This document shows positions 1 to 64,000 of a DNA stretch of 64,000 bases, piece by piece. A model generated the notes under the pieces. The model worked only from the letters and a program-made list of their open reading frames with translations, was not told where the DNA came from and made no database searches. Numbering within the stretch: the stretch's first letter is position 1; each line of letters begins with the position of its first letter. The stretch covers positions 23,684,001 to 23,748,000 of the forward strand of contig OX597823.1 of assembly GCA_951406725.2 (NCBI GenBank), given 5' to 3'. This DNA is from Octopus vulgaris. Taxonomy: Eukaryota. Both the position numbers and the translations under genes were made by a program.

Positions 1-33
<33 letters not shown>

Positions 34-34
<1 letters not shown>

Positions 35-1170
35 TATGTTTGACTTTTGCTTTATATTTGTACAAGTTGGCTCCAAGTCTCACCCAGAGACCTCAAGAGA
101 CAACAGGTTGGAAGTTCATGTTGTTGTTATGCCTAGTGTGCCATATATTTGGGGGGGAGTTTTTTGTGTTGTACTAATGAATGTCTAAAAAAAAATTTTT
201 TTTAAAAACCGAAAATTATGTTTGTTTTAAACCTTGAGATTACATAGAAAGTATTTTGCGTAGGATATGAGCAGTTCCCATGAGCACTATCTTTTGAATT
301 TCTGCCATTTTTGGGTTTCCTGATATCTGAGTTAGGTAGCTATCAGCCCCTTTTGCTATCATTCCCAGGGCACCTATGACAACAGGTATTGTTTTAGTCT
401 TCAGCTTCCACATTTTGCTGATTTCTATTTCAAGATCTTTATATTTGCTCAGTTTTTGGTAGGTTTTGACAGATACGTTTATATCGATTGGGACAGTCAT
501 ATCAATGAGGAGGCATGTTCTTTGTTTGAAGTCTTTCAATATGATGTCTGGCCTATTTGCATCTATCTTTCTGTCAGTTTGAATGGTGAAGTTCCAGAGG
601 AGTGAGATGTGGTCATTTTCAAGCACTGGGGGTGGTTTGTGTTCCCACCAGTTTTTTTCATGGGGCAAATCCAGGTTTTTGCAGATTACCCAGTGAATAT
701 ATTGTGCAGCTCTATCATGTCTGTTGAGATACTCTGTAGGCGCTAGAAGACTGCATTTGGAGACAACATGATCAATGGTTTCATTTTGTTGCTGGCATAC
801 ACGACATGTTGGACTGCTTCTGATCTTTAATATGTTGGCCTGGTAGTTTCTTGTTGGTAGGCATTGATCTTGAGCTGCTATGATAAACCCCTCTATTTCA
901 GATTTTAAGCCAGAGTCCATTAGCCATTGATGGGTCAGGGCTTTGTCAACATCTGCATTATTTGCTCTCTTTGGGTATTTGCCATAGAGAGGTTTTTCTT
1001 GCCATTTATCATTCAGAATATCTAAGGCCGCAGATTTAGCACGGGTTTTCATGCGCTTAGCTTTTCCTTGCCTGTTTCTTGTATGTCTATCTCTAATTCC
1101 GAAATTTGTTGTATTCGGAATTCACTTAGATATTCCTTTGCCTGTTTTGTTACTGAGTATGATGCTTTCT
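34..1170 (-). mobile_element. 5'-truncated non-LTR retrotransposon with restriction-like endonuclease (Dong/R4-like), inserted in (TAA)n
   Basis: ORF 240-1052 has a CCHC knuckle (CRVC..ETIDHVVSKC), RHD, RPDII..ID and K..KY RLE motifs. The 3' UTR runs into the TAA repeat at 1-33, and another TAA tract lies at 1235-1302. Confidence 0.85.
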
Positions 1171-1195
1171 TGTTTTTTTATTATTTTTTATTATT

Positions 1196-1206
1196 TTCTT
1201 CTTCTT

Positions 1207-1302
<96 letters not shown>
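1196..1302. repeat. Compound microsatellite (CTT)n(ATT)n; further (ATT)n at 1-33 and 2025-2097
   Basis: Read directly from the sequence. Confidence 0.95.
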
Positions 1303-1303
<1 letters not shown>

Positions 1304-2010
1304 CTTCTGTCTTCAAATTTTCTTCCATTTCTCGTCGAGTGTTTTCCGTACACCTAGGGCAGAGAAGCTCGTTGTATGCATTCCCAGATTAAACATGCAA
1401 ATTCACAGGTAAAATATGTATTTAAAAAATTTATGAATAAATAAATTCATGAATGGATATTGTTTTCACAGCGATAATGCTCTTCTCAGTTCATGAGGCA
1501 TTCCAGTCAACATGATTTTTTGCACTTCCTGTAGGGATGGTAAGCCTGGTATCATTTTCAAATAGGTTTCAGTACCTTTTTTTTATCATTCCTAGAGATC
1601 CCACAATCACTGGTACTGTAGTCGCCCTGAAAAGCCACATTTTTTCAATTTCCTTTAGCAAGTCCTTATATTTACTAATCTTGTCAAATTCTTTCGCCGC
1701 TATATTGTGATTGCTAGGAATACTCATGTCAATTAACAAACACATCTTTTTTGTCTGATCTTTTATGATAATATCGGTTTATTAGCTTTTATAGTTCTGT
1801 CGGTATGTACAGGGAAGTCCCACAGAATCAACACATTTTCTCCCTCAGTCACAGCTTCAGGATGGTGTTTATACCATTTGACAGTGGTTTTGATTTTATA
1901 ATGCCGACATATTGTCCAGTGTAAATACTGGCTGACTCTGTCATGTCTTGCTTTATATTCTGCAGGTGCCAGACTCTACACCCTGAGATTAGGTAGTCTA
2001 TTGTTTCAAT
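1303..2010 (-). mobile_element. Second, degenerate Dong/R4-like RLE LINE 3' end between two (TAA)n tracts
   Basis: Minus-strand frames give ETIDYLISGC, RHDRVSQYLHW, LWDFPVHTDRTIKANKPDII and KISKYKDL, with frameshifts. Confidence 0.75.
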
Positions 2011-2023
2011 CTCATCATCATCA

Positions 2024-2099
<76 letters not shown>

Positions 2100-2320
2100 G
2101 ACTGTGAGCTGGCAGAATCATTAGCTTGCCAGGCAAAATGCTTGGCAACATTTTGTCTATCCTTATGTTCTGTGTTCAAATTCTGCTCAGGTTGACTTTG
2201 CCTTTCATTCTTTCAGGGTCAATAAATGAAATAGCAGTCAAGTACTGGGGTCAGAGTGATCGACTATCCTCCTCCCTATAAATTCCAGGCATTGTGCCTA
2301 TAGTAGAAAGGATTATTATT
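2100..2320 (+). mobile_element. tRNA-derived SINE
   Basis: A-box-like TGGCAGAATCATT, B-box GTTCAAAT, central gttgactttgcctttcattctttcagggtc and an (ATT) tail. Same family at 33925-34151 (-), with remnants elsewhere. Confidence 0.75.
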
Positions 2321-2967
2321 ATTAATCATCATGAGTCATCATCATCATCATCATCATCATTATTTCATAGATATTTTTAAAATATTAGATAATTATGCAG
2401 ATGTACAAGTAATCAAAATTTTGAATAAAATATGAGAAAGCTATCTTGTGCTTTGTTGTGAACAGGGTCAAACAAATCCATCCATAAAATAGTTTTTCCA
2501 GCATAAAACTCCCTTCCCAGAAGTAATGTGAATTTTCGCACATCATGGGATCTTCTTTGAACTTTGCCTCAGAGCTTAGGTTGTAGAATATCCATACATA
2601 CATTCTTCTTCTCAGGGTGTGTTTTTAACATTGAATAGCCATAACAACACTTGATACATTGGTTGGCCACTTGTTTAAGGGAGTGTTGACCCTACAAAAT
2701 TACAACATTAGAAGAGAGACATATTGTAGAAGTACAAGTGTTGTCAGGAGCCTAAATATTGAGACATGGTTTCAAATAAGTCTGAAGATGTTCTACAACT
2801 CATATGCATTCTGATTAGTGTGTCATTTTGTGAATCAATTATTTGTTGATAATAAATTGTCCATTTACAAAATTATACCCTGTTTGCTTTACAATATTTA
2901 TTGTGTGTGTGTTTGTGTGGGTGGATGAGTATAAACTGTATTTCTTGGTTTCTATTTCTTTCCCCAG

Positions 2968-3198
2968 CTGACACCCCTTTGAAGCTTAAGAAAGTTAGCG
3001 TACCACAGAAGGATACTTTACAACAGCTTAAACAGAAGACCTTAACTGAGTGTAATGAAGCTTGTCAACAATATGAAGGATGTAATTCTTATGAGTACAA
3101 TGAGAAGGATAAACTGTGTGGTCTAAGCAATGTGACACAATTGACTAGTGAACTTAAACCCAACATTGGAAATTGGGATGTTTATCTCACTAGCCCAG
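2968..3198 (+). CDS. Exon A1: PAN/Apple domain type A (231 nt)
   Basis: Acceptor tttccccag|CT, donor CCAG|gtcagt. [14 protein letters not shown]...[28 protein letters not shown] has the C-x3-C-x5-C-x11-C PAN core. Confidence 0.92.
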
Positions 3199-4624
3199 GT
3201 CAGTAGAGTATTTCTATTTTATTTATGTGTTCTTATGTCTGTGTGTATTTACATATATCTGCATCTGTGGGAATATTATATATATATATATATACATACA
3301 TACACATGTGGTCTGATCAATAAGTATCTGGACTGTTCCCATAGTAACAAAGCTAAAGCATGCAGAGTAAAGCCATTTGTCAAAAATTGACCGTGATATC
3401 AGTTATGTATGTGCACTAAGTTTTAACATTCTAATTCACTTCTACTGTTACAACAGTGCTTGGAAGGATGGCATGTAGCATGTGTTTGTTGCATTGACCA
3501 TGACATAGAAAGTTATCATGGCGATACCTATTTAGAGGCCTGCAGAAAGTTGCATAACATGTATGGAGAGGAGTGTATGAGTGATTCAGATGTTTCCAAG
3601 ATGGCCAAAAAATGTCAATATTGATGAACGTTCTGAGAGACACACAACCGGTAGAACTGAGAAAAACATTGCAGATGTGCATGTAGCTGTGAGGGGAAAT
3701 CATTGCATCACCATCTGTGAGTTATTAAAAGACATGCAGATTAATTATAGTTCAGTTCAGTCTATTATCACTGAAGATTTGGGTATGAGACGTGTGTCTG
3801 CTAAGTTTGTGCCAAAACTGCTTTCAGCCAGCCAGAAAGACATTTGGGTTTCAGTTGCACAAGATCTTGATTGTGTTGAGAACGAGGAAAACTTTTTGAA
3901 CATTTTGTGTAGGTCTCTGGGCAGGCATTGCCAGGCCTTTGGAAAAATTTGATGCAAATTCTCTGCTTAACTTTTTCTGTCATGGTCAATGCGAGTTCAC
4001 ACACTACACACCTTCCTTTCAAGCACTACTGTAAACAGAAGTGAGTTAGAATGCTAAAACTTAGTGCGCATGCACAACAGAGTTCATGGTCAATCTGTGC
4101 CAACTGGCTTTACTCTTCTTGCTTTAGCTTCGTTACTATGGCAACAGTCCAGATACTTTATTGATCAGGCCACGTATATATTTATTGTCAGCAGTTCATA
4201 TATCTGAAAAAGAAGCACACTATATATTGGTAGAGCAGTAATGAATACTTTTTTTAGGAAGTTAAAAGTAATGCCCGATCATAGGCTGATCATTAGTTTC
4301 GCACCTATAAAGTGCTTAACAGTATAGGCAACTTGTTACATTCAAATTGCAGAAGGCATGTGTTCAGCCACTTGAGGTCATGCACCTTCAGACATTTGAG
4401 TCTGAGGAATTGCCTATACTGCTAGGTACTTTATAGGTGCGAAGTCAATGGTCACTCTATGACCAGCTATAACATAACTTCCTAAAAAATTATTTTTCAA
4501 TTACCAAGGCCTATTCCCCATAGGAGGAGGTAGCCACAAGACATTCACCAGACATTCCATTTATTTCCCAGCTCAAAAGAGGTGAGCCCCATCCTATGCT
4601 CGGGTCAAGGCATAGAAAAGCAAC

Positions 4625-4655
<31 letters not shown>

Positions 4656-5001
4656 CCTAAAATATATATTTAGGTTGTAAAATTGTGAATTAGCCATCCA
4701 TATTATATATGTGTATATATATGTGAGTATATCACTGGTGGTGGTGTAACACACCATACTAATCATATTTGTTGGGCATGTGGAAGAGAGTGTAATTCGG
4801 CAGGGGGACTTAAACGACATGCAAAGGTACATGAAGCCCAGTTACAACTACAGCCGGCTATTACCGGTAAAGGTTTGAATTGCCAATTCTGTACAAGACA
4901 TTGTAGATCTTTAGCTGGGCTAAAAAGTCACATTCGATCACAGCACCAATAACAGTTAAGCTTCGTGCAATGGCCATACTCAATAACGAGGGGCAGCCAT
5001 C

Positions 5002-5036
<35 letters not shown>

Positions 5037-5064
5037 TATATATATACACACACATATATATACA

Positions 5065-5140
<76 letters not shown>

Positions 5141-6731
5141 AACATATATATTTCATTTTTGGATTTGGCTTGCAAGATTCTTTATATGAGTTCATGTGTT
5201 GAAGCATATTCTCTTGTCTGGGGAGAGTCATTTTCCTTTTGTGCCTTATGATTTAACACACTCGCTGGTAAAATTTGCACTTATTTCTTATTTTTATTTT
5301 CCTAAAATTTTTGTTGCGTCTTGCAACCTTTTCAATAGTCTTGACACTGTTTGTTATTTACACTGCATTCCTTTTTGTTTGTTTGTGCGCATATGTGTGG
5401 TTCAGTGTGTGTGTGTGTGTGTGTGTGTGCCTATGCATGCATGTACATATGTATGTATGTGTGTATGTATGTATGCTAGTGTGTGTAAGTATATATGTGT
5501 GTGTATGCATATGTTTATATGTATGTGTGTGTGCATCTGTATGTATGTATTCTGCATATTCATGTTCTTGCATGTCCGTGTTTGTGTATTTTCTGTGCAT
5601 GTTTGTGTGTGAGCATGTGTTTGTATATGTATGCACCTCTGTCTCCTTGTGTGTGCATGTCTGTGTGTGTGTGTGTGTGTTTTGCAACTATGTACCGTGT
5701 TTGTGTGTATGGATGTGGATCTCTATATGTGTGGATCTGTGTTTTCATATGTGTCCTTGTGTGTGTATATATGGTTATGTGTTTCAGACTCCATTTGCGT
5801 ATGTGTGCTTGTCTATTCTTATAATCTATGTACCTATCCATCTGTATGTTGAACTGTTTATTTTCATATCCATATACTTACATACAAAACAAAAAATGCG
5901 CATACACACCCACTCACACCCACACACACATACATACGTCTATCTACATAACAGTCCACTAACTATTCTACTCTACTGTGACTGTAATGAAATTCATAAG
6001 ATTGCTTGTGAGTTGAAGCACAGTCATTACATCTTGGAAGTATTTATTGTCGAAGCAAGTAAAACTATAGATTGAAAGAGAAAGTTCAAGTCATCTACCG
6101 TGTTAAATTGCATCATTTTTGTAACAGCTTCATAAAAGCCCTGATATTATTCATCTCATAGAGTGGACTGATTATTTTCAGCATACTTCAAATTACTGTT
6201 CTCTATTTTAATATGAGCATCTGCAGTGTATTGTAGCATGAGTTGCCTATGTTTCATTTCAGTGTTAAAGCTGCATTCTCACCCTTGAAAACAGTAACTC
6301 TAGAAGTCAGTGGCAGAAAGCATATAATTATCTGCTCTTATCTGAAATACATCTTCCCCTCAAGGAAATAACACATAATACGAAGGACCATATAAGCAGT
6401 GCACCTGATGAGTCCTTTATAGGCAACCATCGTCTCTATGGCTATCAGCTTATTTCTGATTCTACTGGACAAATGAAATAAACTAGTATTTTCATGTGTT
6501 ATGCAATCATCATGCTATTTAGTGACAGTCGTGTTCCACAGCTGACACAGTTATCAGTTGCGGAACGCGACTGTCACTACATATACCCGATGAATGTGTA
6601 ATACATGGAAATACTAATTTATTTCAATATTGCAGACTTGCAAAAATTGCGAGTAACAAAACATGAAAATCAGACTCAGTAGGAATTTCATTGATCAATA
6701 TATTCTTCTGTACACAGTTATACAAATTTGG

Positions 6732-6804
<73 letters not shown>

Positions 6805-9800
6805 TGCATGTATATATCAGAGTGTTTATACATAGTGTGTGAAAATTCCTTCAAACTTTTCTTCAATGACATGCATTCTAAATTCAACACACAATCACAC
6901 ACACTACCACACACACACACATGCATAAGCTATTTTAAAACATGATATTTTTGAGTCATTACTATTTTAAAATTAACTTTGTCATTCATGTTTTAGAAAA
7001 TAATAATAGCAGACACTCAGTTTACTCAAGAAATTAAGGGGAGAAAACTGTAACTGTGGCTTTAAAAATTGAGCAAAGTGATTTAGAGATTGCTCAGTTT
7101 TTAAAAGTCGCCAGATCTTTTGTTTACAAAATTTGCAATGAGGTAGAAGCCTCAGATGGATTAGTATCACTAGTATTGAAGCAGGAAAAACATTCCCAAT
7201 CCTCTAATGCCATCAGAATATCTAATTTCATTCAACAAGTTAAACAAATCATTGAAAAAAATCCATGTGACCAATTGCAATACATCTCCATGTGCTAGGA
7301 GGGACAATCTGAAACGTTGTCCTTTAAGACATCCACTACGAGTCTTATATTATAAGGAGAAGTCAATTCATATCAGAAAAAACAAAAGAAACTTGTCTGA
7401 TCAATTCTAACAAAGTTAAAACCCAAAAGAACATAACATGATTTGATTTTTCTCAAACGAGTAAAACTTTGACTGGGACCAGAAAATTAACTGAAAAAAT
7501 GACAGATGGTTATTTTCAGAAATCTGAAGTTTCAACAGTCATGCACACAAATTTCCTGCAACTGTCATGGCTTTTGGCAATGTCAGAAATGAAGGATATG
7601 TGATACCTCCTCACTTCTTTCCACAAGGCTTTAGAATTAACTCTGCTGGTTACATTAAGGTTCTGGAAACAGTTGTCAAGCACTAGATAGACAGAGTACA
7701 CAATGAAAGACTGTACATGTTTCAGTAGGTTCTTTGCACCATCACATAATGCTCAAGAAATCCAGAATTGGATGACTGACAATTTTTGTAACTATGTAAT
7801 TCTTAAAATTTGGCCTCGAAACTCACCAGACCTCAATCCATTGGCCTACTATGTGTGGAGTATTGTTGAAAGAGGGGGCAATCAACATCCCTTTAAAACC
7901 AAGGATTCTTTGAAAGCCACTTATCAGAGTAATGTCTGATATTAACCAGCACCATGTGGACCGTTCAGGTTTTGCCAGAAAGCAGTTATTGATGCTGAAG
8001 GTGACTACATTGAATAAAATTATAAGGAAGATGAACTAGTTTATATGTACAAATTTTTCATCAGTAAAGTTGTTTTCTAGTATTCTGTGTATATGCACCC
8101 TATATACACAGATATGTGTGTGAGTGTATACATACATAAATACATATATATGCCTATTTCTGTCTGTGTACATGTTTCTTCAGTGTGTTTCAGTCAATAT
8201 CTTTATTCAAAATTTGTTATTATCTCCTCATCCTTACACTTCTCCTAACATATAATTACCATTGATACCATTTTCTCTGTATCATTTCCAGTGTTTTCCA
8301 AAGTGGACTGTGGACCACCAAAAGACATTACTGGTGCTTCAAAGTCCTATAAAACCACTACCTATAAATCTAAAGTAATCTACACTTGTCCAGAAGGAGA
8401 AAAATTAAAATCGATATGTGAAGACGACAATAAATGGACCCCAGTAGCATCTTCTTGTAAAGGTAATAAAAATAGGCTCTCACTTGTTGCTTGTGTCTAT
8501 GTAATTTTGTTTTGATTTTTGTGTTATGTATTTTTGTCAGAGGAAGAATTGCTGTGTCCATGACAATTTCCATTGTGATAGTGGTTGTTGGAAAAGAGAA
8601 AAGTTATCCTCAGAGCAAAGAGCACTTCAAATGCTTGCAACATTGCAACAGATTGGGCTTTGTGAGTGTTACCCAAGGGCCAGATAATGCAATTAAATTG
8701 GGAGATGATTCATGTGTGCCAAACAAGCACAAGAACTGTGGAATCTTGTACCTTCCTGAAATTTCTATGGAGTTGCTATCAACCAAATTTCATGCACACG
8801 GCTCAGATGTGAAGCAAATTCTTAAGCATGCAGACAGAACTCAACCCAATATCCCATTGTTGTTAAGCAAAACTATTATGTCCACAGTTATACCTCACTT
8901 CATCTTGACATTTTTTCTCTAATTTCTCACTTGACCTTTCCCATCCATACTTTGTGTCATCATCTAGAATTCTGTATACAGTAATCCCTTGCCATATTGC
9001 AGTACACCTATTGTGATTCACCTATTGCAGTTCACCTATCATGGTTTATAATTTAAGCTTATGTCAATTCCTCTGTGGTGTTGTTTTGTATTTATAATAA
9101 AACAAATATATACAAATTATAAAGTAATAAAAAAGAATATGCAATATAGTACTGTTTTTACTTCACAGATTTTCACCTATCTCAGGGGGTTTAGGAATGT
9201 AACATCCACGATAGTTGAGGGACTACTGTAATACAATGCACTGAGTTATTCTTTAATATAATTCAGAATTCAGGATGCTGTACATTTCAGATGAGATAGA
9301 AAAGGACCAAGAAATCTGATGCTTTGCTGCACTCAAGAAAATGTATCAACCATAACAGATGTTTTAAAAATGCAAATGAAAAATAAACTGAAGTTAGAAG
9401 TCCCTGTCTTCTGACCTTTGAACCTCATCCACTGCACAACCTCTATCACTACAGCTACCAGACAGAGGAAATTTGGCTTCTTTACTTAGTTAAAGGAGGG
9501 TGTGGGGCAATCATCATGATGGACGGATTTGTCACACACACAACAGTCACAGTTTGACATATCTTTACAAATCAGCAATGCATGGACAATGAACATGTGC
9601 ATGTAAAATGGTTTTGATGCACTGTGCACATCTTGGACAACACTGATGGCACTTCCATGACTGTAGATTTTACCTTGAACCAATTGACTTCCAAGAACTC
9701 CAGAAAGTTGTCCATCTTAGTCCCTGATCATAATCCTTGACCAAAAAGATCTTTGAAACAAACTTGGCAATTCATTTTCTTCAATGCACTGAGCATCCTT

Positions 9801-12800
9801 GAGAATGGTACTACTCATTTTCTTCAGTTCACTGAGAATTCCTGAGTATTTTGGTACACTAGCTTATAACAGATTGCTAGAGTGGAACACCCACTAATTC
9901 TATTGCCGATGTCAGGTTTCATTCTGTGTACTTTATTGTTTGTAATCCTTAGGATTACATTAGATAATATGGCCATCCTTTTTTATGATAGTTGGATGGA
10001 ATTGGGGGAAATTTTGTTGATAATTCTAACATGTTGGGTGCTTATATTACAAGGTCCTCCTCAGTGGCTGGCCACAGTAAATATTGAGCTTTAATATTCC
10101 AGGTTAACAGACCTGACACAACTCCTCCCTGCTCCTCATCCACACTATCGTCATCATCATCATAATCTTCATCATCACAATCATCAATCATCATCATCAT
10201 CATCACGTTTAATTATATTGCTACCTGGTCAAGGTGAATGTGGTGGACAACACTTAATCTGATGTTAATATGTCTATATATTGCAGTCAGACAATGTACC
10301 AACAGGTTGAATGGTGATTGGCAGTGATGAAATAGAGGAGGTAAAGGAATATGTCTACCTGGGACAGGAAGTGAATATGTGGCGAGATATTGAAAAGGAG
10401 ATCTCACGGAGAGTAAGGACCGGATGGAAGGCGTTTAATGGCATAAGTGATGTGCTCAAGGGAAGGTTGGACAGGACCACCCACACCAACCTCATCAACA
10501 GTACTGAATGCCCAATATTTGGTACTCCATGTGATCTTAGCAAGCAAGTTTTGCCAACTTACACGGATGTACTAAATGTGTTTTATTTCAGTGAGAAAAA
10601 GATAAGAATGTTGTTAAAGATCCTTCAATTATACAAATTGTCAAGATTGTAGCAGAAAAGATAATTCTTCTATGGCAAAAGACATCCATCCCTTGTGTCA
10701 TGACTGAGTTTGTTAAACCGAAAATTTAAAACTTTTATCTTAAGTACCAAGCATTACTAAAATCTGTGAAAAATAGGAAAAAATGTGCCATTGTTTCAAG
10801 CAAAGTGCAATGTGTTTGAAAACAATGCAACAAAAGATCTATTTAACATTTTCTTTAGCAAGTGCAATTCCTTTAACAACTGCAGTTCTATTAGAGACAA
10901 AAACGTACCACAGTGAGAACAAGATTTTTTATAGGATCAATGGACAAATAAAAAATGATCATTGGCGGAATAGATCAAACAGTATCTAAACAACATTCAG
11001 AAGTTGATCAGAAAGAATTAACCAGATCACACTCACCCTTCTACACCAACGAAGGATTCTGAATTGGTAGCATTTTCATCAAGCAGTGAATCTGGAAGTG
11101 GATCAGCAGGTGAAGACGAAGATTTTCCAATTCCATTTTCCATGAAACAAAAAGATGCCAGCAAAAATGTAAATTCAAAAACATCAATAAAATTAATGAA
11201 ATTCCCAGAACTAGCTTCTGCCTGTGACTGCACTGGTGTGTCAGACGGTGCTGAAGATCGGTCATCAGCAACTTAAATGCAGACTAAAAACATGCAACAG
11301 TTACTCTTCCTGGTTCATACATTTTTAGAGTTCTTAACATACTGTATTTTCCGGTCTATAAAACACATTGGGGGAATATTTTGGTCTTATCCACACATAG
11401 AGCACACCAGTGTTTAAAAGATCTATAGAGCTATGGGTCCACAGCTAGCTTTTTTGTTGCTGACCTGTATGTAGTTTCAAAATGCCTTAATTTAGAACTA
11501 TGAGATGTATTGTTATTGTTATATCTTACTAAAATCAACAACAAACACATTTTGTCAACATTAAAGTTTTTATTAGATTAAAAATAACTTTGTTTTCTTT
11601 TGGGTACCAATGTACTGTAGCCGTAGTCTTTCATGTTGTTCACCGACCAAACCTTTCTTTTGAAAAAATCAGTGGAATCATTCGATCTCCATACACAAAT
11701 CATTTTCCTCCTGAAACTTATAAAAAATGCACACATTAGGTGCACACTAAATTTCCCAGGTAAAAAATAGCGGCTTATACACTGAAAAATATGGTACACA
11801 TTGGTGGTTAACTGCTTAGGGGTAATTTTCCTAGGAGGTTGTTGCCCTTGGCGGGTTATTGTCTATGGTGGGTAAATGTCGTAGACTGGGATTACTTTCT
11901 GCATGGAAAACAAGTAGTAAAGTGGCTGCTTATTGACCCAAGATATTATGATTAATTAAAATTTTTACCCTCGGTAGTTGATAAAATCATTATGATTATG
12001 ACTTATTCTGGTCATGAGATTCAGAAAAGACAGCTCTGTAAAGTTTGAATTGTTTTGTTTATTTGCAATTCACTAAAAGTATACTTTTGCATAAATAAAA
12101 ATTTCTTAGCTTGTTACATTACATTTTTAGTTCCCATTTTCTCTATATTTACAAGGTGGTATCAAAAAGTTCCAACAGATGGCAGCACATGGTTGCCTGC
12201 ACTGTAAGACCTAGCAGCGATCTTCATGAGGCAGTGTTCTGAATGACATTGCTGTGTTTAATTTGTAAATTGTAAAATTTGAGTTTTGAGATCGTGTGTA
12301 TGCTGTAGCCTACAATTTAGTCATAGACAAGTAAAAATTTTGTTTTAAATTTGGGAAGTCTGCTACAGAGACATTGAGCATGTTTTGGCAAGCTTATGGT
12401 GATGAGGCAATGGGTCATATGTCTTGTTTTGGGTGGCACTAGTGCATTAAAAGCGAAAGAATATCCCTGGAAAATGATGAGCAATCTGGAAGACCCGCAG
12501 CAAACATCACCCCTGGGAATGTGATACTGTGGTTCAAGAATTCATTCCCCAGGGTCAGACAGTGAATTGAGAGTTCTACTGTGACATTTTGAAGCATTTG
12601 AGGGAGGACATTCAACAAAAGCAACTGGATCTGTGGAGCACAAAGAATTGGATTCTACACAACAACAACGCATCCTGTCACTGAGCTCTCCTCACTCATG
12701 AGTTTCTAACCAAAAACAGCACCCACCCTATTCACCAGATTTAGCACCTGCAAGCATCCATCTCCTCCCCAAGATGAAAATGCAGCATAAAGTTGCCATT

Positions 12801-15800
12801 TTAACACTATTGTTGAAATCCAGAGTGAATTGCAGAAAGTTCTTGACTAGCTTACAGAAAATTTCTTGCAGGCCAGAGTCCATAAGTGGTAGAAATGCAA
12901 GATGACTATTTCGAAGGAGATGATTTCAAATGTTGCATAATCACTCAAGTCAGGTCTTGCAGTTACTAGCCATATTTAGTTATCTTCTTTTATATTCTGA
13001 ATTCAAAGCTCATCTGATTATTTTTACCTTCCATTATTGGGAGATTGACAAAACTAGCACTAGTCAAGTACTGAATTCATTTATTCATATGCATTCTCAA
13101 TGCAAAATGCGTGGCTTTGTGTTTGTATTAGAAACCATTATTGTAAATATTGTTAATATCAACAATAATTATATTTCTTGTTAAGGGTGCTGTATTCACA
13201 GAATCATTAGATCCTCAGACAAAATGTATGGTGGTATTTGTTATGGCACTTCAGCTTTTGATTTCAAATCCTACTAATGTTAATTTTGCTCTTGCAGGGC
13301 CAGTAAATTAAAATAACAGTTAAGTGTAGAGGCATATTTGATTAACTTCTACCTAAAATTTTTGCCCTTTCTATATTAGAAATTATTATGATTGTTATTG
13401 TTTTTGTCTTTTACATTCATCTAAATCTTACTTCAATTTCAGTCACTGTGATGCATTTTGTGAAAGTCACAGATGCAATTCTGGATGTAGCCGGGAAATC
13501 ATTGGTCGAGGAAAATGTAACCACAGATGCCTGTGCTGAAAAATGTTTGTCTGATCCAAATTGTTTAGCATTTGAAATAACTAAAAGAGGTGGAAAATGT
13601 TACTTAACAAATAAAACTGCAGCCTCCACCAAGAAAGTGAAGTCAGACAAAAGCAGAGATTATTACCAACGAATAGAACGTAATTATTCTTTGTATTTTA
13701 TCATTGGACTTCTTTTTCCTCTTTTTCTAAAATTTGTAATTCCATTTGTACTTTATAGTGTATAGACAACCATTTCTGTAAAGACATTGACAGGTTTACC
13801 TATGAAGGCAGGCATAGGCATGTTCCTGAGAAAGAAAAAGAAATATTAGTAACTGTAAATACTGTGAGGGCAATCTCATACAGACTTTGTTCACCTTGAA
13901 CAATTTTATGCATGTCTACAATCCATTGTTTTATATCAGAAATTAAATTCTTGTTGTTTGCCTTAAACCTGAATAATTGCATCAGCTGTAGTGGCGGTAG
14001 TAGTAGTAGTTTCAAATTTTGGCCAAATGACAGCAGATTGAGTCAGTGTTAATTGATACAATCAAACCTAATTCTTGTCTGGTATTATATTGTATCAACC
14101 CTGAAGCAATGAATGGCAGTGTTTGAGCTTAGAATGTAATGAACTGGAAGGAATACCACAATGTGACATGGATCTACACATTATCATACCACTAGTTGTT
14201 GTTCATCTGATATACAAAATATCAGGAAAAGAGATGCCAGTTGATGAAGTTGCATATCTCCTATAAATTAGCATTGTTACTAGGGCTGGGTATCCTTTCT
14301 ATCACTAACCATTATACCACATATAAAGAGTACATTTTATCATGCTTTTGGAGTTAGAAAAGTTCTCTGCAGTAACTGAAGAAATCACTCAGCATAAAAT
14401 AAGTTCCTATTCAGAATAGTTCTATGATTTAAAAACAAAATGTTTAACAATTTCACCCATTTTGATTAGGAGGATTTTTTTTACCTTTCCTATCAAAATC
14501 CTTCCTTCTCAAAACCCTGGATATTGGGAAATTTGCTAGGTGTAGTGATTTCTCAGTATATATATGAGGAACTATAATTCGTCTAAAGTCACAGACTCCT
14601 CTGCGGTATTCTGGATACTTTCAACAAATTTAAGTACATTTACAGCTCAGGTTTATACAGAGACAGTTATCTAACAATTTCATCTCATGTAAATAGCCAT
14701 ATCAAAAACAGATTAAGGTAAAAATTTTATTTTTAAAAAATGATTGTTACCTTGTTACCAACAGTTGTTAGAACGATTGTTAACTACATTTGACTAAGTG
14801 GACATTATTTTAGATTTGAAGTACATTTTAGATACTGTGATTTGAAGGTATGTAAATAAAATTGATTTTACCTCAACTTGTAATCGGGTATTGCTGGCAG
14901 ATAGATCAGTTCCTTACCCGTGTTGTCACAATCTCTGTATCTCTATGATTGATGTCTCTCACTGCTAGCATCCCAAGGAAAAACAAACCACAGGGAAAAA
15001 CTTTTCTTCTCACTTGCCGATGTGACATCATCTGTTGTTGCTTCAGGTCTTCCTTCCACCATACACCCCACTGATCCAAAGATCACTGCTCTCCTGTTTT
15101 GTCTCGTAATTGTCCATCCACCTGGTGTGGGGAAAGGTGGGGTGGGCGATGCTCCCTTAGAGATCTCCGTAGGGTCTCAGGGCTGCCTTCCCCCTCCTCT
15201 TCATCATTGTAAGAGCTAATCACCCTTCAGATATCCAGGACGTGACACAGCATTCCATCCACTGATACATTATTCAGAGTACTGATCCCTGTCACCTTTC
15301 CTTTTTCCACTACGTTGTGCACTGAGAATTTGGGGTTTCAACCACCTGCACAAATGTAATCCCTTCCACCTCTTGCTGCTGCAGCACAACGCACGGGTGT
15401 CTCCATTTCTACCAGAATATGGCCCTGTGCGGGACCGACACTTTGGCTTTCTCTACCCAAGGTAACATATTATATTAGAAGCCTGCCTCCATTGGGGAGG
15501 TTCATCCCCTCTCAGCCATGGCTTTAATCATACGCTGGTGCCGTCCCACAATCCCATTTCCATTTGGTCTGAATGCAGCTTTGAAGAAGTGTCTTGGCAC
15601 CTGTTGCAGATCCCCACTATCCTCTGAAAGCTCTCCCTTGTGACATCAGGGTTGACCATCCTAGCCAAAAACAATATCTTGTTGACCTCCATATGGTGCC
15701 TGTTGTGCAGTCTCCTTAGTTCTGTGCCCTCCAGCCAACAAACTGCTACCACCCCATCCAGAACATCCTCTACTGTTTCCAACCAATACTGTTTCACTCT

Positions 15801-18800
15801 GGTTAGAACACCTGCCTTATTCTTTTCCAAGGGCACAAGCACTGCATACAGCTCTGGAGTGAACTTGGCAGCTAGCTCCCTCAGGATACCCAGACAATGC
15901 TTGATCACCATTTCCATGGCCCCTTTCATATGAATCCTCTTCCAGTTAGTGATCACTGACTTCATCCACCCTAGCACAGTGGCAGAATCGGTCCAGATCT
16001 TGACTATTTGCAGGCCCCATCTCAATACTATGTTGATGCCCTTCAATACAGCATCCAGTTCAGCCACTCTGATGTGGTTGCAGTCGTCCTTCTTCCTAAG
16101 CCATGCTGCGTCTTCCACCTCGACACCTCCTGTTTCCAGCATGACTCCCAATGCTATGCTGCTTGCGTTGCACCATATGATCCCTTTCTTTATATCAGGC
16201 ACATATTAGCCACTCCTCACTGGATCCTCTGCTCACACTCTCTCCAAGACCTCTCATCATTACCATCATCTTCTCTCCTACTTTATCGCCTTAGTTCACT
16301 CTTTCTGTTCACCTTTTGAGACAGCTACATGCTGTTTGGAGCCATCCTGCAACCGGGTAATGGCCCACCAACTTCCCACATATTGACAACAGCTCTTGCC
16401 TATTCATATTCTGATTCAAGTCTGGGATCTCATTTCCTCTGTGAAGCACATACTCTTTCAAGCCTGTGCCTCAGTACCTCACTTGTCACAAAGCGATACT
16501 CAAGATGTAGTGGCAACAGTGATGATGGATACAAGTGGGACAAAGAAACAGGCATGAAACAACAACAGCAAGAACCTGGTGAGGTGAATGACCAAGGGAC
16601 CAGCACCGTACCTCCTTCTATACCCTCTGGTAGTTTTGCTGTCAGCCCAAACCTCCTAAGATGGCCGATTATTTCCTCTGCTAATACCACATTCTCACCC
16701 ACTAAAATATCGTCAATACATGAACTAGTAGCCTGTTCCACTTGGCCTCTTTGCCCAAAACCGTCTCGAGGACCTTTGCCATGATCTTTAGCACCGAACT
16801 CAATCCAAAACCTAGTCTTGTTTGGCAATATGTTTTTCCCTGCGTTTTGGTTTTCCTTGGGATGCTAGCAGTGACAGACACCTGTTGTGGAAATAGAGAG
16901 GTCATGACAATACAGGTGAAAAACCAATCAATCTGCCCAGCAGTATCCATTCCGAGTCAAGGGAAGAACAATTTTATTTACATGCCTTTGTAGCAAGTCT
17001 TAATAAACCTTTACCAGCAGTAATATGATGTCATGGTCATGTTGGCCGAATAGGTATAATTATTAGTTTCCCATTGGTTAAAATTACTGCCTATATTTGA
17101 ATTCTAACTTTCGTCAAAGAGAAATCTTCCTTCTCAATTGCTGATGTGATGTCATCTCTCGTTGCTTCCAGTTTTCCTTTCACCACAGATACTCCAAGGG
17201 AAAGCCTAACAAGCAGAACAGACACCTTCATAGGAATTTCAATTTCTATTCCCACACTATAATAAGAAACTTAGTAACTGGCATTACTAAAAACTCTCAG
17301 AGTTATGCTCAGATAGAGATAATTTTGACAGCAATTTCATGCTTCAAAACATTGCTTACTTTTTATTCGGCCTGATAGTTTTTTAGCATAAGATATCCTT
17401 CTTAAACTTCATGTAAATTCTGGTATATCATGAGACATACTTGGAACTTCACCTTCATGATTCAGTTGCAGATAATGCATTTGTATGTCCCTCTTCTGAC
17501 ACTGTTTTTGTTTATGATTTAATGGCCATAACACTTGACACATTATTTGACCTTATAAAAATACATCATTAGAAGTGGGGTTATATAAGTGTGTTATGTG
17601 CACCTTAAGTTTTGAAACACATTTACAAATAAATCTGAAGATGTGTTACAATTCACATGAATCCTTAGTTGTCATTATGGATGTTATATGATATTCAGTG
17701 TGTGAGTTTAAGAATGTGTTTCTTGTCTTTTTTCTTTTATATTTCTCCAGCAAAAGATGAGATTCTTAAATTTAAAAGCGCTATGATACCAGGAGAGGAT
17801 ACTTTTGAACGAGTGACTAATGTGAGCTTAAAGGAGTGTGCTCAAGCTTGTCATCAAAATCCAAAATGTAATTCTTATGAGTACCAAGAAAAATCTAAGT
17901 TCTGTGATCAAAGTAATGTGACTCACTTGTCTCATGACCTTCAACCCAGCAAATGGGGTTGGGATGTATACATCGTTAACCCAGGTCAGTGGTGTTTGCA
18001 TTTCATTTTTTTATGTGTGCTTGCATGTTAGTGTGTTTGTATGTATTGTCATATATGTAATGTGTGTGTGTGTATACCGAATGTGTACCGTTGGCGACTT
18101 TTTTACTCCGTCTTCCCTTCTTTGGATCTTTCCTTTTCCTATGTTTCTGATGAAGAGTTCCGCTCGAAACATTAAACCCTCCTTCTTTCCTTCTTTCCTG
18201 AGCGTCCAATAACACTATACTTGTTCCACATCCTTGCATTGTTGTTTTCTCTTTGTATTTTCATGGATTAACTATATATATATATATATCATCATCATCA
18301 TCATCATCATTTAGCGTCCGTTCTCCATGCTAGCATGGGTTGGACGGTTCAACTGGGGTCTGTGAAGCTGGAAGGCTTCATCAGGCCCAGTCAGATCTGG
18401 CAGTGTTTCTACGGCTGGATGCCCTTCCTAACGCCAACCACTCCGTGAGTGTAGTGGGTGCTTTTTACGTGCCACCCGCACAGGTGCCAGACAGAGCTGG
18501 CAAACGGCCACGAACGGATGGTGCTTTTACGTGTCACCGGCACGGGGGCCAGGCGAGGCTGGCAACGGACACGAACGGATGGTGCTTTTACATGCCACCG
18601 ACACGGGGGCCAGACAGGGCTGGCAAACGGCCACGAACGGATGGTGCTTTTACGTGTCACCGGCACGGGGGCCAGGTGAGGCTGGCAACGGACACGAACG
18701 GATGGTGCTTTTACATGTCACCGACATGGGGGCCAGACAGGGCTGGCAAACGGCCAGGCTGGCATACATATATTCATCCTGATAAATATAATATATATAT

Positions 18801-21800
18801 GTATATATATCTATCATCATCATCATTATTGTCATTTAACGTCTGCTTTCCATGCTGGCATGGGTTGGACGGTTTGACTGAGGACTGGTGAACCAGAAGG
18901 CTGCACTGGGCTCAGTCTGATCTGGCAAAGTTTCTACAGCTTGATGCCCTTCCTAACTCCATCCACTATGAGAGTGTAGTGGGTGCTTTTTACGTGCCAC
19001 CGGCATGAGGGCCAGTCAGGCGGTTCTGGCAATGACCATGCTCAAAAGGTGCTTTTTGTACATGCTACCTGCACAGGAACCAGTCCGGCAGTACTGGCAA
19101 TGACCACCTTCAAATATTGTTTTTCACATGCCACCAGCACATGTGCTGGTAAAGCGACGCTGGCAATGATCATTCTTGAATAGTGCTTTTTACATGCCAC
19201 TAGCTTGGGAGCCAATCTGTGGCCCTGGCAACGATCATGCTTGGATGTGCTTTTAATGTTCCACTAGCATGAGTGCCAATCAGGTGGTACTGTTATCGGC
19301 CATGTCAGCGATTTTGATTTGGTTTCACTTGCCTTAATGGGTCTTCTCAAGCAAAGTTTATTGTCCAATGAATGAGGAGTACTCATAAGTGGGCTGGTTA
19401 CACCCCATGCTTGGATGTGCTTTTAACATTCCACTGGCATGAGTGCCAATTAGGCGGTACTGTCATTAGTCATGTCAGTGATTTTGATTTTGATGTATGT
19501 ATATATGTATGTATATCTACATATCTCTATCTGTCTGTCTATATTGCTTATCTGGGTCCAGCATTTAAAAGATTGACATGAAGTAAAGCTTCTCTTGGAC
19601 TTGTGACTGCTACATCACATCACATTTCAAAGACTATGCACTTGCAATCTAAGAACAAGAGATTTCTATTGAATGCCTAACCAACAAAAGGGAGAGTGAA
19701 GCACTTGGACTTCCAAGTTGCAGCCAGAAATGTAGATTATGTCCTATTTCTGTGGAAGACACCACATGTGTGATTAGCAGCTGTCCAAAAATCTCATCAA
19801 GGTATGACCTCGCTATACGAAATGATGTCGCCAAAACAATATATGTAAAATGATATTCAGAAAAAAAAATGTCCTGGAATAAATATAGAGAATCCCCATG
19901 TTATTGAATATGTACACATATATCATCACAAGGAATACTGGTGGAGTATTTCCATCAAAACATCTGTCGAGTGTAAACATAACACGCCAGATATTGTTGT
20001 TTGAGACAGACAAGGAAAGTATGTACCATCACAGAGGTTGGCTGTCCTGCTGATGTGAATAATGCTTTGACAATCAGAGAAAGAAGATAATTATGGGCAA
20101 CTGTTTCAAAACCTCAAACTTCTATATCCAGATTACAAATTTAGGTTTATACCAATAATAATAGGATAACTTTTGTAAGTAAAAGACTGTCAGTCTGGAA
20201 AGCTTGGATTTTCAGAAAAAGAAATCAACCAACTTTCACATTACAAATACAATCTGTTAGTTGAACAGTAAAACTTTGCAAGACTTTGTATGTATATACG
20301 TACATACATATGTTTGTATGTACATACTTATCTGCCTATCTAGCTACCTACCAACATTACCACCTACCTATGTACATGCATCCATACATACCTACGTACA
20401 CACACTTACACAAACACACACACACACACACATGCACATATTGTTATGTATGTTTTTATATTCTAGAGCAGATTTCTCAATTTGATTCATTCATGATATT
20501 TTATTTATTGTAATGTTATTTTCTCCTTATTCTGACCTACCTCTAAACATACAAGCACAATTAGTGTCAATTTTTCTTTTCAATATCAGGTTTTTCACAA
20601 ATTGACTGTGGACCTCCTAAAGAAGTTGATGGTTCAGTGAAGTCCTTTAATTCCACCTTGTATAAATCTGAAGTCACCTATACTTGCCCAAAAGGAGAAA
20701 AACTGAAGTCAATGTGTGAAAAGAACAATGAGTGGACTCCAGTAGTATCTTCTTGTAAAGGTAACATAAAATGCTTGTTGTCTCTGTGTATGTTGCTTCT
20801 GTCCCTTATTTCATCTGTCTACATAAATTTGTTTTACACCAGTCTTTGATGTGAAGTAAATTCTTAACTACACAGCAAAAAACTCCATGCAAAACCACAT
20901 TGTTGCTTATTAAACTTGTTATCTCCAGAGCTATGCCTCATCTCATCTTGGTCGTTTTCCTCTTAATTTCTAACTTGAACTTTTGCACCCATATTTTTGT
21001 ATCACCCAAAACCCTGCACAATACCCTCTTCCCAACTTTACCAAAACTTGGTTATCCTCTGGAAAAATAAAAAAATAAAAAGATGATGATGATGATTCTG
21101 CAATACTCAATGTAGCAGGACTTCTATCTAGGACAAATTGAAGAAACCCACCACAAAAACATCACCCTGAATTCCATGGATAAGTGTGCTCTCCAGTTAT
21201 TGTTCAATTTACTTCTTTATGCCCTGTGATTTTCATTCATGCAGGCCCTTTTTGCTACTTTTACCTTACTTTCAATACTACCCTCGAGGACAGTGTCTTC
21301 CTTTCCATTCTCACTTTCTTTGCTAGGGAAACTTCAAAAATACAAATGTGGGATTAATCAAACAAGAAAGTCACTGTCATCTGATCTATCAATCTTATCC
21401 ATCTTGACTAAAAATTCTACATGACAGTACCCCTGCATGGCTGAAGTTCAATAACTGAAGCAAGTAAAAGATAGAAGATAAGAAACTATGTTGACCATCC
21501 ACAATGGGGTATTCACAATAGCTGGTCCATGATAAAATTTGAACTTAGTATTGGAGTCTAACAGATTTAAATGCTGTTATTATCTGGTTCAGGTCATAGA
21601 AAAGATGGTGGACAACACTTGGTTCAATGTTAATGTATTTATTACAATAATAAACACTTACATTGACACACAAATGCTCAGGTTGGGCATGAACTATGTT
21701 CATGTCACAGGTCTAGAAAGGAGGGTGGCCAAGAGTTCCATGACATAGCTTTATTTTTTCTGTCATAACTAGTTTATTGAAAGATAAAAACACTATTTTT

Positions 21801-24800
21801 TAATGTATTATATATTTATTGTTTAAGCACATCATCAGGCATAAAAAAAAATCAATGAAATTGTGCAATAATCATGTCTTTCTCAAGAGCACCAACTCTC
21901 AATCTAAAGTGAACTGAATTAGGCTGAAAATCAAACTCAGTTAATGGATTCACATCTTTCTCCATTTGCACTAAACAAATAACAAGGGGAAAATACATAG
22001 GTGAACTTAATGCATACAAAATATATTAAAAAATTGGCTATTTACTGAATGACAATATTATATTTGATTAGAATTTCTCAGCGAAATCCTTATGTTAATA
22101 ACTTATTCTGCTCATGAGATTCAGAAGTGACAAAATTATAAAAACAATCACTTTTTCTTCAGCTCACTAAAAGTATAAAATTCATTAGTTAAAATTTCTT
22201 AGCTTGCTACATTAAGTTTTGTGTGTGTATATTCACTACATATTTATGTTTCTTCACTAGACGATGAAAATTAAATTATTTTAGTTTTATAAGTCAAAAC
22301 ATTGTAAAATCACTTAAGTCAGGGGTCATAGTCCTTTTCATGACTAAGTATAGTTAGTGTCATCCATTTACATACTGGCTTGAAATCACAACAGAATTTA
22401 TTTCACCTTTCATACTTCTGATGTGCATGGAACAAGCATTAGTTATGTACTGAGATTGGTATATTTTCATGTATCTTCACTGCAGAATGTGTCATCTTGT
22501 GTTTAAGAAACTATTATTAACAATAATTATCGGTATTCTTGTTGTGAAGGGTGATGGATTGCAAGACTCATTTGAGCATCAGACAAAATGTGTTGTGGCA
22601 TGTGTTCTGGCTATTTTACTTTTGAGCTTAAATCCTTCTGATGCAAACTTTGCTCTGTCTTCAGCCAATAAAATGCAGTGCCTGTCTTGTGTAGAAGCCA
22701 ATTTAATTGATTTATTCCTACCACTAAGTTTGGCCTAGTTTCTATATCACAGTTTATTATTCTTGTAATATTTCATTGCTTTAAATTTTATTTTAACTCT
22801 AGATGCTCAGATCCATTTTGTGAAAATAAAAGATGCAGCTCTGGATGAAACAGGGAAAACATTATGGAGTAAGAAAAAAGTAACACCAGATGCATGTGCA
22901 GAAAAATGTTTTTCTGACAAAAATTGTTTATCATTTGAAATAACTAAAGGAAGTGGACTGTGTTACTTATCAAAGCAAACTGCAGCTTCCTCCAAGAAAA
23001 TAAAAACAGACAAAAGCAGAGATTACTACCAACGAGTAAAATGTAAATATGTTTTGCATTTTATTATTGGATATTCTTTTCCTCACTTTCTGATTCCATT
23101 TGTACTTCATAGTATATAGTATATAGACAACAATTTCTGTACAGACATTGACAGGTTTATCTATAAGGACAGAAATAAGTAGTATTAAGAACTGTTAATA
23201 CTGTCAGGGCATTCTAAAACAATTTTTGTACACTTTGAACATTTAAATGCATGATTTTGATTAATTTTCTTTATACAGAAAAGCATCTTTTGTTTACTAA
23301 AACCTAGACAGTAGTAATGGCAGTAGCAGTAGTAGTGGTACTGGTAGTGTAGTGGGAGTGTCATAATAGCAGTAGTAGTAATATTATCTACTGCTTTCTC
23401 TTTATTTCTGTATGTAGATGTGGTTTAGTGCTACTATTGGATAGTACCTCAAGACTTGTAGCTGTCGTACATAATCTGATATACACAAATTACAGAAAAA
23501 GTAATGCCAAATAATGTGGTTGAGTATCTCCTATATTTTGGCATGGTTATTATGGCAGAATTCTCTTCCTGTCATTAACTATTATGTCACATTTAGAGAG
23601 TACATTTTCCCATGTTACTAAAATTGTTTGATATGAATGAAGAATTCTCTTGATGTAAAACAAGTTCCTATTTAGAATAGTTCCATTTTATGAGAACAAA
23701 ATAGCCAAGAATTTCACGTAGCTTATTTCAAAGATGTTCTTTATTCCTGAAATATTTCCTTATTCAAACTCAGAACATCAGGGGAAATTCACTAGGTTTA
23801 GAGTAAACCCAAAATTAGAAGACTCAGGAATACTAGGATGTCAATACAGTAATGATGAATTTTTCTCAGTTCAAAAGAAGGCAAGCCATTTCCATACGTA
23901 TATCTATGAGGACCTTCAACTGGGCTGAAGTTGCAGACTTCATTGCAGTCTTTGTACTAGTCACCCACAAGAACTTTAATCTGAGCATGTTTATACAGAG
24001 ACAATTGCCCTGAAATTTCAAGTAATATGAATGGCCATGCCATGAATATATATAAAAGAACTTAAAAGGAATCTCTAAGATGTTTGATTTAAACTAACAT
24101 TTTAACCATATTCAACTAAATGAACATTACTTTAGTCTTGAAGCCAGGAATAAGATAAATAATACTCCTACAGAAAGCCTAACAAGGAGAACAACTTCCA
24201 GATTGTATTATGAAACATAGGAGCTGGCTTTGCTAAAAGAATCTGCAATTTATCTTCATATAGAAAATAGAGACACTTTTGACAATATTTTGTGTATTAC
24301 AACAAGGTGTTAGCTAGGATTGTGTTTATATAGAAGTTAGCATAAACAGATTATGCTCCACCTCCAAATCCAAAGAAAATTAAGAAAATAAAATAAGTCA
24401 ATCCTCTCTCCAGACTAAATGTTTCTATAAGTACTGCTAGAAAGTTTTTATCCTGCATTAGACACTGTTTCTCAGGTGCACATAAGCATGATAAACTGAG
24501 GAATGTGCATAGTATTATGGTTTGTTACTCCTGACTAGATAACATGATATTCAGCATTCTGTTACAGTAGAAAAAGCATATCCCAGATATCTAACTACAG
24601 CTGCTAAACTCAGTCCATCTGCCTGCTGTGAGAATTCTGCCTTCCTACAATAGTGGTTTTTAGAGCTAACTTTACTTGACCTGATGGTTTCCTAATGAAT
24701 TACATGAGAACCTCAACCAATGAATTCAAGGAAAATATACTCCTTCAAGTTCATGTACAGGAAGAATTCACCACACTCTCCTGTTTTACTTGGAGACTTT

Positions 24801-24881
24801 AAGAACAGGAAAATGATCCTTGCAGCATAATCTCAAGTATACTCACCAAATTGACTCACTTATCAGAAGACAATCTTCACA

Positions 24882-24960
<79 letters not shown>

Positions 24961-27668
24961 ACACATTTATGGATGTTTTTGTATAGAGGAAACAGTGTGG
25001 ACTGATGTTGTTTGTTTCTTCTGTGTCAAAATTTCAAGTGTTCAAATGCACTTGCAAAAGAATCCTGCATATGGAATATCTGTTTAATCTCAGCAAGTTC
25101 ATGTTGACATTCAGATAGTGGTAGTAGTTGGTGACATAGTTAGAAATAGGCACTAATTACATAAATATACATACCAGGTTGAGTTGAATGTATTTTTGGA
25201 TTTTTACTTTACGTTTTTAGCAACTTGAATCTACGTGTTATATTATTCTATATTTTTGAGACAATGAATTATGTACCTTGTTTACAATGGACAGATGGGT
25301 GTTCTCATCTTGTTTGTTATTACGTTTTGGCTGATGTACTCTCCAACCTTCATCAGGTGTTCTGGTGGAATTTCGAATCCAATCCTTTATTTGACTAATA
25401 GGATACATTGTTCCGATTCCTAAGGTATGTTGCTGATGTTATTTTTCTGTCGATATTATTTTTCGAGTCCCTGCCTGTGATTGAACTTAGAATCTGAGGA
25501 ATTTCAATGAATGTGGGGCACAAAATTGGTTCAGAGGATTCAAAGAAGGTGACACCAGTCTTGGAAATGAACCAGAGTCAGTGAGACCTTATGTGTGGAA
25601 GATGAAGACTTACTTGATGTGGGTTAACAGCCTAGCACAATCACTTGTACATTGCTGGCAGAAACTAGTCCTTCACTAACCATCATCAATCAACACCTCC
25701 ATAAGCTCACCTCTGTGAATAGATGCTGTTAAGAAGATCCTCATGAACTGAACAATTACCAGGCTCAACAACGTGTGAACATTTACAAACAACTGATGGC
25801 AAATCCACAAGATCACCATTTTTTTGCATCAAATTGTAACTAGGAATAAAAATAGTTCTATTTCCATAATCCTAAGAGAAATCAGTGGCTTCATTTTGGC
25901 CAGGCTTTAGAACCTGTTGTCAAACAAGTTTGAACAGAAGGTTGTGTTGTGTGTTTGGTTGAATTTTGAGGGAATGTTACATTTTGAGCTTGTCCCAGAT
26001 GGTCGTGCTGTGAATGCTAACCTTTATGATCAGTAACTACAGTGAGTACATGATGCTTTGAAAGCCTACTACAGTTGACAATGCACACACCCACAGCACA
26101 ACAGTACTCCAGAACATACTGCCATGGTGAACAAGTGCAAACTTGAGAAACTTGTGGTGTTGAAAGTGTTGCCCCACACTGACTACAGTCCAGACCTTGC
26201 ACTGTCAGATTACCATCTTTTCTGAGTCATAGCTTATTTCTTGTATGGACAGAGAATCAATAGTATGGATGAAGGAAAACAAGTGTAAGAAATTTTTTGC
26301 CTCTACGTGAGCCAGGTGGTATAAGTATGGAATTAAGCTTCTGACACAATGATGGCAACAGACAATAGAATATGATGAGATATATTTTGATAAATAAACA
26401 CTTTTTGTGTGTAATTTATTTGAACTAATATTTAAAGCTTAAAATACATAAAAAGTTTTGACCCAGCCTGGTATACACATGTACATATGTACACATGCAC
26501 GCACACAGACAGACAGACACATGCAGACACACAATGGGCCTCTTTCAATTTTCATCTATAAATCCACTCATAAGGCTTTTGTAGGCCCAAAGCTATTGTA
26601 GAAGGCACTTCTCAAACTGTCATGCAGAACAAAACCTAGAACCATGGGGTTAAGAAGTAAACTTCTTACCCCACAGCCACACCTATACTTGTTTGTAACA
26701 CATTTCTCATTTGCAAAATTATCCTCCAGATGCTTTACAATATTTAATACATACTAGTATGTGTTAAGGTGGATGGGTGAGTATAAAATGTATTTTTTGT
26801 TTTCTTTTTTTCAGCTGATAAGCCTCTTCAAATTAAAAAAGTTAGCATACCAGAGAAGGATAATATTGGAAGTCTTATGAATGTGAACTTAAAGACATGT
26901 AATGAAGCTTGCCTTCAGTATCCAGAATGTAATTCTTATGGGTACAATGAGAAAGAAAAACTGTGTTACCTGAGCAATGTGACTCAGTTGACTGCTGAAC
27001 TTAAACCAAACAATGGAGGTTGGGATGTATACATTATTAAACCAGGTCAGTAGTGTGTTTCCATTTAATTTGTATATCTGTCAATGTGTACTTGCACATA
27101 TGTATATGTGTGTGTGTATATATGTTTGTGTGTGTGTGTGTGCATACAGCAGTAGAGGGAACCTGTGGGAGATGTAGACCCAGACCCAGGAAGATCTGGG
27201 ATGAGGTGGTGAAGCATGACCATTGAATGTTGGACCTCATGGAGGCGATGACAAGTGACCGAGACCTTTGGAGATATGCTGTGCTTGAGAAGACCTGGCA
27301 AGCCAAATGAGGCCTTAACTGTGGTCTATGCCAGTGCAGCATAACTGGACCATTTAAGAGTACCCTTCAATCATTGGGCAATAAACTGTGCTTGTGGAGA
27401 CCTGTTGAGGCAAGTGAAGTCATTGTCATGGCCAATGCCCATACTGCTTGACTGGTGACCGTGCCAGTGGCATATAAAAAGCACCATTCGGTGACATGTA
27501 AAAAGCACACACTACACGCTCGGAATGGTTGGCATTATGAAGGGCATCCAGCTGTAGAAATCTTGCCAGATCAGATTGGATTCTGGTATAACCTTCTGGC
27601 TTGCCAGTCCTCAGTCAAACCATCCATACCATGCCAAAATGGAAAGCAGATCTTAAACGATGATGATG

Positions 27669-27714
<46 letters not shown>

Positions 27715-29402
27715 ATACACACACACACACACACACACATGTGAAAGCTTGACTGAAATGAAGCTAGTATGCTTTGCTGGATGTGCAATGTCATTGTGCA
27801 TGTATGACAAAGTGTGAGCATCTTAAGAGAAAAATTAGGGATAAGGGGCATGAGATGTGGTGTCCAAATGAGACAACTGCAATGGTATGGTCATGTGAAG
27901 CATATAGATGAGGACAGTTGCATAAAAAAGTACTGATATCTAACTGTGGAGGGAAGCTGTGAAAGAAGTAGACCCTAGAAAATAAGGACAAGATGGTGAA
28001 GCATGATCCAACTAACCCATGCCAGCAGGGAAAGAAGATACTAAATGATTTTGATGATGATGATGCTATAGTTAGGTAGATAAATAGACAAATAGATGGA
28101 TATGTGTGTGTTTGTGAGTGATTTAATAAAATACAGAAAACAATTTGCATTTTGATTGTTAAAAATTACAGCGATTATAAGCTAAACAAGCACACGCATG
28201 TTTACTCACACACACACATGTAGATACATATAAGTTATTGATATCTCTATATATATAAAACTGAGAATGTGTGTGTGTCTGTCTGTTTGTCTGTCTGTGT
28301 GTTTCCCTAAAACTTGAGAACTACACAACCAATTTCATTCAAATTTTACACATGCCTTACTTGGGGTCCTGGGAGTGTCATTGGCAAAAGAAATTTTTAA
28401 CTTTTTGCCTAGAGCGAGCCCACAGCAATATCATATCTTCTCCACTACGATTCCCCAATATAATATTCATTGCATTGTGGGCATGTGATACAATATATCA
28501 GATTTTTGCTTTTGCAGTTCACATTTGCATTCACCTTCAATTCTTTTCCCAATCTCTACACTAAGAAGAAAAAAACACTCACACTGAGGATAAATGGAAA
28601 AATGGACTTAAAAATATCCTATTTGTCATCACTTACAATCCCAAGAACCACATATTCTACAAATAGCCAAACACCTTCTATGAATTCTACACCAGTCCCC
28701 ATGTCTCTGACAAATAATCAAGAAACAACAAATAATCAACAGCCAAAGACAACCAGCAGGTCTTAAGAAACTTCTAACCAAAGCAAGATTTGCATCAGAG
28801 GAAGAAATGATGCAAGTTACCAAATGTGGAGATCCCCAATGTGGGACATGTGATCTAATAGAACAGAGACCAGCCAAAAAATTCAAGAATGGAAAAGAAT
28901 TAAAGATGAATGCAAATATGAACTGTAAAAGCAAAAATCTGATCTATTGTATCACATGCCCATGATGCAATGAACATTATACTGGGGAAACGTAAACTAA
29001 ACTAACCAACTGTGTAAATGTGCATACACATATATAAAACATCCCGTACTTAGATGCATAACATCATTTGAACACCTGTGCAGAAGGAAAATTTACAATT
29101 TTCATTCTTCATAAAAAAAAATGAAGAGAACAACCTTCCCTGGAGGGGTAAAAGAAGAATATTTCATAAAATTTCTGATTCTGAAACTATACCAGAATTA
29201 GTCAACAACAATTTTACTGAAAACAACTTCCACTATATATAATAACATGTGCTTGAAAACATTAAGAAATGAAAGTGTTTGCACATCTATAAAAGCACAA
29301 CCTACACATTTTGTGAAACCTTTTCCCAAAGGTTAGTATTTTTCCAATTTCTAGAAAGGTTCTTTTCTCAGTTTTAATTCTTTTAGAAAAAAATCTTCTC
29401 TC

Positions 29403-29437
<35 letters not shown>

Positions 29438-29452
29438 GCATATGTATGTATG

Positions 29453-29506
<54 letters not shown>

Positions 29507-29700
29507 TCGTCTGGCACCTGTGCAGGTGGCACGTAAAAAGCACCCACTACACTCACGGAGTGGTTGGCGTTAGGAAGGGCATCCAGCTGTAGAAACACTG
29601 CCAGATCTGACTGGGCCTGGTGCAGCCTTCGGGCTTCTCAGACCCCAGTTGAACCGTCCAACCCATGCTAGCATGGAAAACGAACGTTAAACAATGATGA

Positions 29701-29766
<66 letters not shown>

Positions 29767-30133
29767 ATATATATATGTATGTATGTATATATATATGTAT
29801 GTATATATATATATGTATGTATGTATGTATATATATATATGTATGTATATATGTATATATATATATATATGTATGTATGTATATATATATACATATGTAT
29901 ATGTATATATATATATATGTATATATATATATGTATGTATATGTATGTATATATATATATATATATACATATGTATATGTATATATATATATACATATAT
30001 ACATATGTATATGTATATGTATATATATATATATACATATGTATATGTATATATATATATATATACATATGTATATATATATATTTATATATATATACAT
30101 ATGTATATATCTATTTGTATATATATATTTATA

Positions 30134-30174
<41 letters not shown>

Positions 30175-30190
30175 GTATATATATTTATAC

Positions 30191-30223
<33 letters not shown>

Positions 30224-30261
30224 CACATGTATATATATTTATACATATGTATGTATGTATG

Positions 30262-30298
<37 letters not shown>

Positions 30299-30501
30299 TT
30301 AAATCCTTAAAAATGTTTCAGCCCAAAAGCTGCGGTCATGCTGGGGCACCACCTTTGAATGAACTACACTAGTATGTGAAGCCACCTCTGATATGTGGCT
30401 CTTGGTCAACAAGGGAATTTGACACTCCCACATCTGTGTTTCCTGCTGAGAGGTAGGTTCATCTGGAACCTCTGACAAGAAGAGATCCAGTTTAGTATGT
30501 G

Positions 30502-30534
<33 letters not shown>

Positions 30535-30794
30535 GTATATGTATATATATATATACACATTCGTATATATATATATGTATTTATATACACATTTGTATAT
30601 ATATACACATATGTATCTATATATATATTTATAGATATGTATATATATTTATTTATACATATGTATGTATAATATATATACATATATGCATATATATATA
30701 TATATAATAATAAGTATATATATATATATATATGCACCCCACCTCACATATCATAAACACTATATATACACAATCACATACATATATATATATA

Positions 30795-30889
<95 letters not shown>

Positions 30890-33800
30890 ATTTAGGAATG
30901 GCCTTATAGGCCATTCGTCCACTAGAAAGAGCAGCCATAACTCAAACCGCTAAGTAGTAGTAATTCAGAAATTAGGTGAAAATTTAAAAGCGTTTACCCT
31001 AATTCATCTTTATACGATGCATCGTTTCGGTGTTTTTAATGGTAAACTAGCCTAATTAAATTAAATTAAATTAAATTAAGTCAATCTACCATGGGTTACA
31101 CTTCATCAGTAAAGAAACCGGGAGAGACTGATATACACGAGGCGTCTGTATCAATGCCTTCGGAATATCTGTCTTAAAATTTTCAAGACCATCGTATTCA
31201 CGCCAACTTATCAGCAGTAAATATAAACTGCCGATTCAATCTCAGAATTAGTCAGAAAATTATCAATTAATCAATTTAGGGTAGCAAAAAATTCTAATAG
31301 AAATTTATCGCTACCAGCGGTCTAGTGGGAAAGAGAAAATAGTCAAAGACTAAATATATAAAATCGCTGGTAGCGATAAATTTCTATTTGAATTTTTTGC
31401 TACCCTAAATTGATTAATTGATAATTTTCTGACTAATTCTGAGATTGAATCGGCAGTTTATATTTACTGCTGATAAGTTGGTGCGAATACGATGGTCTTG
31501 AAAATTTTAAGACAGATATTCCGAAGGCATTGATACAGACGCCTCGTGTATATCAGTCTCTCCCAGTTTCTTTACTGATGAAGTGTAACTCATGGTAGAT
31601 TGACTTAATTTAATTTAATTTAATTTAATTAGGCTAGTTTACCATTAAAAACACCGAAACGATGCATCGTATAAAGATGAATTAGGGTAAACGTTTTTAA
31701 ATTTTCACCTAATTTCTGAATTACTACTACTTAGCGGTTTGAGTTATGGCTGCTCTTTCTAGTGGACGAATGGCCTATTAAGGCCATTCCTAAATTGTTT
31801 AATTTTATATATTTAGTCTTTGACTATTTTCTCTTTCCCACTAGACCGCTGGTAGCGATAAATTTCTATTTGAATTTTTTGCTACCCTAAATTGATTAAT
31901 TGATAAATATATATATATATGTATATATATATAACTAGCAGAGTTACCTGGTGTTGCCCGTGTTACATACAATTGAAGAATTAGATTTTCTGTTATATTT
32001 TCTGTAATGAACTGGAATATCTATGTTTCAAATATCATCAAAATTGCAGATGAGGGTTATTTCCCTCTTTACACACCCAAACAAAATTGTAATCGTGCCA
32101 CATGTATCCCATACTACTGATTTTTATGCGCATATTCCAAAATTCCAGTCTTATAGAACCTGTTAAAAGGATTTTGCTCCTGAAAAATGGAGGTCATGGA
32201 GCTCTAAAATGTGAGAGTTAATGCCCCTATTGGGAGTGGGCATCTTAATGTCAATCAGAAAAGTTGAATTGTTGAGAATCTTTTTAACATGGGTCTTATA
32301 TCTATTGTTTGAATTTCTTTGAAATAGGAAATATATGTTCACTGGGTTTGTAAAAGAGAGCAAAGCTACAGGAAACGAAAAGACAAATGATCACAATAAG
32401 CAGTCAGCTACCCTACCTCAGTCGTTACCACACCCAATGTAGAATTCCTCACCATGCAGGTGACAGGCGCAGCCGTAAGATGCATTACAAATCTATAGCA
32501 ATTGGAAGGGCGTGACCCAACTGAAATAAACATTAACGACTGTGTGATGTGAGAGCTATGTAGAAATGAAAGTTAGAGTTTGCAAATGACCACTATACTG
32601 ATACATAACTGGACAGAATAAATTTGCAATCTATAAATGTCTTTGAATAACCAGTTACTCATCTGGGAAGGCCTTGAAATCAATGTTACCATCTGGGGAC
32701 TATGTGTGACCCAGTGATAATAAAAAGACTGAAAAGAGGTCTGCAACCAAATAACTTTACTCAGCACTTTGCAACTGAATCAGTGGAAGCAAAGATGCCT
32801 CTCATTTATTTGACAATTTATTTAGCACATTGCAGAAATCACAATCTAAGTGTATGTCAAAGCAAACTCTTACACTGTTGTACCATTGAATTACAAATAA
32901 TGCTCATCTTCTATGCTCGGGTGACCCTACAGATATGGAGTAGCAGCAAGTTCTGACAAGGTGGCAGCTTAAGATTTCATGTATGGATTCCACCTGTTCA
33001 TTGCAACTGAGGTGTATATTGTACAACAGGTATTGAGCTGTGATGAAACTGGCCCCTTTTTGGGGAAAAAAATGCCCAGAAGAACCTACATAACTGCAAA
33101 GAAGAAGAAAATGCCAGGCCACAAGCCTATGAAAAAACAGCTAACTCTTGCCCTTTGTGCCAAAGCAAGTGGAAACTTGAAGATTAAGCTGCTCCTTGTC
33201 TACCATTCCGAAAGCTCATGAGTGTTCAAGTTGCACATCACCTGAAGGGCAAACATTAAAGTCTGGATCATCAGGCAATTCTCTGAGTGGGTCAACCTTG
33301 TCTTCAGGCCAGCAGTGAAAATATACCTTCTGACGAACATTGTTCCTCACAAGGCCCTCCTCCTCCTTGAAAATGCTCCTGCTCACCCTCCTAACTTCAA
33401 AGATGATATCCTGGATGAATTTTAGTTTATAAAAGTTATGTACCTTTCATGCAACACCACCAGTATCTTGCAGTCCATGGACCAACATGTGATTTCTAAT
33501 TTTAAGAAATCATGCACCAAACACCTGTTTCATCAGTGCTTTGAAGTCACTGAAAATACAATATCTTTGAGTTTTGGATGGCGCACTACAACATTGCCTG
33601 AAAATCATCAATATGGCCTGGCAGAGTGTAATGAGGAGAACGTTGAATTCTGCATGGAAGAAACTGTGACCTGACAGTGTATCCGAAAGAGATTTTGAGG
33701 AGTTTGAGTTACCTGCAATAAAGGAGATAGTATCTCTTGGCAAGTCCATGGGCACTGAGGTAGATGATGGGGACACTAATAATCTCATCAAGGAACACTC

Positions 33801-34455
33801 AGAGGAGTGATGACAGATGAATTCCAGAGGAGGACTTAGCATATGTTGAAGTGTGCAGTCTGCCCAAACATTACAGATATGATACTTTTCACAATGAAAC
33901 AGCTTTCATTCCATGTACCTTACTTTCTTATTTCTTTGTTGCCCACAAGAGGCTAAACATAGAGGGGATAAACAAGGACAGACAAAGGGATTACATCGAC
34001 CCCAGTGCATAACTGGTACTTAATTTGTCAACCCTGAAAGGATGAAAGGCAAAGTCAACCTCAGCGGAATTTGAACTCAGAACATAACTGCAGACGAAAT
34101 ACAGCTAAGCATCTCGTCTGGCTTGCTAACGTTTCTGCTAGCTTGCTGCCTTTCTGCCATACAGATACCTCTACATCCACTTACGTCATCCAATTCTTTT
34201 AATCTGTAAGTCTAGGTCATTTCGGAGGCAATGTTAGGATTTCATTTTAATCTAAGCTGCTATTCTACATGTTTTTAATGTCAATAATTCCAGCATTGTT
34301 CATCACAAAATGACCAAGAAACAGTTTTATGAAGAAAAGTTGTTTGCTTCACATTCAACTTGTGCTGATACTGCCCATAAGAAAGAAACAAATTCTACAA
34401 TGTGGCCGTAGGTCATAGCACCCGGACAATGCTGGGATGCATTGCTTGTATATTA

Positions 34456-34510
<55 letters not shown>

Positions 34511-37500
34511 AGAATTTTTTGTGTAATGTGATAAAAAAAACCAAGGCTGTATAGATATTAGAGCATTTATAGATAGAAGGTCTTACAGCTGTTTCTAGGA
34601 TATTAATTAATAATATCACTTCATCAGAGACGTTGTGAGAGGAAAAATTAAGTCGTATTTAATTTCGATGTGATACAAATAGAGAGTGAGGTGGAGAGAA
34701 AATAGATGTAAGATATGTATGGGTATTGAATTCGTAAATCCATTTTATATATATATACACACACACACACACATGCATTTATGTATGTATTTATATTTGA
34801 GTACATATTTCTTCTATTTGTTTCAGTTTGATTTTGATTTTGATTTTTCCAGTTTCAGCTAATGAGCTGTGGCCATGCTGGGGCACCGCCATTAATATAT
34901 TCTATTTCAAATTTGTCATTATCTTTTCATTTTCACCCTCCTAACATATATTCGCTATTAATCTCAATTTCTCTTATCACTTCCAGTCATCAGAATAATT
35001 GACTGTGGACCTCCAAAAGACATTGCTACTACATCAAAGTCTTACAATTCCACCACCTATAAATCTGAAGTAATCTATACATGTCCAAGAGGAGAAAAAT
35101 TAAAATCAGTATGTGAAAAGGACAATGAATGGGCTCCATTGTCATCTAGTTGTAAAGGTAATGTAAATAGGTTCTCTCTTCTTGCCTTTACCTATATGAA
35201 TTATCAAGGTGAAGATGAAAGTAAAAATAGTTTGTTTTCTTTGGGAAAAAATTCCAAAATCAGTAGTAAAGTGATGTTTCTTGCCATGACCAGACTACTC
35301 ATATTTAATTACATTCTTTTACATTCTGGATTCAAATCCTACCAGTAGATACATCACCTTTTATGCTTCTGAAGTTGATAAAAAAGCATTAGTTAAATAG
35401 TAAGTTTCATTCATTTTCATGTACCCTCACACTGCAAAAATTTGTGACTTTATTACCAGCAACAATAATTATAATAATTCTTGTTGAAGGCAAACGATTA
35501 AGAAAATCATTCAAGCATCAAGCAAAATGTTTTGTGATATTTGTTCTGGCTTTTGAACTTCTGGGTTCAAATCTGGCTTTTGACTACTTTATCTTTCTGA
35601 GGCCAATATGTAAAAATGCTGCCAATCAAGGGTTGAAGTGTATTTTAATCAGCCAATTCCTACCATGACTCTGTTAGTTAATATATTTCATTGATCTAAA
35701 TTTTAATTTAATTTCAGTCACTGACATCCTTTTTTTGAAAGTAAAAGATGCAATTCTGGATGTATCTGGGAAAATATTGTGGCCTAAGAAAAATGTAACA
35801 GCAGAAGCCTGTAAGAAAAAATGTCTGTCTGACAAAGATTGTTTATCATTTGAAATAAATAAAGAAAAGGGACAATGTTACTTATCGAAGGGAAGTGCAG
35901 CTTCTTCCAAGAAATTAAAGTCAGCCAAAGGCAAAGATTACTACCAACGAGGGAAACGTAATTATTATTTGTATTTTATTATTGGTCTGCTTTTTTTCTT
36001 TTTTTTTTCTGAAGTTTGTGATTCAGTTTACACTTTATGTTATATAGAACACCATTTCTCTTAAAACATTGACAGGTTTACCTATGAGGAGAGACATAAA
36101 CATGTTCTTGACAAAAAAAAAAGGAAAAAAGACAATATTAAGAACTGTATACACTGTTAAAACATTCTGGTACAGCATTTGTTCAACTTGAATACTTTTC
36201 TATATATTTTCAGTTGTTTGTTTCTTATTTTAAGTCAGAAAGGAAACTATTGTTCTTTTACTTAAACTTGAAGAGTAGCAGCAGCAGCAAGTTTTTATTC
36301 ATTTGTCTATTTTGGCATGACTTATTGCTGGTACAACAAAGTGTTTCACAAGGGATGTTATGTTCTACATAACACAATATACAAAATAACAGAGAAATAA
36401 ATGCCAATCTGCAGATTCATGTATTTTCTACATTTTGACATGGTTGCTATGGCTGGATGCCCTTCCTATCACCAACCATTATACCACATGAAGAAAATAC
36501 ATTTTCTTATACTGCTAGAATTAGAAAAACTATTTACAAGGACTAAAGAATCACCTCACTTTAGATAGGTTTCTATTCAAAGTAGTTCCATGGCTTTAAA
36601 AACATACAATCCAGCAAATTCAATCAGTTTGAGCACAAGGACTTTTGTATTCATTTTGAAATCCTTCAACATTGAAATCTTAGACATAAGGGAAAATTCA
36701 TTAAATTTATTGATCTCAGTATTAAAATACTTGTGCATGTAAGTATGTCATTACTTTCATGATAAGCCTCTTGGGCCAAAAAGAATGTGCAGCTATTTTT
36801 CTGTATAACTATGCAGAACTGCAACTAGGCTGGAGTGAGAGATATTACTGCAATACTTAACCTGGGCTCCTTCAAAAAGTTCAAGCATATTCAAAGATAA
36901 GTTTTGTACAGAGCCACACTTTTTGTCTCTGAATAGACGAGAGAAAACCCTTGCATATGAATGTATACATATACAAGTGGGGTACTTGAACTTAAGTTCA
37001 TATGTATGCATATAGATATGTGTGTAACATAGCAGGTATGAAATTATGCATGCATGCATATATTTTATGTGAGACTTTCCAGTGTTTCAACCTTGAACTG
37101 ACAAATTCAAATGCATAACTACATGCGTACATACATTCATACAGGCATACATGCATGCATACATACACACACACACACTTAACTACATACATACATATGT
37201 ATGTGAATAGCATTGTACGAGTTGGCAGTGAACTCCTCAAGAAGCACTCTCTTTCTGATGGTCTCCTATACAGCCCCAAAACAACTGGGCTCTTTTTTTC
37301 TCAGGGAAGACTCGGCATACAAAAAAAAAATCTATGCATGGGTTACATTGCCCAGAAGCTTGAAGAAGATAGTAGAATTGAGACAGAATGCAGCCTCTCT
37401 TGGATACAAGACCACTACATCACATCACACTTTGAAAACTATGCGTTTGCAATCCAGGAACAGGAGATGGCCCCAAAGTACCTGGTGAACAAGAGAGACA

Positions 37501-38580
37501 GTGATGCTCTTATAATCCCAAGGTGCAACCGCATATGTAGGCTAGGTCATGGTTTGTGGAAGACATCACACATGCGATTAGCAGCTGTCCTAAAATGTCA
37601 TTACAGTACTACCTTTCTGTGCAGCATGATTTTGTTGCTAAAACAATTTACAATGCCATCCGCAAAAAAGACTGTCCTGAAATAAACTCAGAAAATCCCT
37701 CTGTTATGGAATACATTCATAAACACCAACTCAAGGAATACTGATGGAATACTCCCATCAAAACCTCTGTCAAATGTAAACATAACAAGCCAGATATTGT
37801 TGTTCGGGACTGAGCGGCAAAAGTATGTACCATCATAGAGGTCAGCTACCCTGCAGATATAAATATCTCTTTGAAAATCAAAGTAAAAGAGGATATCAGA
37901 CTATGAATTCATATTCATACTAATAATAATTGGAGCACTAGTAAATGCTTAAAAGAGAATCATGGATAAAGTAGGATTATCAGAAAGAGAAACTGATCAG
38001 CTATTTCGTACATTACAAGTGCGTGCAGTCTCTGAGTGCAAAACATATGCAAGACTTCTCAAGTCCCAAATGTGACTTTGTCTGTGTTAACTTCATCCCA
38101 AAGAATCATCTGCAACTTAGACATTGAGACAAGTTTTAAAATGAGTCTTAAGATGTTCTAAGACTCAGGTGAATTGTTTTGTAACTTGTGGATCATTTTG
38201 TGAATCATTTGTTTGTGCATAATGCATGTGTATGGATGTGTAAATGTGTATGTCTGCATTTAAAATGTATTCTTTCTTCTTTTTCTTCTAGCCAATAATG
38301 AACATTTCATGCTTAAAAAAGTTAGCATACCAGTGGGGGATATTTTAGGACAGCATAAGAATAAGACCTTAAAGGAATGTAATGAAGAATGCTACGAATA
38401 TGATGGATGTAATTCTTACCAGTACAGTGAAGAAAATAATTTATGTGTTCTGAGTAATGTGACTCAGTCGACCGATAAACTTAAACCCAGCAAAAAAAAT
38501 GTGGATGTGTACATAACTAACCCTGGTCAGTAGACTATTTTCATTTTATTTATTGTATGCATGTGCTTTTTGTATTTGCA

Positions 38581-38617
<37 letters not shown>

Positions 38618-41600
38618 ACTGCAATGCTGCATAGCAAAAGACATGGTCTTGACTGCAGAAGATGTGAAAAGACTGCCCTTCCCCCACATTTCTCCTGACA
38701 AACCTCTATTCCTCCTTCAGCCAGGACCATGTTTCTTCCTTGCTACCTGAAAACATATCACTTGTTAGCCATTCTTCATTAAGTAATATTGCTCTCTAAC
38801 CCACACATTACACTGGTCATTCTCTCCTCCATCCCTCCTCTCCTCACTGGACCATCATATTATCCCTTCTCATACCCTAAATATGCCTCCACCTTCCTTC
38901 AGCTCCAACCATTTGTAATCACTTCTTTGTCCCCTCTCTCTATCAATTCTATCATTACTATCATGTAGTTACTTTCCCCTGCACACTTCTTGCATCCTTC
39001 TTCTTTCCCTAACTCATGTACCATTGGCCATCCTCCTTTCCTCTCATTCATCAGTCCTAACAGCCACCCTTCATCACTACCCAATCTTTATAGATGCTGC
39101 TTACCAACTCTCATCCATTGCCTCACTACACATTGTTGTAACTCACACTGACTCAGTCCGAGTTTCTCTGTTCTCACTCACTTCTACTCACCTTGAAAAT
39201 TAAGGTGCCACATAAATACCTCTTCATTACTTTTTTTTTTCAGCTACTAGTGATTAATTCTTGCACTGTCCCCCAAATGTGAATAACCAGATGGCTCTTC
39301 TACATCAAGTATCTACTCTACTCCATCTTCTTCTCTCATATTATCTGTCAGCTTCTAGCATAAAGCTATTATAACTCTGCTCTAGAATTTGTAGTCTTGC
39401 AAGCTGCATGGCAACTTTACTAGTGGCACAAGGAAAGCACCTTTTACACATTGTTAAGTGGATGGCATTTGAAAGAGCATCCAGTCATAGAAACCTTAGC
39501 AAAGTAGTAACTGGAGCACAATGCAGTCTTATCAAACTGTCCAGCTGACAATAAAATGAAAAGTATAGATAGTCTCTAACAGCTGTCTCTGGGATATCCC
39601 TGCTCCTGGGACATAATGCCAAGTGAAGATTCCATATGCTGTATATTCCATCATCGGAGAGAGATAGATAGGTAGAGATAGGTCAAGCATATGTAACAGT
39701 GGAATAAAAGTTTCTCATCAGTGGCAGTTGCTGTGGTTCCTTATGTCCAGAGAGGGAGGAGAATTCCAAATAAATCCAGTTAGATCATGTGTAATTAGGT
39801 ATTCCTTAAGTAAAATAATGATCAGAGAGGATGGCTAGATTGTAGTCCATAGAGAGGAAAAATGGATGCTAGAAGTTCCAGGAGTACATCATACTGTACT
39901 GATTAGTAAATATCTAATGCAAAACTCCTATCTATCTATCATTCTCCCACCAAAGTGTATCATAATAATTCTTCCTCTCAATATTTTTCCAAATTTGGAA
40001 TGACTACGTTTCACTTGGCTTGACGAGATTTCTCAATCACAGCACAGTTTGAGATCAGCACTTCTTTATGTGGCTCTCTTCATCTAATGCCTCTTATGCC
40101 TCTTTTTCTCCCAAGACACTTACACTGTATTTTATAAGCACACTGACATTGTATATCTGGTTCCTTCTTCAAATTTTTCTTTCTGTATGGTTCAAATCCT
40201 ACTTCAGGATTTTTAATATTTTTCACCATGTGTGGTTCAGCTCTGTGTTAGTTTTATCTGCCACAGCATGTAGTTTGACTCCTCGTCACCACTGATATGA
40301 CCTGCATTATGACGACGTATTTCATCATCTGCGTGACTGGCCCATATAGCATACCTCACTGACTGACACTACTTGCTGTGTCTGTCCACTATTTATTAGT
40401 AGTGGACCAGTCTACTTCTCACTTAGGGGTGTCCACCACAACAGTTAGAAACCAGCTCTTTCTCTATTGGCAAGAAATCTTTGAATAAAACTGAATAATG
40501 ACATATATGCATATGCATAATAACATACATGTATTATATCTGTGTGCAAATTTCTTCCATTTCTTTCATTCCATATCTTTTATTGAATGAGGTGATATCA
40601 AAAAGTTCCCAGACTAGTTCTATAGCACACCAACAGATGGCTGCATTCAGTTGTATGTGTAGTGAGAGCTAGAAGTAACCTTCATGACGTAGTGCACTGA
40701 GTAACATTTAAGTGTTTACTTTGCAAATTGTGAAATTTGTGTTTTTGTAATCATGTGTATGCTGTAGTCTGCAATTTTTGTCATAGACAAGAAGCTGGAA
40801 CAAAGAGCCAACATGTAATTTTGTGTTAAACTTTGAAAGTCTGCTGCAGAGACTTTGAGCATGCTTTGCCAAGCTTATGTCAATGAGTTGTACATAATAA
40901 TTCGAGTGGCATGGACACTTCAAAGATGGAAGAATGTCCCTGGAAGATGATGGGCATTCTTGATGACCTGCCATCAGGGCACCCCCAGAAATGAAAAAAT
41001 TCATCAGCTCGTGCATGAAGATTTTTGAGGACAATCAGTGGCATTACTCGTGTTGTTATTTAGTTGTATGTGTCTGTGCAGGCAATCCTCACATCTGAAT
41101 TGAACATGCGACATGTCTCTTCCAAGTTTTTTCCCCCATCTACTGACCACTAAGCAGAAAGAACATTGTGTTGAAGTCTGTTAAGATTTCTGTCAGGATG
41201 TTACTGATGACCCATCCTTCATATTGAGGAACATCACTAGTGATGAGAGTTGAGTCTAAGTAGTATTCATCACAATGGAAGAGCCCTTCATCTCTGCAAC
41301 TGAAGAAGGCACAACAGAGCTGCAGCTCAGTCTAGAGCATTCCCATCATTTATTTCAATATCCGTGGTATTGAGCATAGAGAATTCATCAACCAGGGCCA
41401 GACCATCAATCAGGAGTTCTGCCATGATATTGTGAAGTGCTTGAAGGAGGACATTCAGCAAAAGCAACTGGATCCGTGGAGCTCGAAGAATTAGATTCTT
41501 TATGATGCACTCTATCACTGAGCTATGCACATTCATAAGTTTCTTGCCAAAAGTGACTTTATGCCACTTCTACACCTGCCCTATTCACCAGATTTAACAC

Positions 41601-44600
41601 CTGCAGACTTCCATCTCTTCCCCAAGATGAAAATGCAGCTTAAAAGTTGTTGTTTTAACACCGTAGTTGAGATACACAGTGAATCGTAAGAGTGACAGGA
41701 ATGCTGGGACCAGTGTATTGCTGCAAAGGTGACTATTTTGAAGGAGATGATGTTAAAACTTAGGTTAATAAGATATTTATTATTAAATTTATCTCCTCCT
41801 GAAACTTTTTGATACCACCTTGTAACTTTTCTATCTCTTAATTTTAACCTTCCTCCTAACATACATGCAGAACTCATATTAGTTTGTTATCAATTCCAGT
41901 TTTCTCAAAAATTGACTGTGGATCTCCAAAAGATGTTGTTGGTGCATTGAAATTGTATAATACCACCACCTATGAATCTGAAGTGATCTATACTTGCTCA
42001 AATGGAGAACAACTGAAGTCAGAATGTGAAAAGGACAGCAAATGGACACCTGTTCCATCTGTATGTGAAGGTAATGTAAATAGTTTCTCTTTTCTCACTC
42101 TTTATGTAGTTTAGTTTAATTTTGCACAATTTCCACTGTGTTTGTGACAGGTTGGAGGGAAAGAAGAGTCTAGTCTCAGACCACAAGTCATCCTCAAATG
42201 ATTGCAACCGCACAGACATCATTAATTGCACCCAAGGGCCAGAAGTTGGGTAATGGATTAAAGTCTGCCAACCAAACAGTGGAAATATGGAAGCTTGTTC
42301 CCTAGAGTAGGCTTCCATATAGTTTTCATCTATCAAATTTTCATGGGAAGCATATTTACAAGCACAGGATTTCTTCCCTCTTCCACCATTTCCCTACTCT
42401 CATCAATCCTCCCTCATGTATCCAACTACCTACCTGCACGCCATATGCTCCCATTAAATGCCTTTGTATACCAGCCACATCTAGCTCCCACTGTCTTTCC
42501 AAAATCTTGTGACTCACCCACATTTTCATCATTTTTTTCTTGTTTTTCTCTCCTTCATCAGAGGAAGACAATCTCTCTTCCATTGCAAGACATCTTTTTC
42601 TCCTTCAATACTATTCAACTCCAATTTAGGAGTCTAATCCTACAAGTTACTTGGTGGCCTCACTCTGCTGGTGCCATGTAAAAATCACCTAGTACACTGT
42701 AAAGTAGTTGATATCAGGAAGATCATCCAGCCATGGACACCATGCTAAAACAGACAGCAGAACTTCGTGTAGTCTTCTGATTTGTCTGTTTCTATTAGAC
42801 TGTCCTACACATACCAGCATGGAAACTGGATACTAAATGATGATGGTAATGACTATGATTCCACTCAGTACCACAGGCTTGTGAAGGAAACTCCTTTATC
42901 TCACAGTTATACCTAAGTATTTGTATGCAGATCTTTACTTAATTTCTAACTAGACCTTTTCCACTTGTACCATGTGTCATCATCCAAAACCCTGTATGAT
43001 ATAATGCCTTGAGTCCTACAAAAATTCAGCAGTCCTTTGAAATAGCACTAATGATTATTCTAATCCACCACCCTCAGTTATAATAAATGCAACTAATAAT
43101 CACATTTGCTATAAGCCCAAGGACTGAAATTTATGTGGGGAGGACTAGTCAATTACACCGACATCCATACTGAACTAGAACTTATTTTATCAATTCCAAA
43201 AAGGTTGAAAGACAAATTGAAGCTCTTAAACTGAGAATATAAAGCTAGAAGCAATGTTGTTAAGCATTTTGTCTGGAGTGGTAACAGTTAAACTAGCTTG
43301 CCATCTTATATACAACTAACAATTATAACTCTTTCTTATTTATTAACAAGAACAGGAATTTTTGATGGCAGGAGTTTAGTCTTTACCACTGGTTTCAGTA
43401 CTTGAATAGTACTGAATTACACCAATCCTTGAATGGATAAAAGGCAAAGTTGACATTTGCTGGATTTCAACCCAGAGCATAAATGTCCTGAATACATAGT
43501 GAAAAGGATTTCTTCCAATGTTCTAATGATTCTTATTATAAGCATAATAATAATGATTTCTATTAATTGCCACCAGTGTGATAGTTAAGGTTGATGATAC
43601 ATACACAGACATATTGTTATGGTGTGTTATATAGAATGAAATGAGTAAAAACGAAATATATGAGAGTACATGGCATTCTTTTATAAATAATGATGTTGAG
43701 GATGATGATGGTACAATCAAGAAACCCCATGACCTAGAATCACTGAACACTGCGTGGTTATGACCTCACTAATTGTCATTCTCTGACTTACAGGCTTCTG
43801 CATATTTGTCCCATTAACACTTGCAAACTTTGCCACTTTCACCACCTTTTCAATGGTCTCATTCTAGGAAAGTATCTCCCTCATCACCCTCCCTTTCTTT
43901 TACAGGTAAAATGTGACAGGACAATGAGTTATCAGTGAAACCTAATAGCCTCAGTCCTTGAATGTTTTGACTTTATCCACCATAAACATATTTTCTTATG
44001 GCTTCAAGAATATAATATCTGTGGTTCTAGTTCCATGATAGAATACCGATAATATACTTTGTAAAATGGTCAGTGAGGAAGCAGAGAGATCATAGTTTTG
44101 AGACGAACCTTTATTCTTGTCTTGTCAACAATATGACAATAACCTGTATAGTGCTGGTGCCATGAAGACATACACCTTGTACATTCTATAAAGCAGTTGG
44201 TGTTAGGCAGAGCATCCAACCAAGAAGCCATGTTGGACAAGTAGGTGGTGATTAGTTGATAGCTCAGCCCCACTCTTCACAGAATGAAAGAAATCCAAAT
44301 GACAGCGAGATCTATCTGTGACCCATGTCCCACTATGTATCTTTTAGTCCATGTTTATCTCCCCATTCTCTCCCACCTCATACATATGCAGCATTGGTAA
44401 ACATCACAGTTTTCAATTACAGATTTTGCACAAATAAATTGTGGAACTCCAGAAGATATTGATAATGCATCAAAGTCATATAAAACCACCACCTATAAAT
44501 CTGAAGTGACCTATACTTGCCCAAAGGGAGAAAGACTAAAGTCAACATGTGAAAAGGGCAACAAATGGACTCCAGTAGCTACTGCTTGTAAAGGTAATGT

Positions 44601-47600
44601 AAATATCTACTCTCCTGTTGTCTTGATCTGTCTATTGATATTTGATTTTTGCATTAAATTTTTTTTATTAGAAAAAGACTGGCTAACTCCATGACAATTT
44701 CCATGGTGTTCTTGGTTGGTGAGAGGAAGAGAAGGAACTGACCTCAGACCAGAGACCTCTCCATATACTTGCAACAGAGTGAAATCCTTAAATAGTAACC
44801 AATGGCCTGGTAATGCTATTAAATTGGGTGATTTGAACTGATAGACTAAAGAGTGTGAATACCCACTGTGAAAGAAATGTACATCAAGTGTACTTGTCTT
44901 CCACCTCCATGTCTGCCTCCTCTTCCTCATCGTCATCATCATCATCATCATCATTTAACGCTCATTTTCCAAGCTGACATGGGTTGAACTGTTTGACAGG
45001 TTTCAATGATCCACAGGATTGCATGAGGCCCAAATGTCACCTTTGGCATGGTTTCTGTCACCTTTGGCACTTTCTAGCACCAACCACTTTACAGTGTGTA
45101 CTGGGTGGTGCTTTTTTTCATGAAACTGGCATTAGTGAAGTCAGCAAACAACTTGAAAGACAAAGTAAAGAGAAGAATAGGGTGAAAAGCTTCTCCACCA
45201 TGTGGATCTGTACTTGAGGGAGGGAGAATAGCATTATGCTAGGTGGTCTAGGCAAAAGTATGACAAAGAGACAAGCACAGGTATCTTACTATAAAGGAAA
45301 TACATGGTCACCCCAGTTTTGCAAGGGTGGGTGAGAGTAGTTGGAAGGGAGAAAATGATGGTGGTGACAGATATCCTGATCATACTTTCTAGGTACAAGA
45401 AGGTGAGTATCAGGAAGAATATAGTGAAGTGGAGAGAAAAGTGTGGATAAATTAATAAAAAGTATGGTGGGAGAGTTAAAAAAACAGTTAGAGATTGGGC
45501 TATAGGTGGATGGAGTGAGTGATGAGAAAGAATGAAGCTGTGGTTGATAGAGAGGGAGGTAAGATATAGATGTGACTCAGGAAGCAGGAAGTGACAAATA
45601 GCAGCACAGAAGTGAAGGACAACAGTATCATATATTTCTGGACAGATCAGTAGGAAGATAATGTGCAGGGATTAGACTAGTGGAAGGTAGAAGGGTGAAA
45701 GAATGTGACAAAGATGAGGGTGGCTATAGCAAATGGGATACCAAAGTTAGAGAGAGCATTGATAGTGAATACAAAAAGATAATTAGAATGACAGATAGGA
45801 AAGGTGTTAACCATGATGTATGGGAGACCTTAGATTTAGCTTAGAGTGGAAGGAGAGGATTAATGAAAGCACAGAAAAGAGGTAATTGGTGGAAAGTAGT
45901 ATGACAGGGATGATTATGAGAGAGAGATAACTGGTTGTGACAAAGTGAGGATGAAAAATGTGCTGATTCTGTATCTGAAATGATTTCAGCTGCTGAACAG
46001 TGTCATGTAAAACTGAACATAAAGATGAGAATAATGTGATAATCCTCTTGAATGTAAAAGAATCTCTTTGCACAGGCCAGTGGAAGACACCTATCATCAA
46101 ATGTTCAGTCTGAGCTTCAAGGGCAAGTTTCCTCTCCAAGTATTTTCCTCTGTGCTACATGTTTATACACAGTAGTCTCCATCCACTCTAACCATTTTTA
46201 CCACTTTCACCTTACATTCAATACTTTCTCTCCTCTCTTATCTTCTCTAAAAGTGCAAATTTGAGTGAGAGATTGATGAAGAAGGTCAGTCTCTGTTATC
46301 TGATCTTTCAGCCCCTTTCAGCTCCTTTCAGCTCACATTATCTTCAATTATAGCTTCAAATCAAGTGAAACTGCCTTCTCTACCCAGTTAATGAAGGGTT
46401 TGGGACAACCACCTTAAATGCAACAGCAGTTGTTTCACATAATTCCACAAGTCAGGTCAACAATGCTTGATTAATGACTGGGTGCATGCAAAATGTTTTT
46501 GTTTTGCTGCAAGTATCTCAGACAGGATTATCAACTGGCAGTTCCTTGACTGTAGATTTTTTTATCTTGGACTAGTAAAACTCTTTGGTAGTTTTGCAAA
46601 GCCAAGGATTTTAGGAAGTTTTCCATGGTATTCAGTGACCAAAAGATTTAGTTAGTTTTCATTGATCATGATCATCATCATCATTTAGTGTCTGCTTTCC
46701 AAGCTGGCATGGGTTAGATGGTCTAGCGCCTGGTCTGGCAAGGCCTCTAGAGCTGGATGCCCTTCCTAATGCAAACCACTGTGATAGTGTAGTGTGTGCT
46801 TTTTGCATGCCAGTGGCACAGGAGCCAGTCAGGTGGTATCGATGCTCAGTGCAAACCTTTAGATTACCAGTGCTCTATCTATCCACTAACTCTCAATTGA
46901 TTGCTAGAATGGAATATCTACCAATTCCATTACCCATGCCAGAATTCATCCAGTGCACTTTATCCTTTGTAATCCATAGGATTACATTGGATAATATTGT
47001 CATCCCCTTTACTTAAATAGTGGTGTGTGACTGAGGGAAATTTTGTTACTATTTCTAGCATAAGTGCTTTCACAGTCACTGGCTCATGATAAATATTGAA
47101 GTTTAATATTGTGAGCTACCAAATCTGACATAGCTGATCCTCTGATATAATCTGTTGCCTGGTTCAACACCACAACCTTCAGATGGTCATGGCAAATATG
47201 GTGAACAATATTTGGTCCAATGTTTATATATTTATTACAATATCAAACACTCATATTGAGTCACATATTTTCTCAGGCTTCGTATTTAGCATTGAGATTT
47301 TTTATCAAAGGTAATGTTTATTCACAGTTTAAGAAATTAATCATGCATCAATTTGTAGCTTGAAGATTTCAATGATGTGATTATTTTGTTCTAGAATGAC
47401 ATTGTAGGTTAGGTATGAAAGGCTGGATATGGCTGATTTCATCATAAAGCAGGTAGAAATTTTTGGCTGGATGTGGCTGGTTTAAATGCTAAAGGTTTAA
47501 TGACATGTGTAGGACAGAGGGTTGCCTCAAAATTTCATGTCATGATTGTTTCTGCTATGACTAGTTTATTAAGAAACAAAAATAACCTCAGTGAATCAAT

Positions 47601-50303
47601 TATGTATTCATTGTTGAGGGACATGACCAAACATGATTTAAAAAATGAATGGGACTGTGTAATGTCTTTGTCAAGAACACTAACTGTCCATGTAAAGTGA
47701 ACTGATGAGGCCGAGAATCAAACATAGATCCTTAACCACACCACTCAGTTCACATTTATACTAAAAGAACAACTAGGGGAAAATACTCAAGGTCCCTTTC
47801 TGCATGGAAAACAAATATTAAACTGGCTAATTATTGAACAAAGATATTATGATGAATTAGGATTTCACTCTCAGTTCATGGTAAAATCATTATATTGACT
47901 TATTCTGGTGAAGAAATTCAGAAGAAACAACCTCTTAAAGATAATCATTATTTTTCTTATCACACTAAAAAAGTTACATTAAGTTGTGAGTTTACACTTT
48001 TACTACATACACTAATTACGATGAAAGTGCAATCATTTTTGTTGTCCAGGCCAAAAACAGTCAATTCATGTATTTTTCTGTGACATACCACATTTAGTTA
48101 CATTATTGTATATTCTGGGTTTAATTTACAGAGGATGTATTATGCTTTTTACACTTTTGATGTTGATAAATCAAGCACTAGTGAAGTAATAGGGTTACTT
48201 TATATTCATGTATCCTCACAGCAAAATGTGTGGCAATATGCTTATATGAAGAACTACTTCTATCAACAGTGTTACTGTGAAAAATAATCATAATTACTGT
48301 TGTTGGTTATGGTGATGTATTCACAGAATTATCCTAGCATCAGACAAAATGTGTAGTGGTATTTTTCTAATTCTTTAACTTCTGCCTACAAATCCTGCAA
48401 GTGATAATTTTGCTCTTCCAGGGCCAATAAAATGTAGGGACCAGTTTAATTTTATTAGTCCCTTCAGGGCCAAATATATTAATTAATACATACCTCAAAC
48501 TTTTGGCCTTCTTTCTATGTCAGAAATGTATAGTATTGTTGTTATTTTTCATTCTTCTCAATTATATTTTGACTCTAGATGTTCAGATCCATTTTGTGAA
48601 AGTAAAAAATGCAGCTCTGGATGTAACAGTAAAAACATTATGGAGTAAGAAAAAAGTGACAACAGATGCATGTGCTGAAAAATGTTTTTCTGACAAAACT
48701 TGTGCATCATTTGAAATAGAAAAAACAAGTGGACTCTGTTACTTATCAAAACAAACTGCAACATCCTCCAAAATAAAAACAGACCAAAGCAGAGATTACT
48801 ACCAACGAGTAAAATGTAATTATTCTTTGTATTTTATTATTGGAATTCTCTTTTCTCTTTTTTTTTTCTGATATTTCTGATTCCATTCCTGCTTCATAGT
48901 ATATATACACAACCATCTCTTTAAAGATATTGAGAAAGTTACTAAAATGGACAGACATAAAGACATAGCTGCAAAAAAAAAAAGAAAAAAAAGAAAGAAA
49001 GCAGTACAAAGAAGTGTAAATACTGCTAGGGTATTCCAATATGGCAATTGTTCAACTTGAACACTTTTAATACTATTTTCATTTTCTTTTATCTTCTTTG
49101 AAATGTTTTTACCTGTTTCAATCATTAAACAGTGGACATACTGGGGCAATATCTTGCAGGGCTCATTTGAAGGAAATTCCAGTACTATTTTTTTAAAACC
49201 TGGTACTTATTCTATCAGTCTGTAGGGATGTAAAGAAGCTAATTCCGGCTGTCCAGCAGTGAGGGTGGGGTTCAAACTCATACACAGACACACATATGCA
49301 TATATAGATGAATAAATAAATAGATACTGTAGAACATCTCACACAAGCTGCACTAATTTTTGCCTAGTCTTCAAAGGAACATGCAGTCTAGCATTATCCT
49401 TATGTAAGATGTCACATTTTTGGTTGTCTTCTTTAATTGGTTTTTGTTGGGAACAATAATAGTCTGAATTTAATGTCTGATTTTGTGGAAGTAGCTCAGA
49501 ATGCAAATGCCTTCCAATCCCACCAGATACAGAGCATCATCTTCCTTGGATACAGACCAGCTTTTGGAGAGATTTAAGGCAGTTCATCTCATTTTCCCCA
49601 AGATCTTTCTCATTTTGTGCTGTAAATAATCCATTTCTCTTAACCCATGACCATTCTTTTAAAATATGGATCCTTTTTGTTTCATCTGAGCAGAGAATCA
49701 CAGATGGAAATGAACTCTATAAAGTTTTTTTCTGTTAAGTTATGAGGCCTGTAAACATCATAACATTCCACATAATCAAGTGTTTTAAATGCTTTATAGC
49801 GCTCATGTGAGATATGTGGAGAATCTCTGTGATGTCTCAAATCATATAACATGGATTATTATTTATTAAAACCTAATTTTGTTCATTATCAATGACTGTA
49901 AGCCTGCCGGAACATTCACCATTTTCCTGGTCAAAATTTTCAGTTCTAAACCTATTGAACCACTCACGAACAGTACTTTTATCTATGACATCATCTCCAT
50001 ACACGACACATATCTTCTGTGTTGTTTATGTAGTGTTTTAGCCTTTCCAGAAATAAAAGAGCATTAAATGATGAAAATGGATTTCATTTTCCTTCAATTT
50101 CAATGTTATCATAAAAACAGTGGAAGTTTTTATGATAATCCACACAACATTCAAAAAGAAACATGAGTTAAGATCTCCACTTTCTGAATATATATATATC
50201 ATATATGTTCTTGTCACATGATAAAACAGATCACATAATTAAGCATCACCAATTGAAAAATGCTATGCACACTTTTACCAACCCAATATATATAAACATA
50301 CAT

Positions 50304-50341
<38 letters not shown>

Positions 50342-53300
50342 TCTCCAAATCATGAGGACTCCTTTGAAGAGAGCCTATAAAGATGGAAGAAATGTTATCC
50401 AGCATTGATGGCAGCTTTCACACTCGTCTTTAACGAGACTTCGACCTTCCTAACATTGAATAGCCTGGAGGCTGCCTCATAGGTATATCACTGCATGAAC
50501 AGAGGCAAACAGCATTTCTGTTTGATCTCACAAACATGCTTTTTATGGAGCTAATAGTGTTCCACATCACCAAGGGGAAAAAGTATACTGGACCTCTGCT
50601 TCACAAATAATGTGGTGCTCATCCATAATGTTAAGGGGACACAGTTCTCTTATAACTTAATAGAAGTAATAGTGTATGGTCCACAGAAAACTGCAGCATG
50701 CAGGTTACTAGAAGCACTCATCTAGAAACATTCTTAGGAATATCTCACACTTTAGTACTAATGGGAGACTGGAATAGTATTTTGGATGCAGAGAGGGACT
50801 GTTTTGGTTTAGTTCAAAGCAGAAATGGGTGTAAAAGCCTCGGAAACCTTCTCAAAAATTTCCAGTTATCTGCTAGGACTGACTGGATTTCTCTGATGTG
50901 CATGTGGGGACATGGAGCAACTGCAACATGTGATCCAGATAATATTTAGATAGAGCATTTGTTAGGCTAGAAGATAAAGAATAATGTAGGTTGTCCACAA
51001 TTTAGATTGATCAGCTGCTCAGATCACAGGTTTGTGATATGCACATTCAGTTTAGATAGGACGCATAGATAAGGACCCCTTTAATGGAAGTTCAATGCAT
51101 ATGTAGTGGAAGAAATTTGTAACGATAAAGTTTTTGGTTCTTAAGAAGGCTGCAATTCTCTTGTTTGGGGTCACCAGTTGTAACAGGAGAAATTAATTAG
51201 TAAAGAATATTATAATGGGAGTCGGGGTCACCAATTTGTAATGGTAGAAATTGTATTTGTAATGATTAAAATTAATTGATAAACAATATTACGGAATGTC
51301 AGTCAGCAATTGTAATGATAGAAATGTGTTATTACAATTGCATGTTGTAGGATGTGAAAGATGAACAATGCATGAAGTTTTAAGGAAATGTTTATTTACC
51401 GTTATACGTTACAATACCTTTCCTCAACAGGCAGGTTATGATAAATCCAAAAGCATGCGAAGTAAAGTTTGTGTTCTCTTCATTGTTTAGTAGTAAATAC
51501 ATAGAGAGATAGAATGATATTGTTAGAGAACAGAATTAGAGCTAGAGAGAATTGTAGGGTGTTGTCTGACAGTTGCTGACAGTAAACTTCATTTCTCCCT
51601 CTGACCAAGATTGTAGCTGGTCAGCCAGACTTTGTTGTCATTGAGTTGTCACTATGTGACTGAATCCGTTGAGTCTTCACCGACTGTGACTAACTGATTT
51701 TTGCTTGGTGTATGCTTGCTTATATAACTATCCAGAAGGATAGAAATATCATTGAGAACAATAGATTTAGTTGGTGGTCTTGTTATCTCTATTCTAGCTT
51801 TTGGTGAAGTAGAAGAGGTTAGAAAGGGTCAGGTGGTGAAGACATTATTTCGGCCTAGCTAAAAGTATCTGGAAAGTGTAAAACTGCTGTCAGAGAAAAA
51901 CCATTGTTCCATCGTGAGAAAAGAGCTGTTGCAGTGTTAATTTAAATTTGACTGTGGTGGATCGAATCCACTTCATGCATGTAAGATCCACTACACATAA
52001 TTACCAACATGCAAAGACTACAGGGACTGGATTAGCAAACAAGTTAAATGGCAGTTGATGGGGGCTGTCATCAACAATCAGTGGTGGATTTCCCTGAAGA
52101 AGGTAGTTAGAGTAGAATTAATAATATTTAGCATTGGCAAGAAATAGATTAGAGGGAGCACTAGTTGTCAAACTAGCAGTGACAATTACTAAAGGCATCA
52201 TGACTGATAAGTTAGCAGTGAGAATGTAGCGAAACATAAAGGATACATTTTCAGACCCAGTGCTCATGCACTAAATTGTGAAGGAACTAAAGCTGTCCAG
52301 TGGGCCTGAACAGTAGAGATGGGATGTGGCAATAAAACATGATCAGATCTTTGATGGATCAAAACAGGCTTGTGCTAATTGGTTTCAAGCAGATGTGTGC
52401 AGCTTTCCTGCTGAACTTTGCATGGCTGTTTGGGGAGGGTGATGGGTTGATAATGGTAGCAGGCTTTAGTTCATATCTGGATGGACTACCTTGGCTTTTT
52501 TTACTGAATGCCAGCTTCTGCAGAAAGCCAATAATGGCTGAAATATGGCAGGTGATGATTCATTACACAAGTCGCATATCACTCGGTTCAGATGATCTGC
52601 CCCATGAATTCTATGTATTCAGGCCATATTTGTTCAGTAGTTTCTTTGCAGTCATCTACTGTAACTGGCAGCAGAATGGGAGAATCCCTAGAGATGTTAG
52701 CTGGGGTGTGGTAGCATTTGTGAGAAAGGATGCTGACAGTAAGGATCTACCAGAAAATTTTTGACCCACAACTCTGCTAAACCCAGTTTAAGTTTTTAGC
52801 CAAGGTTTTAGTGAAAAGGTTGGTGCTTGTCATTGGTAGTCTGGTCAAGGAGCAAAAAACATGCACAAAACCAAACAAGTCAATCCACGACAACCTCCAC
52901 CTTCTGTGATACATCATAGATATGAGCTGGCAGAACAGTTAGCACACTGTGTGAAATGCTTAAGAGAATATCATATGTCCTTATGCCTATTCTTCCTTTT
53001 GGTGTCAATAAAATAATTGCCAGTGGTGCACTGGGGTCAATGTAATCAAATATCCCCTCCCCCAAAGTTTAGGTCATGTGCCTGTAGGGGAAAAAGATTA
53101 TAATTATTATTTATCATCATAACTCATTATCATCATCATCATCATCATTATTTCATAGATATTTTTAAAATATTTGATAATTAGAAGTACATATAAGTGA
53201 AGTTTTAAATAAAATTTGAGAAAACTATCTTGTGATTTGTTGTGTACAGGGACAAGCAAATCTATCCAGAAAATAGTTTTTCCAGCATAAGACTCCCTTC

Positions 53301-54533
53301 TCAGAAGTAATGTGAATTCTAGTACATCATGAGACATGCTTCAGACTTTGCCTCGGAGCTTTGATTGTAAAATATCGATTTGTACATCCCTCTCCCTATG
53401 GTGTGTTTTCCTTTAATACTGAATGGTCATAACAACACTTGATACATTGGTGGATTACCTGTTCAGGAGGGTGTTGACCCTACAAAATTACACCATTGGA
53501 AGAGAGATGTTCAAATGCATTGTCTTGAGCCTAATTATTGAGACAAGGTTTCAAATATGTCTGAGAATATTCTACTAGTTGTATGCATTCTGATTAGTGT
53601 GTCATTTTGTGAATCAATTATTTCTTGATAATAAATTGTCCATTTACAAAATTATACCCCGCTTGCTTTAAAATATTTATTATGAGTGTGTGTTTGTGAG
53701 GGTATACAAGTATATACTGTATTTCTTGATTTCTATTTCTTTTCCCAGCTGACACCCCTTTGAAGCTTAAGAAAGTTAGCATACCACAGAAGGATACTTT
53801 ACAACAGCTTAAACAGAAGACCTTAACTGAGTGTAATGAAGCTTGTCAACAATATGAAGGATGTAATTCTTATGAGTACAATGACCAGGATAATCTGTGT
53901 GGTCTGAGCGATGTGACACAATTGACTAGTGAACTTAAACCCGACAATAGAAATTGGGATGTTTATCTCATGAGCCCAGGTCAGTAGAGTATTTCTTTTT
54001 TATTTATATGTTCTAAATCCTGTATGTATTTACATGTATGCATCTGTGGGAATATAGTATATACTGTGTACAGTATATACAGAATAGAGTATATACAGTG
54101 CTTGTTTGTGGTTCAGCATTTGCAGTCCCGGTTATTCGTGGGACCGATAATTGTTCGCAGTAATCACCACATATTTGTGGAATTGTAAATATTGTCTGTG
54201 ATGTTTTATTGCATTTTCCATGGTAATATATACTTTCTCACACTTGTTATGGCTAAATCATTAATAATATTTTATCGTATTTGCCAATTTTCTGGACACC
54301 CCTTCACAGCTGAAGATCCCTCTGATTAGAATTACTGCGCATCAAGTCACTTGATGTTTTTTTAGATACAAGTACGCTGTATCTTGTATGTCTTATTCTT
54401 GCTTTCAATGAAAGCTTGCTAATTCGTATAGCGACATCTATTTATGTTTCATGCATACACTCTCTCTGTCTCTCTCTCACTGTATTTGTCTCTCAATAAC
54501 AACAACCTATCAATGTAGTGAAAGTATATATAC

Positions 54534-54589
<56 letters not shown>

Positions 54590-54595
54590 ATATAT

Positions 54596-54649
<54 letters not shown>

Positions 54650-57600
54650 CTATGTATATGTACAGAGGTGGGCATTGTTAATTGAAAAATTAACTTCATT
54701 CATCATGAAACCATTAATTCTTTGCAAATTTAACAGAAGTTAACTTCAATCCATTAAAATTAGCTTTCATTGTAAAAGGCACATCTACAGTTTAATACCT
54801 CACTGACTGTGTTGCTTCATAACTTCCAGAGAAATAGAAACTTTCTAATGAAACTTAATTGCTTATAACCTGTAGATTGGGTGGTGAAGATTTGTTGGAA
54901 ACAAATTTTTTTAGGGGTTGGAGAGAGGAGTTTCAGAAAATTCACAGGATCCGACATTTTCCCGTTCATCACTTCCTGGAAAATAGGATGTTTTAACAAA
55001 ATTTTATAGAAATACATTTTAAACGGTGTAGATTACAATTGCAAAGAAATATATTGGTAAAACTTTTGAAAGAGGCTGGAGGGATGGGTGTAATTTCTGG
55101 AAAATGGAGTTTCGAATCAGACAGCCCATACAAGTTGGAAGTTCTCCGTTTTGACGGGGAATTCTTCAAATGTTTTTCACCAAAGTTTTCAGAATGATGG
55201 CAGGCATCTTTTCATGGAAAAGAAGAAAAAGATTTAAAAAATTTATTTCCTTTCATTCCCACCACTCCAGTCTGAAATGATTTTGGTCATTTTTCTTTTT
55301 CACTACACACTTGAAACCTGTGAGAGAAACATTTTAAGTTTAAAAGAGAATTGTAAATAATTTGAGAGGAGAAAGAGTAATTTAAGGTAGATCAAGCTGT
55401 TGTTTCTAGTACATCCTAAAACCCCCCTCCTCGTTTCTTTCTTCCCCACACATCTATTGATATTTTTCTGCCCATAAACAAATCTTATGGAATGATGATG
55501 TCAAAGTAACACAATTGTAGTCCCAACCAAGTGAAGCCGTGCTATATGTGTAAGGGCAAAAAACACCTAAAATCATCTTTAGTGTTCATGTTAATCTATC
55601 AAAAGTAATGCTTATTTGTTTGTTATTCTGAATTATTCAGGTTCAAGAGGGTTGTTCTCAATATTTGTTTATAACTTTGTACATGCAGATTTGAAATTTT
55701 GTCATGCAGATTTGAAATATGGTTTATAATTATGTAAATTTAGCTGATCTTGCTGAGCAAATTTGACTTTTATGTGCAGTTAAAATTAATTAACAGGTGT
55801 AAAAGAAATAGCATTATGGATAAACACTAGAATTGAAATTCTTAATGCATCTTACCTGTTTGATTTGTTACTAAAATGATACCAGATTGCAACTGACAAA
55901 ATTTTTGCCGCTTTTAAAGATGAGGTACTTATATTTGAATCAATTGAAATACAGATATAATCAGTACAAGATTTTATGCTTTCAGGAAATATTTCATACC
56001 TTATTGGGGAATAATTTTTTCCTCACATTTTTTAGGGTACATTGAATGTATCTGACCTCCAAACGTGCTGCAAGTCACTTTTTTCTGGAACAGAGAAGAG
56101 GGAAGGGTAGTGGGGACCATGTTATTTTGCATCCTTTCAATGAAAGTGACATCGAAGTCATGCATAAACAGCTTTTTTTTCCAGAAAAGGAAAGATTTTG
56201 CTGCTCTTTCTAGCGTACCTTCTACCATGCTACACCGAAATATTTACCAACCTTTTTCCTTCCATTTGCTTTTTACACTTTATGGAAGTTGGACCTCAGC
56301 GAGGTCACAGATCAAGTGGATAGACATCAATCACTGTTCCCTCTTGACAGAATAAAGAAATTTCCTGCTGTCTTTGCAAGCAGCAAGCTGATGGTTTTGG
56401 TTTCAAATCCAAGCAGGGCTAAATGATGTTCTACACATCTTTTATAATAATAAGTGGCCTATATCAGGGTTGAAAGGATGGTACATACAATATTAAATAT
56501 GCTAAAATAATCTGAAAACATTAGAAACTTTTAAATGTTCACTGGTTCTTTTGAAATTTTTGGGTTAATGGACTTGAGTTAACAGAAGTCAAATGTAGTG
56601 GAAGTTAATTTGTCTGATAAAGATTTTCAAAGTTACCTTGAAAGTTAAATTGCTAACTTTGTTAATTAACAATTCATGGATTAACAGACTAACACCCAGT
56701 TCTGTATATATATATTGCACCAGCATTACTTGAGGTAGTGATGACACACCAAATATATATACAGCACGAGACTGAACGTTAATTTTATACCAGTGTTTTT
56801 GTAAAACCATCGCTACATTTGATCATACACATTGTTTATGTCAACAGGATAATTTTTAAGTTAATGAGCCAATAGAACCTCATTCAAATTTGGCTACTTG
56901 CTGGTTTCTCTCCCTTTCTCGCTGTCATAATTATAGTATCGATTACTATATCTAGTGGTAATATAAACTAAATGTTTCAAAGCCATGATTATTTTTAATC
57001 TCTGCTGAATCTCCCATCAGTGAGATGTGCATATCAAATGCAATGAAGATATCTTTGCAGGTTGTTTTGGAAAAACTGCATCCAGTAACTATCTCCATTA
57101 TTTTGTTGAGTGCTTAGATGCTGCCCAAGCACCCTACACCTTCTATGGCTTCTGGCAGGGAACCTGCTGGATATGTCCCAGAAAGGTAACAGTTATGCTG
57201 CAGTAGGTCACTGTTATATTGTCAACAAAAGCACCATAAGCTACATAAAGTAAAACAAGGTGGCAAAAAAGGCTATCATAGCAGTAATTTTCTGTGGAAG
57301 TGTCAAAAGATATCGATAGTGAGAAATAAGAACTTTGTCGGGATGGAATCTACCTTGGCATTGTGGCTGCAAGAAGAAAAGCATCCCCTTGAGCGGTAAG
57401 ATCATCAGTGAGAAAGCGTGGAAATTATACCAGCAGTTCAACAGAGAAGACAGAGCAGAAGATACTGAAGAACTGTGACCAAGACCATTGGCAGCATTAG
57501 AGCTCAAAGATTTTCAAACCATCAAGGTATGGTTTGACCGTTCCCAGAAATGGTTTAAAGTAAAGTGTTTCCCTGAAAAGAGAGAGACCATCAGCCAACA

Positions 57601-59082
57601 AAAACACCACTAAGAAGTAACATTAGACCTTCAAGTAATCATCAGGAACAAGAGTTACAAGCCAGATCGAGTTTCCAGTGCAGATGAGACTGGCTTGTTC
57701 TGGAAGAAGATGCCTTCTAGAATGTACATCATGAAGGACGAAGCCAGAGCCCTAGCATTTAAGGCACAGAAGGACAGAGTTATGCAAATTATGTGTGGCA
57801 ATGCTGCTGGCTTCATAATGAAACCAGGACTTATCAAAAAGTTTGTAAACCCAAGGCCTTGAAAAATGAGAATAAAAACCTGCTGCCTGTCCACTGGATG
57901 CACAGCCCAAGGCCCAGTTTACCAAAAGTCTAACTTTGAATTGGTTCCACAAATGCTTCATCTCTGAAGCCAAGGAATACCTCCAAAATTTTGCATGCAA
58001 TTCAAGGTGTTGCTTGTTATGGATAATGCTGGTGGTCACTCTTTGGATTTGAATTATGAGGGAGTTCAAGTAGCGTTCCTCCCTGCCAACACCACCTCTC
58101 ATCAAGCCTATGGATCAAGGATGATCTGTGTTTTCCACACTCTTTACACACAGAACACTCTCCAACAATGGATTCGGACAAGAATTTCTAGTTAAAGGAG
58201 TATTGGTGTAACATTTTGATTGCAGTGTGACTGTCAGTCATCCACATTGCTCTTAAAGACATGGAAAATGAAAATCTCATCTCATGCTGGAAGAAAGTGT
58301 GGCCAGAGTGTGTCGAGGACTACGAGGGCTTCTCACCTGAAGGTATTCAACATGAGATTGTGAACAATGTGGTGAAACTGGCAAAGGTACCTAGTGGTGA
58401 CAGTTTTGCTGACATCACAGAAGAGGAGGTCAACGACCTCATCAATGCCTACTCTGAAACCCTGACAGACAAAGATTTATTGGAGTTAATGAAATCTACC
58501 AGTGAGGAGGAAGTAGAAGTGCCAGATACAGAGGAAGAGGAAGAGGAAGATGGGCCTGCCAATTGAACATCTTCTGACCTATTAAAAACAGCAAAGGAAT
58601 TGCAAGTGAAGGCAGAATCATGGGATCTCTATATTATTCAGTCTCTCCAATTTAAAAATACCTTTGATGCTTCTATAGAGATATATAAAACTCTCCTGAA
58701 AACCATGAAGAAACAACAACAGCAACTTCCCATCACAATGTTCCTCAAGGCCACAAAGAAAGCCTTGCACAAAGATACAACATCCCCCTAAAACACCTGA
58801 AGAAGAGGTGTCTCATGAAGAGTTTTAAATCTTCTTTGCTGTGCAGTCATTAAATTCATTATTTTCATCATCATCGTCTTAAATCAATATCATTCATTAT
58901 TGGTGAGTAACAATTAATTTTACTTTGTTTAAAAAAAATTATTATTAAATATATATATATATTTAAAATATTTTACGTTATATTTTGATGTTTATAAGCA
59001 TTTTTATGGAGCGCATACAATATTCACAGTTTCACAATTCGTGGGTGCTCTAGGAACATAAACCCCACGAATACTGGGAGAA

Positions 59083-59118
<36 letters not shown>

Positions 59119-59680
59119 AGTAGTTCATGTATCCAAAAAAGAAGCACAAACTCAAAACTTACAGTAGTAATGTATATATTTTAGGAACTCAAAAGTTATG
59201 GCTGTTCATAGGGTGACTTGTTTTCGCACCTATAAAGTACTTAGGAGTAGAAGTGACTAGCCACACTCAAATGGCTGAAGGTGTGTATTCAGGTACCTTA
59301 GCTCCTTCGCCTTTAGCCACTTCAGTCAGAAGAGTTGCCTATGCTACTAAGCACTTTAAGGTGCAAAACCAATGAAAGAGAGAGAGAGGAAGAAAGAAAG
59401 AGAGACTAAGATTTATTAATATATACAGTATTTAAATGTGAGCTAGTTTTAATTTCAAGCTGATATCCAAATACTCTGTAAATTTGAAGTTAGTTACCTC
59501 TCACTGGACAGAGGACATACTTTGTTGATGCTACTAATAATGGAACTATAAATTGTATTTATATATATTTGTGTGGGTGTTTGGATTTGTGCATGTGTTT
59601 GCATACACACACATATTTTTACATATGCGTATATATATAAATACATATGCACAAAGATATGTGTATATCTATACATGTAG

Positions 59681-59721
<41 letters not shown>

Positions 59722-62700
59722 GTCATTGCATAAATAATGCTCTCTTTTTTCATACTTCTTTTATATTTCAAAATTAAGAGAAAGTTCTTTTTCTATCTAA
59801 AATATACTCTCCTTCAGCTTGTAAATTTGCAAGGCCCGTCTTCCAAAATTCACTTTTCTGTGACAAAAGATACTCCTCCAGTACTGTTCTCACCTCATCC
59901 ACAGAATGTATAACTTTTCCATCCAAATGACTTTGAAGATTTTGGATTAACTGATCATCAGATTGGGTAATGTCTGGTGAATACGGTGGCTGGGGCATCA
60001 TTTCCCATTCAAGCTGCTCCAACCTTTGGAATGTCATCCTTATAGTATGTGGGTGAACATTTCCCTGATGGAAGAACACCTTTCGTCTTGAAATCCAAAA
60101 CCATTGTTTTCCATCTAGCGCTGACTTAAGCCGCTCAATCTGTTCATAGAAGTTCTCCTTTGTCATCATTTGCTTTGGGTTTAAAAGTTTAAAGTGGACT
60201 AAACCTTTCATATCACGCCAAACATAACAACATTTTATGTGGGTGAAGACCTTGTTTAGCTTAGGGTACTGGTGTTTCTCCTTTCCCTATCCCTGGTCTT
60301 CAGCACTTAACATTTTTATAGATAACCCTTTTCTTGTCTCCAGTCATATTCAGTCCAAAGAAGGTTCATTCGTGAGGCATGACAGCAAACAGCACACTTT
60401 TACTCTCTGAGCGCAATTACTCAGAAAGTTTGTGTAGCACCCATTGACCCAATTTGTTGAATTTTCTAATGGCCCGCAAGTATCACTGACTGGCTGAAGA
60501 ACCAAATCCAAATTTATTTGCTTGTTCCTCAACTGTTACAATGGGATTTTGTTCCATCATGGTTTGCAGGATGTCCCCATATGTAACTGTAATTATTGGG
60601 GCCCTGGGATATGTAACACACTCTCTAAATACCAATCTTGCAAAATTAGGCTTGTGAAAACCAGGAAGGAGAAAGCCAATTTGAAGACTACAGATCCAAT
60701 CCATCATTGGAACAGTAACAATCTGTAAAACTTTCCCGAAGTTTATCGTTTAAATATATATCAACATGTCTAAAAATGCAAGTATATGCATGAGAATACA
60801 TGCATAAAACAAAACATATGAATCTGCACATATACATACATACAAACAAAAATACTCGGTTGTTAATGTTGAAATTCCAATGAAGGAGTCTTAGATCCAA
60901 GTCAGAAACTGGTTCTTTCTCTGTTGGCAAGAAATCTTGAAATAAAACTTAACAATGACATACATAAATATATATATATGCCTATTTCTGTCTGTGTACA
61001 TGCTTCTTCAGTGTGTTTCAGTCAATATCTTTATTCTAAATTTGTCATTATCTCCCCATCCTTACACTTCTCCTAACATATAATTACCATTGATACCGTT
61101 TTCTCTGTATCATTTCCAGTGTTTTCCAAAGTGGATTGTGGACCACCAAAAGACATTGCTAGTGCTTCAAAGTCCTATAAAAGCACTACCTATAAATCTC
61201 AAGTAATCTACACTTGTCCAGAAGGAGAAACATTAAAATCGAGATGTGAAGACGACAATAAATGGACTCCAGTACCATCTACCTGTAAAGGTAATGTAAA
61301 GAGGCTCTCTCTTGTTGTTTCCAACTACATTATTTTTTTTTGTGTGTGTGTTAAGTGTTTTTGTCAGAGGAAGAAATGCTGTATCCATGCCAATTTCCAT
61401 TGTGAATTTCACTGTTGGGAAAGATAGAAGTTAATGTCAGCAGAAACCTCTTCAAATGCTTGCAAGAGTGTCGGCTTTGTGAGTGTTACTCAAAGGGAGG
61501 ATGATTCGTGTTGTGCCAAACAAGCACAGGAAGAATTGAATCTTGTCCCTACCTGAAATTTCCATGGAGTTTTCATCAACTAAATTTCATGTGCAAGGCT
61601 TAGATGTGAAGCAAATTCTTAAGCACACAGATAGAACCCTGCGCAATATTCCATTGTTTTTAAGCAAACTATTATGACCACAGCTATAACTCAGCTCGTG
61701 TAATTTTTTTCTATAATTTCTCACATGACTTTTCTCATCCATATTTTGTGTCATCATCTATTACTCTGTACAATACAATGCACTGAGTTCTTCTTTACTA
61801 GAATTCAGCAATCCTCTGAAACAGACTTCCGATGCTCAAGTGATATTCCATCCAGTCCATAATCCTAAATTATAACAACACAAATAATAATAATGATTCT
61901 TTCTAATTTGGGAAAAGAAAGCCAATAATTTTCTATATGTTGTAGATTAAGTTCCATTTTGTTGTTTTCGTATAGATTATTGGTTTGAGGATGTATCCAT
62001 CGGTTACAATATAATTAAGTTGACTAAATATGTTTGGGTGTGTGATATGTATATGTCTTCCAATTAAACGAAGTCCTTTTTGCATCCTGCTGTTGGTAGA
62101 ATGAAAAGAAAAGTCAAATTCATTTTTGTGGAGAAATGTAAAAAAGATCAGATACAAAGACAGTTTCAACGAATTCTCTTTTTATTTCAAGGATATATGC
62201 TATTACATGTAAATACATCAGGAGTAATCTCCCTTCGTCAGCGAAAGTAACTGGAAGAGTATCGTATTGTAGAATGTTATTTCTAGGTTTTCGTCTAAAG
62301 GTTTGTCCATAAAGAAGTGAAAGGAATCATATTGCTTATCAAGTCCATTGAAACTACACTTGAGAAAGAGTTTAGCTTTATGACTTATGGTCATTATTGA
62401 GAAGGATAACGTCTTATGTCATTAGTAGAAGAATGTCAAAATTCAACAAGGAGTGTATGTGAGTTTCAGTGACATAGCTTCCCAAAGGCAAACTATCCAC
62501 TTATTAAAATCAGAAAAAATATCATGGTTTTTATAACTTCCCATGGAAATTTCTAGAAGCGTTCTGAAATATGATTTAAAATAATTTAGGCTAAAATGGA
62601 GAATGATTTTGGATGAAATCTATAGCGGCTGTCGTTGGCTGTTCAAGAGCTTGTTATTAAATGGAAAAACAGTATGAATCACCATAAGACACTTTTGTGT

Positions 62701-64000
62701 GTAAATATATTGATTATTCTGTGTTCACCTTTTGTGGTGGAAGCCTGTAGTATGATACAAAAACATGTCTGTTTACATAGAAAGAAAGTTTTGATTTTTG
62801 CTTTTGCACTGAAAGAAGTAACATATAACATTTGTATTATATTATGTTTGCATGTGTAGAATGAGAACAGTCATTTTGAGAATGTGTTTGTGATAAAGTA
62901 TCTTCATTTACGAACCGCATATCTTGTGTCGAGGTGAATACACATGTGAGTCGCACGTGGAATATTGTGTGCAGAGCAACAGAGAAGACATTTGTCTTTG
63001 ACCAAAACCTGGCAGGAACTTAGATCTTCTACTGTGTAGCTCAGAACGAGGCTGGTGTCTCAGAACAAGGCTAGTGTATCAAAGCAAGGGTAGTTGTCTC
63101 ATCGATATATTCGTCTGCTGTGTAGGTCAACTTACATATTACCACGTAATATGTAGATTTGCTACAAATATTTTTAGCCAATGAGAGAACTCGTAGATTT
63201 TGTTAAGTTGTAGATTTTGTAAGCCACCAAATAAAAAGCCTTTACTACAAATCGATGCCATTTAGTGAGTATCATCAACTCCAGTTCTTCACTAATATTT
63301 TATGCTTTTGACCTCTGCAAGAATGAAAGGCAAAATTGATACTGGCTGGATTTAAACTGAATACATGAAATGCTTGAATACAAATCTTAAAGCATTTCTT
63401 TCAATTCTGACACCAACTTGTGTAGTTTTCCACTCAAAATGAAAGTGAATTTGTATTTGGTTTGCAGGGCAAAATGTTACATAATCAGTAAAGTAATGTC
63501 TTGCAGTGACTAGCCATATATAGTTACCTTCTTTTATATTCTGGATTCAAAGACCATCCGGATATATTCACCTTTCATTATTCAAAGGTTGATAAAATTA
63601 GGCCTAACCAAGTACTGAGTTTCATTTATTCATATTCATTCTGAATGCAAAATGTGTGGCTTTGCATTTGTATTAGAAACCATTTTCATAAATACTGTTT
63701 TTATCCACAATAATTATAATTATTCCTGTTGCTAAAGGTGATGCATTTGCAGAATCCGAGAACATCAGATAAAATGTGTGGTGGTATTTGTTTTGGCACT
63801 TCAGCTGCTAATTCCAATTCCTACTGATGTTAATTTTGCTATTGCTGGGCCAATAAATTAAAATAGCAGTCAAGCATAGAGGCCATATTTTGTTGATTAA
63901 CTCATACCTCAAAATTTTGTCCTTTCTAAGTTAGAGATTATTATTATTGTTATTCTTTTTGTCTTTTACATTCATCTAAACCTTACTTGAATTCCAGTTG
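2968..64000 (+). CDS. Internal part of a large multi-exon gene encoding tandem PAN/Apple and Sushi/CCP domains (likely extracellular); start and stop lie outside the window
   Basis: 15 complete AG..GT-bounded exons, all phase 1-1 and multiples of 3 in length. Joined in order they give 3141 nt with no stop (junction codons GTG,GTC,CCA,GGT,GAT,TCT,GTC,GTC,CCC,GTT,GAT,GAT,TCT,GTG). Cys patterns are conserved while introns are full of decayed TEs. Confidence 0.9.
3307..4174 (+). mobile_element. Rearranged mariner-family element with ~200-bp inverted ends
   Basis: Mariner HTH/linker residues ([25 protein letters not shown]). 3307-3512 is the reverse complement of ~3968-4174. The right arm encodes the transposase N-terminus on the minus strand ([13 protein letters not shown]). 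TA follows at 4175. Confidence 0.8.
4244..4494. repeat. Foldback hairpin of two inverted, decayed hammerhead-bearing units; duplicated at ~59170-59375
   Basis: ttttttaggaagtta pairs with taacttcctaaaaaa, and ttcgcacctataaagt with actttataggtgcgaa. At 4398-4457: GAGT-CTGAGGA-stem II-GAAG-TCAATGG-TC-ACTC. Confidence 0.7.
4730..5005 (+). mobile_element. Probable RTE-type LINE 3' end encoding two C2H2 zinc fingers
   Basis: 4770-4952 reads [21 protein letters not shown]...[23 protein letters not shown], followed by a short 3' UTR and an (AT)n tract. No upstream acceptor or start is evident. Confidence 0.6.
5004..5800. repeat. (AT)n/(AC)n and degenerate (GT)n/(GTAT)n low-complexity tracts
   Basis: Read directly from the sequence. 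Source of the spurious YI/CV/HT ORFs. Confidence 0.9.
6960..8095 (+). mobile_element. Decayed Tc1/mariner-superfamily transposon
   Basis: Frameshifted pieces: [16 protein letters not shown] (HTH), [29 protein letters not shown]. Boundaries approximate. Confidence 0.75.
8292..8462 (+). CDS. Exon B1: Sushi/CCP domain (171 nt)
   Basis: Acceptor catttccag|TG, donor AAAG|gtaata. VDCGPPKDI...[29 protein letters not shown] has 4 Cys and the conserved Trp. Confidence 0.92.
8979..9228. mobile_element. Tigger/pogo-like MITE
   Basis: TIRs CAGTAATCCCT / AGGGACTACTG, with TA on both sides. Absent from the paralogous intron near 61770. Confidence 0.8.
10255..10505 (+). mobile_element. RTE-clade LINE RT-thumb fragment
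   Basis: [30 protein letters not shown]. Confidence 0.7.
10506..11280 (+). mobile_element. Degenerate coding-like fragment, probably an unclassified DNA transposon
   Basis: [21 protein letters not shown] and downstream frameshifted Cys-containing pieces, with no splice structure. Family not identified. Confidence 0.35.
11342..11794. mobile_element. TA-flanked MITE (pogo/Tc1-mariner type)
   Basis: Imperfect TIRs CTGTATTTTCCGGTCTATAA / TTATACACTGAAAAATATGG, with TA on both sides. Confidence 0.6.
12152..12931 (+). mobile_element. Internally deleted mariner relic, same family as 40588-41822
   Basis: TIR CAAGGTGGTATCAAAAAGTT and a PYSPDLAP-coding segment (ccacctattcaccagatttagcacct). Confidence 0.75.
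12935..13390 (+). mobile_element. Two old tandem SINE relics just upstream of exon C1; repeated before C2, C3, C4 and C5
   Basis: Degenerate match to the 2100-2320 SINE (cagaatcattag..caaaatg..ttcaaatc..tttgctctt). Paralogues at ~22310-22760, 35260-35670, 48040-48530 and 63470-63950. Confidence 0.55.
13443..13679 (+). CDS. Exon C1: PAN/Apple domain type C (237 nt)
   Basis: Acceptor aatttcag|TC, donor GAAC|gtaatt. [28 protein letters not shown]...DYYQR. Confidence 0.9.
14900..17187 (-). mobile_element. Deleted LTR retrotransposon (Gypsy-like pol order RT, RNase H, integrase)
   Basis: RT pieces RLGFGLSS and CIDDILV. RNase [23 protein letters not shown]. Integrase H..H..C..C. Direct repeats ending 15063 and 17187 look like LTR edges. 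Left boundary approximate. Confidence 0.75.
17751..17984 (+). CDS. Exon A2: PAN/Apple domain type A (234 nt)
   Basis: Acceptor tttctccag|CA, donor CCAG|gtcagt. [28 protein letters not shown]...WDVYIVNP. Confidence 0.92.
18143..18177 (+). ncRNA. Minimal Penelope-type hammerhead ribozyme motif with one stem III mismatch
   Basis: GTTT-CTGATGA-AGAG TTCCG CTC-GAAAC-ATT-AAAC. Stem I is GTTT/AAAC. Confidence 0.6.
18290..19490 (-). mobile_element. Two adjacent SINE copies with (GAT)n tails and internal ~61-62-bp tandem repeats
   Basis: Shared core ggctggatgcccttcctaacgccaaccactcc and repeated ggcaaacggccacgaacggatggtgcttttacg. Same family at ~27150-27668, 29505-29703, 39370-39550, 42640-42845, 44925-45140 and 46665-46850. 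Confidence 0.75.
19600..20290 (+). mobile_element. Degenerate RLE-type LINE 3' fragment
   Basis: [27 protein letters not shown] and HNTPDI pieces. Homologous to 37330-38075. Confidence 0.65.
20590..20760 (+). CDS. Exon B2: Sushi/CCP domain (171 nt)
   Basis: Acceptor caatatcag|GT, donor AAAG|gtaaca. [11 protein letters not shown]...[30 protein letters not shown]. Confidence 0.9.
22803..23042 (+). CDS. Exon C2: PAN/Apple domain type C (240 nt)
   Basis: Acceptor aactctag|AT, donor AAAT|gtaaat. [28 protein letters not shown]. Confidence 0.9.
24885..24965. repeat. (CA)n microsatellite
   Basis: Read directly from the sequence. Confidence 0.95.
25174..26471 (+). mobile_element. Mariner relic with a nested Penelope-like fragment (~25270-25490)
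   Basis: TIRs CCAGGTTGAGT / ACCCAGCCTGG with TA flanks, and a [13 protein letters not shown] motif near 26184. A decayed minus-strand hammerhead lies at 25321-25360. Confidence 0.7.
26815..27045 (+). CDS. Exon A3: PAN/Apple domain type A (231 nt); absent from the ORF track
   Basis: Acceptor tttttttcag|CT, donor CCAG|gtcagt. Hand translation [14 protein letters not shown]...[32 protein letters not shown]...WDVYIIKP. Confidence 0.92.
28243..28445 (+). mobile_element. Helitron-like non-autonomous 5' end
   Basis: TCTCTATATATATAAAA start, a (GTCT)n microsatellite, then aaccaatttcattcaaatttt. This layout is typical of such elements. Confidence 0.45.
28450..29230 (+). mobile_element. Penelope-like element relic (GIY-YIG endonuclease) with an inverted segment
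   Basis: [42 protein letters not shown]. 28450-28549 is the reverse complement of 28891-28991. Confidence 0.8.
29406..30885. repeat. Very long (TA)n/(TATG)n microsatellite complex interrupted by SINE pieces
   Basis: Read directly from the sequence. Confidence 0.95.
31007..31115 (-). ncRNA. Antisense copy of the same type I hammerhead ribozyme
   Basis: Reverse complement of 31569-31677, with the core intact. Confidence 0.8.
31569..31677 (+). ncRNA. Type I hammerhead ribozyme with an intact core; predicted cleavage after GUA at 31671
   Basis: TCTTTA-CTGATGA-AGTGT...ACACC-GAAA-CGATGCATCG-TA-TAAAGA. Stem I is TCTTTA/TAAAGA, stem II is GTGT/ACAC with an ATGGTA/TACCAT extension, and stem III is the palindrome ACGATGCATCGT. 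Confidence 0.8.
31934..32550 (-). mobile_element. Helitron-like non-autonomous element 3' end
   Basis: Minus strand ends CACGGGCAACACCAGGTAACTCTGCTAG-T, a GC-rich hairpin relic followed by CTAG. Far boundary uncertain. Confidence 0.45.
32900..33835 (+). mobile_element. Tigger/pogo transposase pseudogene fragment
   Basis: [43 protein letters not shown] and [14 protein letters not shown]. Confidence 0.85.
33925..34151 (-). mobile_element. tRNA-derived SINE
   Basis: Minus-strand B-box GAGTTCAAATTCC and central gttgactttgcctttcatcctttc. Confidence 0.8.
34580..34631 (-). ncRNA. Penelope-type minimal hammerhead ribozyme motif
   Basis: Minus strand GTCT-CTGATGA-AGTGATATT..AATATCCTA-GAAA-CAGCTG-TA-AGAC. 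Stem III is the palindrome ACAGCTGT; the base of stem II is imperfect. Confidence 0.65.
34987..35157 (+). CDS. Exon B3: Sushi/CCP domain (171 nt)
   Basis: Acceptor cacttccag|TC, donor AAAG|gtaatg. [12 protein letters not shown]...[29 protein letters not shown]. Confidence 0.9.
35718..35957 (+). CDS. Exon C3: PAN/Apple domain type C (240 nt), very Lys-rich
   Basis: Acceptor aatttcag|TC, donor AAAC|gtaatt. [28 protein letters not shown]. Confidence 0.9.
37330..38075 (+). mobile_element. Degenerate RLE-type LINE 3' fragment
   Basis: [33 protein letters not shown] and KHNKPDIVV. Confidence 0.7.
38292..38525 (+). CDS. Exon A4: PAN/Apple domain type A (234 nt)
   Basis: Acceptor ttcttctag|CC, donor CCTG|gtcagt. 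[28 protein letters not shown]. Confidence 0.92.
40588..41822 (+). mobile_element. Near full-length mariner relic (~1.24 kb)
   Basis: TIRs TGAGGTGATATCAAAAAGTT / AACTTTTTGATACCACCTTG followed by TA. ITSDES and PYSPDLTP pieces, many stops. Confidence 0.85.
41900..42070 (+). CDS. Exon B4: Sushi/CCP domain (171 nt)
   Basis: Acceptor caattccag|TT, donor GAAG|gtaatg. [11 protein letters not shown]...[29 protein letters not shown]. Confidence 0.9.
44423..44593 (+). CDS. Exon B5: Sushi/CCP domain (171 nt)
   Basis: Acceptor caattacag|AT, donor AAAG|gtaatg. [11 protein letters not shown]...[30 protein letters not shown]. Confidence 0.9.
48579..48815 (+). CDS. Exon C4: PAN/Apple domain type C (237 nt)
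   Basis: Acceptor gactctag|AT, donor AAAT|gtaatt. [28 protein letters not shown]; closest to C2. Confidence 0.9.
49330..50190 (-). mobile_element. Degenerate mariner-like relic
   Basis: Minus-strand pieces resemble a mariner N-terminus and the catalytic region ([11 protein letters not shown]). Heavily decayed, boundaries approximate. Confidence 0.55.
50520..52925 (+). mobile_element. Degenerate Tx1/L1-type LINE (APE plus start of RT), interrupted by a solo LTR
   Basis: APE motif [18 protein letters not shown]-proximal [12 protein letters not shown] and ENF*PTTLLN. Confidence 0.7.
51102..51995. mobile_element. Solo LTR (894 bp)
   Basis: TG...CA ends with a 9-bp inverted repeat TGTAGTGGA/TCCACTACA, and a 4-bp TSD CATA at 51098-51101 and 51996-51999. 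Confidence 0.8.
53749..53979 (+). CDS. Exon A5: PAN/Apple domain type A (231 nt), near-copy of A1
   Basis: Acceptor ttttcccag|CT, donor CCAG|gtcagt. 11 nt differences from A1 by manual alignment. Confidence 0.92.
54097..59088 (+). mobile_element. Tigger/pogo transposon relic (transposase pseudogene ~57280-58790) with nested insertions
   Basis: [50 protein letters not shown] and [11 protein letters not shown]. Subterminal ttcgtggg repeats at both ends. Left boundary approximate. Confidence 0.75.
54663..56704. mobile_element. Possible hAT-like element nested in the Tigger relic
   Basis: CAGAGGTGGGCA / CACCCAGTTCTG degenerate ends, with subterminal ttaacttc / gaagttaa repeats. Confidence 0.4.
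59718..60800 (-). mobile_element. Mariner transposase relic
   Basis: ORF 59774-60211: [32 protein letters not shown]. End TTGGGTCATTGCATAAATAATGC abuts (TA)n. Confidence 0.85.
61120..61290 (+). CDS. Exon B6: Sushi/CCP domain (171 nt), near-copy of B1
   Basis: Acceptor catttccag|TG, donor AAAG|gtaatg. 11 nt differences from B1 by manual alignment. Confidence 0.92.
61960..63130 (-). mobile_element. Possible highly decayed Penelope-like relic with a hammerhead remnant
   Basis: Minus strand CTGACGA-AGGGAG...GAAACTGTC at ~62158-62245, with weak endonuclease-like coding remnants upstream. Confidence 0.35.
63998..64000 (+). CDS. First bases of predicted exon C5 (paralogue of C1), cut by the window edge
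   Basis: 63470-63997 aligns with the intron before C1 (12930-13442) and ends ...cttgaattccag|TTG at the equivalent acceptor. Confidence 0.65.

Follow-up and report, generated by a model that had tools for sequence, protein, structure and literature searches.

A block-duplicated super-repeat of coding exons, most likely within an unrecognised giant secreted-protein gene of Octopus vulgaris

Exon anatomy and boundaries of the locus

The stretch of DNA analysed here, the window, covers 64,000 nt of Octopus vulgaris contig C10 (C10:23,684,001-23,748,000) and carries 15 whole exons and the acceptor of a further one, all on the plus strand, for which the names A, B and C are carried over from a first reading of the sequence. 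Self-comparison and translation confirmed their reported positions and order, with AG/GT borders and phase 1 throughout. The PAN/apple exon A1 (2968..3198, 231 nt, phase 1-1), the 20th A exon of the locus, is followed by the sushi/CCP exon B1 (8292..8462, 171 nt) and the PAN/apple exon C1 (13443..13679, 237 nt). The same succession recurs with A2 (17751..17984, 234 nt), B2 (20590..20760, 171 nt) and C2 (22803..23042, 240 nt), then with A3 (26815..27045, 231 nt), B3 (34987..35157, 171 nt) and C3 (35718..35957, 240 nt), and finally as a double-B unit with A4 (38292..38525, 234 nt), B4 (41900..42070, 171 nt), the second sushi exon B5 (44423..44593, 171 nt) and C4 (48579..48815, 237 nt). A5 (53749..53979, 231 nt) opens the next 13-exon copy and is followed by the sushi exon B6 (61120..61290) and by C5, a 237-nt PAN exon whose first bases lie at 63998..64000 and which runs beyond the window. 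Pfam assigned A and C exons to PAN_1 (E 1e-8 to 1e-10) and B exons to Sushi, above cut-off in all six exons tested. The three-exon A-B-C level is real in the window, and because the gene begins with a C exon, C-A-B is its natural unit.

The window makes up 4% of a larger exon array. A search of the 2.8-Gb genome yielded 106 A-like, 134 B-like and 107 C-like matches, all stop-free, on the plus strand and on this one contig between 23.27 and 24.98 Mb. Scanning 1,864,000 contiguous bases, which contain no N, with exon profiles gave 348 plus-strand matches, 346 of which are clean phase-1 AG/GT exons with CAG (240), TAG (101) or AAG (5) acceptors and a GT donor in every case; each has a length that is a multiple of three and at least four cysteines, and none contains a stop, including across junctions. 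The acceptor of one short A exon was set by hand, two decayed partial copies and one weak minus-strand match were left out of the exon set, and a second pass with full profiles over the region found no further convincing exons. The decayed copies (C10:24,195,916-24,196,038 and 24,207,896-24,207,973) are 98% and 92% identical to adjoining C and A exons and are failed small duplications. A shortened A exon of 201 nt with an AAG acceptor (C10:24,093,506-24,093,706) has a counterpart in O. bimaculoides that is 83% identical.

Downstream of a short neighbour, 343 repeat exons (same strand, phase 1, AG/GT, at least four cysteines each, stop-free) form the array of a predicted giant gene that includes the whole window (C10:23,362,495-25,003,050, plus strand). 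Its model comprises 349 exons over 1,640,556 bp, with 73,059 coding bases for 24,352 residues (2.75 MDa) and no internal stop. The most hydrophobic stretch is the N-terminus, and hydropathy analysis found no membrane segment in the 24,352-aa model. The 105 units of the model read CAB (73), CABB (27), CABBB (2) or CA (3), so that A follows C in every unit, and neither AA nor CC neighbours were found among the intact exons of the array. Introns between repeat exons have a median of 4 kb and reach 19 kb at most, compared with the ~68 kb that separate the giant from the short gene. The predicted protein is rich in lysine (14%) and holds 272 N-glycosylation sequons inside exons. Mean domain charge differs by class (C +7.4, B +2.7, A -0.6), and the giant protein would therefore bear a periodic charge pattern.

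Both ends of the array are marked by exons that recur in the short tandem paralogue (C10:23,269,850-23,294,200). The 465-aa protein GON-Abd-1 maps to the first three repeat exons of the region together with a signal exon and four GON exons with a terminal stop, and these constitute the short gene, a signal-PAN-PAN-sushi-GON orthologue of GON-Abd-1 with 81-84% identity in the repeat domains and 88-96% in GON; the public O. vulgaris model of this gene (385 aa) is without the first PAN exon and the signal exon. Approximately 68 kb further on, a paralogous first-exon pair with an ATG precedes the next C exon. The two first exons of the giant are homologous to those of the short gene, and their ATG and the top hydrophobicity window mark a putative signal peptide. 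After the last A exon of the array come a second set of four GON exons, a stop and AATAAA. Across the 1.86 Mb, signal-exon pairs and GON sets number just two each, one of either kind bounding the short gene and the other the array, and a similarity search, which a diverged terminal exon could escape, found no further signal-exon or GON-exon copy inside the array. The C-terminal GON of the family scores above the PF08685 cut-off (E 6e-33), the similarity of the region to COLFI being below cut-off. Genome-wide, the GON search adds a single separate locus (C1:49,326,822-49,334,254), which is probably a true ADAMTS9/20-type gene. The giant, in which 105 units follow the putative signal peptide in PAN-PAN-sushi order, is the sister of the adjoining 465-aa PAN-PAN-sushi-GON gene. 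At five other loci, on contigs C13 and C18, distant PAN exons of the C and A types occur, and no sushi match lies within 10 kb; one of these loci resembles a four-PAN protein of Argonauta hians, and two on C18 are near-identical copies ~74 kb apart. The C-A pair is an older module.

Levels of duplication in the array

The highest level proposed in the earlier note, a repetition of 13 exons together with their introns, is borne out by direct alignment. Near-copies extend from 2199-3284 to 52984-54063 (84% identity), from 8130-8976 to 60958-61770 (84%) and from 12928-13443 to 63472-63998 (82%), the offset between A1 and A5 is 50,781 bp as claimed, and exon identities reach 95% for A1/A5, 94% for B1/B6 and 88% for C1/C5. 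One full block (2968..53748, 50,781 bp) shares 18.6 kb of collinear sequence with the next copy at 84% identity, ~2.75 kb of which is coding. The expected continuation of the 13-exon order downstream was observed, in that 12 of the 13 exons find their closest match in the +13 partner (0.85-0.99) and not in an off-register exon; only C2 is nearer to an off-register exon (0.92) than to its partner (0.88). Per-class trees of the window's block resolve all four A classes and all five B classes, and three of four C classes form clades, the C2 class being split with C2 near the C4 class.

The same period dominates the array as a whole. Same-class pairs at lag 13 (n=227) exceed the class mean identity by 0.088, against a maximum of 0.009 in 1000 within-class shuffles, and the signal is echoed at lags 26 and 39. 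Among the 188 exons with a neighbour at least 85% identical, that neighbour lies at a multiple of 13 in 123 cases. Collinear runs comprise 31 exons at lag 13 for the window's block and 25 exons for a second block 0.7-0.9 Mb downstream; near the 3' end, blocks of 8, 10, 12, 18 and 20 exons are found. Between one block copy and the next, 13-29 kb align collinearly at 75-88% identity, far in excess of the ~2.75 kb that is coding, and therefore whole genomic blocks were copied. The copies of the window's block measure 50.8, 94.1, 72.4 and 57.3 kb, by which a fixed 50.8-kb period is rejected; the two middle copies, in which many exons are 97-99% identical, look younger. With copies of 51-94 kb, only 15 exact 13-exon tiles (195 of the 343 exons) and other block sizes in the array, the likening of the locus to satellite DNA overstates its regularity. 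What stands of the proposed higher-order repeat of coding exons is its 13-exon level, upheld by class trees and downstream DNA; the nested level of six or seven exons failed or gave mixed results in the A and B trees and the intron flanks of the window.

This intermediate level had been deduced from alternating A lengths, from two kinds of C exon and from a motif shared by B2 and B5. The A lengths do alternate (231/234/231/234/231), and 231-nt A exons occupy every second position through nine units. A2 and A4, supposed to be a pair, are tied as the least similar A exons of the window (0.65). A4 groups with A1 (89/89), an AU test of A2+A4 (p=0.088) leaves their pairing neither shown nor rejected, and in the 106-exon A tree A2 falls in an F clade (98) and A4, not A2's sister, in a K clade (96), to which type A1 and A3 also belong. 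The order of A types is accordingly K-F-K-K in the window's block and K-F-K-F in the downstream block, which lies within a region of true two-unit alternation (~A045-A089). For the C exons, the C2 and C4 classes do group (96/94), but the likeness is confined to the exon: intron flanks score 93 and 81 for C2/C4, whereas those of C2 reach 247 and 278 against its +13 partner, which points to exon-limited conversion rather than to a relic of half-block duplication. B2 and B5 are grouped in the tree, but with a support of just 85/83 and a shared motif that occurs in 17 of 133 B exons; their intron flanks are at background. The level of six or seven exons is hence real elsewhere in the array, and in the window it either has been overwritten in part or did not exist at any time.

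Constraint, conservation and competing readings

The integrity of the exons was compared with a neutral simulation along terminal branches, a crude model without indels. It predicts a stop in ~184 of the 343 exons (minimum 166 in 100 runs) and a lost cysteine in ~197 of 343; neither was observed in a single exon. Nei-Gojobori estimates of dN/dS, made with no transition correction, are 0.57-0.77 between block copies (seven comparisons), and 19 close B pairs give 1.08. Such high values therefore show little constraint apart from cysteines and frame, and we conclude that fold and frame are maintained as surfaces drift.

Domain order is conserved in two further species. In O. sinensis, XP_036361601 contains 36 domains in matching order, nearly all 98-100% identical. 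Seven O. bimaculoides models contain 105 domains with a median identity of 83-87% and one-to-one order in three stretches, and one of them terminates in GON; as these domains fall in 13 shared classes, the block is older than the species split. Searches for longer proteins returned none with a single exon as query and 14 with a profile, the strongest long matches being Octopus models, and in squid and cuttlefish only short forms were found by a search that covered 255-814 aa.

The window lies inside a 1.64-Mb in-frame PAN/PAN/sushi array, which we regard as probably a single gene whose predicted product is a secreted protein of ~24,350 residues, grown, likely by unequal crossing-over, through duplication of multi-exon blocks, most often of 13 exons. 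An ancestral short PAN-PAN-sushi-GON gene would have duplicated in tandem, and one of the copies would then have amplified its three middle exons. Phase 1-1 is common to every repeat exon, so the copying of any block leaves the frame intact. Local bursts may have fixed 13-exon blocks twice, giving rise to the window's block and the one 0.7-0.9 Mb downstream, and may also have fixed the blocks of 8-20 exons near the 3' end, exon-limited conversion being likely behind the likeness of C2 and C4.

The exon symmetry that permits block duplication also keeps any subset of exons in frame, and one may ask whether the single gene seldom if ever gives the full-length protein and instead yields a family of shorter secreted isoforms by exon skipping or intronic polyadenylation. 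Freely varying surface residues (dN/dS 0.6-1.1) would suit such a family, and Dumpy, with similar symmetric exons, is described as alternatively spliced (PMC2930355). We nevertheless hold this reading to be unlikely: the exons are interleaved C-A-B rather than grouped by class, unit order is preserved across three species, and all exons are intact, which requires regular use of each. Dscam-type mutually exclusive arrays have their alternative exons clustered by class; with interleaved exons and no same-class A or C clusters, a choice of that type was rejected. Four RNA-like runs, inspected for five exons (window 2500-22400), contained no exon-exon joint of the gene among the best-supported joints listed, with 96 further joints outside that list; their cover was mainly repeat-derived, and in one run short pieces matched exon and intron DNA alike. 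As no spliced RNA was seen, a single transcript is therefore what we infer. Family peptide motifs had 0 matches in the accessible parts of a skin mucus supplement (PMC10138644) and a salivary gland supplement (PMC7693380), and 0 in the proteomic supplement of PMC11525497, all of which depend on their authors' databases and are no evidence of absence. Window positions 18273-19281, 27490-27690 and 29509-29760 hold a dispersed repeat, tandem in units of 61 bp, that each of the four RNA-like runs covers at very high depth; it is probably an abundant SINE-like element. A further element at 31054-31906, with near-perfect inverted and direct repeats (31260-31364 versus 31802-31906, 99%) and two (AATTA)n tracts, is possibly a young non-autonomous transposon.

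Public annotation splits the O. vulgaris locus into at least four models of 4,470, 861, 857 and 4,283 aa that cover parts of it, and likewise divides the O. bimaculoides locus into several. This division, and the fact that no full-length cDNA was seen, would fit several tandem genes, arranged roughly as annotated and each with first and last exons of its own that went unrecognised, a reading we consider very improbable. The four O. vulgaris models, which peptides of the locus match verbatim, begin at internal methionines, and split models start in or between domains or end in intron read-through; internal copies of signal or GON exons were not found, and the array has no long gap, block duplications passing seamlessly through it. 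Least credible of all is an assembly artefact or a decaying, non-functional repeat, for which single exons up to 99% identical between certain copies and the two decayed partial copies could be cited, but which is largely refuted by the same order in O. sinensis and O. bimaculoides records and opposed by the lack of N in 1.86 Mb, by block copies whose aligned DNA diverges by 12-25% and whose lengths vary almost two-fold, and by 0 stops where ~184 are expected.

Returning to one gene for one giant protein, we lean slightly towards its strongest form, namely that in octopuses a 1.64-Mb gene of 349 exons gives rise to a single secreted polypeptide of ~24,350 residues, with 2.75 MDa before glycans and ~690 possible disulfides. 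Such a polypeptide would be a multivalent PAN-sushi filament on the micrometre scale, which would owe its origin to the runaway amplification of a salivary-type protein of 465 residues and whose length would still have been changing by 13-exon steps in recent evolution. If so, it is among the largest extracellular proteins known. Whole-unit skipping may add shorter isoforms, likely alongside the full length. As to function, we tentatively propose an elongated, disulfide-stabilised, multivalent secreted binding scaffold, which would be very roughly a micrometre long given usual domain sizes. In such a scaffold, glycans or proteins would be bound by the never-separated C-A PAN pair, sushi domains (0-3 per unit) would serve as spacers, and GON may help ER exit or assembly.

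Comparison with known proteins and giant modular genes

A targeted search, mostly of non-subscription literature, found no paper on the locus or on a giant PAN-PAN-sushi-GON architecture, and GON as a whole word was absent from the main text of the cephalopod and venom papers checked. The closest known relatives are the coleoid proteins GON-Abd-1 (R4G2C1, 465 aa), GON-SepT-1 and GON-SepT-2, which like the giant are built as signal-PAN-PAN-sushi (one or two)-GON. These short forms are reportedly cDNAs of the posterior salivary (venom) gland. They have one unit, in contrast to the 105 units and paralogous GON of the giant. Since the ancestral one-unit gene adjoins the giant, the path from a 465-aa protein to the giant is readable at one locus, which moreover keeps block duplications of different ages with introns still alignable.

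The PAN domains, with four conserved cysteines, have their best solved sequence matches in Toxoplasma MIC4 and Sarcocystis SML-2. Structure modelling of the short paralogue from O. bimaculoides gave confident predictions for its two PAN domains and its sushi domain, with a pLDDT below 50 in the first half of GON, and the modelled PAN region matches the fold of the apple domains of kallikrein, factor XI, MIC4 and SML-2. SML-2, whose apple domains the octopus PAN domains resemble, was solved with a galactose analogue. MIC4, SML-2, factor XI and prekallikrein contain just a few apple domains each. The C-terminal GON domain is shared with ADAMTS9/20 and GON-1, and it acts in ER-to-Golgi transport (PMC3338439). 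Membership of the ADAMTS family was rejected, Pfam finding no protease, disintegrin or thrombospondin domain in the O. bimaculoides C-terminal model and the short paralogue, and SVEP1 membership was rejected as well. The public names 'ADAMTS-like' and 'SVEP1-like' therefore mislead, and three Octopus annotations both fragment and misname the locus.

Among giant modular genes, titin has 363 coding exons, 3-4 MDa and ordered super-repeats of two domain types (PMC11040099). It is the super-repeats of titin's A-band region that the octopus gene resembles. Titin is intracellular and composed of Ig/Fn3 domains and a kinase, whereas the octopus protein has a predicted signal peptide and disulfide-type domains encoded by one exon each, in blocks that are young, locally varying and homologous in their introns. 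Drosophila Dumpy, according to PMC2930355, is a huge extracellular protein with an EGF-DPY-EGF unit, frame-symmetric exons, concerted evolution of the repeat region and alternative splicing. It shares the three-module unit and the symmetric exons with the octopus protein, but its 78 coding exons stand against 349 here, and Dumpy carries a ZP domain and is anchored in the membrane, where the octopus protein has PAN/sushi domains and GON and lacks a membrane segment. If transcribed whole, the octopus gene would come near titin in exon number (349 versus 363), yet for a predicted secreted product, and would raise the matter of 1.64-Mb transcription, ordered splicing of 348 introns and ER folding of ~340 disulfide domains. 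Collectively, the feature is a real block-duplication super-repeat in what is most likely an unrecognised giant secreted protein; coding super-repeats as such are already known from titin and Dumpy, and the novelty lies in the size and in this architecture.

Follow-up and report, generated by a model that had tools for sequence, protein, structure and literature searches.

Drosophila Dumpy, a giant extracellular chain of ~23,000 aa composed of small disulfide modules, carries a fixed higher-order repeat that has grown by unequal crossing over. Its modules are of the EGF-DPY type, and it also has a ZP domain and a membrane anchor. Titin, with roughly 360 exons, is likewise organised in super-repeats. 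Arrays of another kind are those of arthropod Dscam1 and the clustered protocadherins, where hundreds of paralogous exons lie between constant ends, and where like exons are grouped for exclusive choice or each variable exon has its own promoter. The PAN fold with its four cysteines occurs in the N domain of HGF, the PAN domain of plasminogen, the apple discs of factor XI, SML-2 and MIC4, where each protease, growth factor or adhesin carries between one and six copies of it. Among cephalopod proteins, GON-Abd-1 of Abdopus aculeatus (UniProt R4G2C1, 465 aa) consists of a signal peptide, one unit of PAN-C, PAN-A and Sushi, and a C-terminal GON domain, a layout to which GON-SepT-1/2 of squid and GON-Sep-2 of cuttlefish are related. 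At the upper end of known protein sizes, the accessible part of a recent preprint gives PKZILLA-1 a length of 45,212 aa, ~25% larger than titin, and reports that it had escaped annotation (bioRxiv 10.1101/2024.01.29.577497).

The Octopus vulgaris locus described here has traits of each of these systems. Titin and PKZILLA-1 are of the same size class but are intracellular and larger, whereas the octopus protein is predicted to be secreted and disulfide-rich. Its PAN domains have the four-cysteine fold of HGF, plasminogen, factor XI, SML-2 and MIC4; unlike in HGF, plasminogen or MIC4, there are 210 of them, alternating with Sushi domains. It shares the order of parts of GON-Abd-1, in 105 units and 24,352 aa rather than in one unit. 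In contrast to Dumpy, it is built of PAN-PAN-Sushi modules with a GON domain, has no transmembrane stretch, and is encoded with one domain per exon over 1.64 Mb. Features of a Dumpy- or titin-like scaffold are present, namely a predicted open frame of more than 20,000 aa of tandem modules and a higher-order super-repeat, and by analogy the predicted protein would work most like Dumpy. Hundreds of paralogous exons between constant ends are found here as in Dscam1 and the protocadherins, but in the octopus the exon classes alternate and there is a single first exon. A Dscam1-type array was rejected, as clusters of same-class exons are absent: PAN-C never follows PAN-C nor PAN-A PAN-A, and only Sushi exons have same-class neighbours (31 of 348 junctions), so this is not a mutually exclusive array. 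An array of protocadherin type was rejected as well, as far as first exons related to the signal exon are concerned, this exon having one clear homologue in 1.934 Mb, in a small neighbouring gene.

Exons of the window and the gene model around them

The window (the whole stretch of 64,000 nucleotides analysed, positions 1..64000, + strand, C10:23,684,001-23,748,000) lies inside a predicted gene at C10:23,362,495-25,003,050. Between positions 2968 and 61290 it holds 15 whole exons (5 PAN-A, 6 Sushi and 4 PAN-C), numbered here by their place in the 349-exon gene model:

2968..3198, +, PAN-A exon 65 of 349, unit 19
8292..8462, +, Sushi exon 66, unit 19
13443..13679, +, PAN-C exon 67, unit 20
17751..17984, +, PAN-A exon 68, unit 20
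20590..20760, +, Sushi exon 69, unit 20
22803..23042, +, PAN-C exon 70, unit 21
26815..27045, +, PAN-A exon 71, unit 21
34987..35157, +, Sushi exon 72, unit 21
35718..35957, +, PAN-C exon 73, unit 22
38292..38525, +, PAN-A exon 74, unit 22
41900..42070, +, Sushi exon 75, unit 22, first member of a Sushi pair
44423..44593, +, Sushi exon 76, unit 22, second member of the pair and marker of the four-unit super-repeat
48579..48815, +, PAN-C exon 77, unit 23
53749..53979, +, PAN-A exon 78, unit 23, 88% identity to exon 65 (four units earlier)
61120..61290, +, Sushi exon 79, unit 23
63998..64000, +, 3 initial bases of PAN-C exon 80, unit 24, the rest lying past the window end

In all 15 the length is divisible by 3, the splice sites are AG (acceptor) and GT (donor), and the phase is 1-1; they sum to 1047 codons. 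In Pfam scans PAN_1 scored above cut-off in 9/9 PAN exons, and Sushi was matched in 6/6 Sushi exons (E 3.6e-5 to 1.3e-3), 3 of them above cut-off. The last base is always G, C or T, none of the exons starts with AA, AG or GA, and stops arise at 0/105 forward skip junctions among them.

A first-pass annotation of this DNA had described the 15 single-domain exons, all of phase 1-1, and each is present where it was placed, as exons 65-79 of a larger array. Its further propositions that skipping creates no stop and that no exon begins with AG, AA or GA hold within the window and break down over the whole gene, where stops arise at 53/58,653 forward junctions and 5/343 repeat exons start with AA or GA. 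The PAN-Sushi-PAN unit that it proposed has to give way to PAN-C, PAN-A, Sushi, because both the giant gene and its one-unit paralogue begin in this order. It had seen neither signal peptide nor terminal exon in the 64 kb, and both indeed lie outside, 0.32 Mb upstream and 1.26 Mb downstream; the protein, which it put at more than 1047 aa, has 24,352 aa in the present model, so that the earlier size was ~23-fold too low.

Introns of the window also contain transposon remnants (243-1121, 15531-16205 and 59777-60286, all on the - strand), comprising zf-RVT (LINE), RNase H-like and mariner-type transposase fragment sequences. An intronic 87-aa open frame at 4689-4949 (+), with two C2H2-like zinc fingers below Pfam cut-offs, is probably a retroelement end. 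Minisatellites occupy 18457-18756 and 19160-19281, with periods of 61/123 and 64 bases, respectively.

A genome search with one exon per class returned 109, 134 and 113 matches. All but a few (106, 134 and 107) fall within C10 at 23.27-24.99 Mb, plus strand, and are free of internal stops. Mapping of C10 23.174-25.108 Mb (1.934 Mb, zero N) with local profiles gave 107 PAN-C, 107 PAN-A and 134 Sushi matches; 346 of these have AG and GT at homologous positions, and the two others are partial copies. A scan for ATG plus a hydrophobic stretch overlooked both real signal exons. The terminal exons of the giant gene are located as follows:

C10:23,362,495-549, signal exon, an ATG exon that with the micro-exon stands just before the first PAN-C
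C10:23,363,457-486, micro-exon
C10:24,990,060-25,003,050, four GON exons

The array thus delimited has a signal-peptide exon, a micro-exon, 105 PAN-C, 105 PAN-A and 133 Sushi exons, and a four-exon GON. Spliced in order, the 349 predicted exons amount to 73,059 nt and encode 24,352 aa (2.75 MDa) with zero internal stops, over a span of 1,640,556 bases with a median intron of 4.0 kb and GT-AG ends in 348/348 introns. PAN-C is followed by PAN-A in 105/105 units, and PAN-A by Sushi in 102/105, by PAN-C in 2 and by GON in 1. The predicted protein has a pI of 8.9, 13.9% lysine and 272 N-glycan sequons. Its most hydrophobic stretch (peak 19-residue hydropathy 1.49) is a putative N-terminal signal peptide, and a transmembrane stretch is absent; the signal exon shows 85% identity over 53 nt to the first exon of the small gene. 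At the other end are a Pfam GON match, a stop codon and poly(A) signals (AATAAA). Within the 1.934 Mb, the only full-length homologue of the signal exon, the micro-exon and each GON exon lies in the small gene; beyond these, the terminal exons have two weak matches in the region (38 and 41 bases), a single 38-base signal-exon-like match (E 8e-4) lying inside the array. Therefore, as judged by homology to the known terminal exons, 343 repeat exons stand between one start and one end. GON exon 1 has two matches genome-wide, at 23.285 and 24.990 Mb. We regard it as highly probable that the predicted array is one transcription unit with translated exons.

Some details of the locus stand apart. The PAN-A exon of unit 42 (C10:24,093,506-24,093,706, 201 nt) is shortened and divergent with its cysteines kept, and has 88% identity in O. 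bimaculoides. The shortest intron (132 nt, C10:24,967,915, after exon 341) is in frame and stop-free, and its retention would lengthen unit 104 by 44 residues, placed between its PAN-C and PAN-A domains. Three element copies at C10:23.378, 23.619 and 25.018 Mb, with open frames of 1037-1078 codons and 94-98% alike, look like young LINE insertions; two of them lie on the opposite strand inside introns of the giant gene.

In public databases the giant gene is present as separate fragment models only, at least 3 in O. vulgaris, 6 in O. bimaculoides and 3 in O. sinensis, and these omit exons of the array. CAI9728790.1 matches 58 exons within 49-124, CAI9728792.1 matches 12 exons within 142-155, and CAI9728796.1 matches 56 exons within 284-345 plus the GON; all three start at an internal methionine and lack a signal peptide. 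NCBI proteins of O. vulgaris match the exons at 100%. The name ADAMTS9/20/GON-1 attached to CAI9728796.1 was discarded, as metalloprotease and thrombospondin domains are absent from Pfam scans of P0004 and P0027 and the 349-exon model is composed of signal, PAN, Sushi and GON exons only; so was SVEP1, the name on CAI9728790.1, as VWA, EGF and pentraxin domains are absent from the Pfam scan of P0183. Among the best 150 representatives, all multi-domain array matches whose source was checked are genome annotations, and no spliced assembly of the array was found. Twenty short single-exon proteins match units at 54-79%, and the 6 that were checked are Logan records. A search of sequencing runs with window positions 20500-23100, a stretch remote from the 3' end, listed no RNA data set, which weighs neither for nor against expression. 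The accession, name and motif of the giant protein were all unmatched in the accessible part of the proteome supplement of PMC10138644, and the accessible parts of PMC13252362, PMC12607849, PMC12259195, PMC4280546 and bioRxiv 10.64898/2026.04.09.716377 contained no GON protein. A literature search, whose coverage lay outside subscription journals (including Ruder et al. 2013), yielded no description of the giant gene. The first-pass annotation had recognised no characterised protein with a repeating PAN-CCP-PAN layout, and none with the layout of the giant protein turned up in these database and literature searches.

Descent and growth of the array

The small gene, at C10:23,269,851-23,294,202, is intact and lies 68 kb upstream of the giant gene on the same strand. 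It has a signal exon, a micro-exon, PAN-C, PAN-A, Sushi and four GON exons, all homologous to those of the giant gene. On sequence grounds it is the O. vulgaris orthologue of GON-Abd-1, with 76-96% identity in 7/8 matched segments and 65% in one that includes an intron. Its public model (CAI9728787.1) is without the signal exon and the PAN-C exon. The sequence around the first exons is common to the small and giant genes, the 3' UTR of the giant gene can be aligned with that of the small gene, and its single GON cassette is intact. The giant gene is a tandem copy of the one-unit GON-Abd-1 gene in which the module was amplified ~100-fold. The GON domains of the two genes are 57.7% identical, and their identity to O. 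bimaculoides is 85.6% for the giant gene and 92.4% for the small gene, that of the giant gene evolving faster.

By architecture and descent, the giant protein is a member of the cephalopod PAN-PAN-Sushi-GON family, its model showing the signal peptide, the PAN-C/PAN-A/Sushi order, the single C-terminal GON and the lack of a membrane anchor. In squid and cuttlefish, those relatives that were found possess a single unit or Sushi-GON only; no long squid forms occur among the best 150 representatives, a further search covering proteins of up to 2000 aa. The limpet proteins Patella P0012 and Lottia P0069 resemble the giant protein in combining PAN with a C-terminal GON, with a Sushi-like stretch before the GON (by alignment or local profile), but are of ~400 aa with one PAN and no repeat array. 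The annelid Dimorphilus gyrociliatus has separate long PAN arrays without Sushi alternation (P0053, P0060), with 20 PAN domains behind a rhamnose-binding lectin domain.

PAN loci on C13, C18, C3 and C17 belong to other genes. Those that open with the same two-exon PAN pair are the following:

C13:19.98-20.00 Mb
C13:76.165-76.175 Mb
C13:19.92-19.93 Mb
C18:43.14 Mb

They comprise PAN-PAN-WSC (two loci), a four-PAN protein and a PAN-PAN-VWD zonadhesin-like gene. As the pair thus opens other octopod proteins, it behaves as a single module. On C3, two PAN exons 7.9 kb apart (25,602,680 and 25,610,567) have the same scores, which suggests that one was copied in tandem very recently or duplicated in the assembly.

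Clues on the growth of the array come from its introns. The Sushi-to-PAN-C introns are homologous end to end in most of 102 cases, their 5' part matching the post-Sushi intron and their 3' part the micro-exon-to-PAN-C intron, which argues for one founding duplication junction, copied throughout. In the tandem copy a single new Sushi-to-PAN-C junction would have arisen and then been propagated ~100 times, latterly in four-unit blocks. Units 18-33 (window included) and 61-82 form four-unit, 13-exon super-repeats with a lag-4 identity of 0.88-0.91 versus 0.64-0.80 at lags 1-3, and the lag-4 mean of the whole array was reached by 0/1000 shuffles. The idea that copy number could vary is borne out to the extent that the array has grown by duplication, as paralogue identities and super-repeats indicate. 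Conserved intron elements were set aside as a functional signal, being accounted for by descent; the most shared 560-base segment of the Sushi-to-PAN-C intron is without an open frame. Three partial dead exon copies lie on the coding strand, each beside its parent exon and two of them within unit 49:

C10:24,195,914-24,196,034, dead exon copy
C10:24,207,896-24,207,988, dead exon copy
C10:24,574,973-24,575,024, dead exon copy

Compared as proteins, large parts of the array are collinear among three Octopus species, as far as the available models extend. In O. sinensis, 36/36 domains of XP_036361601 fall on units 52-62 in order, and other models cover units 46-48 (9/9 domains) and 23-25 (5/5). 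In O. bimaculoides, P0007 matches units 39-42 (11/11 domains) and P0004 units 102-105 (11/12) followed by the GON, with further models for units 87-88 (4/4) and for the greater part of 14-17 and 31-38; identity is 72-92%. In recently duplicated blocks the best cross-species matches are out of order, as lineage-specific turnover would lead one to expect. The first-pass proposal of a lineage-specific, secreted, multivalent PAN/Sushi protein is supported at the level of sequence.

Selection on the exons and rival readings of the locus

All 12 core cysteine columns are invariant (100%) across the repeat exons, and stops are absent, whereas ~565 stops and ~398 cysteine losses are expected under neutrality on terminal branches, with branch lengths taken from trees that ignore gene conversion. 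Omega for the three exon classes is 0.76, 0.79 and 0.71, in each case below 1 (2dL 21-43). The exons are under selection for frame and disulfide cores. In held-out pairs, core sites have omega of 0.2-0.3 and other sites near 1; thus fold and frame are kept and surfaces drift. This pattern of a constrained core and a near-neutral rest fits a scaffold more than a specific receptor. A tree-based site mixture prefers a class with omega >1 (2dL 94-173), gene conversion and rate variation lying outside the model, and such a class would fit recognition better than a passive scaffold. When fast sites are chosen in one half of the exons, their omega in the second half is 1.25-1.5; only in Sushi does it exceed 1, and there marginally (2dL 4.1). 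Positive selection, strong in the tree-based mixture and weak in the held-out pairwise test, is not claimed.

Constraint of this kind bears on whether the locus could consist of duplicated unexpressed exons or falsely duplicated haplotypes, a reading that we hold to be largely refuted and most improbable. High omega (0.71-0.79) and whole introns that can still be aligned would fit it, and indicate that the copies are young. However, the absence of stops against the ~565 expected, the zero N in 1.934 Mb, self-matches of at least 1.5 kb that reach at most 97.8% (longest 3.7 kb), the mean paralogue protein identity of only 58, 46 and 58% in the three classes, the collinearity of the array in two other species and the presence of merely 3 dead exon copies on the coding strand all speak against it. 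Fragmentation of the transcript is a further matter. Several shorter transcripts might be produced through intronic polyadenylation or unrelated internal promoters, with no full-length protein, which seems improbable to us. The frame of each exon continues into the intron up to a stop, so that early ends would yield valid secreted proteins, and the annotations of three species split the locus. Nevertheless, no second signal exon was found in the array save the 38-base match, and the only intron segment searched for a recurrent hidden exon contained none. Each of the three O. vulgaris models inspected opens at an internal methionine and has no signal peptide, and the GON cassette, present once, is intact and keeps a 3' UTR that aligns with that of the small gene.

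An unlikely reading, which follows the first-pass idea of variation by exon skipping, is that all mRNAs have the signal exon and GON in common but retain different subsets of units, giving many shorter recognition or adhesion proteins that differ in length and surface. Several properties of the array would suit it: all repeat exons are of phase 1-1 and junction stops are rare; PAN-C donors are weak, 97/105 being without both -1G and +5G; omega at non-core sites is near or above 1; the PAN pair present in squid GON-SepT-1 is lacking in cuttlefish GON-Sep-2 and can thus be missing as a block; and transcription of the full pre-mRNA would need 9-27 h (3 to 1 kb/min). On the other hand, PAN-C leads to PAN-A without exception and Sushi is the only class with neighbours of its own kind; intron flank identity is 0.66-0.74 versus 0.75-0.80 at fourfold-degenerate sites, and hence gives no hint of additional splicing control elements; many units correspond one-to-one across species; the held-out omega of fast sites is modest; and the PAN-C exon of the small gene shares the weak donor, yet GON-Abd-1 includes that exon. 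Module exons of this sort are usually symmetric in phase (1-1), and free exon interchange is a by-product of this symmetry, inherited from the one-unit paralogue. As to role, the protein might be a salivary (venom-gland) product for prey handling that binds prey surfaces or carries salivary proteins, which we find quite improbable. GON-Abd, GON-Sep and GON-SepT reportedly come from posterior salivary gland transcriptomes, said to be those of Ruder and co-workers (2013), and the tandem paralogue, with its shared first-exon surroundings, is the GON-Abd-1 orthologue. Against such a role, no catalytic or toxin domain scores above cut-off, bar a borderline repeat-summed Pfam match, a 2.75-MDa chain would diffuse poorly, and the predicted PAN-GON relatives in limpets show that the family is not specific to venom. 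A full-length or near-full-length protein is, in our judgement, rather likely to be a real product.

Predicted product and what it would mean

For an A-S-C-A stretch from an octopus relative, the predicted fold has pLDDT 86 and pTM 0.59. The PAN-C fold matches HGF N with Z 12.9 (rmsd 2.3 over 82 residues), HGF N and plasminogen PAN coming first in the fold search (Z 12.5-12.9) and apple and MIC domains at Z ~8-8.7; at the sequence level PAN-C matches HGF N weakly (E 0.0043). In PAN-C, lysines that precede the first cysteine align with the basic strand of HGF N, which binds heparin. Mean net charge is +7.4 for PAN-C, -0.6 for PAN-A and +2.7 for Sushi, and PAN-A is the class richest in sequons (1.29 per exon). 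GON, in its first part, matches the collagen I C-propeptide (E 1.2e-7; COLFI/GON clusters 0.95). The procollagen C-propeptide is a chain-assembly domain, and three of the first four cysteines of the fibrillar collagen C-propeptide are kept in GON. The predicted fold of the whole small paralogue is poor (pLDDT 61, the GON part mostly low), and a fold search with this low-confidence model gave apple and PAN matches and none for GON.

Taken together, PAN-C charge, the HGF N-like fold and the GON/C-propeptide match argue for a bead-chain scaffold. The whole unit would be transcribed and mostly spliced in order, and each domain would fold alone, giving a chain ~1 micrometre long if the domains are of typical size. 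Basic PAN-C domains might bind polyanions with high avidity, PAN-A would bear most of the N-glycans, and GON may join or anchor chain ends. The product would be a secreted, basic, glycosylated bead-chain of ~105 PAN-PAN-Sushi units with many points of attachment to acidic glycans or mucins, cross-linking mucus or matrix polymers. We give an even chance to this single long secreted chain acting as a multivalent scaffold for acidic polymers of mucus or matrix, the partner bound and the tissue being conjectural. That octopuses make a single 2.75-MDa, approximately micrometre-long secreted polypeptide, by an octopus-lineage 100-fold amplification of a small gland protein, with a C-propeptide-like end and missed by the annotations examined for three Octopus species, is put forward tentatively, at slightly below an even chance.

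If true, this would be one of the largest animal proteins, joining a very short list of those of more than 20,000 residues, and secreted; it would exceed Dumpy and MUC16 and be the largest secreted protein known to us. Its ~690 disulfides in 343 four-cysteine domains would bear on the chain-length folding limit of the secretory pathway. The gene model corrects at least 12 fragment models, some misnamed ADAMTS or SVEP1. Should the units instead be skipped into many isoforms, the locus would be a 105-unit combinatorial secreted library, which would be equally notable. The parent gene, the founding intron junction and two duplication generations are still readable, so that one can follow stepwise how a gene the size of titin or Dumpy came into being. 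For the octopus itself, the predicted protein is a candidate octopus-specific biomaterial of mucus, saliva, egg or skin matrix.
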